Below, piece by piece: positions 1-64,000 of a DNA stretch of 64,000 nt. Positions within the stretch are counted from its first letter, which is position 1. Each line of letters starts with the position of its first letter. The notes beneath the pieces were generated by a model that had not been told where the DNA came from, did no database searches, and was given only the letters and a program-made list of their open reading frames with translations. The stretch is from Candidatus Woesearchaeota archaeon (lineage in GTDB: Archaea; Nanobdellota; Nanobdellia; Pacearchaeales; GW2011-AR1). A program made the position numbers and the translations under genes. Location of the stretch: assembly GCA_964342415.1 (NCBI GenBank), contig CAYFFD010000002.1, forward strand, positions 125-64,124, in the 5' to 3' direction.

Positions 1-1035
1 AAGACCGGTGCCTATATTCTTGCGATAGGAGACGCCGGACCAGGGACAGATGAATTAGAATTAATAATTTTTGATGGTGCAACAGGAAGGCTCCAAAATA
101 GAGAGGCTGCAGGCGCAACCCAATTACAAGCAGAACAGTGGTACCACATGGTTGGTACATATGATGGTAGTGATATAAATACATATATTGACGGAGTTTT
201 AGACCGTTCTGGATCTTATTCTGGAGATATTGATTCAACTTCTAACAATTTATTAATAGGTATTAATAATGATTTAAGTACTAAGGAAGTGAACGGCTCA
301 ATGTCCGACGTTCGAATCTACGACCGTGCATTATCACCAGATGAGATAAACACTATTTATAATTCTTATAGGCCAAAGATAACAGCAGGCTCTCTTCAAA
401 AAGGTTTGGTTTTAGATATGCCTTTAAAATCAAAATACACAAAAACCGAAACTGCTGGCTCAGAGGTGATGACAGACAGAACTCCTTATTCAAACGATGG
501 AACAAATTATGGTGCAAATGTAGGAACCAATTGGACAAATTTTGATGGAGTGGATGATCGAATCAATAGAACTGATGCAGCATCTTTACGACCTGCTGAT
601 GAAGTTACAGTTTCTGTTTGGATTAAGACCTCTGCACTTAATAGTGTGGCTCAATCAATTTTTGTGGGTAAAGCAGTATGGAATGATGAAGGATATTCAT
701 TGTTTGATAATGGACAATGGACCTCCGAAATAATATGGAGAATTATGACACTCAATTCAGGAAATACATATGATGTTAAATTTGCCCGTAATTTAGTTAA
801 TGATGGAGAATGGCACCATATTGTAGGAAAACATGATGGTTCAACAAGCTATATTTACCTTGATGGAATATTACAACAAAGTAAAGGAAGTACTGATATG
901 GTTGCAAGTACAACCACTTTTACTATTGGATCTTTTAGGGGAAGTTCTGGCATCAGCTTGATGTCTGATGTTAAAATATATGATCGTGCATTATCGGCAA
1001 CAGAAATAACTTCTTTATATGATAGAGGAAGATGA
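1..1035 (+). CDS. LamG/concanavalin-A-like lectin repeat surface protein (5' end outside window)
   Basis: Frame 1 is open from nt 1, with no stop before the first ATG at 148, so the gene is truncated by the window edge. Three LamG-type repeat cores or ends are visible: EQWYHMVGTYDGSDINTYIDG, EWHHIVGKHDGSTSYIYLDG, and the paired ends MSDVRIYDRALSPDEINTIY / MSDVKIYDRALSATEITSLY. Confidence 0.7.
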   Translation, partial: KTGAYILAIGDAGPGTDELELIIFDGATGRLQNREAAGATQLQAEQWYHMVGTYDGSDINTYIDGVLDRSGSYSGDIDSTSNNLLIGINNDLSTKEVNGSMSDVRIYDRALSPDEINTIYNSYRPKITAGSLQKGLVLDMPLKSKYTKTETAGSEVMTDRTPYSNDGTNYGANVGTNWTNFDGVDDRINRTDAASLRPADEVTVSVWIKTSALNSVAQSIFVGKAVWNDEGYSLFDNGQWTSEIIWRIMTLNSGNTYDVKFARNLVNDGEWHHIVGKHDGSTSYIYLDGILQQSKGSTDMVASTTTFTIGSFRGSSGISLMSDVKIYDRALSATEITSLYDRGR

Positions 1036-1471
1036 AATGAAAAAAGATTTTTATTTTAAGACTTATATTGTAATTGCAATAATTATTTTTCTCATGATAT
1101 TACACATTGAATTTATTATAAAAACAAATTACGCTCCTGAAAATGTTTTAATTCAGGTGAAATCAGATAAAGGAATTCCAGAGAAGGGTGCAGAGTGTTA
1201 TGCAGACATTACCTCATTTCAAATAAACACACAGAATAAGCCCTTAGAAAAACTTGAAAGTCTTTATGATTTTATAGCAGCCAGAACATTTAGTGTAAGC
1301 GAGGAGAAAGGTTTTCATTTACTGGAAACGGGTTTTGCTGAATACAATGAAAAGTTTGATATAAAAATAATTTGTTACTCGGAAGAATTGAGGGGAGTTT
1401 CCTACACAATAATAAACAACACAAATATGAATTGTGAAATTAAAAATAATGGAAAGTTACTTCTTTGTTAA
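1019..1471 (+). CDS. hypothetical protein with N-terminal membrane anchor
   Basis: ORF with a hydrophobic N-terminal segment (YIVIAIIIFLMILHIEFII). The more likely start is MKKDFYF at nt 1037, just after the LamG stop. No family recognised. Confidence 0.4.
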   Translation: MIEEDEMKKDFYFKTYIVIAIIIFLMILHIEFIIKTNYAPENVLIQVKSDKGIPEKGAECYADITSFQINTQNKPLEKLESLYDFIAARTFSVSEEKGFHLLETGFAEYNEKFDIKIICYSEELRGVSYTIINNTNMNCEIKNNGKLLLC

Positions 1472-2986
1472 ATAAGTTTCCCAAATATCATGAAGATATG
1501 GCCTTTTATCATAAAATGCTATTATAAAATCACATTCTTCTATTTTTTCGTTTGAAATAAGAACTAAGTTTTTCTGTTTATGAAGAAAAAAAGATTCAGA
1601 GACATTATCTTTATAGAGATATTTGTAAAAATTCTGCTCCATTATTTGTTTTTTATCTTCACAATTTCCAGTAAGAAATTTATTTGCTTTCTCAGGATCT
1701 CCCCCTCCAATATTCGAATCTATTAGTCCAACAACATAATTTCCAGAAACAGGATAAACAGCAAGAGAGGTAATGCTATCTGTTATAACAACTGATTTTT
1801 CAGGATACGTTTTTTCCAAAAATTTTAATGCATTATATTTATCATCATCCAAAACATTGATTGGTTGTAAAGGTGAAGAAAAAACAATAAAATAATGAAA
1901 AGCGAGAATTACTAATATGAATGCTATGGCATAAGTTTTAGCCTGTTTTATTTTAGTGAATTTAGATATATTATTTATAATGCTTGAAGAACCAATTCCT
2001 GCTAAAATGCTTATTCCTATCAGATAAAAGAAAAACAATCTTTGGAAGGGAATGAAATAAATAGTATTAAAAATATAGAATAAATAAATTTGAATTATTG
2101 AAAATAAAAACCAAGCAATCATGATTTTTGATTTTTTTAAATACACTATTGTAATTAGTCCGATAATTGCAAGAACACTAGGAATAACTCCAAAGAAAAA
2201 TATAGGGGAAGCGTTAAATTGAACAGCACTCCAACCAAGAGGGAATATAATTTCATCAAGCAAATTTAAGTATTTTAATATTAAAGCAAATAACATTATC
2301 AAAACTGCTGAAATCAATGAAAAATAAACTAAAAACATCTTTTTGGTTAAATTAAATTTTTTATGAAAAGAATTTTCCATAAAGAGTACATAAAAAAAGA
2401 TAATTCCTAAGAAAAAGAACAAAGCAGGAGGATAAGTTAAAGCAGTAATTAATAAAGTAATTGTTAAAAACAAAATATATTTTTTTGAGTTTAAAGATTC
2501 CAATTTATAAAAAAATATTAATGCTAAAAATAAAAGAGTTATTCCTAATGTTAAAGGAAGGAAATATTGGTGGGCAAGAAAACCACCTGCACTTTTAATA
2601 GTTCCAAAGAATAAAACAGAGAATAATGCCGTGAGATAATCTTTATACAATAGCATGACAAGATAAAAAAGTAACAAACTATTAATTATCATAAAAATAA
2701 TTATAAAATATTTATAATAAAGAACAGGGTCTGCTTTGATAAGTGAAAATACTCCTGCTAGAAAAAAATGAAATCCTGATTCAAAATTATTATGAGGAAA
2801 TGCCAGACTTAAATATGGGTTAACAAAAGGTAGCTTGTTTTCTTCGAGAATGTATTTTGCAAAAGAAATATGTACATATTCATCACCTACTAAAGGATAT
2901 TTATAATCAAAATGGGGTTGATAAGCTATAAGAATACTAATTAAGATAACAATAAAAAGCAAAGAAATTTTAATCCCTCTTTTCAT
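1457..2986 (-). CDS. polytopic membrane protein, probable GT-C-fold glycosyltransferase
   Basis: 509 aa with about a dozen hydrophobic helices followed by a soluble C-terminal domain of roughly 130 aa. The first loop has an acidic GDEYVH motif like PMT/ArnT-type GT-C enzymes. Assignment is by architecture only. Confidence 0.5.
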   Translation of the reverse strand: MKRGIKISLLFIVILISILIAYQPHFDYKYPLVGDEYVHISFAKYILEENKLPFVNPYLSLAFPHNNFESGFHFFLAGVFSLIKADPVLYYKYFIIIFMIINSLLLFYLVMLLYKDYLTALFSVLFFGTIKSAGGFLAHQYFLPLTLGITLLFLALIFFYKLESLNSKKYILFLTITLLITALTYPPALFFFLGIIFFYVLFMENSFHKKFNLTKKMFLVYFSLISAVLIMLFALILKYLNLLDEIIFPLGWSAVQFNASPIFFFGVIPSVLAIIGLITIVYLKKSKIMIAWFLFSIIQIYLFYIFNTIYFIPFQRLFFFYLIGISILAGIGSSSIINNISKFTKIKQAKTYAIAFILVILAFHYFIVFSSPLQPINVLDDDKYNALKFLEKTYPEKSVVITDSITSLAVYPVSGNYVVGLIDSNIGGGDPEKANKFLTGNCEDKKQIMEQNFYKYLYKDNVSESFFLHKQKNLVLISNEKIEECDFIIAFYDKRPYLHDIWETYLTKK

Positions 2987-3093
2987 TAATAATCAAGAAT
3001 AACATAATTTATAAAAGTTTTTTATACTCCTTAAAATTTCCTAATTAAAATATTTACAAAAATTTTTAAAAATAAAGAAGTTGTTAAAATCGA

Positions 3094-3846
3094 ATGAAAA
3101 AAAAGAATATTTTTGGATTAAGCTGGCAGTTGGCAATAGCAGATTTTAAACTTAGAAATGAGGATAGTTACCTTGGAAATTTGTGGTATTTTTTAAATCC
3201 CCTTCTTTTGTTTTTGCTTTTGTTCCTTGTATTTTTTGACCGTTTGGGACAAAACATTTCTTCATATCCTGCTTATTTGCTAATGGGAATTATTATTTTT
3301 AATTTTTTCCTTAGAGTAACTACAGAATCTACAAGTACAATATTGAATAGCGGATTTATTAAATCAATTAATTTTCCTAGAGAAACTCTTATTATTTCAC
3401 TTGTCTTAAAACATATATTCTCACATATATTTGAAGTAATTGTATTTTTCATTATCCTTTTTTTCTTTAATGTTCCGATATATGGAATTTTACTTTATTT
3501 CTTAATTTTAATTTTTTTATCCTTGTTTGTTTATGGATTATCACTTCTCCTTTCATCACTTACAATTTATTTTCTTGATTTGAGAGATATATGGATATAC
3601 TTCTCAACATTGTTATGGTTTGCAACACCTATATTTTATGAAGTTGGAGGACAAACAAGGCTTTATATTTTAAATTTGTTTAATCCCATGTATTATTTTA
3701 TTACTGCTGCAAGAGATATGATTATTTATTCTAGAATTCCTGAAGCGTGGATTCTTTTAGGTATTTTTTTATACACCTCACTGTCTTTAATAATTGGAAC
3801 GATTGTTTTTAGAAAATTAAAAAATAAATTTGTGGAGATGATTTAA
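3094..3846 (+). CDS. ABC-2 type polysaccharide exporter permease (Wzm/TagG-like)
   Basis: 250 aa, six hydrophobic segments. The N-terminal ADFKLRNEDSYLGNLWYFLNPLL is typical of ABC-2 glycan exporters. It is followed 1 nt later by the cognate ATPase. Confidence 0.8.
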   Translation: MKKKNIFGLSWQLAIADFKLRNEDSYLGNLWYFLNPLLLFLLLFLVFFDRLGQNISSYPAYLLMGIIIFNFFLRVTTESTSTILNSGFIKSINFPRETLIISLVLKHIFSHIFEVIVFFIILFFFNVPIYGILLYFLILIFLSLFVYGLSLLLSSLTIYFLDLRDIWIYFSTLLWFATPIFYEVGGQTRLYILNLFNPMYYFITAARDMIIYSRIPEAWILLGIFLYTSLSLIIGTIVFRKLKNKFVEMI

Positions 3847-3847
3847 A

Positions 3848-4591
3848 ATGAATGAAGAAAAAGCAATAATAGTAAAAAATGTATCAAAGACATTTAAAAT
3901 AGGAGTTAAAAAAAAGCAAACCACTTTAGCAAGGATTCTTTCTTTCTTATCTTATAAAGAATCTAAAAAACCTTTGAAAGTTTTAAAAAACGTGTCTTTT
4001 AGTTTAGATAAAGGAGATTATGTTGGGATCATAGGTAAAAATGGTTCTGGAAAAAGTACGTTGCTTAAAATTATTGCAGGAATTATTAAACAAGATAAAG
4101 GAATAGTTGAAACTAAAGGAAAAATAATTCCTGTTATCAATTTGAATTATGGAATAAAAGAGAGGTTAACAGTGAGGGATAATATATATTTGTGTTGTTC
4201 TTATCTTGGACTTGGACAAAAGGAAATAAAAAATAAGTTTAATTCAATCTTAACATTCGCAGGGCTCAAAAAATTTGTTGGCACTAAGTGGTATCAGCTT
4301 TCAGATGGAATGAAGCAAAGAATTGTTTTTTCAGTTGCTATATATTCTAATCCTGAAATACTTTTAACTGATGAAGCTTTGGAAGTAGGGGATGAAGAAT
4401 TTAAAATGAAGTGTGTGAAGAAACTTGATGAATTAAGAAAAAAAAATGTTACAATTTTATTCACTAGTCATCAATTAGAGGGGATTGTTAAAAAGAAATA
4501 CAGAACTATATGGATAGACAATGGAAAGATAGTTATGATTGGAAGTGGGCCAAAAGTGGTTAAAGCTTATTTGAAAGATGCAAAAAGATAA
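3848..4591 (+). CDS. ABC transporter ATP-binding protein (Wzt/TagH-like)
   Basis: Walker A GKNGSGKSTLLKIIAG, signature LSDGMKQRIVFSVAI, Walker B ILLTDEALEVGD. Confidence 0.9.
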   Translation: MNEEKAIIVKNVSKTFKIGVKKKQTTLARILSFLSYKESKKPLKVLKNVSFSLDKGDYVGIIGKNGSGKSTLLKIIAGIIKQDKGIVETKGKIIPVINLNYGIKERLTVRDNIYLCCSYLGLGQKEIKNKFNSILTFAGLKKFVGTKWYQLSDGMKQRIVFSVAIYSNPEILLTDEALEVGDEEFKMKCVKKLDELRKKNVTILFTSHQLEGIVKKKYRTIWIDNGKIVMIGSGPKVVKAYLKDAKR

Positions 4592-5465
4592 TTTTATTAA
4601 ATATTTGAGAAAACATAAAAAAGAAACTTACTTTTTAGTTTCTGCTCCAGGAAATTCAGGAGATATCTTGTTGAGAAATGGATTGAAATTTTATCTAGAG
4701 AATAATGGATTTGATATTACTAATAAAATCAAAGAAGCAGATAGTATTCTTATTCATGGAGGAGGAAATATTGATGATGTATGGTATTCTGGAATAGAGC
4801 TCCTAAAAAATATAATTAAAAGTTATCCAAATAAAAAAATAGTTATTTCTCCAAGCACTTGTCATTTTTCTAAAACAAATTTTGAACAAATACTAAATAA
4901 CCATAAATCTGTGGTGCATTTCTTTGCTAGGGAAAAAAATTCCTTTACGAGATTAAAAAATATGAATTTAAATAAAAATATAAATTTTTATTTGGCTAAT
5001 GACACAGCGTTCTTATTGGAAAAAACAAATTATTTTTATGAAATAAAAAAACAATCAAAAAATAATTATATTCTATTTTCTTTTAGAACAGACAGAGAGA
5101 GCATTTTGCTAAATGAAAGAATAATAAATTTGATAAGGGGTTTTTTTGGTGAATTTGGGACATTTGGAACAAGTGATATAATAAGATATAAATATACAAA
5201 ATATAAAATAAATAAATTCATAAAAAATATTAAACAAAATTATAATAAAAAGAAAATAATAACAGATGCTTCTTATAAAGATTATAATACTTTTATTAAG
5301 TTAATTTTAAATGCATCTGAGATATATACTGATAGAATGCATGTTGGTATTCTTGGTGCAATGCTTGGAAAAAAAGTTTACTTGTATAAAACAAAATACG
5401 ATAAAGTCCAAGGAGTTTATGAACAAACTTTACACAGTTATCCTAATGTGAAAAAAATGTTCTAG
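4578..5465 (+). CDS. polysaccharide pyruvyl transferase-family protein
   Basis: SAPGNSGDILL and HGGGNI near the N-terminus and TDRMHVGILGAMLGK near the C-terminus resemble CsaB/WcaK-type pyruvyl transferases. 14-nt overlap with the ATPase gene. Confidence 0.55.
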   Translation: MQKDNFIKYLRKHKKETYFLVSAPGNSGDILLRNGLKFYLENNGFDITNKIKEADSILIHGGGNIDDVWYSGIELLKNIIKSYPNKKIVISPSTCHFSKTNFEQILNNHKSVVHFFAREKNSFTRLKNMNLNKNINFYLANDTAFLLEKTNYFYEIKKQSKNNYILFSFRTDRESILLNERIINLIRGFFGEFGTFGTSDIIRYKYTKYKINKFIKNIKQNYNKKKIITDASYKDYNTFIKLILNASEIYTDRMHVGILGAMLGKKVYLYKTKYDKVQGVYEQTLHSYPNVKKMF

Positions 5466-5515
5466 TATATTTATTCACAATAATATTTATAAAATAAAGA
5501 GTATTTCTGAAAATC

Positions 5516-6517
5516 ATGTTTTTAGGGCATGAAAATGATTTAGAAGAAGGAGAATGGAAGGTATTGAGTCATACGCCTGATCCTAGAATTTTAGTGAAAA
5601 ACAAAGGAAAATTTTATCAAATTTCTAATCTTTGTCCGCATCAAGGAAGTTTAATAAGACAAGGCTGTGGTAAGGGTGATGATGCTGTTTGTCCTTATCA
5701 TGCATGGTCTTGGGATTTGGATGGGAACCCAATAAGCTCAGGCACAACAAAAGATTTTTCTAATGAAAGTCCTTTAGAAAGAAAACAAGTTTATCGTTGG
5801 AAAGGTTTCCTTTTTGATGAACATCCATTGGGGAGGAGAAGTTTCTTTTTTGATGAACGTCCATTAGGAAGAAAAAAATCATCTTTACCAAGAATTTCTT
5901 CAGATGAACTCTTGCGAACCAAAGATCTTGAATTAGTGGATCAGCGAGTAGATCTGGTAAGAGCTTCTTATATAAATATCATGGATTTATTTTTAGATCT
6001 AGAACATATTCCAGTTGTTCATCCTGGACTTTATGATGAAATTAATATTCCAGATATTGATGATGTTGAATGGGATTATTTTGAAAATGGAAGTGTTCAA
6101 TTAGCACCATTTAGAGAAAATACAGGCTCGCCTGATTGGAACGCTCACACAATTAAAGATGATTTAAAATCAGGCTATGGAGCTATTTGGGTTGCTCTTT
6201 ATCCAGGTACAGTAATTGAATGGCAACCAGGAGCTTATTTTATCATGGAAAATGTACCTTCTCTTTCTGATAAAGATGAGACAGATGTTCATGTTTGGAA
6301 ATATAGAGATACAAAATATTCTGATAAAAATTGGGAAATTAATTCAAAGGTATGGGAAAAGGCCTGGGAACAAGATGTTGCACAATCAGAATTAATGAGG
6401 TCAACTTGGTATTTAAACGAGAAAAAAAATATGTATGAAAAATCTAAAGTACATTTTAGAGATTGGTTGAAAGAAAATGACCGACTTAAGGGCTCAAGCT
6501 TGGAGAAAAAAGTTTAA
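5516..6517 (+). CDS. Rieske [2Fe-2S] non-heme iron oxygenase, alpha-subunit-like
   Basis: CPH...CPYH Rieske ligands (LCPHQGSLI ... VCPYHAWSW). DLFLDLEHIPVVH matches the D-x3-D-x2-H-x4-H mononuclear-iron motif. Confidence 0.85.
   Translation: MFLGHENDLEEGEWKVLSHTPDPRILVKNKGKFYQISNLCPHQGSLIRQGCGKGDDAVCPYHAWSWDLDGNPISSGTTKDFSNESPLERKQVYRWKGFLFDEHPLGRRSFFFDERPLGRKKSSLPRISSDELLRTKDLELVDQRVDLVRASYINIMDLFLDLEHIPVVHPGLYDEINIPDIDDVEWDYFENGSVQLAPFRENTGSPDWNAHTIKDDLKSGYGAIWVALYPGTVIEWQPGAYFIMENVPSLSDKDETDVHVWKYRDTKYSDKNWEINSKVWEKAWEQDVAQSELMRSTWYLNEKKNMYEKSKVHFRDWLKENDRLKGSSLEKKV
5805..5876 (+). repeat. 36-nt tandem duplication (2 copies, 30/36 identical) inside the Rieske oxygenase gene
   Basis: gtttcctttttgatgaacatccattggggaggagaa / gtttcttttttgatgaacgtccattaggaagaaaaa, encoding GFLFDEHPLGRR / SFFFDERPLGRK. 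Confidence 0.85.
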
Positions 6518-7935
6518 TTTAATGACATTAATCTTGCTTTTTCTTTTATTAAATTCCAACCTTCTATTACATGTCTTTCTTGAACTTCAGTTTGCCCTAT
6601 AACAAATCTTATAGTATATTTGCCGTTCAATTTTGTATGTGTAAAATAAACCTCTCCTGTTTTATTTAAAATATTTAATAATTTTTCATTGTGTTCATTA
6701 ATTTTTTCTTCATCAGTCATGCCTTTAGGAATATGTCTGAAACAAATAGTGTTTAATTCAACTGGAGCCAATAATTCAAATTCGTTAGAAGATTCTATAA
6801 GATCTTTTATTTTTTTCGTTAATTCTAAATGATAACGAATTTTTTCTTGTAATCCCTTTACACCATAATTACGAATTACAAACCACAATTTTAATGCCCT
6901 AAATTTTCTACCTAATTGCAAACCCCAATCTCTATAATTTTTAACCCCTTGTGTTTGTGTTTTAAGATATTCAGGCAATATTTCAAGAGTTTTTATCAAT
7001 GATTCGAAATCTTTAACATAGTATGCTGAACAATCAATATTTGTGAATAGCCATTTATGAGGGTTAAAAGCAAAAGTATCAGCATCTTCGATGCCTTTAA
7101 TCATCCATTGTTTTTCTGGTAAGACAAGAGCTGAACCAGCTAGTGCAGCATCCACATGCATCCAAAGGTTGTATTTTTTACCAACTTTGCAAATACTTTC
7201 CATAGGGTCAATGGCTGTAGATCCTGTTGTTCCTATTGTTATAACTACTGCAAGAGGTTTAAACCCCTTGTCAATATCTTCTTTGATTGTCTTCTCTAAT
7301 TCTTCAGGAATCATTGCAAAATTTTTATCAACAGGTATTTTGCGTAATTGCTCTTTACCAAAACCAATAATCTTAACTACTTTTTCGATACTTGAATGAG
7401 CCTCTGAAGAACAATAAACAATAAATTTAGGTTGTCCTTGCAAACCCCTTGAATTAATTTCATAATTCGTAAATTTTTCTCTTGCAGTTAAAAGAGAGCA
7501 AGTAAGCCCATTTCCAACCGTGTCTTGTATGACCCCTGTAAAGTTTTTTGGTAAACCAATAATATCTCTAAGCCAATTCATAACGTGTTCTTCGAGCTCG
7601 GTTGCGGAAGGAGATGTTTCCCAACTCATACACTGAACATTAATTGCAGCTGTAATCATTTCAGCTAAAACAGATATTCTACTTGAATTCACTGGAAAAT
7701 ATGCAAAAAATTTTGGATGTTGCCAATGAGTAATCCCTGGCAAAATAATTTTTTCGAAATCAGAAAACAACTTTTTAAAATCCTCTCCATCTTGTGGTGG
7801 ATTTTTTGGAATCTGTGATATAATTTCACCCGGTTTAACTTGTGATTTCACAGGATATTTTTCAACTGAATCTAAATAATCAGACATCCAATCAATCAAT
7901 TCATGCCCAAATTTACGAAAGTTTTCTGAATCCAT
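6514..7935 (-). CDS. PLP-dependent group II decarboxylase (aromatic-L-amino-acid/tyrosine decarboxylase type)
   Basis: FAYFP, HVDAALAGSA and the NPHKW PLP-lysine motif; 473 aa. Its stop overlaps the convergent Rieske gene stop by 4 nt. Confidence 0.85.
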   Translation of the reverse strand: MDSENFRKFGHELIDWMSDYLDSVEKYPVKSQVKPGEIISQIPKNPPQDGEDFKKLFSDFEKIILPGITHWQHPKFFAYFPVNSSRISVLAEMITAAINVQCMSWETSPSATELEEHVMNWLRDIIGLPKNFTGVIQDTVGNGLTCSLLTAREKFTNYEINSRGLQGQPKFIVYCSSEAHSSIEKVVKIIGFGKEQLRKIPVDKNFAMIPEELEKTIKEDIDKGFKPLAVVITIGTTGSTAIDPMESICKVGKKYNLWMHVDAALAGSALVLPEKQWMIKGIEDADTFAFNPHKWLFTNIDCSAYYVKDFESLIKTLEILPEYLKTQTQGVKNYRDWGLQLGRKFRALKLWFVIRNYGVKGLQEKIRYHLELTKKIKDLIESSNEFELLAPVELNTICFRHIPKGMTDEEKINEHNEKLLNILNKTGEVYFTHTKLNGKYTIRFVIGQTEVQERHVIEGWNLIKEKARLMSLN

Positions 7936-7999
7936 TTTTAAAACTATTTTGTTTAAATAAATATATGACTTGATTTAAAAAATATTCCTTCAAACTGAT

Positions 8000-9682
8000 T
8001 CATTTTAAGAAATACTCTAGCTTATTGTCAAAATCTATTTTATCAAACTTAGAATCAAATTTCCCACTTACAAATAATTCGTTGAACACGTGTATATACA
8101 ATAAACAAAAAATAACCCATAAATGTTGCTTTGGGTTTTTCATCATAGTGTTTATGTAATCTCTGCTTAGTATGTTTTTTACAAAATCTGATTCAATGAA
8201 TTTTATGATTGCATCCCATTTGTTTTCAAACATGAATTCAATATCAATAGGAATGGGTAATTTTTGGATATGTTGTGCTCTATTTTTTCCTAAAATAGTT
8301 TTTACTTCTTTTTCATAATAAGCTCTATTAAAATTTAATTTTCTCAAGGGTTTTGCAAAGACTTTTGTACGTTCATTAAAAATAGGAAGGATGTCTTGTA
8401 CATTAAAACTATTAAAAATGAGTCCTTGCCTTATTGATCCTAGATATTGAAGATGATTGTAAAAGAGTATTTTCAATAAATCATTTTTTATATATTTCTT
8501 TAATAATGAAATTCTACTTATTCTTAATCCTTTAAATAAACCTTTTTTGAATAAAACATTTCTAAAATAATATAATTCATCTATCAAATTCTTTTTAAAC
8601 CATATGATCTCTGAACTTTTTTCTGTGCTAAAAAGAAATTCAGCAGACATCCCAGAAAATACTACCTTTGTATTTTTTTTAATTTTTTTTGCAAATAAAT
8701 TATATAAGGAACCATAAGGACTTTGAATTGCCCCCTCTAATCTCCATATAACATCTGGAAGATCATTTAATTCCTTGGAATCCATGAATTCTATTTTATG
8801 TTTAATATTTTTATATGATTTTGTTAACAGTTTAGTATTTCTAGTTTCATCTTGTTTCTTTCCCCCTATTGTTAAAGCAGTTACTTTTATATCTTTTAGA
8901 ATTGAGAGATAATACAAAGTTAAATTACTATCACAACCACTACTAAGAAGATGATTTACATTTTTTGAGCGCAATTCTTTAGCTATCCTTTCTATGTTTT
9001 GTTGTATTGACTTCATAACATTTTTCTTAGCAGATTCTATTGACACTTTTTTTTCTTTTTTCTTGAAATTTTTTATTTTAATTGATTTTTTTGAATAATT
9101 TATATGAAGATATTGCCCTATGATCAGTTTGTTAACGTGTTTTATTAAGGTTGAATTGGTTGGAGATGGTCCACTATATTTAACATAGGACAAAAAATCA
9201 TAAACAACAGGAATGTTCAGTTCTCTTTTAAAAGGCATTCTTTTCAAAATTTCCTTCAAAGAAGTGCTGAAAATTAATTTTTCTTTATTGAAAACATAAT
9301 AAACAGGTAGCGAGGAGCCAAAATGGTCTAATAAGATATATCCCTTGTTTGTTTTTCCATTCCATATAAATACTATAAAAGAACCCTCTAAAAAAGAAAT
9401 AAAATCCAATCCTTTTGTGCTATATAATTTTTCAACAATTTCAACATCATTTTCAGATTCTATTAAATATTTGGATTTAATTTCTCTTATATTTGATATG
9501 TAACCTAAAATTACACAAACATTATTATTTTGAGAATTATGAAAATAATTTTTTCCATGAGATTTAAAGCAATGTATTCTATCTACATGTAAATCTAAAA
9601 ATCCATTAGAAAAATTTTCTTCAGAATTTTTCTTAAGAGAACTAAATTTATTCCAATGTAAAGTTCCTGTGAGGATATTCAT
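8000..9682 (-). CDS. asparagine synthetase B-like adenylating enzyme lacking the N-terminal Cys nucleophile
   Basis: AsnB-like length and layout with a PP-loop-like LSSGCDSN. The N-terminus is MNILTG, with no Cys2. Confidence 0.65.
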   Translation of the reverse strand: MNILTGTLHWNKFSSLKKNSEENFSNGFLDLHVDRIHCFKSHGKNYFHNSQNNNVCVILGYISNIREIKSKYLIESENDVEIVEKLYSTKGLDFISFLEGSFIVFIWNGKTNKGYILLDHFGSSLPVYYVFNKEKLIFSTSLKEILKRMPFKRELNIPVVYDFLSYVKYSGPSPTNSTLIKHVNKLIIGQYLHINYSKKSIKIKNFKKKEKKVSIESAKKNVMKSIQQNIERIAKELRSKNVNHLLSSGCDSNLTLYYLSILKDIKVTALTIGGKKQDETRNTKLLTKSYKNIKHKIEFMDSKELNDLPDVIWRLEGAIQSPYGSLYNLFAKKIKKNTKVVFSGMSAEFLFSTEKSSEIIWFKKNLIDELYYFRNVLFKKGLFKGLRISRISLLKKYIKNDLLKILFYNHLQYLGSIRQGLIFNSFNVQDILPIFNERTKVFAKPLRKLNFNRAYYEKEVKTILGKNRAQHIQKLPIPIDIEFMFENKWDAIIKFIESDFVKNILSRDYINTMMKNPKQHLWVIFCLLYIHVFNELFVSGKFDSKFDKIDFDNKLEYFLK

Positions 9683-9741
9683 AATCTAAAAAATTAAAAA
9701 CGATTATTTAAAGATTTTGTCAATAAATAAGATAGAATTTT

Positions 9742-11166
9742 TTATTTCAATTCATTTAAAATAGATTTTACTTTTGACTCAACAACTGTGAATTTCCTAT
9801 TTTTCCTTTCTATTTTATCTTTAAATATTATTTTCATTTTTAACTTATTTATTTCGCCATTCGAAGAATTATTTAATAGGTTTTTGAGTTCTTTTATTAT
9901 TTTATCTTGACTAATGTTTTTTTCTTTAACAACAAGAATATCTAAACTATAATTTTTATGCTGGAGAAAATAAATGTCTTTAATTCCTTTAATATAAACA
10001 ATAGAAAAAAACAGTAATGAAGGAGAGATAGATTTTCCGTTGGGAAACATTACAAAATCGTTTGATCTTCCTTCAACATTCATAATTCTAGGATAAGTTC
10101 TTCCACAAGAACATTTCTTTTGTGTTATTGTAACAATATCTTTTATAGAATATCTTATCAAAGGAAATAAATAATTTACCAAACTAGTCATAACCAATTC
10201 ACCCTTCCCTTCAAAACCTTTCCCCTTAACTTCAGCTATTCCTTGAGGGGAAATATGCATACCCTTATGTTCATGGCACTTATAAGCCCTTATAGTACAT
10301 TCTGATGAGGCGTATCTATTAAAAACCTTACAGCCAAAATACTTTTCAATAAATTTTTTTTGAGAATCATAAAGAACCTCACTATGAGACAAAATACTTT
10401 TTATTCTTATTTTTTTCTTTTTCTTTTTAAGATATTTGACAAAAGCAAAATGTGATGATGGAAATCCTTCTATATGTTTTATGTTAAATTTTTTAATATA
10501 TTTAAGATATCCCTCAAAAACATTGTCTCCCATAATATCTGGCTTAAATGAAACTTGTTTTGTGACAGGATAGTAATTGTTAAAAATTATATGGCTTTCT
10601 GGAAGAAGATACATTTGTTCATTGACCACAGGTATATGTAAAACCACATCTTTACCCATTTCATAGCCAATTATTTCTTTAAAGTATTTGTCTCCTGCCC
10701 AATTTGCTCCAATACTTTCTTCATCATGATAGAACTTTATTGGCTTTCCACTTGTGCCAGAACTATCTCTATACATATTATTTTTATAATTTTTATTGAT
10801 AGCAAAAATCTTAGAATAATTTTTTAGTATATCATCTTTTGTAATAATTGGTAATTTTTCTAAATCTTTTAAGCTTTTAACATCAGATGGTTTGACTTTG
10901 TGTTTATCCCACAATTCCTTGTAAAAAGGCACGTTTTTATAAGCGTGTTCTAAAATTTTTTTTAATTTTTCGTATTGAAACTCATGTATTTTTTCAATAG
11001 GCCAATTTTCCATTTTTTTTAATAACTTATACCATTTTCTGTAGTCATAACTTCCAAATGCAATTCTTCTAGTAAAATCAACAAGTTTTGGTGAAGAGCC
11101 CCATAGTTTTAATAAAGGATAAGATAAATTCTGATGAAGCCAGCTTATTTGTTTAAAATAAATCAT
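9742..11166 (-). CDS. PaaK/CapK/F390-synthetase-type adenylate-forming ligase
   Basis: SSGTSGKPIKF matches the (T/S)SGTTGKP AMP-binding loop of phenylacetate-CoA-ligase-family enzymes; 474 aa. Confidence 0.7.
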   Translation of the reverse strand: MIYFKQISWLHQNLSYPLLKLWGSSPKLVDFTRRIAFGSYDYRKWYKLLKKMENWPIEKIHEFQYEKLKKILEHAYKNVPFYKELWDKHKVKPSDVKSLKDLEKLPIITKDDILKNYSKIFAINKNYKNNMYRDSSGTSGKPIKFYHDEESIGANWAGDKYFKEIIGYEMGKDVVLHIPVVNEQMYLLPESHIIFNNYYPVTKQVSFKPDIMGDNVFEGYLKYIKKFNIKHIEGFPSSHFAFVKYLKKKKKKIRIKSILSHSEVLYDSQKKFIEKYFGCKVFNRYASSECTIRAYKCHEHKGMHISPQGIAEVKGKGFEGKGELVMTSLVNYLFPLIRYSIKDIVTITQKKCSCGRTYPRIMNVEGRSNDFVMFPNGKSISPSLLFFSIVYIKGIKDIYFLQHKNYSLDILVVKEKNISQDKIIKELKNLLNNSSNGEINKLKMKIIFKDKIERKNRKFTVVESKVKSILNELK

Positions 11167-11207
11167 TTTTTTAAATTTCGAATTGTATATGTAGATATAA
11201 AAACTCT

Positions 11208-13019
11208 TTATAATTGTTTATTTTTAAAAATTGACTCAAGGTAGCTTTCTAATATCAACAAAGATAATAATTTCCCAGGATTTTTATCATCCAATACTAT
11301 TTTATCGACAAAGTCACTATTTAATATTTCTTTAATCAGTGCATTTTTTCGAAGTATTTTTTTTTGAAAATAGTTTGCATACTTACTTTTAAAAAACAAT
11401 TTGTAATAGGGCAATGAGGTTCGTTGTTTTGGTTCTTCAATCACAAAATTAGGTACTCCTATTTCTTTAGCTACTTTTCTTAAGAGTATTTTTTTTTGTT
11501 GATTATTAATAATAAATTTAGAGGGTAATTTATAGACATATTCAACAGAGTCTGAATGTAAATATGGCAATCTGACTTCAAGAGGATATGACATAGTCAT
11601 TCCATCTGCTTTTTCTAACATCTGCGGGCAAATGACCAGTCCCGGACCTAGCATATAGCGGAGTTTATTCATCAAAATATCTTCTGGTTTTCCATTTCCT
11701 TTAAATTCTTTGTCAAGATTTGACTGCAATTTCTTAAAAGGATTATCAAATTTATTTTTAAGTAATAATTTTAATTCTTTATAATTACATAACCCCATTA
11801 TTTCCGAATATTTTTCAACTAATTTGTGTTCTGAATTCAAATATAATGCTGGATTATTTGTTTTATATCCACAAAACAATTCATCTGCACCTTCTCCAGC
11901 AAAAACAGTTCTTTTTCCTAATTTTTTAGCTTCATCAGCAGCGAAAAACCATAATGGAAAAGAAGTAGACATAGTTGGGCCTCCTGGAAGATGAAGAACA
12001 AGATTATTGAAATTTTCTATAAATTTTTCTGTAGTGAATTCTTTTTTATTTAAATTTATTTTTAATGACCTTACTATTTTTTCAACTTTTTTAAATTCAT
12101 TTCCTGATTTTTCCGTATTGAAAAAATTAAAGTATTGTTTCTTTGTGTTAATTAATCCAGAACTGATACAGCAAACATTTTTTTTATAATTATAAAGAGC
12201 AAGACTTATGAGTGTTGAATCAATTCCTCCACTTAAAAATACACCTACATTTACTTCTTGTGGATACATTTCTTTAATTATTCTAGAGATGATATTTGTA
12301 TATTCTAATATCGCTGTTTTTTCACTGATATTGTAATCCACATAAAATTCTGGAATCCAATATTTTTTCACTTTAAATTTCTTTCCTGTTATTGATAAAT
12401 ATGAACCTGGTTGTAATCTTTTTATTCCTTCAATTATATGATTCAAGGAAAAACCCAAAGAAAAAAATTCAGCAAGACTGTTTGTGTTAATTTTTTTGTC
12501 AGTCAAATTAACTAAAGGCAAACTTTCTGAGGAGAAATATAGTTGGGAATTCTTTTTAAAATAAAAAAGAGGTTTTTCTCCAAATTTATCTCGAGCCAAC
12601 AATAATTTTTCTTTACCTGTTTCTCTTTGATCAAAAATAGCTATCGCAAACATTCCTTTAAATTTTGCAAAACAACTTTCTCCATATTCTTTATACGAAT
12701 GCATTACTACTTCAGTGTCTGATTTTGTACTAAATATATATCCTTTATTTTGTAAAATAGAACGTAATTCTTTGTAATTATATATTTCACCATTAAAAAT
12801 TAATACAATTTTTTTGTCATCTGAATAAAATGGATTCGATTTATTAGTTCTGTCTACAATTGAAAAAATATTTGAATATAATGCACATGTAGGATTAACA
12901 AATTTGTCACTATGGTCTGGACCTCTGTACTTTAATTGATTTTGTATTTGTTCAGCATTAAAAATAGCTTCTTTAGAAAGATTCTTTTTTAATGAATAAA
13001 CTCCATTTATGCTACACAT
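11208..13019 (-). CDS. asnB: asparagine synthase (glutamine-hydrolysing) family amidotransferase
   Basis: MCSINGV N-terminus (Cys2 Ntn nucleophile) and FLSGGIDSTLI PP-loop; 603 aa. Confidence 0.85.
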   Translation of the reverse strand: MCSINGVYSLKKNLSKEAIFNAEQIQNQLKYRGPDHSDKFVNPTCALYSNIFSIVDRTNKSNPFYSDDKKIVLIFNGEIYNYKELRSILQNKGYIFSTKSDTEVVMHSYKEYGESCFAKFKGMFAIAIFDQRETGKEKLLLARDKFGEKPLFYFKKNSQLYFSSESLPLVNLTDKKINTNSLAEFFSLGFSLNHIIEGIKRLQPGSYLSITGKKFKVKKYWIPEFYVDYNISEKTAILEYTNIISRIIKEMYPQEVNVGVFLSGGIDSTLISLALYNYKKNVCCISSGLINTKKQYFNFFNTEKSGNEFKKVEKIVRSLKINLNKKEFTTEKFIENFNNLVLHLPGGPTMSTSFPLWFFAADEAKKLGKRTVFAGEGADELFCGYKTNNPALYLNSEHKLVEKYSEIMGLCNYKELKLLLKNKFDNPFKKLQSNLDKEFKGNGKPEDILMNKLRYMLGPGLVICPQMLEKADGMTMSYPLEVRLPYLHSDSVEYVYKLPSKFIINNQQKKILLRKVAKEIGVPNFVIEEPKQRTSLPYYKLFFKSKYANYFQKKILRKNALIKEILNSDFVDKIVLDDKNPGKLLSLLILESYLESIFKNKQL

Positions 13020-13022
13020 TTT

Positions 13023-14171
13023 TTATTTAGAGAATCTTTTTTTTATTACTTTACGCCAAGATTTAAATTTACTCATTAAATAAACATACTTATAATCAAA
13101 CTCCAAATCTTTCCTTCCACATGACTTTGCAAACTTAATCACATTTCTCGCAAAATGAAGATGTTCTTTATCAGTTTTTAAACTCCGAACATGTTTTCTA
13201 TCTATTGGCAGAGGAAATGTAGAATATTTTTTTAATGCCCCAATCATTTCTAAAGTATACATTTCATAACTACATTTTCTACATCTAGAACAGTTTTTCA
13301 AACCATCAAATTTTTCGTAACAAACACGCAATCGATCATACGTTTCAGGCCATTTTGCAAGAATTTTAGTTTTATCAAGTTTTGAAGCCTCACTACCATC
13401 GTTAATAGATTCAAAATTTTCTGTAGACAATAAATGAACTGTGGGAAAATGTATTCCTCCTGGTGGAAGATAATCATAAGCATCATGTTCCGGAAAATAA
13501 AAATAGGAAATTTTTTCCTCGAAAATTAAAGCTATTCCTATAAGGGCCGTGCAGTGTGTTAAAGTCCAATCTATTGGTAGTCTATCATGAAAGGGTTTCA
13601 AATTTGTAGCTATTGGAATCATCCCTATCTTTAATTTATCCATCAATTTTTTGTAAGAATCTGATGTAATTTTATATGTTCTTTTATCTTCAAGAGGAAT
13701 GTCAAACCCATGAATAAATAGTGTGTGAGTTATTTGAAAATCTTTGTTAGGTTCATTTTTTGGAAGATGTTTCCAGAGAGTGTAAAAAGAATCCACTCCC
13801 CCAGAAAAAGCAGACATTACTCCTTTTCCTTTACTTGATTTATAATTAATATATCGGTCACATTTTATTTCTATGAATTTGAATTGGTCTGGAAACCAAA
13901 AATTAAAAACACGCTGATATTCTTTAAGATTATATGCTAAACGGGAAGACATTTTTCCTTTAACTTGAATATTTTCTCCAAGAAACATGGCAGGAAGCAG
14001 CAAGGAAACAAGAAATCCATTGGAACTATTTGAAATATATTTTTTGTATTTTTTTGGAGATTTGAACCATAAAGTTTCTGGGAGATTTAGATTTGGGGTT
14101 TCCCATTCTATTTTAGCAGAAACACAAACCTCATTCTTTGTTGTAGTTATTTTAGGAATATTTATTATCAT
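13023..14171 (-). CDS. uncharacterised PP-loop (SGGxDS)-like ATP pyrophosphatase-fold protein
   Basis: SAFSGGVDSFYT resembles the SGGxDS PP-loop. There is a C-terminal Cys cluster, CSRCRKCSYE. No family recognised. Confidence 0.45.
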   Translation of the reverse strand: MIINIPKITTTKNEVCVSAKIEWETPNLNLPETLWFKSPKKYKKYISNSSNGFLVSLLLPAMFLGENIQVKGKMSSRLAYNLKEYQRVFNFWFPDQFKFIEIKCDRYINYKSSKGKGVMSAFSGGVDSFYTLWKHLPKNEPNKDFQITHTLFIHGFDIPLEDKRTYKITSDSYKKLMDKLKIGMIPIATNLKPFHDRLPIDWTLTHCTALIGIALIFEEKISYFYFPEHDAYDYLPPGGIHFPTVHLLSTENFESINDGSEASKLDKTKILAKWPETYDRLRVCYEKFDGLKNCSRCRKCSYEMYTLEMIGALKKYSTFPLPIDRKHVRSLKTDKEHLHFARNVIKFAKSCGRKDLEFDYKYVYLMSKFKSWRKVIKKRFSK

Positions 14172-15340
14172 TTTAAATTATCTAAGTGATAAACATATTG
14201 TTTAGTAATTTCTTTCCAATCATATTTCTTTTCAGCTAATTCTCTAGCATTATTTCTTATTCGATTGTACAATTCTTTATTATTCATTAAAGTATTAATA
14301 GATTTAGCAAATTTTGTTGCAGAGTCTGCTATTAAAATATCCTTTCCATTAGTATATTCGATTCCTTCCGCGCCTTTTCCGGTAGATACAACAGGAGAGC
14401 CTGCTGCAAAGGAAGTTAATATTTTTAGCCTAGTTCCTCCTCCATCTAAAAGAGGGCAAATGAAGATTGAATTTTTAAAAAAAGGCCTTATATCTTTTAT
14501 CAACCCACAAAACTTTACATTTTCTAATCTTCCTTCTTTTTCAAACATTTTTTCATCATAATCCCCTATTATATTTATCTGTATATTCTTATCCAGTAAA
14601 GGATAAATTTTACTAAAAAAATACTTCAACCCTTTATAATTTGGTTCATAATAAATATACCCTACAAATAGCAAAGATAAAATATTTTTTTTAGAAAAAG
14701 AAACTTTTTTAAAATAATTGGTATCAACCCCATTTGGAACAACTAAAATTTTATTATGACCTAATTTTTTTAATCTTTCCTTGTCAATTTCGGAACAGCA
14801 AATCACGAGATCATAATGTTTAATCATGTTTTTTTCTTCCTTTCTCATTTTAATTTTTTCCCAGAAAGAATTTTTCATATGGCTATGAACATTGTGAAAA
14901 ACTAGTATTTTTTTCGCCTTTGTTTTAATATCTTCCAAAACAGGCCCCACATAAAATTGTTCAATTTGAATATAATCAAAATGTCTTTTTGCCAAAAGCT
15001 TTTCTATTTCTTTTTTAAACTTAAGATGAAAGTAATAATGCCTGCTAGTTATTTCTGATTTTAGGGGAAGGTTTCCAAATCTCTTCAAGTATTTTGTTTT
15101 AGAATAATGCTTTTTGTATTGGTTTTTTGTCATTTCAGAAAAAATTTTGCTTAAATCTTCAGGGATAATGACTTCACAAAATCTCCTTAATTCACCAAGA
15201 TCTTTAACCTTATCTTCCTTTGATGGTGTGACGAGTAAAGTTACTTTATAATGCTTCGATAACTCTTTTATTACATAATATGCCCTAACTTCTCTGTGTT
15301 GTGTGGGCACCATAGTACTCGTTATCAAAATAGATTTCAT
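14168..15340 (-). CDS. glycosyltransferase, GT-B fold (GT4-like)
   Basis: The C-terminal half (LLDGGGTRLKILTSFAAGSPVVST) is typical of GT1/GT4 donor-binding domains. 4-nt overlap with the downstream gene. Confidence 0.8.
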   Translation of the reverse strand: MKSILITSTMVPTQHREVRAYYVIKELSKHYKVTLLVTPSKEDKVKDLGELRRFCEVIIPEDLSKIFSEMTKNQYKKHYSKTKYLKRFGNLPLKSEITSRHYYFHLKFKKEIEKLLAKRHFDYIQIEQFYVGPVLEDIKTKAKKILVFHNVHSHMKNSFWEKIKMRKEEKNMIKHYDLVICCSEIDKERLKKLGHNKILVVPNGVDTNYFKKVSFSKKNILSLLFVGYIYYEPNYKGLKYFFSKIYPLLDKNIQINIIGDYDEKMFEKEGRLENVKFCGLIKDIRPFFKNSIFICPLLDGGGTRLKILTSFAAGSPVVSTGKGAEGIEYTNGKDILIADSATKFAKSINTLMNNKELYNRIRNNARELAEKKYDWKEITKQYVYHLDNLK

Positions 15341-15347
15341 TTTATAA

Positions 15348-16685
15348 TTAAAATTTAGCCCTTGATTTAATTGGAATTTTCAATAGTAAGATGTAAAGAA
15401 CCCAAGGAATTTTAATTAAATTTAATATTCTTAAATTTCCATTTATATAAACTTTCTTTAATTTGGTAAATCCATATAACATTTCTTCGTTTAAATTCAT
15501 TTTTTTTGTATCGGATAATAAAAAAACAAAGAAACTTAATAAAACATAGTAGTAAGATTTTAAAGTCATGTTCTTAGTGTGTATATAAACACAATTAAGA
15601 GACCCACCTATTTCAGCATATTTTCTACATTCTCCAGGTTCATGAAAATGCTTAACTATTGCCTTGTTATTATATCTTATAGTAAATCCTGAGTTTTTTA
15701 ATTGTTCAATAAAATCAATTTCATCATAATATATACTCTTATTAAAATAAATATTTGTATCAAATCTAAATTTGTTAAAAATTTCTCTCTTGAAGGACAT
15801 ATTGCAACCAAAAATTTCTTTATTTGGATTAAACAATTTGCTTGAATTTCTTATGTAAGATTTTCCTCCAACACATGCAACTTTCTTATTTTTTTCAAAA
15901 GTTTTTACTAATTCCTTTACCCAATTTTTATCCACATAACAATCATCATCAGTAAAGGCAACAATTTCTCCTTTTGCATAATTAATTCCTAAATTTCTTA
16001 CATAACATAATCCTTTATTTTTTTTATTTCTAATTATTCTTAGATTTTTAAATTTTCCTTTGAAAGATTTTGCTAGTTCTAAAGTATTATCTTTTGAAGC
16101 ATCGTCAACTATTATTACTTCAAAATTTTTGTAATTGAGTTTTTTCAAAGATTCTAAAGCATATTTTTTGAGAGTTTTTGCCCTATCTCTTGTACAAACT
16201 ATCACAGATACAAATGGTTCGTTTTTCATGTTAGAGATTTTGGTTTTTTGGTAGTTGTGCTCTTGTAAAAATTTTGGAATTACTTCTTTTAAATAGAAAT
16301 TTAAATATTTTTTCTTAAATTCTTTAGCACTCCATTCTGATTTTAATTTTTCTATATCTTTTGAATTCCAAACATAAGTATAGGTTAGAACTTCTTTTCC
16401 ATCAAAATTAACTTTTAACTCTTTTCTATAATAGCATTCCTTAGGCTCAAATAAATCTATTATTTTTAGACTTTCTTCATCAACATTAAAAAGAATTTTT
16501 CCTTTAACTTGGTTTCCTTCAAAAGTTGTAATTGCAGGATATGTCCTAGGCTTTTTACCATCAAAGATTTTAAATCTTTTGAAGTTTTTGAGGATCGCAT
16601 TTTTAGTTTTAAAGTTTCTATTTGTTAAAGCAAAAACCACTTCTGGAAAAATCAAACTTCCATATACAAAGATATTTTTTTTCAT
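15348..16685 (-). CDS. fusion protein: AIG2/gamma-glutamyl(amine) cyclotransferase-like domain + GT2 glycosyltransferase
   Basis: The N-terminal ~110 aa (VYGSLIFPEVV ... ECYYRKE ... YTYVW) looks AIG2/GGCT-like. The GT-A GT2 motifs VSVIVCTRDRA, IIVDDASKDNT and FTDDDC follow. The C-terminus is hydrophobic. Confidence 0.7.
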   Translation of the reverse strand: MKKNIFVYGSLIFPEVVFALTNRNFKTKNAILKNFKRFKIFDGKKPRTYPAITTFEGNQVKGKILFNVDEESLKIIDLFEPKECYYRKELKVNFDGKEVLTYTYVWNSKDIEKLKSEWSAKEFKKKYLNFYLKEVIPKFLQEHNYQKTKISNMKNEPFVSVIVCTRDRAKTLKKYALESLKKLNYKNFEVIIVDDASKDNTLELAKSFKGKFKNLRIIRNKKNKGLCYVRNLGINYAKGEIVAFTDDDCYVDKNWVKELVKTFEKNKKVACVGGKSYIRNSSKLFNPNKEIFGCNMSFKREIFNKFRFDTNIYFNKSIYYDEIDFIEQLKNSGFTIRYNNKAIVKHFHEPGECRKYAEIGGSLNCVYIHTKNMTLKSYYYVLLSFFVFLLSDTKKMNLNEEMLYGFTKLKKVYINGNLRILNLIKIPWVLYILLLKIPIKSRAKF

Positions 16686-17677
16686 TTTTTATTTGTATCT
16701 TTTACTATTTCTAAAAAAGCTTTTTTAAACTTCTTCAACGAATCTTTTTTATTAGGTATGAGATGGATATTTTTTTTCAATAACTTTTTTGCTTTGTTTT
16801 CATTTTCTAAAATATATTTTATTTTGTCGTTTATTTCGTAAAAGTTTTCAGAATTGTTTACAATAAATATTTTGTCAAACAGGTAATTTGTCCCTATATT
16901 CTTTGATATTATAGGGAAGCAACCACAAATGGCGGATTCCATAGTTGTTGTAGGGTGCGGATCGTGATCAGGCAAATGAATAAGAAACTTGCACATGGAA
17001 TAATATTTTTCAACATCTTTTCTTTTTCCAAGATAAACTATTTTCTTGTGGATTCTAGCCATTTTTTTTACATAGTTTCTTTGTGCCCCTTCACCAATTA
17101 CAATAAATTTTTCAAAATGTGGACATTGAAGCCCAAATTGAATTATTCTTTTTATATTTTTATCAGGATCCAAACGTCCAACATACAATCCATAGTTTTT
17201 CCTCATAACATTCGTAAGGTATACTGCTTTTGAGAATGGAGGACATATTTTTATGGGCACATTCAAAAAAGAAGGAATGTATTTCTTATTTTCTTCTGAA
17301 ACAGTAATAATCCCATCTATCGCTTGTAAGAGAGTATTCCATTTTTTCCAAGATGTTCTATTATGTTTATGCAAACTATACAAAAATAAATCTGCATCAA
17401 GATATATAATTTTTATATTTTTATATTTTTTCTTAAGTGCTAGGGCGGTAGGAATGGGCAAACCCCCATCAACCAAAAGAATATCTGATTTGGTGCGTGT
17501 ATAAAAACTAAGCATAAAAGAAAGAATCGCAAATAGGCCACCTCCCAAAACAGAATGATTCTTTGCGACAGAAGCAAGCCCTTTAAATGGAATTATTTTT
17601 ATCTTTGCATTAATTACTCGCGCGAAACCAAGGTGTGCTTCGTGTGGAGATTGTGATAAAAATAATATAGAGTTCAT
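16682..17677 (-). CDS. glycosyltransferase, GT-B fold (GT1/GT4-like)
   Basis: GRLDPDKNIKRII and TTTMESAICGCFPIIS resemble the C-terminal half of GT4 enzymes. 4-nt overlaps on both sides. Confidence 0.6.
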   Translation of the reverse strand: MNSILFLSQSPHEAHLGFARVINAKIKIIPFKGLASVAKNHSVLGGGLFAILSFMLSFYTRTKSDILLVDGGLPIPTALALKKKYKNIKIIYLDADLFLYSLHKHNRTSWKKWNTLLQAIDGIITVSEENKKYIPSFLNVPIKICPPFSKAVYLTNVMRKNYGLYVGRLDPDKNIKRIIQFGLQCPHFEKFIVIGEGAQRNYVKKMARIHKKIVYLGKRKDVEKYYSMCKFLIHLPDHDPHPTTTMESAICGCFPIISKNIGTNYLFDKIFIVNNSENFYEINDKIKYILENENKAKKLLKKNIHLIPNKKDSLKKFKKAFLEIVKDTNKK

Positions 17678-18966
17678 AATCTGATTTTTTCTTTAATTTT
17701 TTTTACAAAAACTTTTGTGTCAAACTTTCTTGCCTGCTTTATACATGCATCTTTGTATTTTAGTGGATTCTTGCCAAGCTTTTTGACAGCTTCAATAATC
17801 TTTTTCGGACTGATGTTATCTATCAATATTCCAGTATTTCCATTAATGACTGTCTCTTTGTAACCTCCTTCGTTAGGGGCTATGACTGGCTTGCCTGAAG
17901 CCATTGCTTCAACAGGAGTCATACCAAAATCCTCATCCTCAGCTGTAGTAATAAATCCAGCACAGTTGGCATATAATACGCGTAATTTTTCCTCGCTTAC
18001 AACGCCTTTGTAGATAACGTTTCTAGGTAATTTCTTTAGTATTTTTTCTGAGTACTTTTTATGATGTTCCTCACATTCCCCTACTATGACTAATGTTTCG
18101 TTAGGCAATCTCCGAAATGCCTCTATTTGCATTTCCACTCTCTTTGCAGGGATCATTCGATTGACAGATAGCCAAAAATTACCATTTTTTCTGTGCGCAA
18201 AATAATCACAGTCAACTGGAGGATAAATAACTAAAGATTCTCTACCATAATGTTTTTGCACTTTTTTCTGTATGTTATGACTGTTTACCACAATTGAATC
18301 AATGGCGCGAGTCGCGGCAAAGTCAGATTTTTTAGACGGACTGTATTTCTTATAGGTAGTGTAGGTACTAAACATTTGCCATATATTCCCCCTAAGTCCC
18401 ACTTTCATTTCTCTATATCTTGCCGCAATAAATCGTGGTAAGAAATCAAATATGTAGTCAATTTTTTTAGAAATAAATGGGGGAAGTAATCGTTTTTTTG
18501 TCAATTTGTTCTTTGCCGTTAGCACGAGATTGTAAATAGTTTTTTGGTAAAAAGAGGGGATGCGCTGCCACTTAGGCGGTGTATGGCAATACCATATATT
18601 AGGTGTGTGCTTTTTCGCTGCATAAATAGAAAAATTTCCTGAAAAAATGAAAAAATCATATTGTGAAGAAAGATCACATTCTAAGAATCTTTTTTTCCAC
18701 ATAACAGAAAGCATAAATGGAAAAAGCACTTTTTCACCAAGAGGAATGACTTTTACATTACCAAAACCAAGTTTTTTCAAAACTTTTTGATCGACTTCTG
18801 CAGCTATCACATCACAACCGATGCTATTTGCCAATATAAGTGCAAGCTTTTCGGAACCGCCAATTGTCCTAAAGCGATCGTGAAAAACCGCAATTCTACG
18901 CGTTGTTACATTTGATTGTTTTTTCATAATAGATTTCAGTTTGTGTAGCGAGCTCATCAAAATCAA
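17674..18966 (-). CDS. glycosyltransferase family 4
   Basis: EDFGMTPVEAMASGKPVIA is an E-x7-E motif. The start is probably the internal MKKQSN (nt 18927), because the longer ORF overlaps the upstream gene by 71 nt. Confidence 0.8.
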   Translation of the reverse strand: MILMSSLHKLKSIMKKQSNVTTRRIAVFHDRFRTIGGSEKLALILANSIGCDVIAAEVDQKVLKKLGFGNVKVIPLGEKVLFPFMLSVMWKKRFLECDLSSQYDFFIFSGNFSIYAAKKHTPNIWYCHTPPKWQRIPSFYQKTIYNLVLTAKNKLTKKRLLPPFISKKIDYIFDFLPRFIAARYREMKVGLRGNIWQMFSTYTTYKKYSPSKKSDFAATRAIDSIVVNSHNIQKKVQKHYGRESLVIYPPVDCDYFAHRKNGNFWLSVNRMIPAKRVEMQIEAFRRLPNETLVIVGECEEHHKKYSEKILKKLPRNVIYKGVVSEEKLRVLYANCAGFITTAEDEDFGMTPVEAMASGKPVIAPNEGGYKETVINGNTGILIDNISPKKIIEAVKKLGKNPLKYKDACIKQARKFDTKVFVKKIKEKIRL

Positions 18967-20053
18967 ACTTGCTGGCTATTCGTTTGCCTTTTTCACCCAT
19001 CTTTTTCAGCAACTGATTATTAAGTAAAAGTTTTCTGACTGCCATCGCAAGTCCTTTTGGTGTTGCTTCTGCCGTTAAACCATTCCCATTTACAAAATTG
19101 GTGGCTCTGTTCCATTTACTTCCAGCCACAACGATTGGAATTCCACATGCGCATGCTTCTAGAGTTGTAAGCGGAAATCCTTCGAATACAGAGGGAAGTA
19201 CAAATATCTTAGAGGATTTAAGATATCGAAAAACCTTCTTCCTGTCTTTGATCTCTCCAACAAAATAAATGTTTTTTCTTATGCCAAAAATCTTGGTTAG
19301 GTGCAAAAGTTTCGGCATTTTGTACCCTTCACCTATAATACATACTTTAATTTTAGGAAAATCTTTGAGTAATAAATGCACCGCACGAATAAGCAATTCA
19401 GGATTTTTTTGATAGACAAGCCGGCCGACAAATATGACATCAAACTTCTTTGTTTTGAATGGCGTTGCCTCACTAATCATACTCTTGTCAATTCCATTAT
19501 AAATGACCTCTATGTGTTCTTTACATATACCTTCTTTCACAAGATCTCGTCGGACAATTTCTGATGATGCAATATTAGATAGGGAAAATTTTAAAGTTTG
19601 CTTTTCAAAAGCAGCAGCAATAGTGCCAATTATATTACCGTGCATCTCGCTTAAATATTCTTTGCCAAAATGTTGTTGCCAAGTGAATACAAGAGGAGTT
19701 CTTTTAAGATAAGATATTAATTTTGCAGCATAGCAGTTAAGAAAAACAAAATGAGCCACATCAATAACATCAAATTTTTTATTTAATAACCAAAAAAAGA
19801 TATTTATGGAAAAGAATATTTGATTGAAAAAAATATTCCATGTGCCAATGAATGGAAGATCTCTATACTTTGCTATGCCATGGATCCTCATTCCATTTAG
19901 TGTAATTGAATCATTTCCACCCCATCTCTTAAACCCGCAAATATGAACATCGTGGCCTTTTTTGGCAAGCCGTTTGTATATTTCATAATTTTGTATTTCT
20001 GAACCGCCAACAGTATATGGGAATATGGGGTCTGTAATAAATGCAATTTTCAT
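18896..20053 (-). CDS. glycosyltransferase family 4
   Basis: GRLVYQKNPELLIRA and FEGFPLTTLEACACGIPIVV (E-x7-E). Confidence 0.85.
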   Translation of the reverse strand: MKIAFITDPIFPYTVGGSEIQNYEIYKRLAKKGHDVHICGFKRWGGNDSITLNGMRIHGIAKYRDLPFIGTWNIFFNQIFFSINIFFWLLNKKFDVIDVAHFVFLNCYAAKLISYLKRTPLVFTWQQHFGKEYLSEMHGNIIGTIAAAFEKQTLKFSLSNIASSEIVRRDLVKEGICKEHIEVIYNGIDKSMISEATPFKTKKFDVIFVGRLVYQKNPELLIRAVHLLLKDFPKIKVCIIGEGYKMPKLLHLTKIFGIRKNIYFVGEIKDRKKVFRYLKSSKIFVLPSVFEGFPLTTLEACACGIPIVVAGSKWNRATNFVNGNGLTAEATPKGLAMAVRKLLLNNQLLKKMGEKGKRIASKFDFDELATQTEIYYEKTIKCNNA

Positions 20054-20063
20054 TTTAAAAATT

Positions 20064-20795
20064 TCACCTCAATCTTTCTATAACTAAAAATCTTAAATGC
20101 CTAAAACCATCTCTAAAAGTTCTTAGTTTTGATTTTCCAATCCTTTTATGGTACACAATCGGGATTTCTTTTATTCTTAGTTTATTTCTTTTTATTCTGA
20201 CAAGCATTTCTGATGAGAACTCCATTCCTTGTTCTTTTAATTGTAATTTTTTTAATATTTCTTTTCTAAAGCCAATAAAACCTGTGCTTGATTCTGAGAC
20301 TTTAATATTGAATAATACTCTCAACAATAAATTAATTCCAGGATTCCCAATGTATTGGTGCAAAAAAGGCATGGCTCCTCTTTTTATTTCTCCTTTAAAT
20401 CTAGAACCAAGAACAACATCATTATTCTGTAAATGAACTAAAAATCTTGGTATTTCATTAAAGTCATATGAATTATCTGGATCTCCTAAAATTAAATAGT
20501 CTCCTTTAACATGTTTAAATCCTGAGAGATATGCATTCCCATACCCTTTTTTTAGTTCAAAAATATATTTTATCTTAAATTGCTTTGCTATTTTTGCAGA
20601 ATTATCTGTACTTCCATTATCTACAACAATAACTTCTCCATCAATTTCATTTTTTTCAAAAACATTTTGTATTTTTTGAATACTTTGTCCTATAGATTCC
20701 TCTTCATTAAGACATGGAAGAACAACAGAAACTTTTATCATATTTCTGAAAAATAGAATTGAGATATATAAATATTTCTTTATTAAAGAAATCAA
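20064..20795 (-). CDS. glycosyltransferase family 2 (Dpm1/AglD-like dolichyl-phosphate sugar synthase type)
   Basis: VSVVLPCLNEEESI, VVDNGSTDNS and GDPDNSYD. The start overlaps the nusA stop by 4 nt. Confidence 0.8.
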   Translation of the reverse strand: MISLIKKYLYISILFFRNMIKVSVVLPCLNEEESIGQSIQKIQNVFEKNEIDGEVIVVDNGSTDNSAKIAKQFKIKYIFELKKGYGNAYLSGFKHVKGDYLILGDPDNSYDFNEIPRFLVHLQNNDVVLGSRFKGEIKRGAMPFLHQYIGNPGINLLLRVLFNIKVSESSTGFIGFRKEILKKLQLKEQGMEFSSEMLVRIKRNKLRIKEIPIVYHKRIGKSKLRTFRDGFRHLRFLVIERLR

Positions 20796-21208
20796 ACAAT
20801 CTTTAATTCTTTGTTAAAATAATCTCTTGAAATTTTTTGTAGCTCAAAAAGCCGCCTTTTGTTTCTTCCTATTAAAGCTGCCTTACTTTGCGATCCTGCT
20901 GTCAGAATTATTTCATTATCTTTAACTTCAAGATCCTTAAAGGTAACTGGATTAACAATTGATTCTATAAATTTTTTCACTTCAAGAATCCCCTCAGGAT
21001 TTGAGATCACCTTTACTCTTTTGTTAAGAATCTCATTTATTTTTCTTATGTTTCTTCCCTTCTCACCTATTGCCCTTGAAACAAGAGTTTTCGGAACGCA
21101 GAAAATTATTGCATTATTATACGCAAAACAAAACCTTGTGCTTATTTGTGTGATTTTTCCAAATAAATTCAAATACCTCATATCCTGCATATTAATAGTC
21201 CGTGCCAT
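20792..21208 (-). CDS. nusA: archaeal NusA-like KH-domain transcription factor
   Basis: 138 aa with two KH-like modules (AIGEKGRNIRKINE; ALIGRNKRRLFELQ). It sits directly after rpoA, as in the conserved archaeal RNAP operon. Confidence 0.8.
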   Translation of the reverse strand: MARTINMQDMRYLNLFGKITQISTRFCFAYNNAIIFCVPKTLVSRAIGEKGRNIRKINEILNKRVKVISNPEGILEVKKFIESIVNPVTFKDLEVKDNEIILTAGSQSKAALIGRNKRRLFELQKISRDYFNKELKIV

Positions 21209-21214
21209 GTTTGT

Positions 21215-24200
21215 TTATTTTTTTACTTTTTCAATAACTTTCTTTTTTACAGAAGTTTTTTCAGAATCTTTTTTAACTAGAGGTCCTGTAATTTTAACAG
21301 TCAATCCAGGAAGGCCTGTTCCTACAGGAACGGGCTGATTCAAAATAATATTTTCAATAACGCTTGACAATTCATCCTTGCTTCCTTTTATAGATGCATT
21401 TACAAATTGCTTGTCAGGAGTTTCAAAAGTCGCCCTTGCTAATATGGATGATTTTTGTGCGATAATACCCATTCTTGTGACCCCTTTAACAAGTCCTGTA
21501 TTTGTCATAGCATCTGAAACAAATTCAAGATGACTCATATCAATATCAAGTCCTTGGGTATTAAGAACTTTTTGAATTTCTTCGATTATTAATTGTCTTG
21601 CTGATTCAATTCCAAATATACTTGCCATTTCATGAAGGTCATTTGAAATTGTCCTGTTTTTGTCAACCTCTTTCAAAGGAATTATTTTTTTCAAATTGGT
21701 TCCAAGTGTTATAATAACAAAATTCCTGTCTTGCTTTACAACTATAACTTGGCTTATTCCCTTAATTCCCGAAATTATTGTATCTTTAATTTTTTCCTTG
21801 AGCTTGTAGATTTCCCTGAAGTTATATTCTGAAGTGTTTATTATTACTGAATTGTCTTTTTCTCTTGTTTTGAATCCAGTTTCATTGAAATGTTCTGTGA
21901 CTTTTTTGATTGATATATGACTTTGTCTTAGCGCTTGTCTATCGATTTTTATTTCAATATTTTTTTCACTGAAGTTCAAATTTATTTCAGACGCAATTTC
22001 TTTAATAGTGACTTCTTTTATTTTTTCAGCAAACACTTTTGCATTTTTTTCATTGTTGTGTTCTCTTGAAAGATAAATCTGCATTTGGGGTGAAGAAGGT
22101 TTTTTCCTTGCATCAAAAATTTCAATTAATCTTGGTAAACCTTGAGTAACCTGCATTTCTGAAACTCCTGCAAAATGAAAAGTTCTCAAAACCATTTGTG
22201 TTGAAGATTCTCCAAATGACTGCGCTGTAATTATTCCTATTGCCTCACCAGAATCCATTTTTCCATTAAGATGAAGCCGTGAAACATCGAGTCCTCTGCG
22301 TCCATATTCAAACTGTATAATATTATTGTTGCTGTCTCTTATTGTCCCATCATATTCTCTTTTCAAATCTTGAATTGCATTTGCAAGTCTTCTGTAAAGA
22401 TATCCTGATTTAGGAGTTCTAAGGGCAGTATCCATAAGGCTATCACGACCTGTAATCGCTCCAAAGAAAAATTCGTCAGGTCTTAGACCTTTCATAAATG
22501 AACTTTTGATAAATCCTCTTGACTCTGGAGACAATTCATTTTTTTCGAAAAAGGGCAATGTTCTTTTATTATATCCAATTTCAATTCTTTTCCCTCCTAC
22601 AGACTGTTGTCCAACACAACATGCAATTTGTGTTATGTTAAGAATATTTCCTCCGCCTCCTGAGATAATCATATGGTTCACAGGATTATCTTTTGGAAAT
22701 TCTTTTTTAACCATCTCTCCAACTTTTGTTCTAACTTCATTTAAAGTTTGAAGAATTTTTATTTCTCTTGATTCTTCTTTAGTCTTACCGGGAATTATTT
22801 CAGAATTATTTTTACTGTATGTTTCTATTATCTCATCTGTTTTTTTCCTTGCCTTTCTTATTATTTCCTCGCTCTCGTTAATTGCTTTTTCGTTTAAATT
22901 TAAATCTTCAAGAGAAATTGTTATTCCTCTATTTGACAAATAATTTATTCCGAGGTTAAATGCATTTCTTATTGTTTTTATTGTCTTGCCTCTTCCAATT
23001 AATTTGTCAAGATATTTAATCAACTCTCCATTCTCTTCTCCAAAAAGAGTCTTGTCTATTTTTCCATTTACAATATTTCCATCTTTAATTCTTATTGAAT
23101 CATTTGAAAAGTTCATCTTAGGTAATATTTCTGAGAAAATTTCCTTTCCTGAAACTGTTTTTTTCGAGATTTGTTTGCCAATTCCTAAATTATAAAGAAT
23201 TTGATTTGCATATTCTTTTGAAAACTCTCCTAGTCCAAAAAGGTAATTTCCAGTTATGGCATCTTCATCAAGACCTAAAAAATTTGTATTGTTTTTTGGA
23301 GAGATTAAATTTTCTTTGACATCTAAAAGAATTCTCGCTTCTGCTTTTGCCTCTTCTGTTTGTGGGGAGTGGATGTTCATTTCATCTCCGTCAAAATCAG
23401 CATTGTATGGAAATGTTACTGCTGAAGGTAGTCTGAATGTTTTTCCAGGAAGAATTTTTACGAAATGAGCCATCAAACTTCCCTTGTGAAGACTTGGATG
23501 CCTGTTGAACAATACAACATCTCCATCTTGCAAATACCTTTCGACTTGATAACCTGGGGCAAGCTCTTTTATGATTTCATTTTTTAAATCAGGAGTGATT
23601 TTCTTTCTTTTTTCATCAGTTCTTATCACATAATTTGCTCCAGGATATTCCTCACCTCTTTCAACAAGCTTTTTCATTTTCTCAAGATTAAGGTCAGTCA
23701 CTGTTTCAGCAACAGTCACAACTTTTGCAATTTCATAAGGAACTCCAACCTCGTTGATTTCAATTGAAGGGTCTGGGGAAATAACTGTTCTCGCGGAATA
23801 ATTAACTCTTTTTCCTGCAAGGTTTTTTCTTATTCTTCCTTCCTTACCTTTTATTCTTTCGGTTATTGTTTTTAGAGGTTGTCCACTTCTATGTCTTGCT
23901 GGTGGAATCCTTGTGATAGTATTGTCAAAGAAAGTTGTTATATGATATTGAAGCAAATCCCATAAATCAACTATTATAACTTCTGGAGCTCCTGCATTCA
24001 GGTTTTCCCAAAGTCTTTGGTTTGCTCTTATAATATCTGAAAGTTTATGTGTTAAATCATCCTCGCTTCGTTCTCCTGATTCAAGAATAATACTTGGTCT
24101 TACTGTTACTGACGGAACTAAAAGTAAGGTTATTATAGCCCATTCAGGTCTCGCAGCCTCTGGATCGACACCTACTTTTCTAAGCTCATCACCAGGAATC

Positions 24201-24700
24201 TTTACGAGGATTTCCCTTATTTCTATAGGAGACAATCTTTTCTTTCCCATGTAAAAACTTGTTGGCTTGTCAATCTTTACTTTTTCTTGGCTTACACTAC
24301 AATGAGGGCATTTCTTTGAATCTTTTGCTTTTTTTACTCTTTCACTTGGAGTATATTTTTCCAAATCCTTATCATTAAGCATTAATTTTCCACAGTCATG
24401 GCAGAAACATCTTAAACCCATCTCAATCAGTGGAACATATTTTAAATGAACTACTGGACGGGCAAGTTCAATTCTTCCAGGATGGCCTAAACATTCTTTT
24501 AGTCTTCCTCCACAAGTTCTACACCTTACCCCTGGATCAATTGCTCCTAATCTTAAATCCATTAAGCCTCCATCAACAGGATATCCATCAATATCATATA
24601 ATTCAGGGGTCACAATTTTTCCAACAGAAATTTTTTTAATCTGTTCAGGATTAAGTAATGAAAAACTTATTTCAGCAACTTTTTTTCTTATTATTCTCAT
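21215..24700 (-). CDS. rpoA: DNA-directed RNA polymerase largest subunit; A' and A'' equivalents in a single ORF
   Basis: One uninterrupted 1161-aa ORF contains the RCRTCGG zinc motif, the NADFDGDEMN catalytic loop and the bridge helix GRDSLMDTALRTPKSGYLYRRL. It also contains the trigger-loop region AQSFGESSTQMVLRTFHFAGV, which is normally the start of the A'' subunit. Confidence 0.9.
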   Translation of the reverse strand: MRIIRKKVAEISFSLLNPEQIKKISVGKIVTPELYDIDGYPVDGGLMDLRLGAIDPGVRCRTCGGRLKECLGHPGRIELARPVVHLKYVPLIEMGLRCFCHDCGKLMLNDKDLEKYTPSERVKKAKDSKKCPHCSVSQEKVKIDKPTSFYMGKKRLSPIEIREILVKIPGDELRKVGVDPEAARPEWAIITLLLVPSVTVRPSIILESGERSEDDLTHKLSDIIRANQRLWENLNAGAPEVIIVDLWDLLQYHITTFFDNTITRIPPARHRSGQPLKTITERIKGKEGRIRKNLAGKRVNYSARTVISPDPSIEINEVGVPYEIAKVVTVAETVTDLNLEKMKKLVERGEEYPGANYVIRTDEKRKKITPDLKNEIIKELAPGYQVERYLQDGDVVLFNRHPSLHKGSLMAHFVKILPGKTFRLPSAVTFPYNADFDGDEMNIHSPQTEEAKAEARILLDVKENLISPKNNTNFLGLDEDAITGNYLFGLGEFSKEYANQILYNLGIGKQISKKTVSGKEIFSEILPKMNFSNDSIRIKDGNIVNGKIDKTLFGEENGELIKYLDKLIGRGKTIKTIRNAFNLGINYLSNRGITISLEDLNLNEKAINESEEIIRKARKKTDEIIETYSKNNSEIIPGKTKEESREIKILQTLNEVRTKVGEMVKKEFPKDNPVNHMIISGGGGNILNITQIACCVGQQSVGGKRIEIGYNKRTLPFFEKNELSPESRGFIKSSFMKGLRPDEFFFGAITGRDSLMDTALRTPKSGYLYRRLANAIQDLKREYDGTIRDSNNNIIQFEYGRRGLDVSRLHLNGKMDSGEAIGIITAQSFGESSTQMVLRTFHFAGVSEMQVTQGLPRLIEIFDARKKPSSPQMQIYLSREHNNEKNAKVFAEKIKEVTIKEIASEINLNFSEKNIEIKIDRQALRQSHISIKKVTEHFNETGFKTREKDNSVIINTSEYNFREIYKLKEKIKDTIISGIKGISQVIVVKQDRNFVIITLGTNLKKIIPLKEVDKNRTISNDLHEMASIFGIESARQLIIEEIQKVLNTQGLDIDMSHLEFVSDAMTNTGLVKGVTRMGIIAQKSSILARATFETPDKQFVNASIKGSKDELSSVIENIILNQPVPVGTGLPGLTVKITGPLVKKDSEKTSVKKKVIEKVKK

Positions 24701-24701
24701 T

Positions 24702-27700
24702 TTATTCGTATTTATTTTTCAGTTTTAATTTTGAACGAATATGCATACTTTGAAGCTCTTCTAAAAGAAGTTTAAACACATATGATATTTCAACTGATTC
24801 AGCATCTTCGCCACCACATAATAGACAAATTATTCTATCTCTTATGTTATCTTCTATGGCGATTGCTCCACAATCAGAGCAAATTTGCAAGACAACCTTA
24901 TCTGAATCATATCTTTCCTTCAATAACAATGATGCTCCGTGAGCCACCAATGCTTGCTGCTCCATTTCACCCAATCTTAAAGCTCCACCTCTTGAACGGC
25001 CTTCTATTGGCTGTCTTGTCAACAAAGCAACTTTTCCAGAAGCCCTTCCATGAATTTTATTCGCAACCATGTACTTTAATTTTAAGTAATATAAATTTCC
25101 AATAAAAATTCTCGCCGTCATTCTTTTTCCTGTTACTGCATTATACATTGTTTCTTTTCCATCATATCTAAATCCAAGATTTTCAAGCTGGCCTTCAAGC
25201 TCTTTTTTTCCTTCCCCTGAGAAAGGTGTTCCATCCACAATTTCCCCTCTTAAACTGCTGACTTTTCCTGCGAGCAATTCAAGCAAATAACCTACAGTCA
25301 TTCTACTTGGTAGGCCATGTGGATTGAAAATTACATCTGGTTTTATCCCATTAGAAGTAAATGGAATATCGTTTTCGGGAACAACTGCCCCGATAACTCC
25401 TTTTTGCCCATGAGCAGTTGCAAACTTGTCTCCAATCTCTGGAATCCTTGAATCTCTTGTTCTTACTTGAATAATTTTATTGCCCTGAGAATCTTTTGTC
25501 ACAAAAACAGATTCAACAATTCCTTTTTCTTCTTGTCTCATTGTCACGCTTGACTCTTTTTTTGTTCTTATAGATATTTCTCTCGCTTCAGAAAGGAATT
25601 TAGGAGGTGATATCTTCCCAATGAGAACTTCCTCTTCACCCATATTAGCCTCTGGATAAACAATCCCGTCATCTTCTAGGAATCTATAGCTTTCTTCAGT
25701 CTTATAACCTGATGTGGCTTTTTCAGGAATTATGATTTCATCTTTTAATCCACCTGCATAATTCATTTCAATTGTTGAATAAGGTCTGAAATAAAAGCTC
25801 CTTCCAACTCCTCTGTCTAAACTTCCCTTGTTAAAAACCAAAGCGTCTTTCATGTTGTATCCTTCATGAGTCATTATTGCAACAACTAAATTTTGTCCAG
25901 CAGGGTACGCATCCAAAGTATCATAAACAAAACTTCTTACAAGCGGTTTTTGAGGATATTGTAAAACAGAAACATCTGTGTCTAGTCTGCAAAGATAATT
26001 CGCAGCATACAATCCTAAGGCTTGCTTCTGTGTTTTACTTCCTCTGTTTAATCTAGAGCTCTGGTCATGATTCCCGTAAGGAACCAATGAAGTTATAACC
26101 CCAAGCAAATCCATTGTATCTATTTCAAGATGAGTATTCTCAGGAGTTAATTCTTCCTTGTATAATGAAATTAAAGAATTCTCTTCTTCAGAAGTGTCAA
26201 TATATTCTATAATTTTTTCTTTTATCAAATCATCCCACTTCATTTCATTTTGCTCTAGCTTAATCAAATGCTCATTTGTCAAACTTGAAACGCCGTTCTT
26301 AACAATTATCAAAGGCCTTAATGCCCTTCCAGGTTCTGTAGAAATTAAAACGGTGTTGAAATCAGTATCATTTTTTACATTTAGTTCTAAAGGAAATTCT
26401 TGGTCTCTTCTTTTTTCTCTTATTTTTGTTACAAACTCTTGAGGGGAAGTCACGCTTCCAACAAATTTTCCATCAAGAACAACATCTGTTTCAGCGGTTT
26501 CTTCTTTGTTAAGTCCTATCTCTTCCAAGTTTTTGATTATTTCATCATGGCTTATCTTTACTCTTGTAGAAATTCTACATAAAATTGAAAGGTTTTTTCT
26601 CAACCCAATCTCTGTTCCCTCAGGAGTTTCTATTGGACAGAATTTTCCATAATGAGTTGGGTGTAATGTACGTGCCATGAAATTTTCTTGATCACTTGAT
26701 AACATGCTTGAAACTCTTTGTAGTTGAGAGATTATTGCAAGATGGTTTGTCTTGTCCATGTTTTGTGTAACTCCAGACCTTTCACCAATCCAGCTTCCTG
26801 TTGCGATTGCAGATTCAACCCTATGAGAAAACAAAGTTGACTTAGCAATTGTTCTGATTGAAAACACTTTTTTCCTTTTTGATGCTTTTTGCAATGAGTA
26901 TTGTAAATCTCTTATAAGGATTCCAAGATTAACTCTAAATAAATTAGCCATCAAGTCTCCAGAAAGTCGGACACGCTTGTTTGCATAATGGTCTTTGTCT
27001 GTTTTGAGCTTAGGATTTTCTTTTACAACTAGAAATCTTTTTATCAGTTTACATAATGTTATTGCCTTTTTCATTCTATCTTCTTTTCCAGATCCGATGT
27101 GAGGAAGCAAATAAGAATCAACCCTTTGCTTAACTCTATCAAGAATCTCTTTTTTTGTTCCTTGAAGTGATGATAATTCTGCAATATGCATCATCGCATC
27201 TTCTGACTTTGCTATATTCACAAACTCGTAAAGGTTCACAATAACACTATCTGTTTCCCTTCCAATATGTTTTGCAATATCTGACTCTTTTACCATGCCC
27301 AATGCCTTTAAGATAATCACTGCAGGTATTTCCTTAAATCTGCTAAATGAAATTTCAAATATTCCTTCTTTGCTTTCAGAAATGTTTGTTGGAATCCTGT
27401 AAGTTCCTCTTGAAGAAAACATTCTCAAATTTAATTTTCCTTTGTTGTCGTTTTCAATAAAAGGTTGATTTTCTGCTAAGTCTTCGAGCATTACCATGAC
27501 TCTTTCGTTTCCATTAATAATAAAATATCCGCCTGTATCTAATGGGTCGTTATAGTTTTGGATTAATTCTTCCTTGGAAAGTCCAGAAGTATTGCATGCT
27601 TTTGATTTGACCATGACAGGAACTTTTCCAATTTCAACAATTTCAGAGTCAGTGTGCTCGTCCTTTCGAATTGTTATTTCAAGTGTTATTGGTGCAGAAT

Positions 27701-27956
27701 AAGTTAAATTCCTCAACCTTGCCTCATAAGGCATAACTAATGAAGAACTTCCATCGGACTCAACAATCCGTGGCTTCCCGATTTTTATTTTTCCTAAGTT
27801 TATTTCAAAATCATCAGGATTAACATTTTGAGCAACATCGTCGACAATTTCCTGCATTCTTTGCTCGAGAAAATTATTAAATGAAACAATATTTGATTCT
27901 ACTAGAGAATGTTCTGATAAATATTTTTTTACAACGATATGTTTATTCTTTTCCAT
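24702..27956 (-). CDS. rpoB: DNA-directed RNA polymerase subunit B (unsplit)
   Basis: GDKFATAHGQKGVIG, PSRMTVGYLLE and a C-terminal CSDCG...CLLCG zinc ribbon. The start is set to MEKNKH (nt 27956), because the longer ORF (to 28052) would overlap rpoH by about 80 nt. Confidence 0.95.
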   Translation of the reverse strand: MEKNKHIVVKKYLSEHSLVESNIVSFNNFLEQRMQEIVDDVAQNVNPDDFEINLGKIKIGKPRIVESDGSSSLVMPYEARLRNLTYSAPITLEITIRKDEHTDSEIVEIGKVPVMVKSKACNTSGLSKEELIQNYNDPLDTGGYFIINGNERVMVMLEDLAENQPFIENDNKGKLNLRMFSSRGTYRIPTNISESKEGIFEISFSRFKEIPAVIILKALGMVKESDIAKHIGRETDSVIVNLYEFVNIAKSEDAMMHIAELSSLQGTKKEILDRVKQRVDSYLLPHIGSGKEDRMKKAITLCKLIKRFLVVKENPKLKTDKDHYANKRVRLSGDLMANLFRVNLGILIRDLQYSLQKASKRKKVFSIRTIAKSTLFSHRVESAIATGSWIGERSGVTQNMDKTNHLAIISQLQRVSSMLSSDQENFMARTLHPTHYGKFCPIETPEGTEIGLRKNLSILCRISTRVKISHDEIIKNLEEIGLNKEETAETDVVLDGKFVGSVTSPQEFVTKIREKRRDQEFPLELNVKNDTDFNTVLISTEPGRALRPLIIVKNGVSSLTNEHLIKLEQNEMKWDDLIKEKIIEYIDTSEEENSLISLYKEELTPENTHLEIDTMDLLGVITSLVPYGNHDQSSRLNRGSKTQKQALGLYAANYLCRLDTDVSVLQYPQKPLVRSFVYDTLDAYPAGQNLVVAIMTHEGYNMKDALVFNKGSLDRGVGRSFYFRPYSTIEMNYAGGLKDEIIIPEKATSGYKTEESYRFLEDDGIVYPEANMGEEEVLIGKISPPKFLSEAREISIRTKKESSVTMRQEEKGIVESVFVTKDSQGNKIIQVRTRDSRIPEIGDKFATAHGQKGVIGAVVPENDIPFTSNGIKPDVIFNPHGLPSRMTVGYLLELLAGKVSSLRGEIVDGTPFSGEGKKELEGQLENLGFRYDGKETMYNAVTGKRMTARIFIGNLYYLKLKYMVANKIHGRASGKVALLTRQPIEGRSRGGALRLGEMEQQALVAHGASLLLKERYDSDKVVLQICSDCGAIAIEDNIRDRIICLLCGGEDAESVEISYVFKLLLEELQSMHIRSKLKLKNKYE

Positions 27957-27970
27957 TTTGATTTTCTTGA

Positions 27971-28210
27971 TTATACAACAACTCTGTAATAAAGAGTTGT
28001 TTTCCCTTCGTGAGTTTTTCGCTCTATTTTTATTACATCTCCAACAATACAATTTTCGGGCAAGGCAGAGTCATTTGAAAATATCTTCGGTAATTGTGAT
28101 TCAGAAATATTTAGCTTTTTCAAAAGTTCATCAGATTCTTTTTTGCTGAGTTTCGAATGTTTAGGTTGTAGGATGTGCATTTTATAGAAATTTAAAAGGA
28201 ATTTTAACAA
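27971..28210 (-). CDS. rpoH: DNA-directed RNA polymerase subunit H (Rpb5 C-terminal domain)
   Basis: HILQPKHSKLSKKESDELLKKLNISESQLPKI ... GDVIKIER ... YYRVV. The start could be the internal Met at 28180. Confidence 0.85.
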   Translation of the reverse strand: MLKFLLNFYKMHILQPKHSKLSKKESDELLKKLNISESQLPKIFSNDSALPENCIVGDVIKIERKTHEGKTTLYYRVVV

Positions 28211-28328
28211 CTTCTTAATAATGAAAAATAAAAAGTTTTAATTTATAAACCTTTGTGTTAAAAAGGCTTTACACAATAAGTTAAAGTTGCACAAAAAGTA
28301 AAATAAAAACAAAAGAAAAAAATTGAAA

Positions 28329-28772
28329 CTATGTGGTAGATTGTGATTTACTACCATCAATAACTTTTAACCTCTTTCTAGCATTTTGCACGCGAATTGC
28401 TTTTCCATATCCTCTAAGAGAGGCTAAAGTTTCCATTAGGCCCTCTCCTGCTTCCATTATCCTATAATTTACTTCAGTCATATAGGATTCTCTTTCTTCA
28501 GGTGTAGCATGTTCATAAAACTCACAAGCATTTGCGTGCATAAAATCTAAAGCTTTAATTCTAGATAGTCCAAAATCATTTTCTAAAGTGGTTGCAAGAT
28601 CATGAGGATTACCTATTTTACTAAGCTCATCACTAATTTCTCTTACTCTGGTTCTATATCTTTGAGCAACTTCTGGGTTTACAAGAGATGTAAAAGTAAC
28701 TGTCCCTCTTGGAAGTCCAGTGTGTTCTCTAGACATATATCTTGAAACATATTTATCAAATATTTTGAGCAT
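28329..28772 (-). CDS. hypothetical protein
   Basis: 147-aa ORF with non-biased, coding-like composition. No motif recognised. Confidence 0.5.
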   Translation of the reverse strand: MLKIFDKYVSRYMSREHTGLPRGTVTFTSLVNPEVAQRYRTRVREISDELSKIGNPHDLATTLENDFGLSRIKALDFMHANACEFYEHATPEERESYMTEVNYRIMEAGEGLMETLASLRGYGKAIRVQNARKRLKVIDGSKSQSTT

Positions 28773-28874
28773 ACACCCTTAGATTCAAATTAGTTTTTAA
28801 ACTTTCCTATTGTTACCACTAAAGAATAATTATATACTTAAGAATTTCATCTCGTTTCATTTGACCAAATCAAA

Positions 28875-28948
28875 TGGCCCCGGAGGGATTTGAACCCCCG
28901 ACACCATGGTTAAAAGCCATGTGCTCTGCCAAGCTGAGCTACGGAGCC
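28875..28948 (-). tRNA. tRNA-Lys (anticodon UUU)
   Basis: Hand-folded cloverleaf on the minus strand. Acceptor ggctccg/cggggcc, D arm gctc/gagc, anticodon stem catgg/ccatg with loop cTTTTaa. T arm ggggg-ttcaaat-ccctc, discriminator A, CCA not encoded. 74 nt. Confidence 0.9.
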
Positions 28949-28995
28949 AACATATTAATAGAAGTATTATTGAGAATTATTTTATAAACTTTCCT

Positions 28996-29322
28996 TTAAA
29001 CAAAATTCTTAAGTTTTTTTTCAAATTCTTCTGAAGGCATTGCACCTATAAACTGTTCAATTTGTTTTCCGTTTTTGAACAAAATGAAATTTGGCAGTGA
29101 AACAATGTCAAATTTCTGCGCAAGTTCTTGATTATCTTCTATATTCACTTTTCCAAAATTTATTTTTCCTTTAAATTTTTTTGAAAGTTCATCAATAATG
29201 GGAGCCATCATAATACAAGGCATGCACCAATCGGCAGCAAAATCAATTAAAACCAAATCACTTTTGATATGATTCTCAAATTCTTTTTCAGACAATTCAG
29301 GAACTTCATCATTATGAGTCAT
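28996..29322 (-). CDS. trxA: thioredoxin
   Basis: 108 aa; WCMPC active site (a variant of WCGPC) in the usual position. Confidence 0.85.
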   Translation of the reverse strand: MTHNDEVPELSEKEFENHIKSDLVLIDFAADWCMPCIMMAPIIDELSKKFKGKINFGKVNIEDNQELAQKFDIVSLPNFILFKNGKQIEQFIGAMPSEEFEKKLKNFV

Positions 29323-29417
29323 ACATTAAAGAATAAATTTTTTATTTATAAAAGTTTCTCTGATTAGTATATTAAATTATATATTTATTTAAAAAAGAAT
29401 ACACCTGGATTATTAAG

Positions 29418-29921
29418 ATGGAATATTATGAAAGTTCTACCCTTGAACATAAAGAATGGTGTGTTCCTTCAACGTTGCAAATGTTATTAAAATCAAGGGG
29501 AATTGAAATAAGTCAGTCAGAAATAGCACCCTGTTTTGATCCTGTTATGATTGATTTTTCATTTCAAGGATTTATTTTTAATAATAAATCATTACAAAAT
29601 CTTCTTAAAAAATTTAATTTAAAATCTGAGTTTAGAAACCCTCACGAGAGCGTTGAATTTTATGAAGAATGTGATCTTTTTTTAAGAGAAGCTGTTAATA
29701 GAGGGGATGTCATTTTAGGTTATGACTTACCAAGTATACAAAAAAGAGAAAATGGATTACGAGGACACGTGTCTTTAATTAAAGAATTTGATTTTATTTC
29801 CAGAACAATTACAACAATAGATCCAGTATTAGGTGAAAAAAATTTTACATTAGGAGAATTTATAGTAAATATGGACCCTTGGAAAAATAAAAATTATGGG
29901 TTTTATGTGGTGGGTGAGTAA
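29418..29921 (+). CDS. hypothetical protein, possible papain-like (C39-type) Cys/His fold
   Basis: EWCVPSTLQMLL and a later GHVSLI give a Cys...His arrangement reminiscent of C39-like peptidase domains. Weak, motif-level only. Confidence 0.35.
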   Translation: MEYYESSTLEHKEWCVPSTLQMLLKSRGIEISQSEIAPCFDPVMIDFSFQGFIFNNKSLQNLLKKFNLKSEFRNPHESVEFYEECDLFLREAVNRGDVILGYDLPSIQKRENGLRGHVSLIKEFDFISRTITTIDPVLGEKNFTLGEFIVNMDPWKNKNYGFYVVGE

Positions 29922-29926
29922 AAATA

Positions 29927-30409
29927 TTATATTCTCTCGTAAGTTAAAAAAGAATAAGAAAATTTTTGGTCTTCGCTTCTCTTTTTTTCTTCTTCTAATA
30001 AATTCCATTCTTTCCATTTTACACTCGGAAAAAAAGTGTCTCCTTTAAAACTTCCTTGAACTCTCGTGATTTCCATTATATTTACATGAGGTAAAAATAA
30101 TTCATAGATCTCTCTACCCCCAATAACATAAGAATCTAAATCTTCTGTTAATTCAAATACCTTTTGCATATTTCTTGCAATGTAAATTCTGTTTTGAGGT
30201 TTTAGTGAACTAGACAAAACAATATTTTTTCTTTGAGGTAATGGACTGAATTTTTCAGGAAGAGATTCGTAAGTTCTTCTTCCCATAATAACTGGGGGAT
30301 CTAAAGTTTTTTCTTTAAACCTTTTCATGTCTTCAGGAATATTCCAAGGAACTTGACCATTAATCCCAATAACATTATCATAAGAAATAGCAGCAATTAG
30401 AGTTATCAT
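29927..30409 (-). CDS. folA: dihydrofolate reductase
   Basis: ISYDNVIGINGQVPWNIPEDMKRFKEKT, VIMGRRTYESLP and IGGREIYE; 160 aa. It starts 1 nt after the thyA stop. Confidence 0.85.
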   Translation of the reverse strand: MITLIAAISYDNVIGINGQVPWNIPEDMKRFKEKTLDPPVIMGRRTYESLPEKFSPLPQRKNIVLSSSLKPQNRIYIARNMQKVFELTEDLDSYVIGGREIYELFLPHVNIMEITRVQGSFKGDTFFPSVKWKEWNLLEEEKKRSEDQKFSYSFLTYERI

Positions 30410-30410
30410 T

Positions 30411-31505
30411 TTAAACCGCCATAGCTCTTCTTATAGCAGGATGAGGATCATATCCTTTAAGAGAAAAATCATCAATTGTTAATTCATCATAAGGTTTATC
30501 AGCGATTAACAATTTTGGTAATCCTTTTGGTTTCCTAGATAATTGTTCAACTATTGCAGTAACATGATCATACCCTTTTGTTTCTTTTCTTTCCGGGGGA
30601 GCAGATTCATTTATCCATTCAAAAACCTCCTGGTAATTTTCAAAAAATTCTACCCTATCTATTGCCTCTTTTAACTCTGGAAGATTTTTTCCATACCATT
30701 CAGATCTTTCTCCATCTCCACAATAAAAATGAGTATCTCCAAAAGTGTGAATAAATGATCTTGGCTTTAGTCCTGCTTGTTGAGCAACTATTTGTGTAAG
30801 CATAGCATAACTAGCAATATTAAATGGGACTCCTAAAAACATGTCGGAACTTCTTTGATATAACTGTAAATCCATTTGCCCTTCTTCATTTCCATTAGAT
30901 TGAATTAGGAGATGACAAGGTGGTTGACTTATTCTAATATTCTCTCCAGGATTCCAAGCAGTAATAATATTTCTTTTACTAGTTGGTTTTCTTGTAAGTA
31001 CATCAATAAATTCTTCAAATTGGTCTAGCTTTTTTGGTTCACCATTTTCATCTATGTATCCCCAATGTCTCCATTGACTTCCATAAACAGGTCCAAGGTC
31101 CCCCCATCTACTTGCAAATTCAGAGTCTTCTTTTATTCTTTGAACATATTCTTCTTTTGCTTTATGCCAATCATTAGAATATCTTTCTTTTACTCCTTCA
31201 AGAAAAATTCCTTCATTCACCATCCCTTTTAAATTATGATCAAATGCATTATCATCCCATATATGAACTTTGTTATCTACAAGATATTTTATATTACTCT
31301 TTCCACTCATAAACCATATAAGTTCATGAGCAATTACTTTTTCTCCCATCTTTTTTGTAGTAAGCAAAGGAAATCCTTCTCTAAGATCATATTCATTTTG
31401 ATATCCAAATAAAGAAATTAATCCCATCCTTTTACTTCCACCTTTAAAATCAGTACGTCCTGATGTAAAAACTTCTCTAGAATGATCTAAATATTGTTTC
31501 ACCAT
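30411..31505 (-). CDS. thyA: thymidylate synthase ThyA (long form, 364 aa)
   Basis: PPCHLLIQ (catalytic Cys), YQRSSDMFLGVPFNIASYAML, C-terminal GYDPHPAIRRAMAV. Two insertions of roughly 45 aa each relative to the ~264-aa core. Confidence 0.9.
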   Translation of the reverse strand: MVKQYLDHSREVFTSGRTDFKGGSKRMGLISLFGYQNEYDLREGFPLLTTKKMGEKVIAHELIWFMSGKSNIKYLVDNKVHIWDDNAFDHNLKGMVNEGIFLEGVKERYSNDWHKAKEEYVQRIKEDSEFASRWGDLGPVYGSQWRHWGYIDENGEPKKLDQFEEFIDVLTRKPTSKRNIITAWNPGENIRISQPPCHLLIQSNGNEEGQMDLQLYQRSSDMFLGVPFNIASYAMLTQIVAQQAGLKPRSFIHTFGDTHFYCGDGERSEWYGKNLPELKEAIDRVEFFENYQEVFEWINESAPPERKETKGYDHVTAIVEQLSRKPKGLPKLLIADKPYDELTIDDFSLKGYDPHPAIRRAMAV

Positions 31506-31559
31506 TTTAATTATAGAAATAAATTTTGTTTTTAAATATAATTACACTCAAGATATTAA

Positions 31560-32687
31560 TTAATCTTTTTTGAAACTTTTTGGAAGAAATGATTTTAAAT
31601 CACTAAAATCAGTGCTTCTTACCTCCATGTATGATTGTTTTGGAACATCCATCATTCTGTAAACTTCAAATTTTGCTATCTTTTGACCATGTTGTAATGC
31701 AATAGGCGAATCTCTTGCCCTAACTTCAAAAACAATGGATGAAGCCACGTTGGGGTTTTTGGGGTCATATCCATGTCCAGCATTGATCAATCCTGCATAA
31801 TGAGTTCTTGCATCTGCCAATTCAGGAGAGTATTCTGAAATTTCTGCAGCAACTTCAGGAGGAAGCCTAATATGTTCCATTGATTTCACCAATACAAATT
31901 CCTCAGGATGAATAATAACTAATTTATCTTTAGAATTTTTTCTTTTTACTTCTTCAAAGAAATCGTTCGGATCATATTCTTCTTCTTTTGAAAGGACAAT
32001 AGTTTTCTTCCTTCGGTTTGCTTTATATATTAGTAATTTATTTGACAAGTCTGCATGAAAAGTAAATTCTCCTGTTCTGACAACCTCATCTCTTTCTTCA
32101 TTGTTATATGAAAGTTTTCCTTTTGAGTTTGTTAATATTGGATGATCTCTTAACAACAAATCAAGATCAAATCCTTGTAATGGTTGAGGCTCTCCATTAT
32201 AAAATCTAACTTGAGGTATTGCTGTTCCTTGATCAATTACTATCGGAAATGTCGTAGCGCATATTTCTGCATAAAGATTTCCATTATGTCCTGCAGGAAT
32301 ATTGTCAAACCTTGACACTTTATCAACTAACCCTCTTGTAGAAATTCCTATTCTTCCTCTTCCTGATTTATTATGCATCCTTGCTGTTACAGTGTTCGGT
32401 AATTTCAAGCTTTCGAGTAATTTAACTAAATATGGTTGAGAAGGTTCAAGATAGAAATCTTTTTTTGATGTATTTGAATCATCTACAACATCTGAATTTC
32501 CTAATACTTCTTCCACATTTTGAGTTTCTAATGGTAAAAAACTTCCAAGAAGTCTCCATCTTGGAACATCTAATCTTAAATCTAAACTACTTGAATTAAT
32601 CAATGATTTATCCGCACCAATTATCAACTCTCTTTCTATTAATTCTTTAATTCTCCAATCAGGTAAAACTTCTCCTCTTCCATTCAT
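31560..32687 (-). CDS. long-form dCTP deaminase-like protein (tandem dUTPase-fold halves)
   Basis: 375 aa. The N-terminal half has SSSLDLRL (compare the dCTP deaminase A-x-x-DLRLG motif). The C-terminal half (GLINAGHGYD, IVFEVRA) is also dUTPase-fold-like. Confidence 0.6.
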   Translation of the reverse strand: MNGRGEVLPDWRIKELIERELIIGADKSLINSSSLDLRLDVPRWRLLGSFLPLETQNVEEVLGNSDVVDDSNTSKKDFYLEPSQPYLVKLLESLKLPNTVTARMHNKSGRGRIGISTRGLVDKVSRFDNIPAGHNGNLYAEICATTFPIVIDQGTAIPQVRFYNGEPQPLQGFDLDLLLRDHPILTNSKGKLSYNNEERDEVVRTGEFTFHADLSNKLLIYKANRRKKTIVLSKEEEYDPNDFFEEVKRKNSKDKLVIIHPEEFVLVKSMEHIRLPPEVAAEISEYSPELADARTHYAGLINAGHGYDPKNPNVASSIVFEVRARDSPIALQHGQKIAKFEVYRMMDVPKQSYMEVRSTDFSDLKSFLPKSFKKD

Positions 32688-32740
32688 AAGAATTTATTTA
32701 CTAATTAGTTTTTAAATAAAATTGTAATAGAAAGATATTG

Positions 32741-33277
32741 TTAGACTTGAGTTTCTTTTTTTCCCTCTGTTGAAACTCTCCCACCTTGCCACTGTCCTCT
32801 GTAACTTAAATAATTCTCAGAGGTGTTAAAAAATAATATATGAACAATTCTTGCACCCATTTCTAACTTAAAATCATTTTTTCCAAAATTACACATACCA
32901 AAAGTAAGGCCTCCTTTATATCCTGGGTCTGCAGTAGCTGTAAATAACCCAACACCACATCTTTGTAATGTTGAACGTGGCCTAAATATTGCTGCAATAT
33001 TATCTGGAAGATTAATTTTTTCAATGGTCTTTACTAAAATATATTCACCTGGCTTTAAGATAATTTCTTTATTTTGACTATATTCTGCAATTGATTCTGT
33101 TTCAGGTGTGGATCTTTCTGTTTCACCTAAAAAAGCTTCTCCATCTTTTATCTTGAAGACTTCCCCAATTCTTAAATCAAATCCAGCTCCTTCAGGATTT
33201 TCTAATTCCCTCTCGCTTAAATTTTCAACTAATTTATTTTCTCTTACAAGTTTCAAAAGTTCTTTTGTTCCAATCAT
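32741..33277 (-). CDS. dcd: dCTP deaminase (possibly bifunctional dCTP deaminase/dUTPase)
   Basis: AGFDLRIGEVF, ADPGYKGGLTFGMCNFG and ARIVHILFF; 178 aa. Confidence 0.85.
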   Translation of the reverse strand: MIGTKELLKLVRENKLVENLSERELENPEGAGFDLRIGEVFKIKDGEAFLGETERSTPETESIAEYSQNKEIILKPGEYILVKTIEKINLPDNIAAIFRPRSTLQRCGVGLFTATADPGYKGGLTFGMCNFGKNDFKLEMGARIVHILFFNTSENYLSYRGQWQGGRVSTEGKKETQV

Positions 33278-33327
33278 CTTTCAAATTTTAATTTTCTTTT
33301 CTTTATAATATTTATTATTATGTTCAA

Positions 33328-33609
33328 TTACATATCTCCAACAATTGTGAATAATAGTTTGTACGAAAACCAAAATGCAATTATGTAATAAATAAATGTC
33401 TTTACTCCGAAAATCATTAGGAGAATGTAAAAGGCAACTCCGAGATCAACTTTGCTCATAACATCATCAAAAAATAAAACTGCTTTTGTTGCGAGATATC
33501 CTGCTGAGATTAACAAAAGAACTGTTGCTCCAGAAATCATATCAAAATGTGTCAAGCTTATAACTAGAAATACAAAAATATCCATGGCCATGAAGATCCA
33601 AATTAGCAT
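33328..33609 (-). CDS. small integral membrane protein (3 hydrophobic helices)
   Basis: 93-aa hydrophobic ORF. Its start codon overlaps the cobO stop by 1 nt. No family recognised. Confidence 0.45.
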   Translation of the reverse strand: MLIWIFMAMDIFVFLVISLTHFDMISGATVLLLISAGYLATKAVLFFDDVMSKVDLGVAFYILLMIFGVKTFIYYIIAFWFSYKLLFTIVGDM

Positions 33610-34139
33610 TAAAACTCAATTCCTTTTCTTGCAAAAACGCCTTTATCATAAGGATGTTTTATTTTCTTTACCTCTGAAACATAGTCGGCTTTGTCAAATA
33701 TTACTTCAGGAATGTTCCGCCCCGTTAAAATAAACTCAGTGTTTTTTGGCTTACTTTCCATAAGCTCTAAAATAATTTCTTCAGAGAAAATTTCCCATTT
33801 AATTCCAGGACCGACTTCATCAATCAAAACAACATCATACTCTTCAATATCTTTAATCGCTTCCTTCCAAAATTCTAGGAATTGTTTTTTCAAATCTTCC
33901 AGCTCATCAGAATTATAAGTTTTAAAAAAAGGATGCAGCGGCTTGAATTGTAAATATTTGAATCCTGAATTTTCAAAAAAAAACTGCTCTCCTGTATCTC
34001 GTTTGAATAATTGGATCACTTTGATATTAAGTCCTCTTCCTAAAGCCCTAACTAACAATCCCATTCCTGCAGAAGTTTTTCCTTTTCCTTCTCCAGTATA
34101 AACATGAATTAAACCTAGTTTTTCTTTTTCAACTTCCAT
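33609..34139 (-). CDS. cobO: cob(I)alamin/cob(I)yrinic acid a,c-diamide adenosyltransferase (CobA/CobO/BtuR type)
   Basis: GLIHVYTGEGKGKTSAGMGLLVRALGRG P-loop and VLIDEVG. The start is set at MEVEKEK (nt 34139), abutting the nrdJ stop. The longer ORF to 34244 would overlap nrdJ. Confidence 0.85.
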   Translation of the reverse strand: MEVEKEKLGLIHVYTGEGKGKTSAGMGLLVRALGRGLNIKVIQLFKRDTGEQFFFENSGFKYLQFKPLHPFFKTYNSDELEDLKKQFLEFWKEAIKDIEEYDVVLIDEVGPGIKWEIFSEEIILELMESKPKNTEFILTGRNIPEVIFDKADYVSEVKKIKHPYDKGVFARKGIEF

Positions 34140-34140
34140 T

Positions 34141-36609
34141 TTAACTACATTTAGAATAACCACAATCAAAGCAAGTCGACTCTGAGCATCCAGAGACCAT
34201 ACCAACATTCGCGCTAAAGCATTTCGGGCAGTGAAGTTTTTCATCAGTTTCTGGCTCTTTGCTTTCTGTATTTTGATCGAAGGTTTTTATTTTTTTTGTT
34301 TTTATAAGATGACTCCTTAATGCTTTTGAGATTGCATGAGGTATTGAATCAATTCTATTTTTTCCAAATCCATATGGTTTCTCTGACTTGATTGAATTAA
34401 GATGTTTCAAGATTCTTGAAGGATCTCCTCCAAGTTCAAAATATTTTGACAAGACAATTGCCAATGCGCTTGACAAACCAGAAATCTCTGTTCCTGTTGG
34501 AGACATGTTTGCAAAAACTTTTGTAGGCCCCTCATTATCATAATTTACATGCAAATGAATCGCACCATGACCTGTTTGAATTAAATAGTAGTCTGACAAT
34601 TCTTCAAGATTTCTCTTTTTAGTTTTCTTCTTTTCTTTTTCATTCACATTTAAAACTTGAAATTGCTTGCTTCCATCCCTGTAAACAGTAACTCCTTTAG
34701 CACCATTTTCATAGGCAAGCAAGTAAACATCTTCAACATCTTTTTCTGTCGCTTCATTTTTTAGGTTCACTGTTTTTGAAACGGCGTTGTCAGTGTATTT
34801 CTGAAAGGCGCACTGCATCATCACATGTTCTTTTGGTTTCAGGTCATGAGCTGTTAAAAACAAGTTCTGAATGTCTTCAGGTATTTCACTTATCCCTACA
34901 AGAGATTTGTGATTATCATTTATTTTTACATACAATTCTTCTTTATTCAAGCCAAAGTAATTATTTTGTTCCGCAATTTTTTCAAATAAAGGATTTATCT
35001 CAAAGAAAGTGTCTTTTTCTTCTGGCTTCTCTCCTTTCTTCAATGCATCAATTCCTGCTGCATTATACCTCACATAAACTACTGCAAAAAATGGCTCTAT
35101 TCCTGCTCCCTGTAATCCTGCAGTTATTCCAATTGTTCCTGTCGGAGCGATTGTTGTTCTTGCTGAATGTCTTGGGAAAAATTCCTGCTCTCTAAAATAT
35201 TGGCTTTCCTTGTCGTAAATAGAACCTTTCCATGCAGGGAAAACACCTCTCTTTTCAGCAAGTTCCTCAGAGGCATTCAAGCATGAAACATTAATGAACT
35301 TCATAACTTCCTCCGCTTTTCTTAATGCTTCTGAAGAATTATAAGGAATCTTAAGCACAACCAAAGATTCTGCCCATCCCATAATCCCTAAACCAATTCT
35401 TCTTGACTTCTTTGCCATTTCTTCAATTTCATGAATTGGATAATTGTTTACATCAATGACATTGTCCAAAAAATGTGTGCAAGTATGGACACATTCTCTT
35501 AATTTTTCGTAATCAAAGTCACTGCCATCTTCTTTTACAAATTTTAATAAATTTATTGAACCTAAATTACATGGCTCGTAAGGTAACAAAGGTTGTTCCC
35601 CGCAAGGATTTGTAGATTCTATTTCACCTAAATGAGGTGTTGCGTTGCTTCCAGTGTTGTTTATCCTATCGATGATTATTATTCCAGGGTCCCCTGTTTC
35701 CCAAGCACCCTTGACCAATTTTTCCAAGACTTCTTTGGCATTAAGTTTTCCAACAACTTCTTTGTTTTTAGGATTAGTTAATTCATATTCTTGATTATTT
35801 TTTGCAGCTTGCATAAATTTATCATCAATTGTTACAGAGACATTAAAATTTTCCATCATGCCATGAGTTTTTTTCATATCTATAAATTTGAGAATATCTG
35901 GATGAGTATAATGAAGAATTCCCATGTTCGCTCCACGCCTTGTTCCTCCTTGCTTAACTACTTCTGTTGACTTGTCAAACATTTGCATGAAACTTATTGG
36001 TCCTGAAGAAACTCCATGAGTTGTTCTAACTGCATCTCCGGAAGGTCTTAATTTTGAAAATGAAAATCCTGTCCCTCCACCACTCTTATGAATTAAAGCC
36101 ATGTTTTTCACCGATGAGTAAATTCCATCTATTGAATCTTCCACTGGAAGAACATAACATGCACTTAATTGCTGTAAGTCCCTTCCTGCATTCATCAATG
36201 TTGGAGAGTTCGGTAGGAATTTAAAACTTGAGAGAAGTTCGTAGAACTTTTCCTCTGCTTCTAAAATGATTTCAGGATTTCTTACATTTATATCTTCTAA
36301 ATTTTCCAGAAATTTTTTAGAATTAAGACGCATCATTTTATAATCATCAATCCCATCGTGAAGAAGAAACATTTTTCCAACACTTCCTTTTGATTTGTAT
36401 TCTATTTTTTTGCAATTAACTCCTTCAAAAATATCTCCTCTAGATACTTCCTTAGAATATAATATTTCTGCAAGGGCAATGTTATGACATACATTTCTTA
36501 ACCAGGATTCAATTGTCGGCGAGTTTTTCAAATACTTGTCTTTAATTACTTTCAATTGATTTATTGTTAAATCCAATTTTGTTAGTTGTTTTAATTCTGT
36601 TTCAATCAT
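34141..36609 (-). CDS. nrdJ: ribonucleotide reductase, class II (adenosylcobalamin-dependent)
   Basis: NPCGEQPLLPYEPCNLGSINL, TIAPTGT, and a C-terminal CPKC...CFDCG zinc ribbon. There is no glycyl-radical tail and no small-subunit gene. A cobalamin adenosyltransferase lies immediately downstream. Confidence 0.9.
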   Translation of the reverse strand: MIETELKQLTKLDLTINQLKVIKDKYLKNSPTIESWLRNVCHNIALAEILYSKEVSRGDIFEGVNCKKIEYKSKGSVGKMFLLHDGIDDYKMMRLNSKKFLENLEDINVRNPEIILEAEEKFYELLSSFKFLPNSPTLMNAGRDLQQLSACYVLPVEDSIDGIYSSVKNMALIHKSGGGTGFSFSKLRPSGDAVRTTHGVSSGPISFMQMFDKSTEVVKQGGTRRGANMGILHYTHPDILKFIDMKKTHGMMENFNVSVTIDDKFMQAAKNNQEYELTNPKNKEVVGKLNAKEVLEKLVKGAWETGDPGIIIIDRINNTGSNATPHLGEIESTNPCGEQPLLPYEPCNLGSINLLKFVKEDGSDFDYEKLRECVHTCTHFLDNVIDVNNYPIHEIEEMAKKSRRIGLGIMGWAESLVVLKIPYNSSEALRKAEEVMKFINVSCLNASEELAEKRGVFPAWKGSIYDKESQYFREQEFFPRHSARTTIAPTGTIGITAGLQGAGIEPFFAVVYVRYNAAGIDALKKGEKPEEKDTFFEINPLFEKIAEQNNYFGLNKEELYVKINDNHKSLVGISEIPEDIQNLFLTAHDLKPKEHVMMQCAFQKYTDNAVSKTVNLKNEATEKDVEDVYLLAYENGAKGVTVYRDGSKQFQVLNVNEKEKKKTKKRNLEELSDYYLIQTGHGAIHLHVNYDNEGPTKVFANMSPTGTEISGLSSALAIVLSKYFELGGDPSRILKHLNSIKSEKPYGFGKNRIDSIPHAISKALRSHLIKTKKIKTFDQNTESKEPETDEKLHCPKCFSANVGMVSGCSESTCFDCGYSKCS

Positions 36610-36612
36610 ATT

Positions 36613-37101
36613 TTATCTCCTTTTTAAAACATCAAAAATATTTTTAGATTTCTGAGTGTTGTCAGAAATATCTTTTGTAATATTTCTAAAGTCTTTAACA
36701 TCTTGAAAATTCTTATAAACAGACGAGAACCTTATGTATGCAACATTATCAATTTTCTTTATCTTTTTCATAACCACCTCTCCGATAACAGAACTCTTAA
36801 TTTCCTTTTCCCCCTTTCTTCTCAGCTGTTCCTCAATTTCATTTATCATCTTTTCAATTTTTTCTTTTGAAATAGGGCGCTTTTCAAACGCCTTGTCAAT
36901 CCCTTTTTCCAATTTCTCTCTAGAGAACTTTTCTCTGCTTTTATCTTTTTTTATGATATAAAGGTCATGTTGAACTATTTTTTCATGAGTTGTGAACCTC
37001 TTTTTGCACTTCAAGCACTCTCTCCTTCGCCTTATCCCATGAGGCGATTCCCTTTTATCTGTTACCTTCAATGCTTTATCCCAACAATATGGACATTTCA
37101 T
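36613..37101 (-). CDS. nrdR: transcriptional repressor NrdR (zinc ribbon + ATP-cone)
   Basis: MKCPYC...CLKCKKRFTTHE zinc ribbon followed by an ATP-cone. It ends 3 nt before nrdJ. Confidence 0.9.
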   Translation of the reverse strand: MKCPYCWDKALKVTDKRESPHGIRRRRECLKCKKRFTTHEKIVQHDLYIIKKDKSREKFSREKLEKGIDKAFEKRPISKEKIEKMINEIEEQLRRKGEKEIKSSVIGEVVMKKIKKIDNVAYIRFSSVYKNFQDVKDFRNITKDISDNTQKSKNIFDVLKRR

Positions 37102-37134
37102 TTTAATTAATCAAGTATGACCAACTTAAAGGAA

Positions 37135-37181
37135 GCACAAGATGTTGTATATTATAATTAAATCATCACCATAAATTGTAT
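37135..37181. promoter_or_regulatory. two candidate NrdR boxes upstream of nrdR-nrdJ
   Basis: gCACAAGATGTTGTAT (37135-37150) and tCACCATAAATTGTAT (37166-37181). Each matches about 11-12 of 16 positions of the acaCwAtATaTwGtgt consensus. Box starts are 31 bp apart, 34-80 nt upstream of the nrdR ATG. Confidence 0.4.
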
Positions 37182-37298
37182 TTCCAAGAACTTAGAGAAT
37201 ATTTATTATTTAAAGTTTTATAACTATTTTAAAATAAGAATTAAACTTTCCGTTCAAACCACCTAAATTCTTATAAAATAAGTATCTTTTAGATTTTA

Positions 37299-37562
37299 AT
37301 GGCAACAAGAGAAGGTGCTCTTAAAATGGCAGAAGAAATAAGAGAAGAAGAAAAGATAAATCCTCTTCTTAAAAAGAGTCTTGGAGAATTAATTAGGGAT
37401 ATGCAAATAATGGTTTCTGAAGACCCAAACGTATTAAGGCCAAGAGAAGAAGTTCCTACAATAAGTTTAGATAGACATGAAAAGTATCAAGAAATTGTTG
37501 AAGAATTAGGTAGAAGAGAGAGTAATTACAATTCTTATATAGGACCTCCTAGATTTGATTAG
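37299..37562 (+). CDS. hypothetical protein
   Basis: 87-aa acidic ORF, divergent from nrdR. No motif recognised. Confidence 0.4.
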   Translation: MATREGALKMAEEIREEEKINPLLKKSLGELIRDMQIMVSEDPNVLRPREEVPTISLDRHEKYQEIVEELGRRESNYNSYIGPPRFD

Positions 37563-37578
37563 ATTTCTTACTTTTCCT

Positions 37579-38400
37579 TCAAACAATTTTTTTCTTAACA
37601 CCAGATACTACTTTTGCTTCATCTATAATTTTTCTTAACACTTTCTCAGAAAGATTTGTTTTTCTTTTCAATTCCTTAAAACTATAATCAACTAAACTTC
37701 TGGATAATATAATATCTGATTTGTAAAGTTTTAATTTTACAGAATCATTAACTGATTTAAGAATAGTTATAGGGTATAATTTTTTTTCTTCGATTAATTT
37801 TCTAAGACTTTCCTTTTCAGGATATTGCCAACTCGTTATTTTCATGTTAACTCCCTTTGCATAAGCAATTGCTTTTCGTGAAAGCCTTGTGTTTGTCGCA
37901 AGCCAAGCATAATCAAAATGTTTTTTCAAATCCAGAAACCTCGCATAAGTGTATAATGCAACTTTCAAGTTTGTGTAAATCCCTACAGAATTATGGTATT
38001 TGTTTTCAACCATGTAAGTGAAATCTTTTTTAGCAATTATATCAACTTCTTGGCTTATGGATTTTCCCCGAACCATTTTCCCAACCTGCGTTTTGTAACC
38101 ATAGCTTTTCAAAATCTCTGCGAAAAACTTTTCAAATATAAATCCAGTGGGCCCTAGCCTCATAATCGCCCTTTTCAAATCATATATTTCAGCAATTTCG
38201 GGATTTTTAGTTTTTAATAATTTTAAAGCTGTTTCTAAAATCTTTTTTGTAGTTATCCCGTTGTAAACTTTCACCTCAACTTTTTTAACAATTTCCTCAG
38301 CAAGTTTTCTTGACGCTCCTGCCCTTAAAAGAGAACGCAATATTCTTTCAGGTTTAAACTCTGCCTTTTCCCCCGACGCTTTTATCACATACATTTTCAA
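37579..38400 (-). CDS. ATP-cone domain fused to PD-(D/E)xK (Mrr-cat-like) nuclease domain
   Basis: The N-terminal YVIKASGEKAEFKPERILRSLLRAGAS...AEEIVKKVE is ATP-cone-like. The central EVDIIAKKDFTYMVENKYH gives a D...ExK nuclease core. Confidence 0.7.
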   Translation of the reverse strand: MKMYVIKASGEKAEFKPERILRSLLRAGASRKLAEEIVKKVEVKVYNGITTKKILETALKLLKTKNPEIAEIYDLKRAIMRLGPTGFIFEKFFAEILKSYGYKTQVGKMVRGKSISQEVDIIAKKDFTYMVENKYHNSVGIYTNLKVALYTYARFLDLKKHFDYAWLATNTRLSRKAIAYAKGVNMKITSWQYPEKESLRKLIEEKKLYPITILKSVNDSVKLKLYKSDIILSRSLVDYSFKELKRKTNLSEKVLRKIIDEAKVVSGVKKKIV

Positions 38401-38433
38401 TAAATATTTAAACTTTATATTTTTTATAAAGAT

Positions 38434-38661
38434 ATGGTATTCACTGGTTTGGAATTGCCTTTAGGCTTTTGGATTATAATTTCAATGCTTGCAATTTGGG
38501 AAGGAGTTTGGAAACTTATTGCAATGTGGAAAGCAGTGAAAAAAGATTCTGTTCCATGGTTTATTGTTTTAGCAATATTTAACACAGTTGGAATTTTACC
38601 AATTCTTTACATTTATGTTTTTTCTGAGATGAAAACTGGAAAGAGAAAAAGAAAGAAGTAG
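38434..38661 (+). CDS. small two-helix membrane protein (DUF5652-like)
   Basis: WKLIAMWKAVKKDSVPWFIVLAIFNTVGILPILY, two hydrophobic helices and a basic tail. Confidence 0.5.
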   Translation: MVFTGLELPLGFWIIISMLAIWEGVWKLIAMWKAVKKDSVPWFIVLAIFNTVGILPILYIYVFSEMKTGKRKRKK

Positions 38662-38680
38662 TTTTTTAATTTCTTAATTC

Positions 38681-39331
38681 TTAACACCCCAACTCTCCTT
38701 CAATTGGACATGTCTTTGATATTAAACCTTCTTTAATTTGTCCTGGTTCTGCTCCAGAAATAACATAATCTTCAACTTTTGTAGTGTTCCATTCATGAGG
38801 ATGATTCCATAATGTCCAGAAATATCTCCATTCATTCCATCCAACACCAAGCTCTTTTACATAAATGTCATTCTCTGCGAGCATTTTTCCAACTTTTCTT
38901 CCAGTCATGCAAGGTATGCTGTAGCAATAAACAATAATCTCTTTATCAGGATTTTTCTCTTCTAATTCTTTAAATGAACTGACGATTCTTTCAACCTCCC
39001 CATAGTCTGAATTGTCTTTGTCTTTGTATGCAGGAATACTTACTGCACCAACAATGTGTTCTTCTATATATTCTTCCTCACTTCTTACATCAACTAAAAT
39101 AAAACTTTCATCTCCTTTTGTCATTGCTTTTCTTAAACCATGAGGGCTAACGAGAACAGCTGTTTCAGTTAGATAAAATTCTTTTATACGTTCTTCATCT
39201 GATAAAACTTTTTCTTGAGGATCGTAAGTTTTTAAAACCAAAAAACTTCCCAAACTTCCAAATACAAATCCAAAAATTGCTGCAAAAATTATTAATACAT
39301 ATATTTTTTTCATTCTTGTTGTAGAGTACAT
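38681..39331 (-). CDS. membrane-anchored rhodanese-domain protein
   Basis: N-terminal anchor, FILVDVRSEEEYIEEHIVGAVSIP, and a candidate active-site loop CMTGRK. The start may be MKKIYV (nt 39313), giving a 4-nt overlap with the upstream gene. Confidence 0.7.
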   Translation of the reverse strand: MYSTTRMKKIYVLIIFAAIFGFVFGSLGSFLVLKTYDPQEKVLSDEERIKEFYLTETAVLVSPHGLRKAMTKGDESFILVDVRSEEEYIEEHIVGAVSIPAYKDKDNSDYGEVERIVSSFKELEEKNPDKEIIVYCYSIPCMTGRKVGKMLAENDIYVKELGVGWNEWRYFWTLWNHPHEWNTTKVEDYVISGAEPGQIKEGLISKTCPIEGELGC

Positions 39332-39684
39332 CCGCTTTTTTCACTTAGAGTTTCTAAAGGAATAAATCCTTCAATTCTTTCTTTATTACTGAATTCCCAT
39401 GTAGGATAACCACTTATTCCTGAATCTATACATTCTTTTGTTTGTCCTACGTTATTAGGAAGTGAACATTCTATGTAATTCACAAATTTAAAGGAATTTC
39501 CGAATGCTGTTTTTTGATCTTTACAATGAGGACACCAGTATGCTCCGTAAAATTTAATATCTTTTTCTGTTAAACATTTTGAGAAATCATCGTACTGGCC
39601 AGGAGAATCATCTTTTAAGAGGATGAATGTTCCCACTAAAATAATTACAACTATTATTCCATAGATTAAGATTTTATTCTTCAT
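39310..39684 (-). CDS. membrane-anchored thioredoxin-fold thiol:disulfide oxidoreductase
   Basis: N-terminal anchor, then FYGAYWCPHCKDQKTAFG, as in the Trx-like domains fused to bacterial VKOR homologues. Confidence 0.7.
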   Translation of the reverse strand: MKNKILIYGIIVVIILVGTFILLKDDSPGQYDDFSKCLTEKDIKFYGAYWCPHCKDQKTAFGNSFKFVNYIECSLPNNVGQTKECIDSGISGYPTWEFSNKERIEGFIPLETLSEKSGCTLQQE

Positions 39685-39715
39685 TAGAATATTAGGAGAA
39701 AGTTTTTATTTAAAA

Positions 39716-39917
39716 GGTTTGGTGAAACTAGTTTTGGGGGTTTGGGTTAAGTTATTGAAAAATTAATAAGGATTATATAGTCGGCTCAGGAACTTTTGCA
39801 TAAGCTGTAAGAAACACTGATCTTTCTTTATCCATTATAACTCCTCTTTTATTGTGTATTTAAAGATTATCATATTTAAAAAATTACCTCTTAAAATCCC
39901 CCTAACCTAAACCAAAC
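39716..39917. repeat. imperfect inverted repeat with G-run / C-run arms flanking ~140 bp of intergenic DNA
   Basis: The left arm is ggtttggtgaaactagttttgggggtttgggttaag (39716-39751). The right arm is cttaaaatccccctaacctaaaccaaac (39890-39917). The blocks ttaag/cttaa, ggggg/ccccc and gtttgg/ccaaac are complementary. Confidence 0.5.
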
Positions 39918-39921
39918 AAGA

Positions 39922-40218
39922 TTATTTTTTCTTCTTTGACATATTCTTCATTCCATGAATCAATCTAAGTTTATATCTACTTCCTAATTTTTTAATCTCT
40001 CTTTCTCTTTTCATAGCTATCTTTTTATCTTCATATGTTTCGTAATAAACAAGTCGAACGGACTTTTGTTTTCCAGTATAATGCTTCTTTTTTTCTTTCT
40101 TTACATTATTTATATGGGCCTTTAATCTCACACTCGGACTTTTAGAAGTATATCCACAATAATAAGTTATTTTTTCATCCTTATCTTTACATTCCAATAA
40201 ATAAACATAACATTTCAT
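39922..40218 (-). CDS. GIY-YIG nuclease-domain protein (UPF0213/YhbQ-like)
   Basis: CYVYLLECKD...YYCGYT...RLKAH...VRLVYYETYEDKKIAMKREREIKK. Confidence 0.75.
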   Translation of the reverse strand: MKCYVYLLECKDKDEKITYYCGYTSKSPSVRLKAHINNVKKEKKKHYTGKQKSVRLVYYETYEDKKIAMKREREIKKLGSRYKLRLIHGMKNMSKKKK

Positions 40219-40278
40219 TTTTTCTCACAAGAATTAATCAATTTTATATCTTTCTTTTTCCCATAGTATAACCTCGAA

Positions 40279-40349
40279 TGGGCGCGGAGGGAATCGAACC
40301 CCCAGCTGCCGGGCTGGAGCCAGCAATTTTACCATTAAACTACGCACCC
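40279..40349 (-). tRNA. tRNA-Trp (anticodon CCA), no intron
   Basis: Hand-folded. Acceptor gggtgcg/cgcgccc, D arm gttt/aaat, anticodon stem gctgg/ccggc with loop ctCCAgc. T arm ggggg-ttcgatt-ccctc, discriminator A. 71 nt. Confidence 0.9.
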
Positions 40350-40421
40350 TAAAATCTAAAGAAAAAATATGTTTTAATGCTTTTCTATAAGGTTTTTATA
40401 TTCTTTTTATTTGTAATTATT

Positions 40422-40805
40422 ATGAAAATCGTGCTTTTAGATACAAACTTTATTATAACATGTGTGAAACAGAAAATTGATTTTTTCGAAGATATAAAAT
40501 TTATGGGCATGAAAATTTTAATTCCAAAACAAGTTATAAATGAATTAAAAAGAATTGTAAATTCAAAGAAAAAATTGCACAATAGAGAAGATGCTGTTTT
40601 ATCATTAAAACTTTTGGAAAAAGAAAAAAAGTGTTTTAGAAAAATTGATTTAAGCAAATACGGAAAAAACACAGACAAAATGTTAAAAAACTTTGCTGAA
40701 AAAAATTCAGGAATTATCGTGGCAACTCTTGACAAAGAACTAAAGAAAAAAATCAAAAATCAAAAATTAGTAATTAGAGGGAAAAAGAAACTGGAGATTA
40801 TATGA
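40422..40805 (+). CDS. PIN-domain protein (Fcf1/Utp24-like)
   Basis: MKIVLLDTNFII ... ILIPKQVINELKRI ... IVATLDKELKKKI. The start is set at the MKIVLLD Met rather than 40377. Confidence 0.6.
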   Translation: MKIVLLDTNFIITCVKQKIDFFEDIKFMGMKILIPKQVINELKRIVNSKKKLHNREDAVLSLKLLEKEKKCFRKIDLSKYGKNTDKMLKNFAEKNSGIIVATLDKELKKKIKNQKLVIRGKKKLEII

Positions 40806-41244
40806 TACGGAAAACCTTAAATATATATTTAATGAACATTTTTCATGGTTAAAAAAAGTTTAGGAGACGAAAGAAATATTTTCTTTCCTGAAGATTTATA
40901 AAAAAGTAGATTTTTTGATCTCTTTGGATATATGTTTGAAGAAATGGGTGAAAAATACGATTTTGGGATAAAAAGTCCTGAAAGAAACCGAAAAAGAAAA
41001 AGTTCTCTCGAAGTAATAATGCATATCTATAAAAGAAGTGGAAAAACAAATATCTCTTTTGAGATTCCAAGAAGAGGTTTATTATGGGGGATAAAACTTA
41101 ATAGTCCAAACCCAAGAACCTTGAGTTACAAATTAGGGGTTTTTAGAGAAGTAAGAGAATGTGTAGAATCGTATTTTTCTGAATAACAACTCTGAAAACC
41201 TTTTTAAACCAATTTCTATTAATTTTTAAGAACGTTCTATTAAA

Positions 41245-41844
41245 ATGTTTTATTTAACAGAGATTGAGGATTATGTAAGGGTAGAGCCAAAGCTGTTTGG
41301 CTTGGCCACTATAGAGGCTGTTGAGCAGCAACTTAGAGAAATTTATACAGAATACTACGACAAGGAAATTGGGAAAGTCGTTTCAGTGATTGAGATTTTG
41401 GAAGTTGGTGAAGGGGTAATAATTCCTGGCGACGGAGCAGCGTACTACAATTCAAGATTCAAGTTGTTAACATGGAAACCTGAAATCAACGAGCTTGTCT
41501 ATGGAACAATTTCAGAAATAGCAAACTTCGGAGCATTCATGGAATTAGGAGTTATGAGAGGAATGATTCACATAAGTCAAACAATGGATGACTTTGTAAG
41601 TTTCAGCAAAACCAATTTGCTTGTTGGAAAGTCATCAAAAAGAAGTTTAAAAAAAGGTGACTTATGTTTAGCAAGAGTTGTTGCAATAAGCCATAAAGGT
41701 GAAAACCCAAAAATTGGATTGACAATGCGTCAACCAGGATTAGGAAAACTTGAATGGCTTAAAGAAGAGAAAGTGAAAAAAGAAAAGCAAGCGCAAAAAG
41801 AATTAAAGGTGGAATTAAAGGTTGTAAAAGGAAAGAAAAAATAA
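41245..41844 (+). CDS. rpoE: DNA-directed RNA polymerase subunit E' (Rpb7-like, S1 domain)
   Basis: N-terminal MFYLTEIEDYVRVEPKLFG, then an S1-like GTISEIANFGAFMELG. It is followed by spt4, as in the conserved archaeal cluster. Confidence 0.85.
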   Translation: MFYLTEIEDYVRVEPKLFGLATIEAVEQQLREIYTEYYDKEIGKVVSVIEILEVGEGVIIPGDGAAYYNSRFKLLTWKPEINELVYGTISEIANFGAFMELGVMRGMIHISQTMDDFVSFSKTNLLVGKSSKRSLKKGDLCLARVVAISHKGENPKIGLTMRQPGLGKLEWLKEEKVKKEKQAQKELKVELKVVKGKKK

Positions 41845-41845
41845 A

Positions 41846-42034
41846 ATGGCAAAACAAAAAGCGTGTAAAATTTGCAAGAGAATTTATGAAGGTGATAAGT
41901 GTATTAGTTGTGACTTCAAAGAATCAACAGAAAGTTTTAAGGGAAGAATTGTTATTGTAAATCCTGAAAAATCAGAAGTTGCTCAAAAATTAAACATAAA
42001 AGAAAAGGGAAATTTTGCAATTAAAGTGAGATAA
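41846..42034 (+). CDS. spt4: transcription elongation factor Spt4 (RpoE'')
   Basis: 62 aa with zinc-ribbon CKICKRIYEGDKCISC. It starts 1 nt after rpoE'. Confidence 0.8.
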   Translation: MAKQKACKICKRIYEGDKCISCDFKESTESFKGRIVIVNPEKSEVAQKLNIKEKGNFAIKVR

Positions 42035-42042
42035 TTCTAAAA

Positions 42043-42429
42043 ATGGAAAATTTTAAGTTAATAGAAGAAAAAGAAAATCCTTTGTTTAACAGGAAAGAGA
42101 TTGTGTTTGAATTAAATGCAAAGGTAACTCCAAGCCGTGAAGAAGTTGGAAAATTAATTTTAGAAAAGTTCTCAACCCAAATTGAGAATGTAAAAATAAA
42201 AAAAATTCATGGAACGTTTGGTTCAAATAATTTTAATGTTGTTACATTTATTTACAAATCAGAACAGGACAAAAATAATGTAGAGCGAAAGAGAAAAAAA
42301 GATGATTTGATAAAACCAAAAGAAGTTGTTGAAGAAAAAACAGAAGAAAAAGTTGAAGAAGTTAAAAGTAGTGAAGAGAATGTTAAACAAGAAAATAAAG
42401 AATCATCAAGTGAGGTAGATTCTAAATAA
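42043..42429 (+). CDS. rps24e: ribosomal protein S24e (eS24) with acidic/Lys-rich C-terminal extension
   Basis: [28 protein letters not shown]. Confidence 0.8.
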
Positions 42430-42433
42430 TAAA

Positions 42434-42676
42434 ATGGCAAAGAAAAGTTCGAAGGGAATAAAAAAAGGAAAAAAGCCACATAAGAATAAGCCCACAAGCA
42501 AGAAATATTTAAAATATAAAATTGAAGGGGGAAAAATTACAAGAGAAAGGTTTTGTCCAAGATGTGGTCCAGGAGTTTTTTTAATGAATTCAAACAATAG
42601 ATTTTATTGTGGTAAATGCCATTATTCAGAGTTTGGGTCAAAGAATAAAGAAATTGTTCAAGAAGTTAAAGCTTAA
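42434..42676 (+). CDS. rps27ae: ribosomal protein S27ae (eS31)
   Basis: [24 protein letters not shown] zinc ribbon after a basic N-terminus. Confidence 0.85.
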
Positions 42677-42699
42677 TAATTACTCTTCTCTCTTTTTTG

Positions 42700-42975
42700 T
42701 CAACACAACCAATTTGTTTGGCATTTTTTTCCATCCCCAGAAAATACCTGATCACCAATAAAAACATAATTTCTTTTTTCTAATTTAGATCTATAAGCAC
42801 GAGTTTCTTCTTTATCATCATTAGGCACAATTGCTCTAAGTCTAAAACCATCATCCCATAATTCCTGGTAAGCTTCCCTTAATTTTCTTCCACTTTCAGT
42901 CTCTGTATATGGGTGTGTCCCAATAGATTCAGCAACTATTGTTTTTCTTGTTACTTCATTCATTTTCTTCTTCAA
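42700..42975 (-). CDS. hypothetical protein
   Basis: 91-aa ORF. No motif recognised. Confidence 0.4.
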   Translation of the reverse strand: MKKKMNEVTRKTIVAESIGTHPYTETESGRKLREAYQELWDDGFRLRAIVPNDDKEETRAYRSKLEKRNYVFIGDQVFSGDGKKCQTNWLC

Positions 42976-43025
42976 TTAGTTAGCTTTATAAATTTTATTG
43001 TGTAGTTATTTTAATATAATCATAA

Positions 43026-43077
43026 CCCTAGGAGATCTTCAAATCAAAAAAGTAGATGACTTGAAGGCTCTCCTGGG
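43026..43077. other. imperfect ~18-bp hairpin in divergent intergenic region
   Basis: ccctaggagatcttcaaatca ... tgacttgaaggctctcctggg. The paired blocks ccc/ggg, aggaga/tctcct, ttcaa/ttgaa and tca/tga surround the loop aaaaagtaga. Confidence 0.4.
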
Positions 43078-43247
43078 AAAAAGAGGTGATAAAGAATACA
43101 ACCCCTTAAAGTATATAAGTCTTTCGGTTTGTTACCCTTGAATAATGACAGGATGTAATCCGTATTTAGTAGTAATTTATTTATTTGTATTTTTAGGCAC
43201 TACATTACAACTAAATAATTTATAAAATACAATTCCCCATAGTTAAT

Positions 43248-44042
43248 ATGGAAAAAGAGGGAAAAAACACTAAAGAGGTAAAACAAGAGCAAATTCATGA
43301 CTTGCTTTTTAGCAGAGAAATTGGCTGGCAAGAAATTATTTATGATTTGATTAACACAGAGCAATTAAATCCATGGGACATTAATATAACTACCCTTACA
43401 GAAAAATACTTAGAAAAAATTGAAAAACTTGAAGAAGAAAATTATTTTGTTTCAAGCAAAGTTCTCCTGGCTGCTGCGCTTTTGCTAAGAATTAAATCAG
43501 AGATTTTGTTAAACCAATATATAAAAAGCATAGATGAAATTCTTTTTGGAAAAAAAGAAGAAGTCAAGAGAAAATTTGAAAGGATAGAGCTTGATGAAGA
43601 AATTCCTGAATTGATTCCAAGAAGTCCTCTTCCAAGATTGAAAAAAGTCACATTGAAAGAATTAGTTGATTCATTGAACAAAGCAATAATCACAGAAGGG
43701 AGGCGAATTAAAAAAGAAATAGTGAACAAAGACGCTGTTCGCGAGATCTCTATATCTCTGCCAAAAAAAAGATATGTTATTAATGACAAGATAAAAGACC
43801 TCTATAAAAAATTAATTGAACATTTTCAGGAAAATAAAGAAGAGAAAAAGATTTCTTTTAAGAAAATTGCGAACGAAAATAAAGATGAAAAAATAATTTC
43901 ATTTCATTCCTTACTTCACTTAGAACATCAGGAAAAAATTTGGCTTGAACAAGATGAACATTTTGGAGATATTTATATTTGGCTAAAGAAAACTTACCTT
44001 CAAGATAATCCTAATCCTCTTTCTGATTTGATGGAAGAATAA
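43248..44042 (+). CDS. scpA: segregation and condensation protein A (ScpA kleisin)-like
   Basis: LLFSREIGWQEIIYDLINTEQLNPWDINITTLTEKYLEKI ... VSSKVLLAAALLLRIKSEIL. Confidence 0.65.
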   Translation: MEKEGKNTKEVKQEQIHDLLFSREIGWQEIIYDLINTEQLNPWDINITTLTEKYLEKIEKLEEENYFVSSKVLLAAALLLRIKSEILLNQYIKSIDEILFGKKEEVKRKFERIELDEEIPELIPRSPLPRLKKVTLKELVDSLNKAIITEGRRIKKEIVNKDAVREISISLPKKRYVINDKIKDLYKKLIEHFQENKEEKKISFKKIANENKDEKIISFHSLLHLEHQEKIWLEQDEHFGDIYIWLKKTYLQDNPNPLSDLMEE

Positions 44043-44091
44043 TACTATACTAAATAATATTCTTTTAAAGTTTAATTAATAGTTATAGAAT

Positions 44092-44397
44092 ATGTTAGAT
44101 GGTTTAGTAATAGAAGAAATGAAAAGTAAAAATGATACACTTGAAGATATCATACTCTTAAAATTAGATATAAAAGATATGGAAGAGAAAGGAATTCCTC
44201 AAAAAGGAGATCCAAACTATGAATTCTATGTTCAAATAAAGAATAGATTGGAAGCCTTAGAAACAGCATATGAACATCAGAAGTCTACATCAGCAAGAGT
44301 TCGAGAGATTTATGGAGTTCAACCAACCAAACTCTTAACAAAATATCCTACTGAAAATGCCAGTACAGCCGCAATTCCACCAATAAACATTGTCTGA
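44092..44397 (+). CDS. hypothetical protein (doubtful)
   Basis: 101-aa ORF. Its last 79 nt are antisense to the well-supported VIT1 gene. No motif recognised. Confidence 0.3.
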   Translation: MLDGLVIEEMKSKNDTLEDIILLKLDIKDMEEKGIPQKGDPNYEFYVQIKNRLEALETAYEHQKSTSARVREIYGVQPTKLLTKYPTENASTAAIPPINIV

Positions 44398-44855
44398 ATC
44401 GAGGATTTTAATTCATTTTTTTCAGAAACCTTTCCTTTAAACCATCCAACAATTCCTAAAGCAGCAAGTGTTAAAACAGCAGAATAAATAAACTGATTTC
44501 TTAAAATGCTTTCAGTTCCACTAACTGCTGCAGCTACAAATGAAAAAAGTGGAATAAATCCTATGACAAAAAATGAAACAAAAGTTACTGACGCGGTTTT
44601 CATTGGATTTATCTTTGGACTTTTCACTTTTTTCTGCAAATCATTTCTAGATTTCGTGGAAAGATAATTTGAAACAGCCATAGAAAATCCATCGGCAAAC
44701 AAATTCGCAAATCCAAGAATCAAGACTATCGACGAACTTAACGAAGCTCCAAGAACTCCTGAAACAATGGCAAAAGTTGTTATCGCCCCGTCTGTTCCGC
44801 CATAAACAAATTCTGGCAAATATTTATATTGAAAACCACGAAAACCTCTTTTCAT
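44319..44855 (-). CDS. VIT1/CCC1-family iron/manganese transporter
   Basis: GGTDGAITTFAIVSGVLGA and five hydrophobic helices. Confidence 0.8.
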   Translation of the reverse strand: MKRGFRGFQYKYLPEFVYGGTDGAITTFAIVSGVLGASLSSSIVLILGFANLFADGFSMAVSNYLSTKSRNDLQKKVKSPKINPMKTASVTFVSFFVIGFIPLFSFVAAAVSGTESILRNQFIYSAVLTLAALGIVGWFKGKVSEKNELKSSIQTMFIGGIAAVLAFSVGYFVKSLVG

Positions 44856-44905
44856 TTTTAGATTAAAATAAGAATGTATTTAAATTTATTCTGTTTAAAA
44901 ATCAC

Positions 44906-45322
44906 TTATCTACTTAAAGCTTCATCTAATTCACAATAATATCTACAATAACTTATAAAAGTCGGTTGATGTGTTTTTTTTGTAAAATGAAAACCCCTTT
45001 CACCTATATTTCCTTCATCTAAAAGATGGTGGCCTGGATTTTGGTCTCTTAATTTAAGATATTTAGTAGATACCATAGATCTAATTTCGGTTGCTGAATC
45101 CTCACTATTTGGTATTGCATTACCTAAATCAACAGCATAACTTATTAATGCATTAACCCAATCCCTATCACTAAGATATCTATCATAAAATTCTGGTATG
45201 AATCCAATTCCCCCATCTTCATCTAATACAGCTAACTTCAACAAGCCATTATCTGGATCAGCTTCATTTAAAAGAGAATATTGGTCAGTTACTGTCTTTA
45301 ATTCCTCATCTAAATTTAACAT
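44906..45322 (-). CDS. hypothetical protein
   Basis: 138-aa ORF with coding-like composition. No motif recognised. Confidence 0.45.
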   Translation of the reverse strand: MLNLDEELKTVTDQYSLLNEADPDNGLLKLAVLDEDGGIGFIPEFYDRYLSDRDWVNALISYAVDLGNAIPNSEDSATEIRSMVSTKYLKLRDQNPGHHLLDEGNIGERGFHFTKKTHQPTFISYCRYYCELDEALSR

Positions 45323-45379
45323 TTTATTTGATGGTAAGTTTATTTTAAAAAAGTTTATATAATAAAAAAGAATATTTCA

Positions 45380-46051
45380 ATGATGAAACTCGCAGTTCTT
45401 TTTTCAGGGGGAAAAGATTCAACAATGGCTGCTTATTTAACAAAGAAGCAAGGACATGAATTAACTTGTTTGATTTCAATTATTTCTGAAAACAAAGAGA
45501 GTTATATGTTTCATACTCCAAGCATCTCCAAAACTAAATTTCAAGCAAGTGTAATGGATATTCCATTAATTATTAGAAAGAGTAAGGGGAAAAAGGAAGA
45601 AGAATTAAAGGATTTAGAGAATGTGATAAAACTTGCAAAAGAGAAATATAAAATTCAAGGCATAACAACAGGGGCTCTCCATTCAGACTATCAAGCTACT
45701 AGAATTCAAAGGATCTGTGACAATCTTGGATTAGAATGCTTCAACCCTTTATGGCACAAAAAAGAGTTTGAGTATCTTGAAGAATTAATAAAAAACAAAT
45801 TCAAGGTTATAATAACAGGCGTTTCCGCATATCCTCTAGACGAAAAATGGCTTGGAAGAGAAATTAACAAAGAATTTATTCAAGATGCTAAAAAACTCCA
45901 TGAAAAATACAAAATCCATCCTGCTGGAGAAGGAGGAGAATTTGAAACATTTGTTCTTGATTGCCCATTGTTCAAAAAGCCATTAAAGATTATTGATTCA
46001 AAAATCTTTGGAGAAAAAAATTCTTGGAGTATGGAAATTGAAGTAGAATAA
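45380..46051 (+). CDS. dph6: diphthine-ammonia ligase (Dph6/MJ0570-type ATP pyrophosphatase)
   Basis: MKLAVLFSGGKDS PP-loop and C-terminal GEGGEFETFVLD. Confidence 0.8.
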   Translation: MMKLAVLFSGGKDSTMAAYLTKKQGHELTCLISIISENKESYMFHTPSISKTKFQASVMDIPLIIRKSKGKKEEELKDLENVIKLAKEKYKIQGITTGALHSDYQATRIQRICDNLGLECFNPLWHKKEFEYLEELIKNKFKVIITGVSAYPLDEKWLGREINKEFIQDAKKLHEKYKIHPAGEGGEFETFVLDCPLFKKPLKIIDSKIFGEKNSWSMEIEVE

Positions 46052-46068
46052 TCATTTCTAAATCTTAA

Positions 46069-47199
46069 TTACCTAATACTCTTATATTCTTTTTCTGCTC
46101 CAATTTTAGAAAAAACAATTTGCCAAAGATGAAGATTTCTTGCTCTAAACGCTCCAGCAGAACTTAATAAATAATACTTCCACATTCTATAAAATCTCTC
46201 ATCATAATTTCCCAATTTTTTTATTTCTTCCCAATTCTTATTAAAATTATTATACCATGCCATTAAAGTTTTATCATAATCTTTTCCAAAATTATGCCAA
46301 TCTTCCATAATAAATAATCCTTCATATGAATCAACTATCTGGCTTGCAGAAGGAATTTGTCCATTGGGAAAAATATATTTAGTTATCCAAGGATCTGTTA
46401 CGTTTTTAGATAAATTTCCTCCAATAGTATGTAATAAAAACAAACCATCATCTTTCAAACATTTATCAGCAACTTTCATAAAAGTTCTGTAATTTTTAGA
46501 ACCAACATGTTCGAACATTCCTATGGAAATAATTGCATCAAATTTTTCATTTTGCTTAACAAGATCTCTGTAATCTTTAAGCCTTATTTCAACACCCAGT
46601 CCTTTGCAAAGCTCGCGGGCTAGTTTTGCTTGTTCTTTTGAAATGGTAATTCCTACAACTTTTACTTTGTAATTTTCTGCGGCGTATTTTGCAAAACTTC
46701 CCCAACCACAACCAATATCTAAAATTTTCATTCCTGGTTTTAATCCAACTTTTCTACAAATTAAATCCAACTTTGCAACTTGAGCTTGATCTAAATCTTT
46801 AGTATTCCTCCAATAACCACAACTATAATTCATTTTTTTGTCAAGCATTCTTTTGTACAATTCATTTCCAGCATCATAATGCTTTTTACCTACTTCATAA
46901 GCTCTTGATTTTTTCTGTAAATTGATTATCTTTGCTTTAATTAAAGAAGGAATAAAATATTTCATACCTCTTACTTTTTCATTTAATCTTGATTTTAGAA
47001 TTTTGTAAAAGAATTCATCTAATTTTCCGCAATCCCAAGAGCCATCCATATAGCTCTCGCCTAAAGCCAAAGAGCCTCCTGACAAAACCCTTGAATAAAA
47101 TCCTGAATTTTTGACTTGAATATCCCAAGGATTATCCCCATTTATTTTAATGTCTGCCAAAGACAAAATTTCCTGAGCTTTTTGTTTTAAGTTTAACAT
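46069..47199 (-). CDS. cfa: cyclopropane-fatty-acyl-phospholipid synthase family SAM methyltransferase
   Basis: ILDIGCGWGSFAKYAAE SAM motif and C-terminal FYRMWKYYLLSSAGAFRARNLHLWQIVF. Length is as for E. coli Cfa. Confidence 0.85.
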   Translation of the reverse strand: MLNLKQKAQEILSLADIKINGDNPWDIQVKNSGFYSRVLSGGSLALGESYMDGSWDCGKLDEFFYKILKSRLNEKVRGMKYFIPSLIKAKIINLQKKSRAYEVGKKHYDAGNELYKRMLDKKMNYSCGYWRNTKDLDQAQVAKLDLICRKVGLKPGMKILDIGCGWGSFAKYAAENYKVKVVGITISKEQAKLARELCKGLGVEIRLKDYRDLVKQNEKFDAIISIGMFEHVGSKNYRTFMKVADKCLKDDGLFLLHTIGGNLSKNVTDPWITKYIFPNGQIPSASQIVDSYEGLFIMEDWHNFGKDYDKTLMAWYNNFNKNWEEIKKLGNYDERFYRMWKYYLLSSAGAFRARNLHLWQIVFSKIGAEKEYKSIR

Positions 47200-47223
47200 T
47201 AATAATAAAAAAATAAACTTCTT

Positions 47224-48396
47224 TTAAAGTTTTTCATAAGTCTCTTTCCCTGTTTTCATATCTTTAATCTTAAACTTTTTTTTCTTTATTTCTTCTTTAC
47301 CAACAAAAATCACTTTGTTAATCTTGTAAGAATTTGCATATTCAAGTGCTTTAGAAGGCTTGCCATAAAACAAAACAGTGTTTTTTCCCTGTTTCCTCAT
47401 CTTTTGTACAAGGTTTATTGCTTTTTTATCTTGATTTAAGGAGATAATCAAAAATTTTTCTTTTTCTGTTTTTAATTTTGCAACTAAAGACAATCTTTCC
47501 AAGCCAAAAGAGATTCCTGTAGATTGAATCGCACTGATTCCTTTAATTTTTGGTTCTTTTTTTTGGTTTCCCTCATATAACCTGTAACTCCCTCCTGCAC
47601 AAATTGATTCTTTTGTATCTTTTACCCTCACTTCAAATACACTTCCGTTGTAATAACTTAAACCTCTTGCGAGAGAAGGCAAGAAAATCAATTTTACATT
47701 GTAAATTTTACATAAATTTTTTAATTCTTCAATATCAGAATATGATTTGTATTTTTTAAAATAATTTTCTGGTTTCTTAATAATTTGGAGAATTTTTTCT
47801 GTTTTGTCTTTTTTCAAATTTTTTTTAACTTGTTTTTCAGATAATTTATCAAGTTTGTCAATTTCCCTTAATACTTTTTCTTTATTTCTTATTTTTAATT
47901 CATCAAGTATTTCATTCAGCAATTTTCTATTATTAAAATAAATTATAATTTTTATTCCAAGTTTTTCAAAGATTTCATTAGCCAATGCCAAAATTTCTGC
48001 TTCATCCTTAATTGTACTTCCTACTATATCAACATCACATTGTGTAAACTGTCTTACTCTATTACTTTGAACAGGCTCATCTCTAAAAACTTCTCCGATT
48101 TGATATCTCTTATAAGGAATTTTTTTATTTTTTGCAATCCTTTTCAATTGAAATGTAAACTCGTATCTTAAAGCAAGCTTCCTCTTTCCTTTATCTTTTA
48201 ATTTAAAGATATCTGAAACAGCTTCATCATTTTGATTTTGTCCTCTAACAAATTCTTCGTATTCAATCATAGGAGTTTCCGCAGGTTCAAAACCATATTT
48301 CTCAAAAGTCTCCACTAGGATTTTTTTTATCTCCGTTCTTTTCAAAGCTTCTTCTCCTGTAAAATCATTGAATCCCTTAACTTTTTCTGTTTTCAT
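47224..48396 (-). CDS. hisS: histidyl-tRNA synthetase
   Basis: KGFNDFTGEEALKR, the class II motif-2-like FRDEPVQSNRVRQFTQCDVDIVG, GGSYRL, and a C-terminal anticodon-binding-like domain. Confidence 0.85.
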   Translation of the reverse strand: MKTEKVKGFNDFTGEEALKRTEIKKILVETFEKYGFEPAETPMIEYEEFVRGQNQNDEAVSDIFKLKDKGKRKLALRYEFTFQLKRIAKNKKIPYKRYQIGEVFRDEPVQSNRVRQFTQCDVDIVGSTIKDEAEILALANEIFEKLGIKIIIYFNNRKLLNEILDELKIRNKEKVLREIDKLDKLSEKQVKKNLKKDKTEKILQIIKKPENYFKKYKSYSDIEELKNLCKIYNVKLIFLPSLARGLSYYNGSVFEVRVKDTKESICAGGSYRLYEGNQKKEPKIKGISAIQSTGISFGLERLSLVAKLKTEKEKFLIISLNQDKKAINLVQKMRKQGKNTVLFYGKPSKALEYANSYKINKVIFVGKEEIKKKKFKIKDMKTGKETYEKL

Positions 48397-48806
48397 TTTA
48401 GTTTTTTATTCAGTTCAATTACTTTATTTTCAATTCTTTTAATAATCTCATCAATCTTTTTTTCGTTTCCATCAAAATCATCAGGAATTTTCCATTCAAC
48501 CACTTCTTGTAAATATCTTTTATCATATAAAAAAATATCTTTTGGAACATCATTGGCAACAACCACAATAAGATTTGTATTTTGTAAAAGAGGAACTGTA
48601 ATTGTTTCAGGTTTTTTGTTTATATTAATTCCAAATTTCTTCGCTAATTTTACTTGTGGAAGATAAAGAGGATAACTTCCTTTGAAAATTCCTGCACTTT
48701 TTATTTTTATGTTTTTGTTTTTATTATATTTCTTAAAAAATTGTTCAGCCACTTGGCTTCTAAATCTATTGTACTTACAAACAAATAATATATTTACTTT
48801 TTTCAT
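48393..48806 (-). CDS. low-molecular-weight phosphotyrosine phosphatase / ArsC-type CX5R(S) phosphatase
   Basis: ILFVCKYNRFRSQVAE P-loop and a later IPDDFDG acidic loop. 4-nt overlap with the hisS start. Confidence 0.75.
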   Translation of the reverse strand: MKKVNILFVCKYNRFRSQVAEQFFKKYNKNKNIKIKSAGIFKGSYPLYLPQVKLAKKFGININKKPETITVPLLQNTNLIVVVANDVPKDIFLYDKRYLQEVVEWKIPDDFDGNEKKIDEIIKRIENKVIELNKKLK

Positions 48807-48816
48807 TTTTCAAAAG

Positions 48817-48889
48817 GGCGGAAGGGGAGAGTTGAACTCCCTTCTTGCGGACCACAACCACATGTCATAACCGTTAGACCACAACCGCC
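48817..48889 (-). tRNA. tRNA-His (anticodon GUG) with encoded G-1 and two U-U oppositions in the acceptor stem
   Basis: Hand-folded. G-1 lies opposite C73. The acceptor gcggttg/cttccgc has U5-U68 and U6-U67 mismatches. Anticodon stem tgtgg/ccgca with loop ttGTGgt; T arm gggag-ttcaact-ctccc. 73 nt. Confidence 0.7.
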
Positions 48890-48944
48890 ATTATTTAATT
48901 TAATTAAAAATAGTATAAAAAAGTTCTTGTTAAAATTAGAGTTC

Positions 48945-48991
48945 AAACTAGGAAAATCATTAATTGAAATGATGCCGACAATTCCTAGTTT
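48945..48991 (-). terminator. hairpin (10-bp perfect stem) followed on the minus strand by a T6 run, downstream of the 49064-49648 gene
   Basis: aaactaggaa ... ttcctagttt with a 27-nt loop that contains a small internal tcat/atga stem. The minus-strand T-run lies at about 48914-48921. Confidence 0.3.
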
Positions 48992-49063
48992 TATTTGTCA
49001 TATTATTTTCAATGAAAATGTGTTTTTAAGGTTTTAGATATAGAAAACTAGAAAAATTGTAAT

Positions 49064-49648
49064 TTACATTGCTTGTATTAACATACTAGTTTCAATATAG
49101 CCTGTATTGTCTTCAAACTCTATTTTCTCTTCATCTTCTATTAAAAACCCGTTCTGAGATTTTATTACTCTTGTTCCTCTACCTAAGGGAGTATCTATTG
49201 TTATAAAGTGTTTTGGAGGATAAGGATAATCTGAACATGGATGAAGAAAGATCCTCAAATCAGAAAATTCTCTAAAGTTTCTAACAATCCCCATGTAGTC
49301 AACCATATTCTCCCACATATCTGCATTACTTGGTAAGATTAGTAATTTGTCTCCTTCATCATCTTCTTTATCTGTATAATTGTGATTATGGAAAAATCCA
49401 TAGTAATGATATCTAGATTCTTTAAGTTGTTTTTCCAGGTCCAAAAATTTTTTGGAAGGCGTATACCTAGAATGTTGAGGAGTAGCCCACTCATCTAAAA
49501 TAAATAAATCCCTTCTATTAGGAGTTCTATAAAGATGTACTCCATGTTCAAAAGGCGGTTGTAAATTTTCAAAAATAAAGACTAAATTATCTTGTGATAA
49601 CCCAATAGACTGATTACTCTTTATTAAGGATATTTTATTTTCTTTCAT
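49064..49648 (-). CDS. hypothetical protein with loose JAB/MPN-like HxH...SxxD pattern
   Basis: GFFHNHNY(x16)PSNAD resembles the JAMM H-x-H...S-x-x-D motif, but with a long acidic insertion. Weak. Confidence 0.4.
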   Translation of the reverse strand: MKENKISLIKSNQSIGLSQDNLVFIFENLQPPFEHGVHLYRTPNRRDLFILDEWATPQHSRYTPSKKFLDLEKQLKESRYHYYGFFHNHNYTDKEDDEGDKLLILPSNADMWENMVDYMGIVRNFREFSDLRIFLHPCSDYPYPPKHFITIDTPLGRGTRVIKSQNGFLIEDEEKIEFEDNTGYIETSMLIQAM

Positions 49649-49730
49649 ATATAAATATTGAAATTAAGTAGCTTTTAAAGATTATAATCAGAATTAATTA
49701 AGTTTTATATCTTTTGTAGTTAGATTTTTA

Positions 49731-50213
49731 TCATATCTTATATTCTGGTTGTAGTATTTTTTTAAGATAATCAAAGAACATGTTTTGAAGATCTTCTTCA
49801 TCTTCAAGGGTTATTTCTAAAACTTCTCTGAAGTCATAAAAAGGAATTCCTCGTTCAGGAAATTCATTACTAATAATAACCTTTCTTTTTTCAAATTCAA
49901 AATTAGGGTTTCTTGTTATTATGGTTAAAACTCCTTCTTTTTCAGATTCTGGTTGGTATATTGACATCTCATCCATTCCAAATACTTCATCCATTCCAAA
50001 ATTCAACTCATAATCTACACAATAAGAACCTATTCTTTTTTGTATCCACAAATAATTAACTCCAGTTTCATAAACATTGTGTTTACAATATTTAGGATCA
50101 AGGACAACCGAAGATCTCTCTTCAAGTGAAGAATCTCTCTTAGATAAACTTGCAGAAGGAAAAAGTACTATTGCTAGTGCGACTAAACCAATTTCTATTT
50201 TGTTAGTCTTCAT
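49731..50213 (-). CDS. secreted/anchored hypothetical protein
   Basis: The start is set at MKTNKIEIGLVALAIVLFPSASL, which is signal-peptide-like. The longer ORF to 50363 overlaps the pilin-like gene. Confidence 0.45.
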   Translation of the reverse strand: MKTNKIEIGLVALAIVLFPSASLSKRDSSLEERSSVVLDPKYCKHNVYETGVNYLWIQKRIGSYCVDYELNFGMDEVFGMDEMSIYQPESEKEGVLTIITRNPNFEFEKRKVIISNEFPERGIPFYDFREVLEITLEDEEDLQNMFFDYLKKILQPEYKI

Positions 50214-50274
50214 AATAAAATAAAGAAAAACAATCTGTTTTATAGTTTTCCAATTTAACCAAAATCCTAATTTA

Positions 50275-50724
50275 TTAAGAACTGAAAGAAGTTGTTGTTG
50301 AACACAATTGCTCGTTTCCAGAGGAATCACTAAAGTAAACCGCAACCTCAACCTTGTTTGCATTTTCTATTCCTGTTGTAATGCTTGACTCTGTTTTTGC
50401 TGACAAAAGACCAATATTTCCTGAGACATCTTTGACGAAATTTGTTTCTCCCAAGTCATTAGTAAAGATTAATTTTATTCCTGCGATTTCATCTCCTCCT
50501 GCTCTTCTTTCAACAGTAACATCACAGACTCCCGGTGTTGTACATGTTAATTTTGTTGCCCTTACATCAACCTCCAAACATCTTGTTCCTAAATTAATCT
50601 TACCTTCTCCGCTTTCAACAACATCTCTTACAACGAAGAATATAATTCCCATTGCAACCATAACAAGAACAATCATAAGTAATGAGACTACAATATTCGA
50701 AATACCTTTTTTATCCCCCCTCAT
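50275..50724 (-). CDS. archaeal type IV pilin-like protein (class III signal peptide)
   Basis: MRGDKKGISNIVVSLLMIVLVMVAMGIIFFVV is a short basic leader, a KG/I cleavage context and a hydrophobic helix, as in archaellin/pilin N-termini. Confidence 0.6.
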   Translation of the reverse strand: MRGDKKGISNIVVSLLMIVLVMVAMGIIFFVVRDVVESGEGKINLGTRCLEVDVRATKLTCTTPGVCDVTVERRAGGDEIAGIKLIFTNDLGETNFVKDVSGNIGLLSAKTESSITTGIENANKVEVAVYFSDSSGNEQLCSTTTSFSS

Positions 50725-50779
50725 TATGTTTATATAAAAAGATAGTATATAAATATTTCTCTATGTTAAAACAATGTTT

Positions 50780-51988
50780 TCATTTGTTGAAAGAATCAAG
50801 AAGCAAAAAAAATTCTTTCTTGTCAATTACCTTGTCTGATTCAGAAAGGCCAATCTGCTCTGCGAATTTCCAAAATGCATCTGGTTTGTAGCCCTGTTTT
50901 TTTAGAGAGGCAAGTGTCGGAAGCTTCTTATCATTCCATCCAGAATATTTTCCTTCCTTAATTCCTTGCTTGAATTTCCTTGTAGATAGATCCATGTCTT
51001 TGAACTTAAACATTCCAAGAAAACCAGTCCAAGGCAGTTTTTTCCCAAGAGTTTTGTAAATCATCTCTTGCCTTTTTGCATTGTCCATATGATCTTTTGC
51101 CCTTATGATATGAGTTATTTTCATTTCAATGTCATCGACTGTAACAGCAAGATTCATCAAAGGCCAAACTCTGTATTTGCTTTTTTGCAAATAATGTTTT
51201 TTTGTATTTATTCTTGCCAAAGGGAAATCGCGCATTGCAGGATTTTTATCTTTCATATTTGACTTAAATCTTAAAACGGATTCACCTTGTTTGAAATTAT
51301 TTTTTGAATCAAAAGAAAGCATTTTTTTCCATCTTTCTAAATTTTCCTTAACATTATGATTTCTACAAGGACAATTAGTTTTAGTTTTCACATATTCCTC
51401 AAAAGCTTTCTGCGAGCATGTGCAAACGTAAACAGCTTTTTTTCTAAGAAGTTTTTCAGTATATTTGTAATAAAGATTCATCCTAGAGGATTGTATCACA
51501 ATTTCAGCGGCGTTTTCAAAAAGCCATTTTGAATCTTTCTCAATCATCTTGTAGGATAAAGGATAAATATTTTCTGGGTTTGTGTCCTCTATTCTCACAT
51601 AAAATTTTCCGCGATATTTTTTTACATAAAGGTATGACAAGCTTGCAGTCATTGCATGTCCCATATGTAAAGGTCCTGAAGCGCTAGGCGCAAAGCGCAT
51701 GATAACCTTTTTTCTCTTAACATTAGGAAGCTCTTCCAAACCCTCGCGCGTTTTCCTCTCAGAAACTTTATCTTTCAAGTTTTCAAATTCTTTTTTTTGT
51801 TTCTCAATTGAAAGAGAATTAACTTCTTTAACAATTTCCAAAACCTTTTTTGAATATTTTTTTACTTCGCTTTTTTTCAGACCTTCATTGAAAAGAGAAG
51901 AAATTACACTTCCAACTTTTGCTTTTCCATCATAAGAAACTGCATTTTTTAGTGCATATGCATGTGCCTTTTTTTCCAAGTTTTTCAT
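50780..51988 (-). CDS. gltX: glutamyl-tRNA synthetase catalytic core lacking the C-terminal anticodon-binding domains
   Basis: RFAPSASGPLHMGHAMTA (HIGH), LSTRK (KMSKS-like), and GWNDKKLPTLASLKKQGYKPDAFWKFAEQIGLSESDKVI (compare the GlnRS/GluRS WDDPR...RRRGY...IG segment). The ORF stops about 20 aa later at 402 aa. Confidence 0.8.
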   Translation of the reverse strand: MKNLEKKAHAYALKNAVSYDGKAKVGSVISSLFNEGLKKSEVKKYSKKVLEIVKEVNSLSIEKQKKEFENLKDKVSERKTREGLEELPNVKRKKVIMRFAPSASGPLHMGHAMTASLSYLYVKKYRGKFYVRIEDTNPENIYPLSYKMIEKDSKWLFENAAEIVIQSSRMNLYYKYTEKLLRKKAVYVCTCSQKAFEEYVKTKTNCPCRNHNVKENLERWKKMLSFDSKNNFKQGESVLRFKSNMKDKNPAMRDFPLARINTKKHYLQKSKYRVWPLMNLAVTVDDIEMKITHIIRAKDHMDNAKRQEMIYKTLGKKLPWTGFLGMFKFKDMDLSTRKFKQGIKEGKYSGWNDKKLPTLASLKKQGYKPDAFWKFAEQIGLSESDKVIDKKEFFLLLDSFNK

Positions 51989-51989
51989 C

Positions 51990-52406
51990 TTACTTCAAAG
52001 GCAAATAAGGTTTAATTGCTTTCCTTAATTGAGGATAAGTCCATTTTTTATTGAACTCTACTCTATCCATTTTCTTAAGACTAGGATTTTTATTTATAAT
52101 CTCAGGGAACTTTTTAATCAAAACTCCTAAAGAACCAGTAACATCAAAAACAATTATTTTTTTACCTTTTATATTATAATGCTCTTTTAATAATGGTTTG
52201 TGTTTTTTTCTTACAACAATAATTACATCTGCCCAATCAACATCTTCTTGATTAAAAGGATTTCTTAAAATTAACTTGGGTATTTTCCCATCACCAATCC
52301 CTCCATATTTTGTTCTGTATCCTTTATTTCTTAAATAAGATGCAAGATATTTACTTCGATTCAAACCCATAGTACAAACAGCTAAAACTTTTGGTTTTCT
52401 CTTCAT
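51990..52406 (-). CDS. CX5R(S) phosphatase-fold protein (LMW-PTP/Ssu72-like)
   Basis: VLAVCTMGLNRSKYLA P-loop near the N-terminus; 138 aa. It ends 1 nt before the gltX-like gene. Confidence 0.5.
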   Translation of the reverse strand: MKRKPKVLAVCTMGLNRSKYLASYLRNKGYRTKYGGIGDGKIPKLILRNPFNQEDVDWADVIIVVRKKHKPLLKEHYNIKGKKIIVFDVTGSLGVLIKKFPEIINKNPSLKKMDRVEFNKKWTYPQLRKAIKPYLPLK

Positions 52407-52482
52407 CCTCTAAAAACAGAAACAAGATTAATAAATTATTCGCTAAAGAAAATTATATAAATTAAAAATTCTAATTGTCAAA

Positions 52483-53316
52483 ATGAAAGAGGGGAAATCA
52501 ATCAGCTTAGTTACAGGAGCTTCTTCTGGTTTGGGAAAAGCTTTGGCAGAATTACTTTGTGAAAAAGGGCATAAAGTTTATGTCACAGCAAGAAGAAAGA
52601 ATCTTCTTGAACAATTGAAAAAAGATTGTGAAAAGTTAGAGGGGGAGATAAAAATAATTTCAGGGGATTTGTCTGACTCAAAATTTAGGGAAAAATTAAT
52701 TTTAGAAATATTAAAAACAGAGAGAAAAATTGACTACTTATTCAATAATGCAGGATTCGGAAAGGCTGTTTTGTTTGAAAAACAAGATCCTGATGAAATA
52801 AAAAAAATGTTTGAAGTTAATCTTATTACATATACCCACTTAGTAAGGCTTGTTCTGCCCTCAATGAAAAAAGCAAACAAGGGAAGAATAATTAATATTG
52901 GCTCGGTGGTTGCGTTCACCCCTTTGCCTTATTTCAGCATTTATAACTCGACAAAATCTGCCGTTTATGGATTTAATCGCTCGTTAAGATATGAATTTGT
53001 GAATACAAACGTAACAACAACAGTAGTATTGCCTGCGCGAATGAAAACAGATTTTGCAAAAACGGCTTTTCATTGTGATGATAATGAAACAAAACGAATG
53101 TGTGTTGAAAGATTCAATAAAATCGCGGGAGACCCTAGGGATGTTGCAAAACAAGTAATAAAAAATATGGGCAAGGGCAAAGAAGTTATAACTCCTACTT
53201 TCAAGGCAAAATTATGGTATTTTATGAGATATTTTGGATTTGTTGTTGATTTTAGCGTGAAACATTTCTTAGCACCTAAACAATTAGAAGAACTTAAAAA
53301 AATGGGAGTTACTTAA
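52483..53316 (+). CDS. short-chain dehydrogenase/reductase (SDR)
   Basis: VTGASSGLGKA cofactor motif, NNAG, and the YNSTKSAV (YxxxK) catalytic motif. Confidence 0.85.
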   Translation: MKEGKSISLVTGASSGLGKALAELLCEKGHKVYVTARRKNLLEQLKKDCEKLEGEIKIISGDLSDSKFREKLILEILKTERKIDYLFNNAGFGKAVLFEKQDPDEIKKMFEVNLITYTHLVRLVLPSMKKANKGRIINIGSVVAFTPLPYFSIYNSTKSAVYGFNRSLRYEFVNTNVTTTVVLPARMKTDFAKTAFHCDDNETKRMCVERFNKIAGDPRDVAKQVIKNMGKGKEVITPTFKAKLWYFMRYFGFVVDFSVKHFLAPKQLEELKKMGVT

Positions 53317-53674
53317 AACAAACATCACAATTTCTTGGAATGTTCTTATCCTGATTTCTGTGCAAGTCACAGATAACTTTTGACTTTCTGAATAAAACAC
53401 ACAAGTCATACAAATTTTTCATCAGAGTTTCAGGGTTTTTAATTATCTTATCAGCAAATTTTTTTATTTGTTCTGTTTCTTTTTTTGAGAACAATATTCT
53501 TCCGCCACGTTTTGAATTCAAGTATTGAGAAATCGCAGCCCCTGTAATTCCAAGAATTTCAGCAGACTTTTTCTGGCTTAAATTATAATCTTTGATAAAA
53601 ATCTTCACAAGCTCTCTTCTTAATGCAGGAATCAAATACCAAACTTCGATTTCCTGAGGCATAACTTTTGACAT
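53309..53674 (-). CDS. HTH transcriptional regulator with C-terminal Cys/His cluster
   Basis: EIEVWYLIPALRRELVK...LSQKKSAEILGITGAAISQYLNSKRG helix-turn-helix, and C-terminal CDLH(x10)CDVC. Divergent from sufB. Confidence 0.65.
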   Translation of the reverse strand: MSKVMPQEIEVWYLIPALRRELVKIFIKDYNLSQKKSAEILGITGAAISQYLNSKRGGRILFSKKETEQIKKFADKIIKNPETLMKNLYDLCVLFRKSKVICDLHRNQDKNIPRNCDVCFK

Positions 53675-53731
53675 ATAAAATAAAAAGTTAAAGGGTATTT
53701 AAGATTTTTTAATATCAAAAGCTTTAAAAAA

Positions 53732-53749
53732 ACTTAACTATAGTTAAGT
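53732..53749. promoter_or_regulatory. perfect 18-bp palindrome (candidate operator) between an A/T-rich TATA-like box and the sufB start codon
   Basis: acttaactatagttaagt is its own reverse complement. It ends 2 nt before the sufB ATG (53752). gctttaaaaaa lies immediately upstream (53721-53731). Confidence 0.5.
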
Positions 53750-53751
53750 AA

Positions 53752-55158
53752 ATGAATAAAGATTCTCAAATTCAAATAACAAGAAATACACTTGATAGTT
53801 TTAATAAGGAAAATCTGAAATTTAAATCTCCAAAAGGCTTGAGTGAAGATGTTGTAAGACAGATTTCTCTTGACAAAAATGAGCCAGACTGGATGTTAAA
53901 TAAAAGACTGAAGGCTTTGGAAGTCTTCAACAAAAAGTCAATGCCTTCTTTTGGTCCTGATTTATCTGATTTGGACTTAAGCGAAATTTATTTTTACATG
54001 AAACCAAATGCTAAAAAAAATTCCAGAAACTGGAAAGATGTTCCTGAAGACATAAGAAGAACTTATGAAAAGCTTGGAATTCCTGAAGCTGAAAAAAAAT
54101 CTCTTGCAGGTGTCGGAGCCCAGTATGAAAGCGAAGTTGTTTACCATAAGCTGAAAAAAAATCTAGAAAAAAAAGGTGTTGTTTTTCTTGACATGGACGT
54201 TGCAGTAAAAGAATATCCTGAGCTTGTAAAAAAATACTTCATGACAAACTGCATTGCTCCCACATTACATAAATTTACAGCTTTACACGCAGCTGTTTGG
54301 AGTGGAGGAACTTTCATTTATGTTCCAAAAAATGTTAAGGTTGAACTTCCCTTGCAAGCATATTTTAGAATGAATGCAAAAAGCGGAGGACAGTTTGAAC
54401 ATACTCTAATAATTGCTGATGAAAACTCAGAGGTTCATTATATTGAGGGTTGTAGTGCGCCCTTATACACTGAAAATTCTTTACACGTCGGCTGCGTTGA
54501 AATCCATGTTTTAAAAAATGCAAAAGTCCGTTATTCAAGCATTGAAAACTGGAGCAAAAACACCTACAACTTAAACACCAAAAGAGCTATTGTTCAAGAA
54601 AACGGAACAATGGAATGGGTGAATGGAAACTTGGGATCAAAGGTTACGATGCTTTATCCTTGTAGTGTCTTAATTGGTAAAAATGCAAAAACAGATTACA
54701 TTGGAATTGCGTATGCAGGAGAAGGACAATATCAAGATACAGGTTGTAGAGTTTATCATCTAGCTGAAAATACATCCTCACATGTAATAAGCAAAGGTAT
54801 CAGCAAAGACGGAGGAACAAGTTCCTATAGAGGATTAGTTAATATAAAAAATGGTTCTACGAATTCTAAGTCAAACGTTCAGTGTGATGGTTTAATTCTT
54901 GATAACAAAAGTAAAGCACTTACATTACCAGCCATGGAAGTCTATGAAAGCAATGTAGAAGTTTCACATGAAGCAGTCGTCGGAAAAATTCAAGGAGAAC
55001 AACTTTTTTATTTAATGTCCCGTGGTTTAAACGAAAAAGTGGCAATAAAAATAATTGTCTCAGGTTTTATCGAACCAGTTGTAAAAGAACTCCCCTTGGA
55101 ATATGCAGTTGAATTAAACAAACTTATTGAACTCGAAATAGAAGATTCTATAATTTAA
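53752..55158 (+). CDS. sufB: Fe-S cluster assembly scaffold SufB
   Basis: FEHTLIIADENSEVHYIEGCSAP, and the C-terminal HEAVVGKIQGEQLFYLMSRGL. Confidence 0.9.
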   Translation: MNKDSQIQITRNTLDSFNKENLKFKSPKGLSEDVVRQISLDKNEPDWMLNKRLKALEVFNKKSMPSFGPDLSDLDLSEIYFYMKPNAKKNSRNWKDVPEDIRRTYEKLGIPEAEKKSLAGVGAQYESEVVYHKLKKNLEKKGVVFLDMDVAVKEYPELVKKYFMTNCIAPTLHKFTALHAAVWSGGTFIYVPKNVKVELPLQAYFRMNAKSGGQFEHTLIIADENSEVHYIEGCSAPLYTENSLHVGCVEIHVLKNAKVRYSSIENWSKNTYNLNTKRAIVQENGTMEWVNGNLGSKVTMLYPCSVLIGKNAKTDYIGIAYAGEGQYQDTGCRVYHLAENTSSHVISKGISKDGGTSSYRGLVNIKNGSTNSKSNVQCDGLILDNKSKALTLPAMEVYESNVEVSHEAVVGKIQGEQLFYLMSRGLNEKVAIKIIVSGFIEPVVKELPLEYAVELNKLIELEIEDSII

Positions 55159-55159
55159 A

Positions 55160-56374
55160 ATGATAAGTAACAAAACTTCAAAAAAGTTAAAGAAAGATTT
55201 TCCTATTTTTAAAAACAATAAAAATTTAATTTATTTAGATAATGCTTCTACAACTCAAAAGCCAAAACAAGTTATTAAATCAATTAGTGATTTTTATGAA
55301 AATTCTAATGCAAATATTCATAGAGGAATTTATAAGTTAAGTCAAAGAGCGACAAAAAAATATGAGGAATCAAAAAATGTTGTTGCTGAATTTATTAATG
55401 CATCTAAAGATGAAATAATTTTCACACGCAGTTCAACAGAAGGAATTAATTTTTTATCTTACACATTGCCCTCTATTTTACCAAAAGAAAAAAATGAAAT
55501 TGTTCTTACAGAAATGGAGCATCATAGCAATTTAGTTCCATGGCAGCAATTAGCTCGCAGAAAAAAAATGAAATTAAAATTTATTAAAATGAAAGATGAC
55601 TTTACTCTTGACATTAAAGATGCAAAAAAGAAAATCACAAATAAAACTGCAATTTTATCTGTTGTACATGTTTCAAATACTCTTGGAACCATAAATCCTG
55701 TTAAAGAATTAATCGCAATTGCAAAAAAGAAAAATGTCTTGACTATTTTAGACGCAGCACAAAGCGTCCCTCACATGAAAGTTGATGTAAAAAAACTTGG
55801 TTGTGATTTCTTGGTTTTTTCTGGACACAAAATGCTCGCTCCCTTAGGAATTGGAGTTATTTATGGAAAAAAATCTTTACTTGAAAAATTAAAACCATTT
55901 AACTTTGGAGGAGACATGATAAAAAAAGTTTCACTGCAAGATGCAGAATGGAATAAAATTCCAGAAAAGTTTGAAGCGGGAACTCAAAACATTGCGGGAG
56001 CAATTGGATTAATAGAAGCAATCAAATATTTAAAAAAAATTGGAATTGAAAATATTGAAAAAAGAGAAAAAGAATTAATGAAATATTTAATTAAAAAAAT
56101 AAAGGAAGTTAATGATATAGAAATCTACAATCCAAAAAATATTTCAGGAATTTTATCATTTAACCTTAAAGGAGTTCATTCTCATGATGTCGCTTCTCTA
56201 TTAGATGATCATGAAATTGCAGTAAGAGCGGGGCACCATTGCACAATGCCTTTAATGAAAAAACTTAAAGTTCCAGGAACAGCGCGGATAAGTTTTTGTT
56301 TTTACAATACTTTTGAAGAAATTGACAAATTAGTAAAAGCTTTAAAAAAAATAAATGAGAAGTTTAATAATTAA
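55160..56374 (+). CDS. sufS: cysteine desulfurase SufS (class V aminotransferase)
   Basis: HHSNLVPWQ, FSGHKMLAPLGIG (PLP Lys) and RAGHHCTMPL (catalytic Cys). Confidence 0.9.
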   Translation: MISNKTSKKLKKDFPIFKNNKNLIYLDNASTTQKPKQVIKSISDFYENSNANIHRGIYKLSQRATKKYEESKNVVAEFINASKDEIIFTRSSTEGINFLSYTLPSILPKEKNEIVLTEMEHHSNLVPWQQLARRKKMKLKFIKMKDDFTLDIKDAKKKITNKTAILSVVHVSNTLGTINPVKELIAIAKKKNVLTILDAAQSVPHMKVDVKKLGCDFLVFSGHKMLAPLGIGVIYGKKSLLEKLKPFNFGGDMIKKVSLQDAEWNKIPEKFEAGTQNIAGAIGLIEAIKYLKKIGIENIEKREKELMKYLIKKIKEVNDIEIYNPKNISGILSFNLKGVHSHDVASLLDDHEIAVRAGHHCTMPLMKKLKVPGTARISFCFYNTFEEIDKLVKALKKINEKFNN

Positions 56375-56375
56375 A

Positions 56376-57089
56376 ATGACAGAATCATTGTATCTTACAA
56401 ACAGTTACCTTAAAGAATGGGAAGCAGAAGTTGTAGAGATTAATAATGGAAAGTTTGTTGTTTTAGATAAAACAGCTTTTTATCCAAATAGTGGAGGACA
56501 ACCGCATGATGAAGGAATTATTTTAAGGGAAAGCGATGGAATTGAGTTTAGAGTAATTTATGTTGGAAAGTTTAATGATAAGGTAAGTCATGAATTAGAT
56601 AAAGAAGGATTAAAAGTTGGAGATAAAGTAAAATGTGTAATTGATTGGAATAGAAGATATCAGTTAATGAAATCTCATACAGCTACACATGTTCTTAGCG
56701 AAGTTATATTCAGAGAAGCTAATGCGTTAGTTACTGGAGGTCAACTTGGATTGGATAAATGCAGAATGGATTTCTCAATTAATAATTATGACTTAGAAAA
56801 AATAAAAAAATATGTTGAAGAAGCTAATGAAATTATAAAAAAAGATTTATCTGTGAGTGTTGAATTCCTTCCTAGAGAAGAGGCAATGAAAATTTCACAA
56901 GTTTCCAAGTTGGCTAAAGGTTTGCCTGAATCAATTAAAGAAGTAAGAATTGTGAATATAGGTGACTTTGATGTTCAAGGAGATGGAGGAACACATATTA
57001 ATTCAACTAGTGAAATAGAAAAAATTGAATTCATTAAATGTGACAATCGAGGTAAAAATAATAGGAGAATCTATTATAAAGTAAAATGA
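56376..57089 (+). CDS. alaX: alanyl-tRNA editing protein AlaX (AlaX-M type)
   Basis: KSHTATHVLSE and DGGTHINST zinc/editing motifs; about 237 aa from the MTESLYL start. The longer ORF from 56355 overlaps sufS. Confidence 0.8.
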   Translation: MTESLYLTNSYLKEWEAEVVEINNGKFVVLDKTAFYPNSGGQPHDEGIILRESDGIEFRVIYVGKFNDKVSHELDKEGLKVGDKVKCVIDWNRRYQLMKSHTATHVLSEVIFREANALVTGGQLGLDKCRMDFSINNYDLEKIKKYVEEANEIIKKDLSVSVEFLPREEAMKISQVSKLAKGLPESIKEVRIVNIGDFDVQGDGGTHINSTSEIEKIEFIKCDNRGKNNRRIYYKVK

Positions 57090-57466
57090 CCACACATAAT
57101 AGATTATCTGAAAAAATGTACCGCGAACACATCTTAGAGCTGTACAAAAATCCAAGCAATTTTGGAGAATTGCCTAATCCTACAAATCAACATACAGAAA
57201 TTAATTCTTATTGTGGTGATGAGATAACTGTCCAGTTGATAGTAAAAAATGGAAAAATTGAAGATGTTAAATTTAATGGAAGTGGTTGCGTGATAAGCAT
57301 GGTTTCTTCTTCTTTGCTTACAGATAAAATTAAAGGAATGAAAATCAAAGATGTTAAAAAATTTAACAAAGGAGACATTCTTAAACTTCTAAAAATTTCC
57401 GTAAACCCTTCAAGATTGAAGTGTGTATTGCTTCCTTTAGATGCTACAAAAGGAGCTTTGAAATGA
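57086..57466 (+). CDS. sufU: SufU/IscU-type sulfur acceptor/scaffold
   Basis: NSYCGDEITVQL, GSGCVISMVSSSLL and a late conserved Cys (RLKCVLLP). Confidence 0.8.
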   Translation: MTTHNRLSEKMYREHILELYKNPSNFGELPNPTNQHTEINSYCGDEITVQLIVKNGKIEDVKFNGSGCVISMVSSSLLTDKIKGMKIKDVKKFNKGDILKLLKISVNPSRLKCVLLPLDATKGALK

Positions 57467-57467
57467 A

Positions 57468-58202
57468 ATGATTGAAATAAAAAATCTTCATGTGGAATCT
57501 GAAGGGGAAAATATTTTGGAAGAGATTAATTTAAAATTCGAGAAAGGTAAAGTTTATGTCCTTATGGGTCCTAATGGTTCTGGCAAAAGCACTTTAGCAA
57601 ATGTTATTATGGGGAATCCAAAATACAAAATAACTTCTGGAGAAATTCTCTTTAATGAGAAAGAGATAACAAATCTTTCAACAAATGACCGGGCAAAAAA
57701 AGGTATCTTTCTTTCATTTCAATCTCCCACTGAAATTTCAGGAGTTACTATTTCAAATTTTTTAAGACAAGCTTATAATTCTCTTAAAGAAAATAAAATT
57801 TCTTTTTTAGATTTCCAAAAATTATTAGGAAAAAAAGCAGAAGACTTGGGTATTGACAAAAAATTTCTAGAAAGATACTTGAACGAAAGTTTTTCAGGAG
57901 GAGAGAAAAAGAAAATGGAAATTTTGCAAATGCTTGTTCTGGATCCAAGTTTTGTTATTCTTGATGAAACTGATTCTGGTTTAGATATTGATTCTTTAAA
58001 AAAAATTTCAGAAGGAATTAAAAATTTTATGAATGACAAAAAATGTATTTTAATAATAACTCATTACAGAAAAATACTTGATTATATAAAACCAGATAAA
58101 GTTTTTGTTATGTTTAATGGGAAAATTGTCATTGAAGGGAAAAAAGAAATTATAGATAATATAGAGAGAAAAGGTTATGGATTGATAAAAAATTTAAAAT
58201 GA
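57468..58202 (+). CDS. sufC: Fe-S cluster assembly ATPase SufC
   Basis: GPNGSGKSTLANVIMG, FSGGEKKKMEILQM and ILDETDSGLDID. Confidence 0.9.
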   Translation: MIEIKNLHVESEGENILEEINLKFEKGKVYVLMGPNGSGKSTLANVIMGNPKYKITSGEILFNEKEITNLSTNDRAKKGIFLSFQSPTEISGVTISNFLRQAYNSLKENKISFLDFQKLLGKKAEDLGIDKKFLERYLNESFSGGEKKKMEILQMLVLDPSFVILDETDSGLDIDSLKKISEGIKNFMNDKKCILIITHYRKILDYIKPDKVFVMFNGKIVIEGKKEIIDNIERKGYGLIKNLK

Positions 58203-58906
58203 ATGTGAAAATATTTAAATCTAAAGTTTTGGAGGTAAAATACATTTCTCATAATGTGAAATATTTAAAGTTCGCTGTTCCAAAGAAGTTTGAATTTAAA
58301 CCAGGACAATATTTGTCTTTAAGTTATTATTCGAATGGGGAAAAATTCAGAAACCCTTATTCAATTGCCTCTCCACCTAATGATAAAAAATTTGTTGAAT
58401 TTTCTATTAAGTTATCTAAAAATAGTGATTCTTCAAATTTTATCAAGAATTTAAAAAAAGGAGATAGTGTTGAATTTTTAGGTCCTTCTGGGAAATTTAC
58501 TATAGATAAAAATTCAGAGAAAAAAGACTTGGTTTTTATTTCAGTTGGAACAGGAATAACTCCTTTAATGAGCATGATCTCGTATCTTTTAAAAAAAGGA
58601 TTCAAGAATAAAATAACTTTACTGAAAGGTTTTAGAGATGAAAATGAAATTTTATATGAAAAAGAATTTTCTCAATTACAAAAAAAATATAAAAATTTTA
58701 GGTTTTATAATGTTCTAAGCAGGCCTAAAAACAAAAACTTTAAATGCAAAGGTTATGTTCAGAATTTTTTAGATAAATATATTCTGAAAAATTTTCAAGG
58801 AGACTTTTACATTTGTGGTTTAAATGAAATGGTTGAAAGTGTAACAAAAAAATTAAAGAAAAAAGGAATTAACAAGAATAAAATATTTTTTGAAAAATAC
58901 AATTAA
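58199..58906 (+). CDS. ferredoxin-NADP reductase-family flavin oxidoreductase
   Basis: RNPYSIAS (RxYS FAD motif), GPSGKF and SVGTGITP (NAD(P) motif). 4-nt overlap with the sufC stop. Confidence 0.75.
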   Translation: MNVKIFKSKVLEVKYISHNVKYLKFAVPKKFEFKPGQYLSLSYYSNGEKFRNPYSIASPPNDKKFVEFSIKLSKNSDSSNFIKNLKKGDSVEFLGPSGKFTIDKNSEKKDLVFISVGTGITPLMSMISYLLKKGFKNKITLLKGFRDENEILYEKEFSQLQKKYKNFRFYNVLSRPKNKNFKCKGYVQNFLDKYILKNFQGDFYICGLNEMVESVTKKLKKKGINKNKIFFEKYN

Positions 58907-58909
58907 AGA

Positions 58910-59638
58910 TTATGCCAATTCAGCTTCAATAATTTGTTGGAATGAAGCGAAAGGATATGCTCCTTTTAGAGGAATACCTTCACTTGCTCCACTCTTCATT
59001 ATTAAAAAGCCAGGTGTCCCTCCAAATCCAGCAGATTGAGCGTCTGCCGCATCTTTTAGAACTTCGCTTCTGAATTTACCAGAATCCAAACAACTATCAA
59101 TATTGTATCCTAATTGTTGTGCCCATGCTTTTAAGTTTGATGTGCTTAAAAGTTGTTGATTTGTAAATATTAAATCATGATATTCAAAATAGGCTTCGTC
59201 ATTTCCTGCAGCATCTCTTAAACATTCTGCAGCTTCTGCAGCTGGCTGTGCCATAGGATGTATATTTGTCAAAGGAAAATCTCTGAAAACAAGTTTAACC
59301 TTTCCTGTATCAATATATTCTGATTTTAGTAAAGGAAGGGTTTCAGTATAATGTCTTCCACAATAAGGACACTCATAATCACTGAACTCTATTATTGTTA
59401 CAGGAGCATTAGGATCTCCAATAAAAGCATCATCATCAATACTTGCACTAATTTTTCCAGCAGGTTGTGTTGGCGCATTTGGATCTTGAACAGCGCTTCC
59501 TGTTATAGTTCCCCCAGTTACTCCTCCATTACCTGTAAATAAAAAAAGTCCTCCAATAACAACTACTGCAACTAGAGCGAACGTAGAATACTTCCACAAA
59601 TCATCTTTTCTTATTGTTATTGTTTTTTCTTCATCCAT
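58910..59638 (-). CDS. membrane-anchored DsbA-family thiol:disulfide oxidoreductase
   Basis: N-terminal anchor, IIEFSDYECPYCGRH (CxxC), and C-terminal GGTPGFLI. Confidence 0.8.
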   Translation of the reverse strand: MDEEKTITIRKDDLWKYSTFALVAVVVIGGLFLFTGNGGVTGGTITGSAVQDPNAPTQPAGKISASIDDDAFIGDPNAPVTIIEFSDYECPYCGRHYTETLPLLKSEYIDTGKVKLVFRDFPLTNIHPMAQPAAEAAECLRDAAGNDEAYFEYHDLIFTNQQLLSTSNLKAWAQQLGYNIDSCLDSGKFRSEVLKDAADAQSAGFGGTPGFLIMKSGASEGIPLKGAYPFASFQQIIEAELA

Positions 59639-59684
59639 TTTATTATTTCATACATGTTCAAATTGCTTTAAAAAGTTTTTTGTT

Positions 59685-60236
59685 TTATTTTTTAGAAGGT
59701 ATCTCACAAACAATTCCTTTGTTTATGTCTCCTGTTATTTTATATGTTGAAAATGAAAGAATTCCAATTGCAAGTAAGGATAACTCCAAACCTTCAAATG
59801 GAAGAGAAGACAATACAGCGGCGCTGATTCCAAAAACAGAAAGTAAGCCAACTCCGCATGCTATACATCCTGGTGCTAAAATTCCAAGAAAAATTCCTGT
59901 TGTTCCAAAAAAACCAAATGTTTTTCCTGAACTAGATTTTATCATTTTTGTTTTATATAAAATAAGACTAAACAACATTCCTAAAAGAACACTAATTAAT
60001 AAGAGACTTATGAAAGAATGGAGAAATATAGTTTCTTTAAATCCTATAAAAAAACTTGGAAATAATTTTATAATTCCTATAAACCCAAATTGAATATAAA
60101 AAGAAACTAAAGAATTATAACTTGCAATAAAAACGTTAAATGAATAAAAAATTAAAGCAATAATAATCATCAAGAAGACATATCTCCAATTACTGAAGAC
60201 TTGCTTCCATACTGAAAAAAATTCTTTTGTTTTCAT
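59685..60236 (-). CDS. polytopic membrane protein with intramembrane CxxC
   Basis: 183 aa with 4-5 hydrophobic helices. LAPGCIACGVGLL lies inside a helix. It is directly upstream of, and co-directional with, the DsbA-like gene. Confidence 0.5.
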   Translation of the reverse strand: MKTKEFFSVWKQVFSNWRYVFLMIIIALIFYSFNVFIASYNSLVSFYIQFGFIGIIKLFPSFFIGFKETIFLHSFISLLLISVLLGMLFSLILYKTKMIKSSSGKTFGFFGTTGIFLGILAPGCIACGVGLLSVFGISAAVLSSLPFEGLELSLLAIGILSFSTYKITGDINKGIVCEIPSKK

Positions 60237-60358
60237 TAGAATTTAATAGAAATTAAATATATCAAAAATTTTTACTATTTAAAATTTGTGAAAGATAAAT
60301 TTAATTCAACTAAAAGATTTAGAATTAAGAATAGAAAATTGTTTATAATTTTTTAGAA

Positions 60359-60791
60359 TTACCTGCTTCTTAAGGCATTATGAATTGAAATATCTATCAT
60401 AGCCCTTTCTCTTTCTTCCATTAATTGATAGTAATTAAAGCGAATCAACTTTTCTTCCCTATCAATATGTGTTGAAGCATATTCTCTGTCAAAAACAGGT
60501 TCTTGATAAGATGTTCACAGATAAGGAGAACTCAATGGTTTTTTCCTCATATGTTGTTCAACCAACTTAAAAGAAAATTTTAAATCATCTCCCCAATCTT
60601 TCTTTTCTATTATTTCTTTAATAGTCTTATTATGAACACCAGGGGAATTATCAACTATCCAGATTCCGTTTTCATTTTTAACATATTTATGAGATTCTGT
60701 TGAACTAATTTTACCATCTTCTCTAATTAATGCAGCATATCCTTGGAAAGAAGGTTTTCCTATATCATCTTTAAAAAGATATCCTTGACAT
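60359..60791 (-). pseudogene. decayed gene of unknown family (multiple frame disruptions)
   Basis: The minus strand gives coding-like stretches in different frames. These are ATG-SRISF-stop, then GYLFKDDIGKPSFQGYAALIREDGK...KLVEQHMRKNH-stop, then YQEPVFDREYASTHIDREEKLIRFNYYQLMEERERAMIDISIHNALRSR-stop. No intact ORF of 60 aa or more appears in the track for this region. Confidence 0.45.
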
Positions 60792-60876
60792 TTAATAAAT
60801 TAGTAAAGTATCTTTTTAAAAATTATCGTTCTGGAATGACCAAAAAGCTTATAAAAAATTTCACTATTGTTAATTT

Positions 60877-61488
60877 ATGGCACATGAACTTCTTGAATTA
60901 CCATATTCTTATGATGCGCTTGAACCTTATATAGATAAGGATACAATGAAAATTCATCATGACAAACATCATAAAAGTTATGTTGACAAATTGAATCAGG
61001 CTCTTGAAGGACATGAAGAATTGCAGACGAAGACAGCCGAGGAATTATTGAAAAATCTTGATTCTATTTCTGAACAAATTAAGACTGTTGTAAAAAATAA
61101 TGCAGGAGGACATTTAAATCATTCTTTCTTTTGGGAAATTATGAAAAAAGATATTCAACCAAGCGGAGAAATTCTTGAAGTAATAAAAAGAGACTTTGAA
61201 AGTTATGATAATTTTGTTGAGCAATTTAAACTTTCCGCGGTTAGCCAATTCGGAAGTGGCTGGGCATGGCTTGTTCTAAATCCTCAAGGAAATAAACTTG
61301 AAATAGTTAAAACGCGAGATCACGAAACTCCAATAACAGAAAATAAAATTCCGCTGCTTGTTGTAGATGTTTGGGAGCATGCCTATTACTTGAAATACCA
61401 AAACAAAAGACCAGAATATGTTGATGCTTTTATTAAAGTTATCAATTGGGAAAAAGTAAATGAGAATTATTCGAAAGCTACAAAATAA
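60877..61488 (+). CDS. sod: Fe/Mn superoxide dismutase
   Basis: LPYSYDALEPYIDKDTMKIHHDKHH, and DVWEHAYYLKYQNKRPEY. Confidence 0.9.
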   Translation: MAHELLELPYSYDALEPYIDKDTMKIHHDKHHKSYVDKLNQALEGHEELQTKTAEELLKNLDSISEQIKTVVKNNAGGHLNHSFFWEIMKKDIQPSGEILEVIKRDFESYDNFVEQFKLSAVSQFGSGWAWLVLNPQGNKLEIVKTRDHETPITENKIPLLVVDVWEHAYYLKYQNKRPEYVDAFIKVINWEKVNENYSKATK

Positions 61489-61621
61489 AATGTTAGAAAG
61501 ATTTATCTCTGTTCAAGACATGATTGCAATAGCAATTATTGTTGGAGTAATAATTAAAATAATCCAATTTAAAAATAAATGGTGAAAAGTCAGTGAGAAT
61601 TATTTGAAAGCTATAAATTAA
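61447..61621 (+). repeat. 42-bp direct repeat: sod 3' end and a decayed second copy 133 bp downstream
   Basis: Copy 1 (61447-61488) is tgggaaaaagtaaatgagaattattcgaaagctacaaaataa. Copy 2 (61580-61621) is tggtgaaaagtcagtgagaattatttgaaagctataaattaa. They match at 35/42 positions and are codon-colinear (WEKVNENYSKATK* vs W*KVSENYLKAIN*). Confidence 0.8.
61490..61585 (+). CDS. 31-aa hydrophobic mini-ORF between the two sod-tail copies (speculative)
   Basis: MLERFISVQDMIAIAIIVGVIIKIIQFKNKW. The ATG lies 1 nt after the sod stop (taaaatg). The stop is the GAA-to-TGA codon of the decayed repeat copy. Confidence 0.25.
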   Translation: MLERFISVQDMIAIAIIVGVIIKIIQFKNKW

Positions 61622-61794
61622 CTTACTACTTTTTTTTCTAAACTCCTCTTTTTAGAGGGTTCTCTAAAAGCACCAAGAGATTCATTTTTTTTAAAGATAT
61701 AGTTTATAGGCTTTACTATTAAAAAATCAAATACTCCTCCAACTACATTACAATAAGTTTCTAATACCCTATTAGTATATGTTCCGTCTGCCAT
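61618..61794 (-). CDS. 58-aa ORF below the track threshold (speculative)
   Basis: MADGTYTNRVLETYCNVVGGVFDFLIVKPINYIFKKNESLGAFREPSKKRSLEKKVVS, hand-translated. It fills an otherwise empty gap. No motif recognised. Confidence 0.25.
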   Translation of the reverse strand: MADGTYTNRVLETYCNVVGGVFDFLIVKPINYIFKKNESLGAFREPSKKRSLEKKVVS

Positions 61795-61904
61795 TTTATC
61801 TCTTTCAGAAATTTATTGTTTATAAATCTTCCTCTTGTTACCATTACATAGTTAACGTTAAGCAACATAGAAAAACTTTTAAAATTCTTTATTATTTTAT
61901 TGAC

Positions 61905-62147
61905 ATGGAAAATCGAGCACAAGAAAAATCTCTTATAACAAAAGATTCACCATTGTCAGAAATTCTTGAGAGATATCCTAATACGGCTGTAATTTTAACA
62001 GGTTATGGGTTGCATTGCGTCGGCTGTCATTTTTCGCAATTTGATACTCTTAAATCAGCAATAGAAATTCATGGAATGGATCAAGAAACTTTTGATCTAA
62101 TGTTAAAAGATTTAAACATAATTGCTAAAGAAAGTAAAAACAATTAG
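61905..62147 (+). CDS. DUF1858-like redox-disulfide domain protein (CxxC)
   Basis: SEILERYPNTAVILTGYGLHCVGCHFSQFDTLKSAIEIHGMD. The start is set at MENRAQE; the upstream part of the 61779 ORF looks non-coding. Confidence 0.65.
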   Translation: MENRAQEKSLITKDSPLSEILERYPNTAVILTGYGLHCVGCHFSQFDTLKSAIEIHGMDQETFDLMLKDLNIIAKESKNN

Positions 62148-62758
62148 TCCTTATTTCTTAAAACATGAATAATTGCAATTATTAATACAACAAGGATAAA
62201 TCCTGGTATTTGATATGATAAAGGAATTGTCCCAAGATATGAAAATGCAAAAGTAAATGGAATTATTCCTATTAAAGTTGCCAATACATAAGTCTTGAAA
62301 TCAACTTTACTAAATAATCCTAAAGCATAACTCAAAATATCTATAGGAATTATCATTCTTAATAAAACAATGTCTATGAACAGATTTTCTTTTGGAATTT
62401 TTGATTCAAATTTGTTTATTTTTTCTAGAGAAACAAATTTTTTTATCAAGGGAACTCCGTATCTTCTTGAAATAAAAAAAACAATAATAGAACCCAAAGT
62501 CCAACCAATTATGTGAATAATTCCAGAATAAAACCAACCCCATAAATTTGAAGCAATTGGAACAAGAGGCATCATGCTTATCGGAGCAATAACAATTGCA
62601 ATAATTGAAATTAAAATATAAATCAGAATTCCAATAAAATCATTTCCAATAAAACTTTTGATAACTTCAATATTTTCTCTAACAAAATAAGAAGACAAAA
62701 TAAATAACAAAACAATAATTAAAATTCCAAAAAAAGCTTTAGTTTTTTCTGAAAACAT
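62144..62758 (-). CDS. VTT-domain (TVP38/TMEM64/DedA-like) membrane protein
   Basis: 204 aa with 5-6 hydrophobic helices and a central GWTLGSIIVFFISRRYG-type segment. Assignment is by architecture. Confidence 0.5.
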   Translation of the reverse strand: MFSEKTKAFFGILIIVLLFILSSYFVRENIEVIKSFIGNDFIGILIYILISIIAIVIAPISMMPLVPIASNLWGWFYSGIIHIIGWTLGSIIVFFISRRYGVPLIKKFVSLEKINKFESKIPKENLFIDIVLLRMIIPIDILSYALGLFSKVDFKTYVLATLIGIIPFTFAFSYLGTIPLSYQIPGFILVVLIIAIIHVLRNKD

Positions 62759-62800
62759 TATTAAGAAAAAGAAAAATAGTTTATATAGTTTTTAGAATAG

Positions 62801-63319
62801 TCAAGAAGTTTTAGAACTATCAAGACACTCTTCTCGTCTTCTTCTATATGATAAAAATGCAGGTATTACACTAAGAGATATTAGTCCCACTCCTCCAAGC
62901 GTTAAAGCATATTCTATACTTTCTATATTTTTCACCTCAGATTCATAACTCTCTTTTGTTTCAGCAAAATTAGGAGTTTGCATTACCTCATATCTCTTAG
63001 CTTCTAATCTTTTAGCACGAGCAATAAGTTCAGCACTTCTTGATTCTAAATCTCTTGAATTTATTTGTAAAATTTTATCAAATTCTTTTTCTAAATAATA
63101 ATAGTTTTCTAAAACAGGGGGCATAACAGGGTTGACTATATCACTATAACTTATTCCGCCTAATGCTATCACTCCTCCTCCTAAAATACATCCATGTGTT
63201 ATTCTAGAAAACCACTTTATTGCACTTGATTCCCTTATAGAATCCTTAAGATGAGAATGGTAAGAATCAACTTCCATATAATTTCTTAAAATTTCAACTT
63301 TATAAAAATTTCTATACAA
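62801..63319 (-). CDS. hypothetical membrane protein
   Basis: 172-aa ORF with two hydrophobic segments and a central coiled-coil-like region. The start may be the internal MEVDSY. Confidence 0.4.
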   Translation of the reverse strand: MYRNFYKVEILRNYMEVDSYHSHLKDSIRESSAIKWFSRITHGCILGGGVIALGGISYSDIVNPVMPPVLENYYYLEKEFDKILQINSRDLESRSAELIARAKRLEAKRYEVMQTPNFAETKESYESEVKNIESIEYALTLGGVGLISLSVIPAFLSYRRRREECLDSSKTS

Positions 63320-64000
63320 TACCCATCTCTAAAATTTCTTCCCATGATTTAACGTTTAAAGCCACGAGAGCTTCCTTGAATGTTAAAATTGGTTTTTCAT
63401 ATTTTGCAAAATCATCAATTGCAATTCTTGGACATGCTAATTCAATGAATGCATCAATGTTGTAAAAATTCATAAGCTTATCAGGAGTGAGTTCAGACAT
63501 TGTTATAAGAATAGGATTTTTCCCTTGCTCTTTTAATTTATTCAACAAGAATTTTGGTTCTCCAAATTTTTGCCCTGGCTTGATTTCAATTATCACCCCC
63601 ACAGTTTCCGCTTCTCTAAGTTTTTCAATTGAAATTGCCCTTTGCTTCAAAATTTTATCCCTTAACTTTTCCATACTTTTTACTTCATCATTATAAACAT
63701 CAATTAAGATAACTGGTTTCTCAATGTTTAACGTGGCTCCAAGAGAATGAAAATTATTCCCTATTACAACAAAAGCATCAACTTGTTTTTCTATTGATTT
63801 CAATCCGGTGTATTGGCAGCCGACAACATGTCCTTCATATTCAACCAATCCTTTTTTCTTAGAAAGAATTATTTTTTTTCCATTATCTTCATAGAATTTT
63901 TTTATGTTCTCAACATCATGTCTATGTTGAATTGAATAACTTAAACCAAGAGTTTTGAATTTCTCAAGTTCTTTCAAGGATTTTTCTAAGATTGGTTTCA
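63312..64000 (-). CDS. dph2: diphthamide synthesis protein Dph2 (2-(3-amino-3-carboxypropyl)histidine synthase), 5' end outside window
   Basis: HVVGCQYTGL and ELACPRIAIDD, typical of Dph2. The frame stays open to the window edge; the track start at 63977 is a TTG. Confidence 0.75.
   Translation of the reverse strand, partial: KPILEKSLKELEKFKTLGLSYSIQHRHDVENIKKFYEDNGKKIILSKKKGLVEYEGHVVGCQYTGLKSIEKQVDAFVVIGNNFHSLGATLNIEKPVILIDVYNDEVKSMEKLRDKILKQRAISIEKLREAETVGVIIEIKPGQKFGEPKFLLNKLKEQGKNPILITMSELTPDKLMNFYNIDAFIELACPRIAIDDFAKYEKPILTFKEALVALNVKSWEEILEMGIV

Follow-up and report, generated by a model that had tools for sequence, protein, structure and literature searches.

A putative surface-glycan island in a marine archaeon with several predicted carboxylate-to-amide steps

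Results

Gene content of the island

The window (the whole stretch of DNA analysed, 64,000 nucleotides) belongs to a low-GC marine archaeon, probably DPANN-like, and its source was a 0.1-0.22 µm size fraction. A preliminary description had reported an array of eleven co-directional genes separated by at most 64 nt, and this was confirmed: all eleven ORFs lie on the minus strand, from 20795 to 6514, with spacings of -71 to +64 nt, the widest gap (64 nt) being the junction between the Cys-less AsnB and decarboxylase genes. The gene families named for the array also held in Pfam, NCBIfam and PDB profile and sequence searches or, for the PP-loop protein, by sequence motif. Five further genes had been placed on the other strand; this is correct for the exporter genes Wzm and Wzt, the pyruvyl transferase and the Rieske oxygenase, but the GT-C-like membrane protein is encoded on the minus strand. 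The features are as follows.

20064..20795, minus: GT2 glycosyltransferase, AglJ/dolichyl-phosphate-hexose-synthase-like (PF00535, 1.5e-27)
18896..20053, minus: GT4 glycosyltransferase (Glycos_transf_1, 1.2e-34; Glyco_transf_4, 1.4e-19)
17674..18966, minus: GT4-like glycosyltransferase (Glycos_transf_1, 4e-32)
16682..17677, minus: GT-B (Glycos_transf_1) glycosyltransferase (PF00534, 1.2e-13)
15348..16685, minus: fusion of GGACT/AIG2 (gamma-glutamyl(amine) cyclotransferase-like) and GT2 domains (Pfam)
14168..15340, minus: GT4 glycosyltransferase (Glyco_trans_1_4, 7e-20; Glyco_transf_4, 5e-14)
13023..14171, minus: PP-loop ATP pyrophosphatase of an unnamed family (SGGVDS motif; QueC-like motifs)
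11208..13019, minus: glutamine-dependent AsnB-family amidotransferase with Cys2, start MCS (TIGR01536, 311 bits, cutoff 267)
9742..11166, minus: PaaK/CapK-like adenylate-forming ligase, SSGTSG motif (PDB PaaK 4r1l, 2.4e-30)
8000..9682, minus: AsnB-like protein of the Asn2 clade, lacking the nucleophile Cys2, start MNILTG, PP-loop SSGCDS (GATase_7, 1e-11; Asn_synthase, 1e-9)
6514..7935, minus: aromatic-L-amino-acid (DDC-type) PLP decarboxylase, last gene of the array (PF00282, 358 bits)
5516-6517, plus: Rieske non-heme-iron oxygenase, alpha subunit only, 333 aa (Rieske, 7e-12; Ring_hydroxyl_A, 1.7e-4)
4578-5465, plus: polysaccharide pyruvyl transferase, PS_pyruv_trans (PF04230, 2.3e-19)
3848-4591, plus: Wzt, ATPase (ABC_tran, 6e-25)
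3094-3846, plus: Wzm, ABC-2 permease (ABC2_membrane, 1.5e-11)
1457-2986, minus: possibly GT-C-like polytopic membrane protein, oriented divergently from Wzm (DUF6541, 8e-6, sub-threshold)

The island recurs with identical proteins in several marine metagenomes (13-14 contigs), and it is therefore not an assembly artefact. Its designation as a glycan-biosynthesis island stands, with six glycosyltransferases in the array and Wzm/Wzt and the pyruvyl transferase opposite. The first gene of the array, the AglJ-like GT2, overlaps a KH/NusA-like gene upstream by 4 nt and scored 119 bits against TIGR04182 (AglJ), below the cutoff of 325. The GT4-like gene at 17674..18966 has a TTG start in the ORF list and was called as 427 aa by gene callers. 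The fusion protein combines GGACT (4e-17, residues 5-114) with Glycos_transf_2 (7.5e-35, residues 160-306), and tblastn matches to it at related loci were confined to the GT2 part. In each of the 41-64 nt spacers upstream of the last three genes of the array there are T5-6 runs together with TATA-like boxes rich in AT, so these three genes may be transcribed separately.

Wzt is without a C-terminal carbohydrate-binding domain. One related locus, L177, carries orthologues of Wzm (55% identical), Wzt (49% identical) and the pyruvyl transferase (42% identity, full length), and at its edge an N-terminal fragment of the membrane protein, for which the below-cutoff DUF6541 hit is the sole match. The Rieske oxygenase contains a D-x3-D-x2-H-x4-H motif in its sequence; its top PDB matches were carnitine monooxygenase CntA (2e-9) and SxtDIOX/SxtT, and its top NCBIfam match was GbcA (1e-8). 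The Rieske and decarboxylase genes are convergent, with a 4-nt overlap.

The tailoring genes do not form a conserved module

Four consecutive genes for ATP-dependent carboxylate-activating enzymes (PP-loop protein, Cys2 AsnB, PaaK/CapK-like ligase and Cys-less AsnB) had been proposed, and family searches and motifs support these assignments. The further proposal that these four and the decarboxylase make up one coherent tailoring module was not borne out. Absence of linkage in relatives had been set beforehand as one refuting outcome, and the genes are largely unlinked. Five loci with PP-loop homologues contained no AsnB or AADC homologue, and one of them (L178) had a distant PaaK-like gene, 24% identical. 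At three loci of the closest Cys-less AsnB relatives the other four tailoring genes were all absent. AADC, PP-loop, Rieske and pyruvyl-transferase homologues were missing both from the three close-clade PaaK-like loci (one with only ~0.3 kb of downstream sequence) and from all 43 more distant PaaK-like loci of at least 8 kb. The sole recurring pair was the PaaK-like ligase gene with an AsnB-like gene immediately downstream, in three independent loci (L015, L101 and L127). The five tailoring genes are thus a patchwork whose parts are inherited separately, and not a conserved pathway. The preliminary description recognised no characterised pathway in this combination, and no characterised cassette matched it here.

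A PP-loop family associated with pyruvyl transferases

The PP-loop protein had no match in Pfam, NCBIfam or PDB sequence searches. It contains FSGGVDS and a cysteine motif, C284-x9-C294-x2-C297-x2-C300, which parallels that of E. coli QueC (CYNGFKGDGCGHCAAC), and both the FSGGxDS and Cys4 motifs are invariant in its family, which is widespread, with at least 467 homologues. When its AF2 model (pLDDT 95) was used in a fold search the nearest structures were QueC-like Cap9, TilS, NcsA and nitrile synthetase ArtA, none of them significant, and hhalign against E. coli QueC aligned the PP-loop alone, with a probability of 6%. The motifs, together with the non-significant fold matches, suggest that the family is kin to QueC; the predicted reaction is adenylation of a carboxylate to activate it, followed by its amidation.

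As in the window, the PP-loop homologue has a PS_pyruv_trans gene no more than 10 kb away in four of the five other loci, immediately next to it in three. ABC-2/ABC exporter genes are present at L002, L003 and L177, and at L177 three tandem PP-loop paralogues precede the Wzm, Wzt and pyruvyl transferase orthologues. The partners of this family are therefore pyruvyl transferases and Wzm/Wzt, not the other four tailoring genes. We regard this link between a QueC-like family and pyruvyl transferases as the most solid new lead from the analysis.

The two AsnB-family proteins and the PaaK-like ligase

The first AsnB had been described as canonical. Cys2, Asn-Gly-Glu and Asp98 are indeed kept, but in a MAFFT alignment the protein has no counterparts of the Asp-site residues of E. 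coli AsnB, Arg49, Thr322/Arg325 and Lys449; their absence argues against a housekeeping role. It is improbable that this gene is the cell's housekeeping asparagine synthetase, present in the array by chance: although the retained residues and a score above the generic TIGR01536 cutoff (311 against 267) would fit, the protein falls far short of the E. coli-type AsnB model (216 bits, cutoff 499), and its gene lies within the glycan operon, 3 nt from the PP-loop gene. Moreover, AsnB paralogues of glycan loci are established uronamide synthases (PMC7468200). The enzyme is instead predicted to convert a carboxylate of the glycan or of a precursor to a primary amide.

The second, Cys-less AsnB matched GATase_7 and Asn_synthase weakly. 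Its relatives (E<=1e-30) form only 81 clusters among 1.84 billion representatives, and 68 of the 70 full-length members start other than with MC. The clade is rare and uncharacterised, with Asn2 in place of Cys2. The protein is predicted to be glutaminase-dead and to join a carboxylate to an amine via an adenylate. The PaaK-like ligase scored under every NCBIfam cutoff; the adenylation motif is conserved, 20 relatives form a close clade with it (43-70% identity), and glycosyltransferase homologues occur in 23 of the 43 loci of at least 8 kb with PaaK-like relatives. It is predicted to form an amide on a glycan.

Neighbours of the Cys-less AsnB relatives include DegT, ATP-grasp, radical SAM and GT2 genes. 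An alternative to amidation of a sugar carboxylate is that the ligase and AsnB-like pair would N-acylate an amino sugar with a small free acid that it has activated, or make an N-acyl side chain. DegT-type sugar aminotransferase and radical SAM genes lie within 5 kb at all three loci of the closest Cys-less AsnB relatives and at two of the three close-clade ligase loci, and among the window ORFs examined (those up to 28 kb and the larger ones beyond) neither a UDP-sugar dehydrogenase gene nor any other gene for forming uronic acids was seen. However, a DegT aminotransferase gene was absent from the same ORFs, and VpsH, the one relative of this type of ligase in a glycan cluster that has been tested genetically, acts in amino-acid addition to a uronic acid (PMC13463779). 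We therefore consider N-acylation unlikely, but worth weighing.

The decarboxylase

Assignment of the last gene as a DDC-type decarboxylase was upheld by PF00282 (358 bits). The protein matched PDB DOPA decarboxylase 7xin at 4e-133 and retains the PLP Lys (NPHKW) and the catalytic-loop Tyr (KNYRDW). MfnA (80 bits, cutoff 299) and PanP (119 bits, cutoff 606) were rejected as identities.

The best 80 relatives found were all bacterial, with 33-63% identity; within 10 kb of them there was no AsnB, ligase, PP-loop, Rieske, glycosyltransferase or other glycan gene, and no neighbour was common to more than 10 of the 80. Conversely, no decarboxylase gene was near the relatives of the other four tailoring genes, and at L177, where Wzm, Wzt and the pyruvyl transferase converge straight on glycosyltransferases, the Rieske and decarboxylase genes are both absent. 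These results would fit the decarboxylase, and probably also the Rieske oxygenase, being passengers inserted where two glycan operons converge. The decarboxylase would then make a free biogenic amine (of the tyramine, tryptamine, phenethylamine or dopamine type) that is not for the glycan, and the amide-forming enzymes would draw on ammonia, glutamine or common amino acids. The spacer 5' of the decarboxylase gene, with a T6 run and, ~20 nt ahead of the ATG, a TTTATTTAAA box, is consistent with this, although the spacers ahead of the ligase and Cys-less AsnB genes resemble it. Against passenger status, the gene is on the strand of the array, 64 nt from the previous gene, and its position is constant across all population contigs; its GC3 equals that of its neighbours, so any acquisition was not recent. 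On balance passenger status has a substantial chance of being correct, a little short of even. That the decarboxylase supplies the amine for glycan amides, for which the evidence is adjacency in a single lineage, is doubtful though quite conceivable; on the same evidence, ligation of its amine to a sugar carboxylate is possible.

Discussion

We think it reasonably likely that this is a lineage-specific, ABC-transporter-dependent surface-glycan island, assembled from separately inherited modules and containing several ATP-dependent steps that convert carboxylates to amides. In such a scheme, the six glycosyltransferases would build a lipid-linked glycan for export by Wzm/Wzt through the ABC-transporter-dependent route. 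The conserved module of pyruvyl transferase, QueC-like PP-loop enzyme and Wzm/Wzt would probably install a pyruvate ketal and amidate a glycan carboxylate with ATP, possibly that of the ketal itself. The Cys2 AsnB-family amidotransferase, fed by glutamine, would convert a carboxylate to a primary amide, while the CapK/VpsH-like ligase and its Asn2, putatively glutaminase-dead, AsnB-like partner would either couple an amine or amino acid to a carboxylate or put an acyl group on a sugar amine. Finally, at the meeting point of the two operons, the decarboxylase and convergent Rieske oxygenase may produce an arylalkylamine and modify it for use in the ligase step, adjacency being the one pointer to this.

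Alternatively, the genes at 6514-13019 might make a diffusible small molecule, e.g. an N-acyl arylalkylamine, rather than decorate a glycan. Natural-product pathways commonly contain PaaK-like ligases and AsnB homologues that lack the Cys (beta-lactam synthetase, lasso cyclases), and the amide ligases 6siw and 6wuq, which are PaaK-like, are among the PDB relatives of the ligase. However, genes for a carrier protein, NRPS/PKS, thioesterase or dedicated exporter are absent, the segment is flanked by glycosyltransferases and Wzm/Wzt, and the ligase relatives occur in the glycosyltransferase-rich loci counted above, making a small-molecule product highly improbable.

A glycan with amide decorations, the reading we prefer, has counterparts in known systems. 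Threonine is found in amide linkage to mannuronic acid in archaeal N-glycans (PMC11407970), and taurine to GalNAcA in S. aureus CP1 (PMC12043029). The PaaK-like ligase resembles the PaaK/CapK-like VpsH of V. cholerae, which is genetically tied to a glycine amide on a uronic acid: when VpsH is deleted, glycine is no longer added to GulNAcA of a lipid-linked disaccharide (PMC13463779). Uronamides are made by the AsnB homologues PGN_1234/WbpS/WbqG (PMC7468200), and the Cys2 AsnB is analogous to WbpS and WbqG, yet lies outside the WbpS-type equivalog (TIGR03108, 238 bits, cutoff 817).

Organization of the glycan island and its host population

We observed directly the gene families, motifs and spacing of the region, its stability at the population level and the contexts of its genes' relatives, and the region is most likely a lineage-specific mosaic surface-glycan island with an ABC-transporter-dependent route. 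Profile searches recovered every gene family named in the preliminary description, and the island is laid out as follows.

20792-28052, minus strand: rpoB, single-ORF rpoA and a KH/NusA-like gene, upstream of the glycan array
20795 down to 6514, minus strand: array of eleven co-directional genes, comprising one AglJ-like GT2, four GT-B/GT4-type transferases and one GGACT-GT2 fusion (profile searches), and the next five entries
13023-14171, minus strand: PP-loop protein (SGGVDS motif; without Pfam or NCBIfam match)
11208-13019, minus strand: Cys2 AsnB (profile searches)
9742-11166, minus strand: PaaK-like ligase (profile searches)
8000-9682, minus strand: AsnB-like protein starting MNILTG, here the Cys-less or Asn2 AsnB-like protein (profile searches)
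6514-7935, minus strand: DDC-type PLP decarboxylase (profile searches)
Plus strand: Wzm, Wzt, polysaccharide pyruvyl transferase and Rieske oxygenase

The gaps before the first eight array genes range from -71 to +10 nt, and the last three genes are preceded by spacers of 41 nt (ligase), 59 nt (Cys-less AsnB) and 64 nt (decarboxylase). Wzm (ABC-2 permease) and Wzt (ATPase; 247 aa, without a Wzt_C domain) are adjacent within the glycosyltransferase cluster, as in an ABC-transporter-dependent glycan pathway. A GT-C-like membrane protein had been placed on the plus strand with this exporter; it lies on the minus strand, and the sole support for the putative assignment is a sub-threshold DUF6541 match. 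A weak point of the proposed amide-forming scheme is that the window ORFs examined include neither a UDP-sugar dehydrogenase nor a sugar aminotransferase; AglB was likewise not found among them.

With 30% GC, the window is a low-GC stretch of archaeal DNA, and the island recurs with identical proteins on 13-14 contigs from several marine metagenomes and in one MAG (GCA_977368645.1). MetaClust names place the organism in the mesopelagic 0.1-0.22 µm fraction of TARA station 039, a size fraction that fits an ultra-small DPANN-like cell, and the nearest named relatives of two island proteins come from Candidatus Woesearchaeota.

The glycan array follows immediately on the rpoB-rpoA-KH(NusA-like) genes, its first GT2 (20064-20795, minus strand) overlapping the KH gene (20792-21208, minus strand) by 4 nt, which suggests that read-through from the core transcription operon is possible. 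The largest RNA polymerase subunit is encoded by a single 1161-aa ORF (21215-24700, minus strand). Archaeal A' and A'' are normally separate genes; as this ORF spans Rpb1 domains 1-5, they appear to be fused in the window. The thymidylate synthase (30411-31505, minus strand) has 364 aa and matches the 266-position Pfam profile end to end, implying an insertion of ∼100 residues. The island is bordered by large proteins of the Laminin_G_3 (concanavalin-like) type, up to 689 aa long (148-1035, plus strand, in the window; upstream in L004 and L008, two of the comparison loci carrying relatives of individual island genes); these are candidate surface proteins, possibly glycan carriers or adhesins. 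Within the array, one GT2 (15348-16685, minus strand) carries a GGACT/AIG2 gamma-glutamylamine cyclotransferase-like domain as an N-terminal fusion, for which tblastn gave no match in any related locus. Enzymes of this family cleave gamma-glutamyl-amines and are unexpected companions of a glycosyltransferase, here in an island with a possible role for amines.

A QueC-like PP-loop family accompanies pyruvyl transferases and exporters

At least 467 homologues of the PP-loop protein are spread over archaea and bacteria (Woesearchaeota, Anabaena, Anaerolineae, Acidimicrobiia); every one is annotated as hypothetical and has no Pfam domain. FSGGxDS, C284, N293-C294, C297 and C300 were invariant in a 39-sequence alignment of the family. 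The Cys motif of the window protein, CYEKFDGLKNCSRCRKC, mirrors CYNGFKGDGCGHCAAC of E. coli QueC and lies about as far from the PP-loop; the protein carries the QueC pattern of SGGxDS plus a downstream C-x8/9-C-x2-C-x2-C zinc motif. Its AlphaFold model (pLDDT 95) matched no PDB entry at E<=1e-3 in Foldseek; the top neighbours were the QueC-like Cap9 (9nto_B; E 0.08, probability 0.95, TM-score 0.62 on target), TilS, NcsA, ThiI and the nitrile synthetase ArtA (E 0.31).

The Pfam and NCBIfam searches returned neither PF06508 nor a QueC profile for this protein. When the family was compared with E. coli QueC by hhalign, only the PP-loop aligned (22 columns, probability 6%), and the same comparison with a QueC-like neighbour in L001 gave no meaningful match. 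Because of these results we dropped QueC as an identity and did not file the protein under that name. A WbuX/PseA-type N-acetyl-sugar amidotransferase was also disfavoured, there being no match at E<=0.01 in NCBIfam, which should hold a model of that type. Judged from its motifs, the protein is predicted to be QueC-type, adenylating and amidating a carboxylate, although it is not a demonstrable member of the QueC family.

A pyruvyl transferase gene (PS_pyruv_trans) lies within 10 kb of the PP-loop homologue in four of the five other loci, the two being immediate neighbours in three. L002, L003 and L177 also hold ABC-2/ABC exporter genes. None of the five contains an AsnB or decarboxylase homologue, and L178 also has a distant PaaK-like gene (24% identical). 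L177 carries orthologues of the window Wzm (55%), Wzt (49%) and pyruvyl transferase (42%, full length) as well as a fragment of the GT-C-like protein, and its operon converges directly on glycosyltransferases. These contexts, notably that of L177, suggest that the PP-loop gene is functionally part of a pyruvyl transferase and exporter module.

Among the window ORFs examined, the pyruvate ketal is the only carboxylate whose installation is encoded locally. Because of this, and because of the recurrent pairing of PP-loop and pyruvyl transferase genes, we hypothesize that the ketal carboxylate is a candidate substrate of the QueC-like enzyme. That the family turns this carboxylate into an amide or a nitrile is a proposal that we consider unlikely; a search of the available literature for QueC-like enzymes with pyruvyl transferases found nothing.

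In L177 (184-7358 of ERZ27251236 k141_63014) three tandem PP-loop paralogues precede Wzm, a weak sulfotransferase-like gene, Wzt and the pyruvyl transferase, an expansion beside the exporter that hints at several carboxylate targets or specificities. The pyruvyl transferase lies between two PP-loop family members in L002 (10001-13555, Anabaena cylindrica UHCC 0172) and L178 (10001-13665), the second member having diverged further (24-31% identity with the window protein). IMG/VR virus-classified contigs (L181-L184) carry four distant relatives at 24-28% identity. Three of them have as a neighbour an integrase of phage type, a SASA carbohydrate esterase or a Wzy_C gene (O-antigen polymerase/ligase-like), a setting that may reflect prophage-borne glycan modification; tblastn detected no pyruvyl transferase near any of the four.

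Three further carboxylate-activating enzymes

Several ATP-dependent steps of the island would turn carboxylates into amides, every substrate and product being a prediction. The Cys2 AsnB retains the Cys nucleophile of class II (Ntn) glutamine amidotransferases (MCSING), and the generic TIGR01536 was the only asparagine-synthase model that it passed (311 against a cutoff of 267); scores fell short for PRK09431, the E. coli-type AsnB (216 against 499), and for TIGR03108, the WbpS/WbqG model eps_aminotran_1 (238 bits against 817). In alignment with E. coli AsnB, the columns of Arg49, Thr322/Arg325 and Lys449 hold Ile, Pro/Ser and Gly; the functional meaning of these E. coli residues is presumed from the AsnB literature. 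The missing equivalents, together with the 3-nt spacing inside the operon, argue against a housekeeping role. Ligase-adjacent AsnB genes in two other loci (L101, L127) keep Arg49 and Lys449, and the Thr-Thr-x-Arg motif is missing there too.

The ligase had no Pfam match. Two features assigned it to the ANL/PaaK-like adenylate-forming superfamily: the phosphate-binding motif (S/T)SG(S/T)(S/T)G, seen as SSGTSG almost throughout its clade, and a resemblance to PaaK structures (PDB 4r1l at 2.4e-30). It scores well below the cutoffs for phenylacetate-CoA ligase PaaK itself (TIGR02155, 112 against 646; NF041878, 123 against 700). The close clade comprises 20 relatives at 43-70% identity in which the adenylation motif is kept; three of its loci contain radical-SAM/SPASM, DegT and GT2 genes, and in L015 a Cys-less AsnB-like gene lies directly downstream of the ligase relative. 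More distant CapK-like relatives were found in 43 metagenome loci of 8 kb or more, with homologues of the window glycosyltransferases in 23 and an AsnB homologue in five, directly downstream in L101 and L127. Decarboxylase, PP-loop, Rieske and pyruvyl-transferase homologues were absent from all 43. The arrangement in L015, L101 and L127 suggests that the recurring unit is a ligase followed by an AsnB-like gene.

For the Cys-less AsnB-like protein, a word-indexed search found three relatives and an exhaustive HMMER search found 81 clusters at E<=1e-30. The N-terminal Cys nucleophile is absent from the window protein, and 68 of the 70 full-length clade members do not start MC, many starting MN; the clade, which lacks the Ntn nucleophile, is uncommon but genuine. 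Many members keep an S-x-G-x-D-[ST] PP-loop, and the position of E. coli Glu348 is not conserved. The protein scores 60 against 817 with TIGR03108. Its closest relatives adjoin DegT, ATP-grasp, B12-radical-SAM, radical-SAM and GT2 genes, with no ligase, decarboxylase or PP-loop gene near them. On the DPANN-like contigs L011-L016, radical SAM/SPASM, B12-radical SAM, DegT, ATP-grasp and GT2 genes surround an Asn2 AsnB-like gene or a PaaK-like ligase, and this neighbourhood may be a separate uncharacterised sugar-tailoring toolkit.

Is the decarboxylase coupled to glycan tailoring?

The assignment of the last array gene as a DDC-type decarboxylase was borne out: PF00282 aligned at profile positions 1-373 of 375 (358.6 bits against 27), PDB 7xin matched at 4e-133, and the PLP-binding Lys (N-P-H-K-W) and the equivalents of His192 and Asp271 are present (FNPHKW, SEAHSS and HVDAALAG align with 7xin and 6eem). 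A Tyr in the catalytic loop denotes a decarboxylase and a Phe an aldehyde synthase; the loop has Tyr, KNYRDW aligning with plant DYKDW. Identities as MfnA (TIGR03812, 80 against 299) and PanP (TIGR03799, 119 against 606) were rejected. At what we take to be the plant AAAD Gly/Ser specificity position, with residues counted by hand, the window enzyme has Asn, which is not predictive, so this position is uninformative for its substrate.

The best 80 decarboxylase loci among GTDB species representatives were all bacterial, with relatives from Ignavibacteria, Spirochaetales and Bacteroidota at 55-63% identity and others down to 33%. Within 10 kb of these 80 loci no homologues of other island genes were found except generic ABC ATPases, and no neighbour family was common to more than 10 of them. 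The decarboxylase gene thus has the look of one acquired from bacteria, its relatives there standing alone. GC3 is uniform across the island (∼0.2), so there is no compositional signal of recent transfer.

The five genes from the PP-loop protein to the decarboxylase had been proposed to form one coherent amine/amide tailoring module. We examined the relatives of each tailoring gene from elsewhere together with their flanks, and this gene-by-gene test spoke against a conserved unit, as relatives of the PP-loop, Cys-less AsnB, ligase and decarboxylase genes were not linked as a set of five in the loci examined. The decarboxylase did not co-occur with the island tailoring genes elsewhere in the loci examined, which weakens the case for its coupling to glycan tailoring, and it is missing, as is the Rieske gene, from the orthologous junction in L177. 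However, in the window population the gene follows the Asn2 AsnB-like gene after 64 nt on the same strand and is kept in this place in all contigs, and the logic of a PLP enzyme making an amine that a ligase attaches has a reported parallel in the C. jejuni capsule. The spacer before the decarboxylase, with a T6 run and a TATA-like box (TTTATTTAAA), might be taken as evidence of separate transcription, but the two preceding spacers look alike: all three spacers of 41-64 nt contain T-runs and AT-rich boxes in a 70% AT genome, and a promoter/terminator reading is therefore not discriminating. Overall we regard coupling as possible but somewhat unlikely.

The convergent Rieske oxygenase has an intact iron motif (D-x3-D-x2-H-x4-H), and its single-sequence structure prediction reached pLDDT 33, too low to be of use. 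Its best matches, weak and mostly driven by the Rieske domain, were CntA, SxtT/SxtDIOX and GbcA, enzymes that act on nitrogen-containing substrates, which is in keeping with coupling. An arylalkylamine made by this decarboxylase of bacterial ancestry, possibly hydroxylated by the Rieske enzyme, might then be coupled through an amide bond to a carboxylate of the glycan, with the CapK-like ligase, the Asn2 AsnB-like enzyme or both as catalysts; we think this full scheme unlikely, and a search of the available literature for aromatic amines on glycans found nothing.

Significance

The surface glycans of DPANN-type archaea, which probably mediate host-cell attachment and virus recognition, are to our knowledge essentially uncharacterised. 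The island concentrates four different ATP-dependent carboxylate-activating enzymes, and two of these represent unnamed families, the QueC-like PP-loop family and the Asn2 AsnB-like clade, that lack a close solved structure. If the QueC-like family does act on pyruvylated glycans, hundreds of proteins now annotated as hypothetical in polysaccharide loci of bacteria and archaea would gain a function; as the family has at least 467 members in these two domains, the ketal amide/nitrile proposal would, if true, matter more widely than that of an aromatic amine. If the decarboxylase feeds the ligases, a horizontally acquired amine-forming enzyme would have been plugged into glycan tailoring, and aromatic amines would join the known glycan substituents in what would be the first glycan to bear an aromatic amine. 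It is common to find strain-specific glycan islands with unusual tailoring genes, and if neither proposal holds this is one more of them. Most worth following are the widespread QueC-like PP-loop family in its association with pyruvyl transferases and Wzm/Wzt, the Asn2 AsnB-like clade and a possible recruitment of the decarboxylase into glycan tailoring.

Comparison with known systems

The gene combination had not been recognised as a characterised pathway, and our comparison agrees, as no characterised cassette matches it. Except for the two unnamed families, each enzyme type has a known glycan-tailoring analogue.

QueC-type enzymes convert a carboxylate to an amide (and on to a nitrile) via an adenylate. 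QueC, Cap9 and ArtA share with the PP-loop protein an SGGxDS PP-loop followed ∼160-180 residues on by a CY..F.G...C..C..C zinc-type motif. Enzymes of this group also came nearest to the PP-loop protein in fold, with Foldseek E-values of 0.08 or worse. Unlike QueC, it has an extra N-terminal domain of ∼115 residues and a genomic context of glycan rather than queuosine genes. In other Cys-less AsnB homologues (beta-lactam synthetase, CarA, lasso-peptide cyclases) the synthetase domain makes an amide from an adenylated carboxylate without glutamine. The window protein likewise has an AsnB fold without the N-terminal Cys nucleophile, but it lacks their natural-product context, scores 35 bits against the lasso cyclase cutoff of 525, and belongs to a distinct clade with a conserved MN(L/I)L.G N-terminus.

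The Cys2 AsnB resembles WbpS, WbqG and PGN_1234, AsnB paralogues that convert uronic acids to uronamides (PMC7468200), in being an AsnB-family Cys-nucleophile amidotransferase in a glycan locus; unlike them, it has no uronic-acid pathway genes nearby. Among known systems, V. cholerae VpsH and the CapK proteins of capsule loci come closest to the ligase. VpsH is a PaaK/CapK-like protein genetically required for addition of glycine to GulNAcA on a lipid-linked disaccharide, its deletion abolishing glycine amide formation on the GulNAcA of the lipid-linked repeat unit (PMC13463779). The likeness lies in a PaaK-like adenylate-forming nature and a polysaccharide cluster: the window ligase keeps the adenylation motif and sits among glycosyltransferases, as VpsH does in the vps cluster. 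Unlike VpsH, it has an AsnB-like gene on either side and falls in a small clade whose members look mostly archaeal (43-70% identity), and the VpsH pathway is Wzx/Wzy-dependent whereas the island has Wzm/Wzt.

The enzyme that attaches threonine in Methanococcus is AglU/MMP1084. Methanococcus N-glycans carry threonine amide-linked to mannuronic acid derivatives, (di)aminomannuronic acid (PMC11407970), and so show that a carboxylate of a glycan can be decorated through an amide in archaea; however, the pathway is one of AglB-dependent N-glycosylation with a gene set different from that of the island. An amine that is not an amino acid is used in the S. aureus type 1 capsule, where taurine is amide-linked to GalNAcA (PMC12043029).

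The C. jejuni HS:2 capsule is close in logic: the amine comes from a PLP decarboxylase, and its attachment to a capsule uronic acid is the work of an ATP-dependent ligase. The glucuronamide cassette described by the Raushel laboratory reportedly consists of Cj1436 (PLP decarboxylase), Cj1437 (aminotransferase) and Cj1438 (amide ligase). The C. jejuni ligase is of the ATP-grasp type and the amines are ethanolamine or serinol phosphate, whereas in the window, compared by description, these roles would fall to PaaK-like and AsnB-like enzymes together with a DDC-type aromatic decarboxylase.

Follow-up and report, generated by a model that had tools for sequence, protein, structure and literature searches.

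The window analyzed here, a single stretch of 64,000 nucleotides, carries on its reverse strand a gltX gene whose product is an archaeal-type glutamyl-tRNA synthetase (GluRS) that stops short of both C-terminal β-barrel anticodon-binding domains (Table 1). In a Pfam search, the class I (Glu/Gln) catalytic domain PF00749 was the sole domain found, with profile positions 1–297 of 314 covered by the protein; this region comprises the Rossmann fold, the CP insertion and most of the stem-contact fold. The NCBIfam model for archaeal GluRS, NF003169, was matched over positions 3–397 of 567 with 425 bits (cut-off, 516), and TIGR00463 was matched over positions 4–390 of 560 with 346.2 bits (cut-off, 401.75). 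Both equivalog cut-offs are missed because approximately 170 C-terminal model positions are missing, while the start of the matches at model position 3 or 4 indicates that the archaeal N-terminal extension is present. The β-barrel domains PF03950 and PF20974 are absent from the 402-aa protein and present in the full-length relative P0122 (558 aa).

Within the part that is encoded, the residues expected of a working synthetase are retained. H108, G110 and H111 of the HMGH signature are invariant among 25 homologues, as are R98, D286 and R296, which correspond to Mth R100, D282 and R292 of the Glu-specific Arg/Asp/Arg network. Conservation among homologues extends to the four zinc cysteines and the LSTRK loop, and the catalytic apparatus of the 402-aa GluRS is intact. 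The N-terminal domain has the conserved motif AYALKNA..GKA..G.V, and the structure model places its helices at residues 2–18, 25–34, 39–58 and 61–74. The initial annotation, made from the letters and their translations, had described a GluRS core with an N-terminal extension, a HMGH motif and an LSTRK loop, a description that is borne out by Pfam, NCBIfam and the alignment to the crystal entry 3AII.

Table 1. Features of the gltX locus and of the related pathway and tRNA genes; positions are those of the window unless a contig (C4, C7, C17) of the same genome is named.
Feature	Position	Strand	Basis or remark
gltX	50780..51988	(-)	archaeal-type GluRS, 402 aa, without both C-terminal β-barrel anticodon-binding domains
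N-terminal four-helix domain, aa 1-86	51731..51988	(-)	alignment to 3AII residues 5-85
Class I (Glu/Gln) catalytic domain, aa 94-387	50828..51709	(-)	PF00749, E 6.7e-59
HIGH signature HMGH, aa 108-111	51656..51667	(-)	sequence motif
Zinc knuckle CTC-x14-CPC (C189, C191, C206, C208), CP insertion	51365..51424	(-)	aligned to 3AII CTC...CHC
KMSKS-equivalent loop LSTRK, aa 334-338	50975..50989	(-)	aligned to 3AII LSTSG and D. radiodurans GlnRS SKRK loop
TGA stop	50780..50782	(-)	right after ..LLDSFNK; stem-contact fold / proximal-barrel boundary
Spacer, 55 nt	50725..50779	(-)	AT-rich, TATA-like runs; between gltX stop and pilin-like gene
Pilin-like gene	50275..50724	(-)	class III signal peptide MRGDKKGIS and hydrophobic helix
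138-aa gene	51990..52406	(-)	stop 1 nt before gltX start; no Pfam family
Small CX5R-type gene near hisS	48393..48806	(-)	LMW phosphatase, PF01451, 1.3e-12
GatE, short type, ~490 aa	C4:15664-17091		lacks positions 268-396 of the 622-position TIGR00134
GatB-type paralogue	C4:11510-12739		outside the window
tRNAGlu(UUC)	C7:3554-3626		
tRNAGlu(CUC)	C17:3898-4078		108-nt intron
tRNAGln(CUG)	C17:3409-3481		

The point at which the ORF stops was located by comparison with 3AII, the ND-GluRS of M. thermautotrophicus. A phmmer search against the PDB aligned residues 5–395 of the query to residues 5–391 of 3AII, with query residues 5–86 on residues 5–85, the archaeal N-terminal extension. An AlphaFold2 model of the protein (mean pLDDT 84.9) has its final helix at residues 390–401, and a Foldseek search with this model returned 3AII as the best PDB match (rmsd 2.3 Å over 316 columns). 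The published domains of the M. thermautotrophicus enzyme are YQEY (1–85, disordered), Rossmann fold (86–170 and 288–331), CP (171–287), stem-contact fold (354–399), proximal barrel (400–408 and 500–552) and distal barrel (409–499), with one zinc bound by the CTC...CHC of 3AII (PMC2978374). From the alignment and these limits, the ORF therefore ends at the boundary between the stem-contact fold and the proximal barrel. Its end coincides with the last residues of the stem-contact fold, and both barrels are missing, including the counterparts of Arg403, Gln530 and Arg533, to which U35 was assigned in a docking model of the M. thermautotrophicus enzyme (PMC2978374). The initial claim that the ORF terminates where the anticodon-binding domains should begin is thus confirmed, with alignment to archaeal GluRS placing the truncation at this border.

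We also sought a relationship between the N-terminal domain and the YqeY/GatB-tail family and rejected it, as Pfam, hhalign and Foldseek were all negative. The N-terminal 86 residues gave no match to PF02637 or PF09424 at E≤10 in Pfam, comparison of the domain with GatB and GatE of this genome by hhalign gave a probability below 1%, and a separate model of the N-terminal 90 residues found no PDB match at E≤0.001 in Foldseek. The name YqeY for this domain is taken solely from PMC2978374.

Downstream of gltX, a spacer of only 55 nt separates the stop codon from the pilin-like gene, as had been noted from the sequence, and there is no room for a remnant of the lost domains. The pilin-like gene, for which Pfam gives a weak Pilin_N match only, lies directly downstream of short gltX in at least nine related genomes as determined by phmmer on the flanks; the two genes form a conserved pair without an obvious functional link. 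It was considered as a displaced C-domain or partner of GluRS and rejected: although syntenic, it carries a class III signal peptide and shows no resemblance to the C-domain HMM described below. The 138-aa gene upstream was likewise rejected as a conserved partner, since it does not adjoin gltX in relatives and has no Pfam family. This upstream gene is one of two small CX5R-type genes in the region, of which the other, near hisS, is a clear LMW phosphatase.

The genome that contains this gltX comprises 516 kb in 38 contigs and is approximately 87% complete. PF00749 occurs at one locus in these 516 kb, with no GlnRS and no second GluRS; a second, full-length gltX was looked for and not found. 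Related genomes also have one GluRS locus each. Because the assembly is fragmented and incomplete, a homologous C-terminal anticodon-binding half could lie elsewhere in the genome, as in the split genes of Nanoarchaeum, and a split synthetase gene was among the explanations first put forward. PF03950, however, is absent from the genome even at E≤10. An order-specific C-domain HMM, generated from the C-terminal 150–170 residues of 11 full-length relatives and run with filters off against a six-frame translation of the genome, gave a best E of 1.3. In 17 short-form genomes (our own and 16 others), among them the single-contig G143, the 2-contig G004, G061, G094 and others of 2–6 contigs, the same HMM gave no hit at E≤1. 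Full-length controls scored from 3e-64 to 7e-72, and the HMM still detected the 58–73-residue remnants of two intermediate forms (5e-12 and 1e-7). The gap left by the ~87% completeness of our genome is covered because near-closed relatives also lack the C-domain. These searches indicate that no detached homologous C-domain exists, and we regard a split gene as extremely improbable.

The short form is not peculiar to this genome. Among 40 related genomes, approximately 15 carry short orthologues of 397–431 aa with 55–74% identity that terminate in the same ..FNK motif. Across dozens of genera of the order and over 100 clusters of metagenomic proteins, orthologues of approximately 400–415 aa (55–78% identity) share this end. 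A search of a protein collection yielded 3320 related clusters at E≤1e-30; the best 120 of these 3320, drawn from NCBI, ENA, JGI, Tara and Logan assemblies, are all 377–452 aa in length with PF00749 only. In a census of the order (301 genomes), the 150 best matches comprised 69 full-length proteins, defined as covering the query to at least position 545 of 558, and 81 proteins stopping near position 400. A short or intermediate GluRS is thereby found in at least 81 of the 301 genomes, and the type is consistent within genera.

The truncation of gltX is evidently real and not a matter of chance, given how many independent genomes share its end point. An error of sequencing or assembly, or decay into a pseudogene, is at odds with the identical end point in independent assemblies from many genera and sources and with the invariant catalytic residues; downstream there is no coding remnant of the C-domain, the 55-nt spacer being followed by a conserved gene. 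We give this explanation next to no credence, and the objection that an assembly error had shortened the ORF is not upheld. The survey of orthologues in related genomes, in which the same short end point recurs many times, does not make the ORF complete for its lineage either: in a full alignment, relatives keep the longer ancestral form. Of 240 high-quality genomes sampled elsewhere in the class (outside family f1), 234 have PF03950. Independent loss of the C-domain in the other 6 of 240 was considered and rejected, these cases being artefacts of a divergent full-length gene, contig-end cuts or the lack of a GluRS contig. Within the class sample examined, the domain-less GluRS is confined to this order.

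Proteins of intermediate length were found in other families of the order. Two of these, from G039 (468 aa) and G030 (483 aa), lack the distal barrel and retain a C-terminal tail whose only counterpart in full-length proteins is their final segment (..QFERFGFC..FWFxHK), corresponding to the second half of the proximal barrel; the census contains further intermediate forms of 460–500 aa. In a maximum-likelihood tree of the shared 400 residues, short and intermediate proteins form one clade (ultrafast bootstrap/SH-aLRT, 100/99) with a full-length protein as its sister, and the length label needs two changes on the tree. We propose that an ancestor in the order (NCBI: Candidatus Pacearchaeota) lost the distal β-barrel first and that the leftover piece of the proximal barrel disappeared later, so that the helical N-terminal domain, Rossmann core, zinc-bearing CP domain and stem-contact fold were retained.

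The gltX gene tree is at odds with the GTDB family labels. Short and full-length types both occur within family f1, intermediates occur in other families, and types are mixed within f1 and f4. This mixing of types despite monophyly of the short and intermediate proteins may point to horizontal replacement or to a long-lived gltX paralogy within the order. Only seven clade-diagnostic substitutions were found (F241, S243, A258, V284, E288, W320 and Y367), none of which is interpretable without a complex structure. The net charge of the shared 400 residues is approximately +27 in short forms versus +18 in full-length forms, values that are uncorrected for kinship and AT bias.

A catalytic core without an anticodon-binding domain is also the gross architecture of bacterial GluQRS (YadB), and one database record names a short form "Glutamyl-Q tRNA(Asp) synthetase". 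On that likeness, gltX could be a GluQRS-like paralogue with a non-translational role, for example glutamylation of a modified base, as the initial annotation had suggested among its alternatives. GluQRS models, however, score the protein at 124 bits (cut-off, 256) and 120 bits (cut-off, 276.7), compared to 425 bits for the archaeal GluRS model. Furthermore, gltX is the sole PF00749 gene and the only member of the GluRS family in the genome, short-form genomes have no other route to Glu-tRNA, and the tree places gltX inside the housekeeping GluRS clade as an orthologue of the full-length enzymes. The protein also keeps the N-terminal domain and the stem-contact fold, both of which YadB lacks. 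We therefore consider a GluQRS-like function very improbable, and of the explanations first offered it is the minimal GluRS that stands, as a real, conserved and sole GluRS.

GatE and the GatB-type paralogue are present in 40 of 41 genomes (our own and 40 relatives), whatever the type of GluRS. Since both are present and GlnRS is absent, the single GluRS must, as predicted from gene content, also make Glu-tRNAGln and therefore glutamylate both tRNAGlu and tRNAGln. As a separate observation, the GatE of this genome is of a short type that recurs in most of the 40 related genomes; the full type of 620–635 aa is found in three only.

Our assembly contains two tRNAGlu genes and a tRNAGln(CUG) gene (Table 1), and no tRNAGln(UUG) was found in it. 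The tRNAGlu and tRNAGln species have in common a U11-A24 pair, a 9-nt D-loop (AGNGGYCAA) and a 4-nt variable region, a combination that is unique among the tRNAs of the genome. This D-arm set is reminiscent of the "augmented D-helix" identity set known from E. coli tRNAGlu, which consists of U11-A24, U13-G22:A46 and the lack of residue 47 (PMC9976931). The same D-arm features are also found in relatives with a full-length GluRS, and are therefore pre-existing and permissive as opposed to a specific adaptation. In genomes with the short form, 15 of 17 tRNAGlu genes have G73 as the discriminator, and the 12:23 pair of tRNAGlu and tRNAGln is mostly A/U; in genomes with the full-length form, 9 of 10 tRNAGlu genes have A73, and the 12:23 pair of both tRNAs is mostly G/C. 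Both contrasts are raw, uncorrected for shared ancestry and AT bias, and serve as leads only.

Two further observations concern these tRNA genes. An intron of 81–150 nt is present in tRNAGlu(CUC) in at least seven related genomes (loci L055, L063, L065, L066, L089 and L093 and our own), with a conserved block ..CTCGATGAGAG..CTATGCATCTCAATGCAAC.. that suggests an intron-encoded functional element, e.g. a small guide RNA. Additionally, the tRNAGln(UUG) at locus L088 of a genome of the same genus (G001) is identical to the tRNAGlu(UUC) at locus L034 over positions 3–35 and 39–49, including the Glu-type GGCCAA D-loop. Differences between the two are confined to the first two pairs, anticodon region, T arm and position 73, and the L088 gene looks like a copy of tRNAGlu that was remoulded into tRNAGln.

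Taken together, the 402-aa protein is the organism's only GluRS, and it is probable that it is a functional, naturally minimized enzyme, which would be self-sufficient, non-discriminating and would not read the anticodon. Without the barrels, the protein would make no anticodon-loop contact of the kind seen in GlnRS and archaeal GluRS, and we therefore infer that tRNA selection proceeds via the acceptor end, the D-stem corner and the tRNA body. The CP domain would recognize the acceptor end, whereas the stem-contact fold would read the inner corner and D-stem. Selection would act on the distinctive body that is common to tRNAGlu and tRNAGln, with its U11-A24 pair, 9-nt D-loop and 4-nt variable region; separating tRNAGln from tRNAGlu would afterwards fall to GatDE. 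A precedent is a C-truncated GluRS of E. coli that, by the title of Dubois et al. (2009; Biochemistry 48:6012, pmid 19496540), is reportedly specific for tRNAGlu. A more basic surface and, conjecturally, the N-terminal domain may add affinity for tRNA; the YqeY domain of D. radiodurans GlnRS is an affinity enhancer in cis (PMC1865053). The anticodon is a major identity determinant in the GluRS and GlnRS systems that have been studied (PMC9976931), and an anticodon-blind GluRS would thus be unusual.

The main rival to this reading is a partner in trans. The short GluRS would then be a catalytic subunit, and a separate protein, either non-homologous or too diverged to be recognized, would supply tRNA or anticodon binding. 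Such a protein, if non-homologous, would be invisible to our homology searches, and there are precedents in Arc1p for yeast GluRS or, for tRNAGln, in GatDE within a transamidosome; GatE and GatB are both present here. The truncated E. coli enzyme of Dubois et al. is, by the same title, reportedly stimulated by its free distal domain. The locus, however, offers no candidate, as the sole conserved neighbor is the pilin-like protein with its signal peptide and the upstream gene is not syntenic. GatE is equally short in genomes with a full-length GluRS and hence does not co-vary with the truncation, and GatDE could help with tRNAGln only, not with tRNAGlu. We consider an unrecognized partner unlikely, whereas the split-gene, GluQRS-like and artefact explanations are essentially excluded.

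Returning to the self-sufficient GluRS, a broader claim would be that the whole Pacearchaeota-type clade decodes Glu codons and, by way of amidation, Gln codons with a single GluRS blind to the anticodon, so that identity lies wholly in the tRNA body and acceptor end. We hold this claim to be evenly balanced. If it is true, GatDE would separate Gln from Glu by A1-U72/A73, and changes to the acceptor end and anticodon alone could turn a copy of tRNAGlu into a tRNAGln, as the tRNAGln(UUG) of a relative hints.

GluRS and GlnRS are textbook cases of the anticodon as a major identity element, and in these enzymes tRNA binding is needed even for amino-acid activation. A natural, essential and clade-wide GluRS without the anticodon-binding module would indicate that the module can be dispensed with in vivo. 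The intermediate forms that persist provide a stepwise series, from the full-length protein through loss of the distal barrel to loss of both barrels. Two questions are opened: what share of Glu and Gln identity lies outside the anticodon, and how far synthetases can shrink in reduced genomes. If anticodon-blind, the enzyme would lend itself, as a natural class I scaffold, to orthogonal tRNA pairs or to use as an anticodon-tolerant orthogonal synthetase. For annotation, the short forms fall below the equivalog cut-offs and are variously named in NCBI, as "glutamate--tRNA ligase", as "... family protein" and once by the GluQRS name given above. Full-text searches of the literature found no description of an archaeal GluRS without its anticodon-binding domain, and a 2026 preprint covering 208 complete genomes from the phylum makes no mention of GluRS.

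The closest known system is the archaeal ND-GluRS (GlxRS-A, 3AII), with which the short GluRS has in common the N-terminal domain, the Rossmann core, the zinc-bearing CP domain and the stem-contact fold. The structural alignment gives 39% identity, the Glu-binding Arg/Asp network is kept, and the pathway context is the same, with GatDE present and GlnRS absent. Unlike 3AII, the short GluRS has no equivalents of residues 400–552, which form both barrels. Similar to GluQRS/YadB, it is a catalytic core of the GluRS family without an anticodon-binding domain. YadB, however, is a bacterial-type paralogue that exists beside a full GluRS and modifies queuosine-34 of tRNAAsp, whereas gltX is archaeal-type, present as the sole copy and orthologous to the housekeeping GluRS, and its product is approximately 100 aa longer owing to the N-terminal domain and the stem-contact fold.

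Synthetases are known to lose modules during genome reduction, as in insect endosymbionts and microsporidia. In contrast to those domain-reduced synthetases, the loss described here is defined, clade-wide and stepwise, and removes the complete anticodon-binding module. Lastly, the protein resembles the C-truncated E. coli GluRS engineered by Dubois et al. (2009), in which, again by title, the anticodon-binding part is removed and specificity for tRNAGlu can stay. That construct is laboratory-made and derives from a bacterial enzyme with a helical anticodon-binding domain, whereas the truncation in these archaea comes with no free domain and is natural and fixed in the clade.
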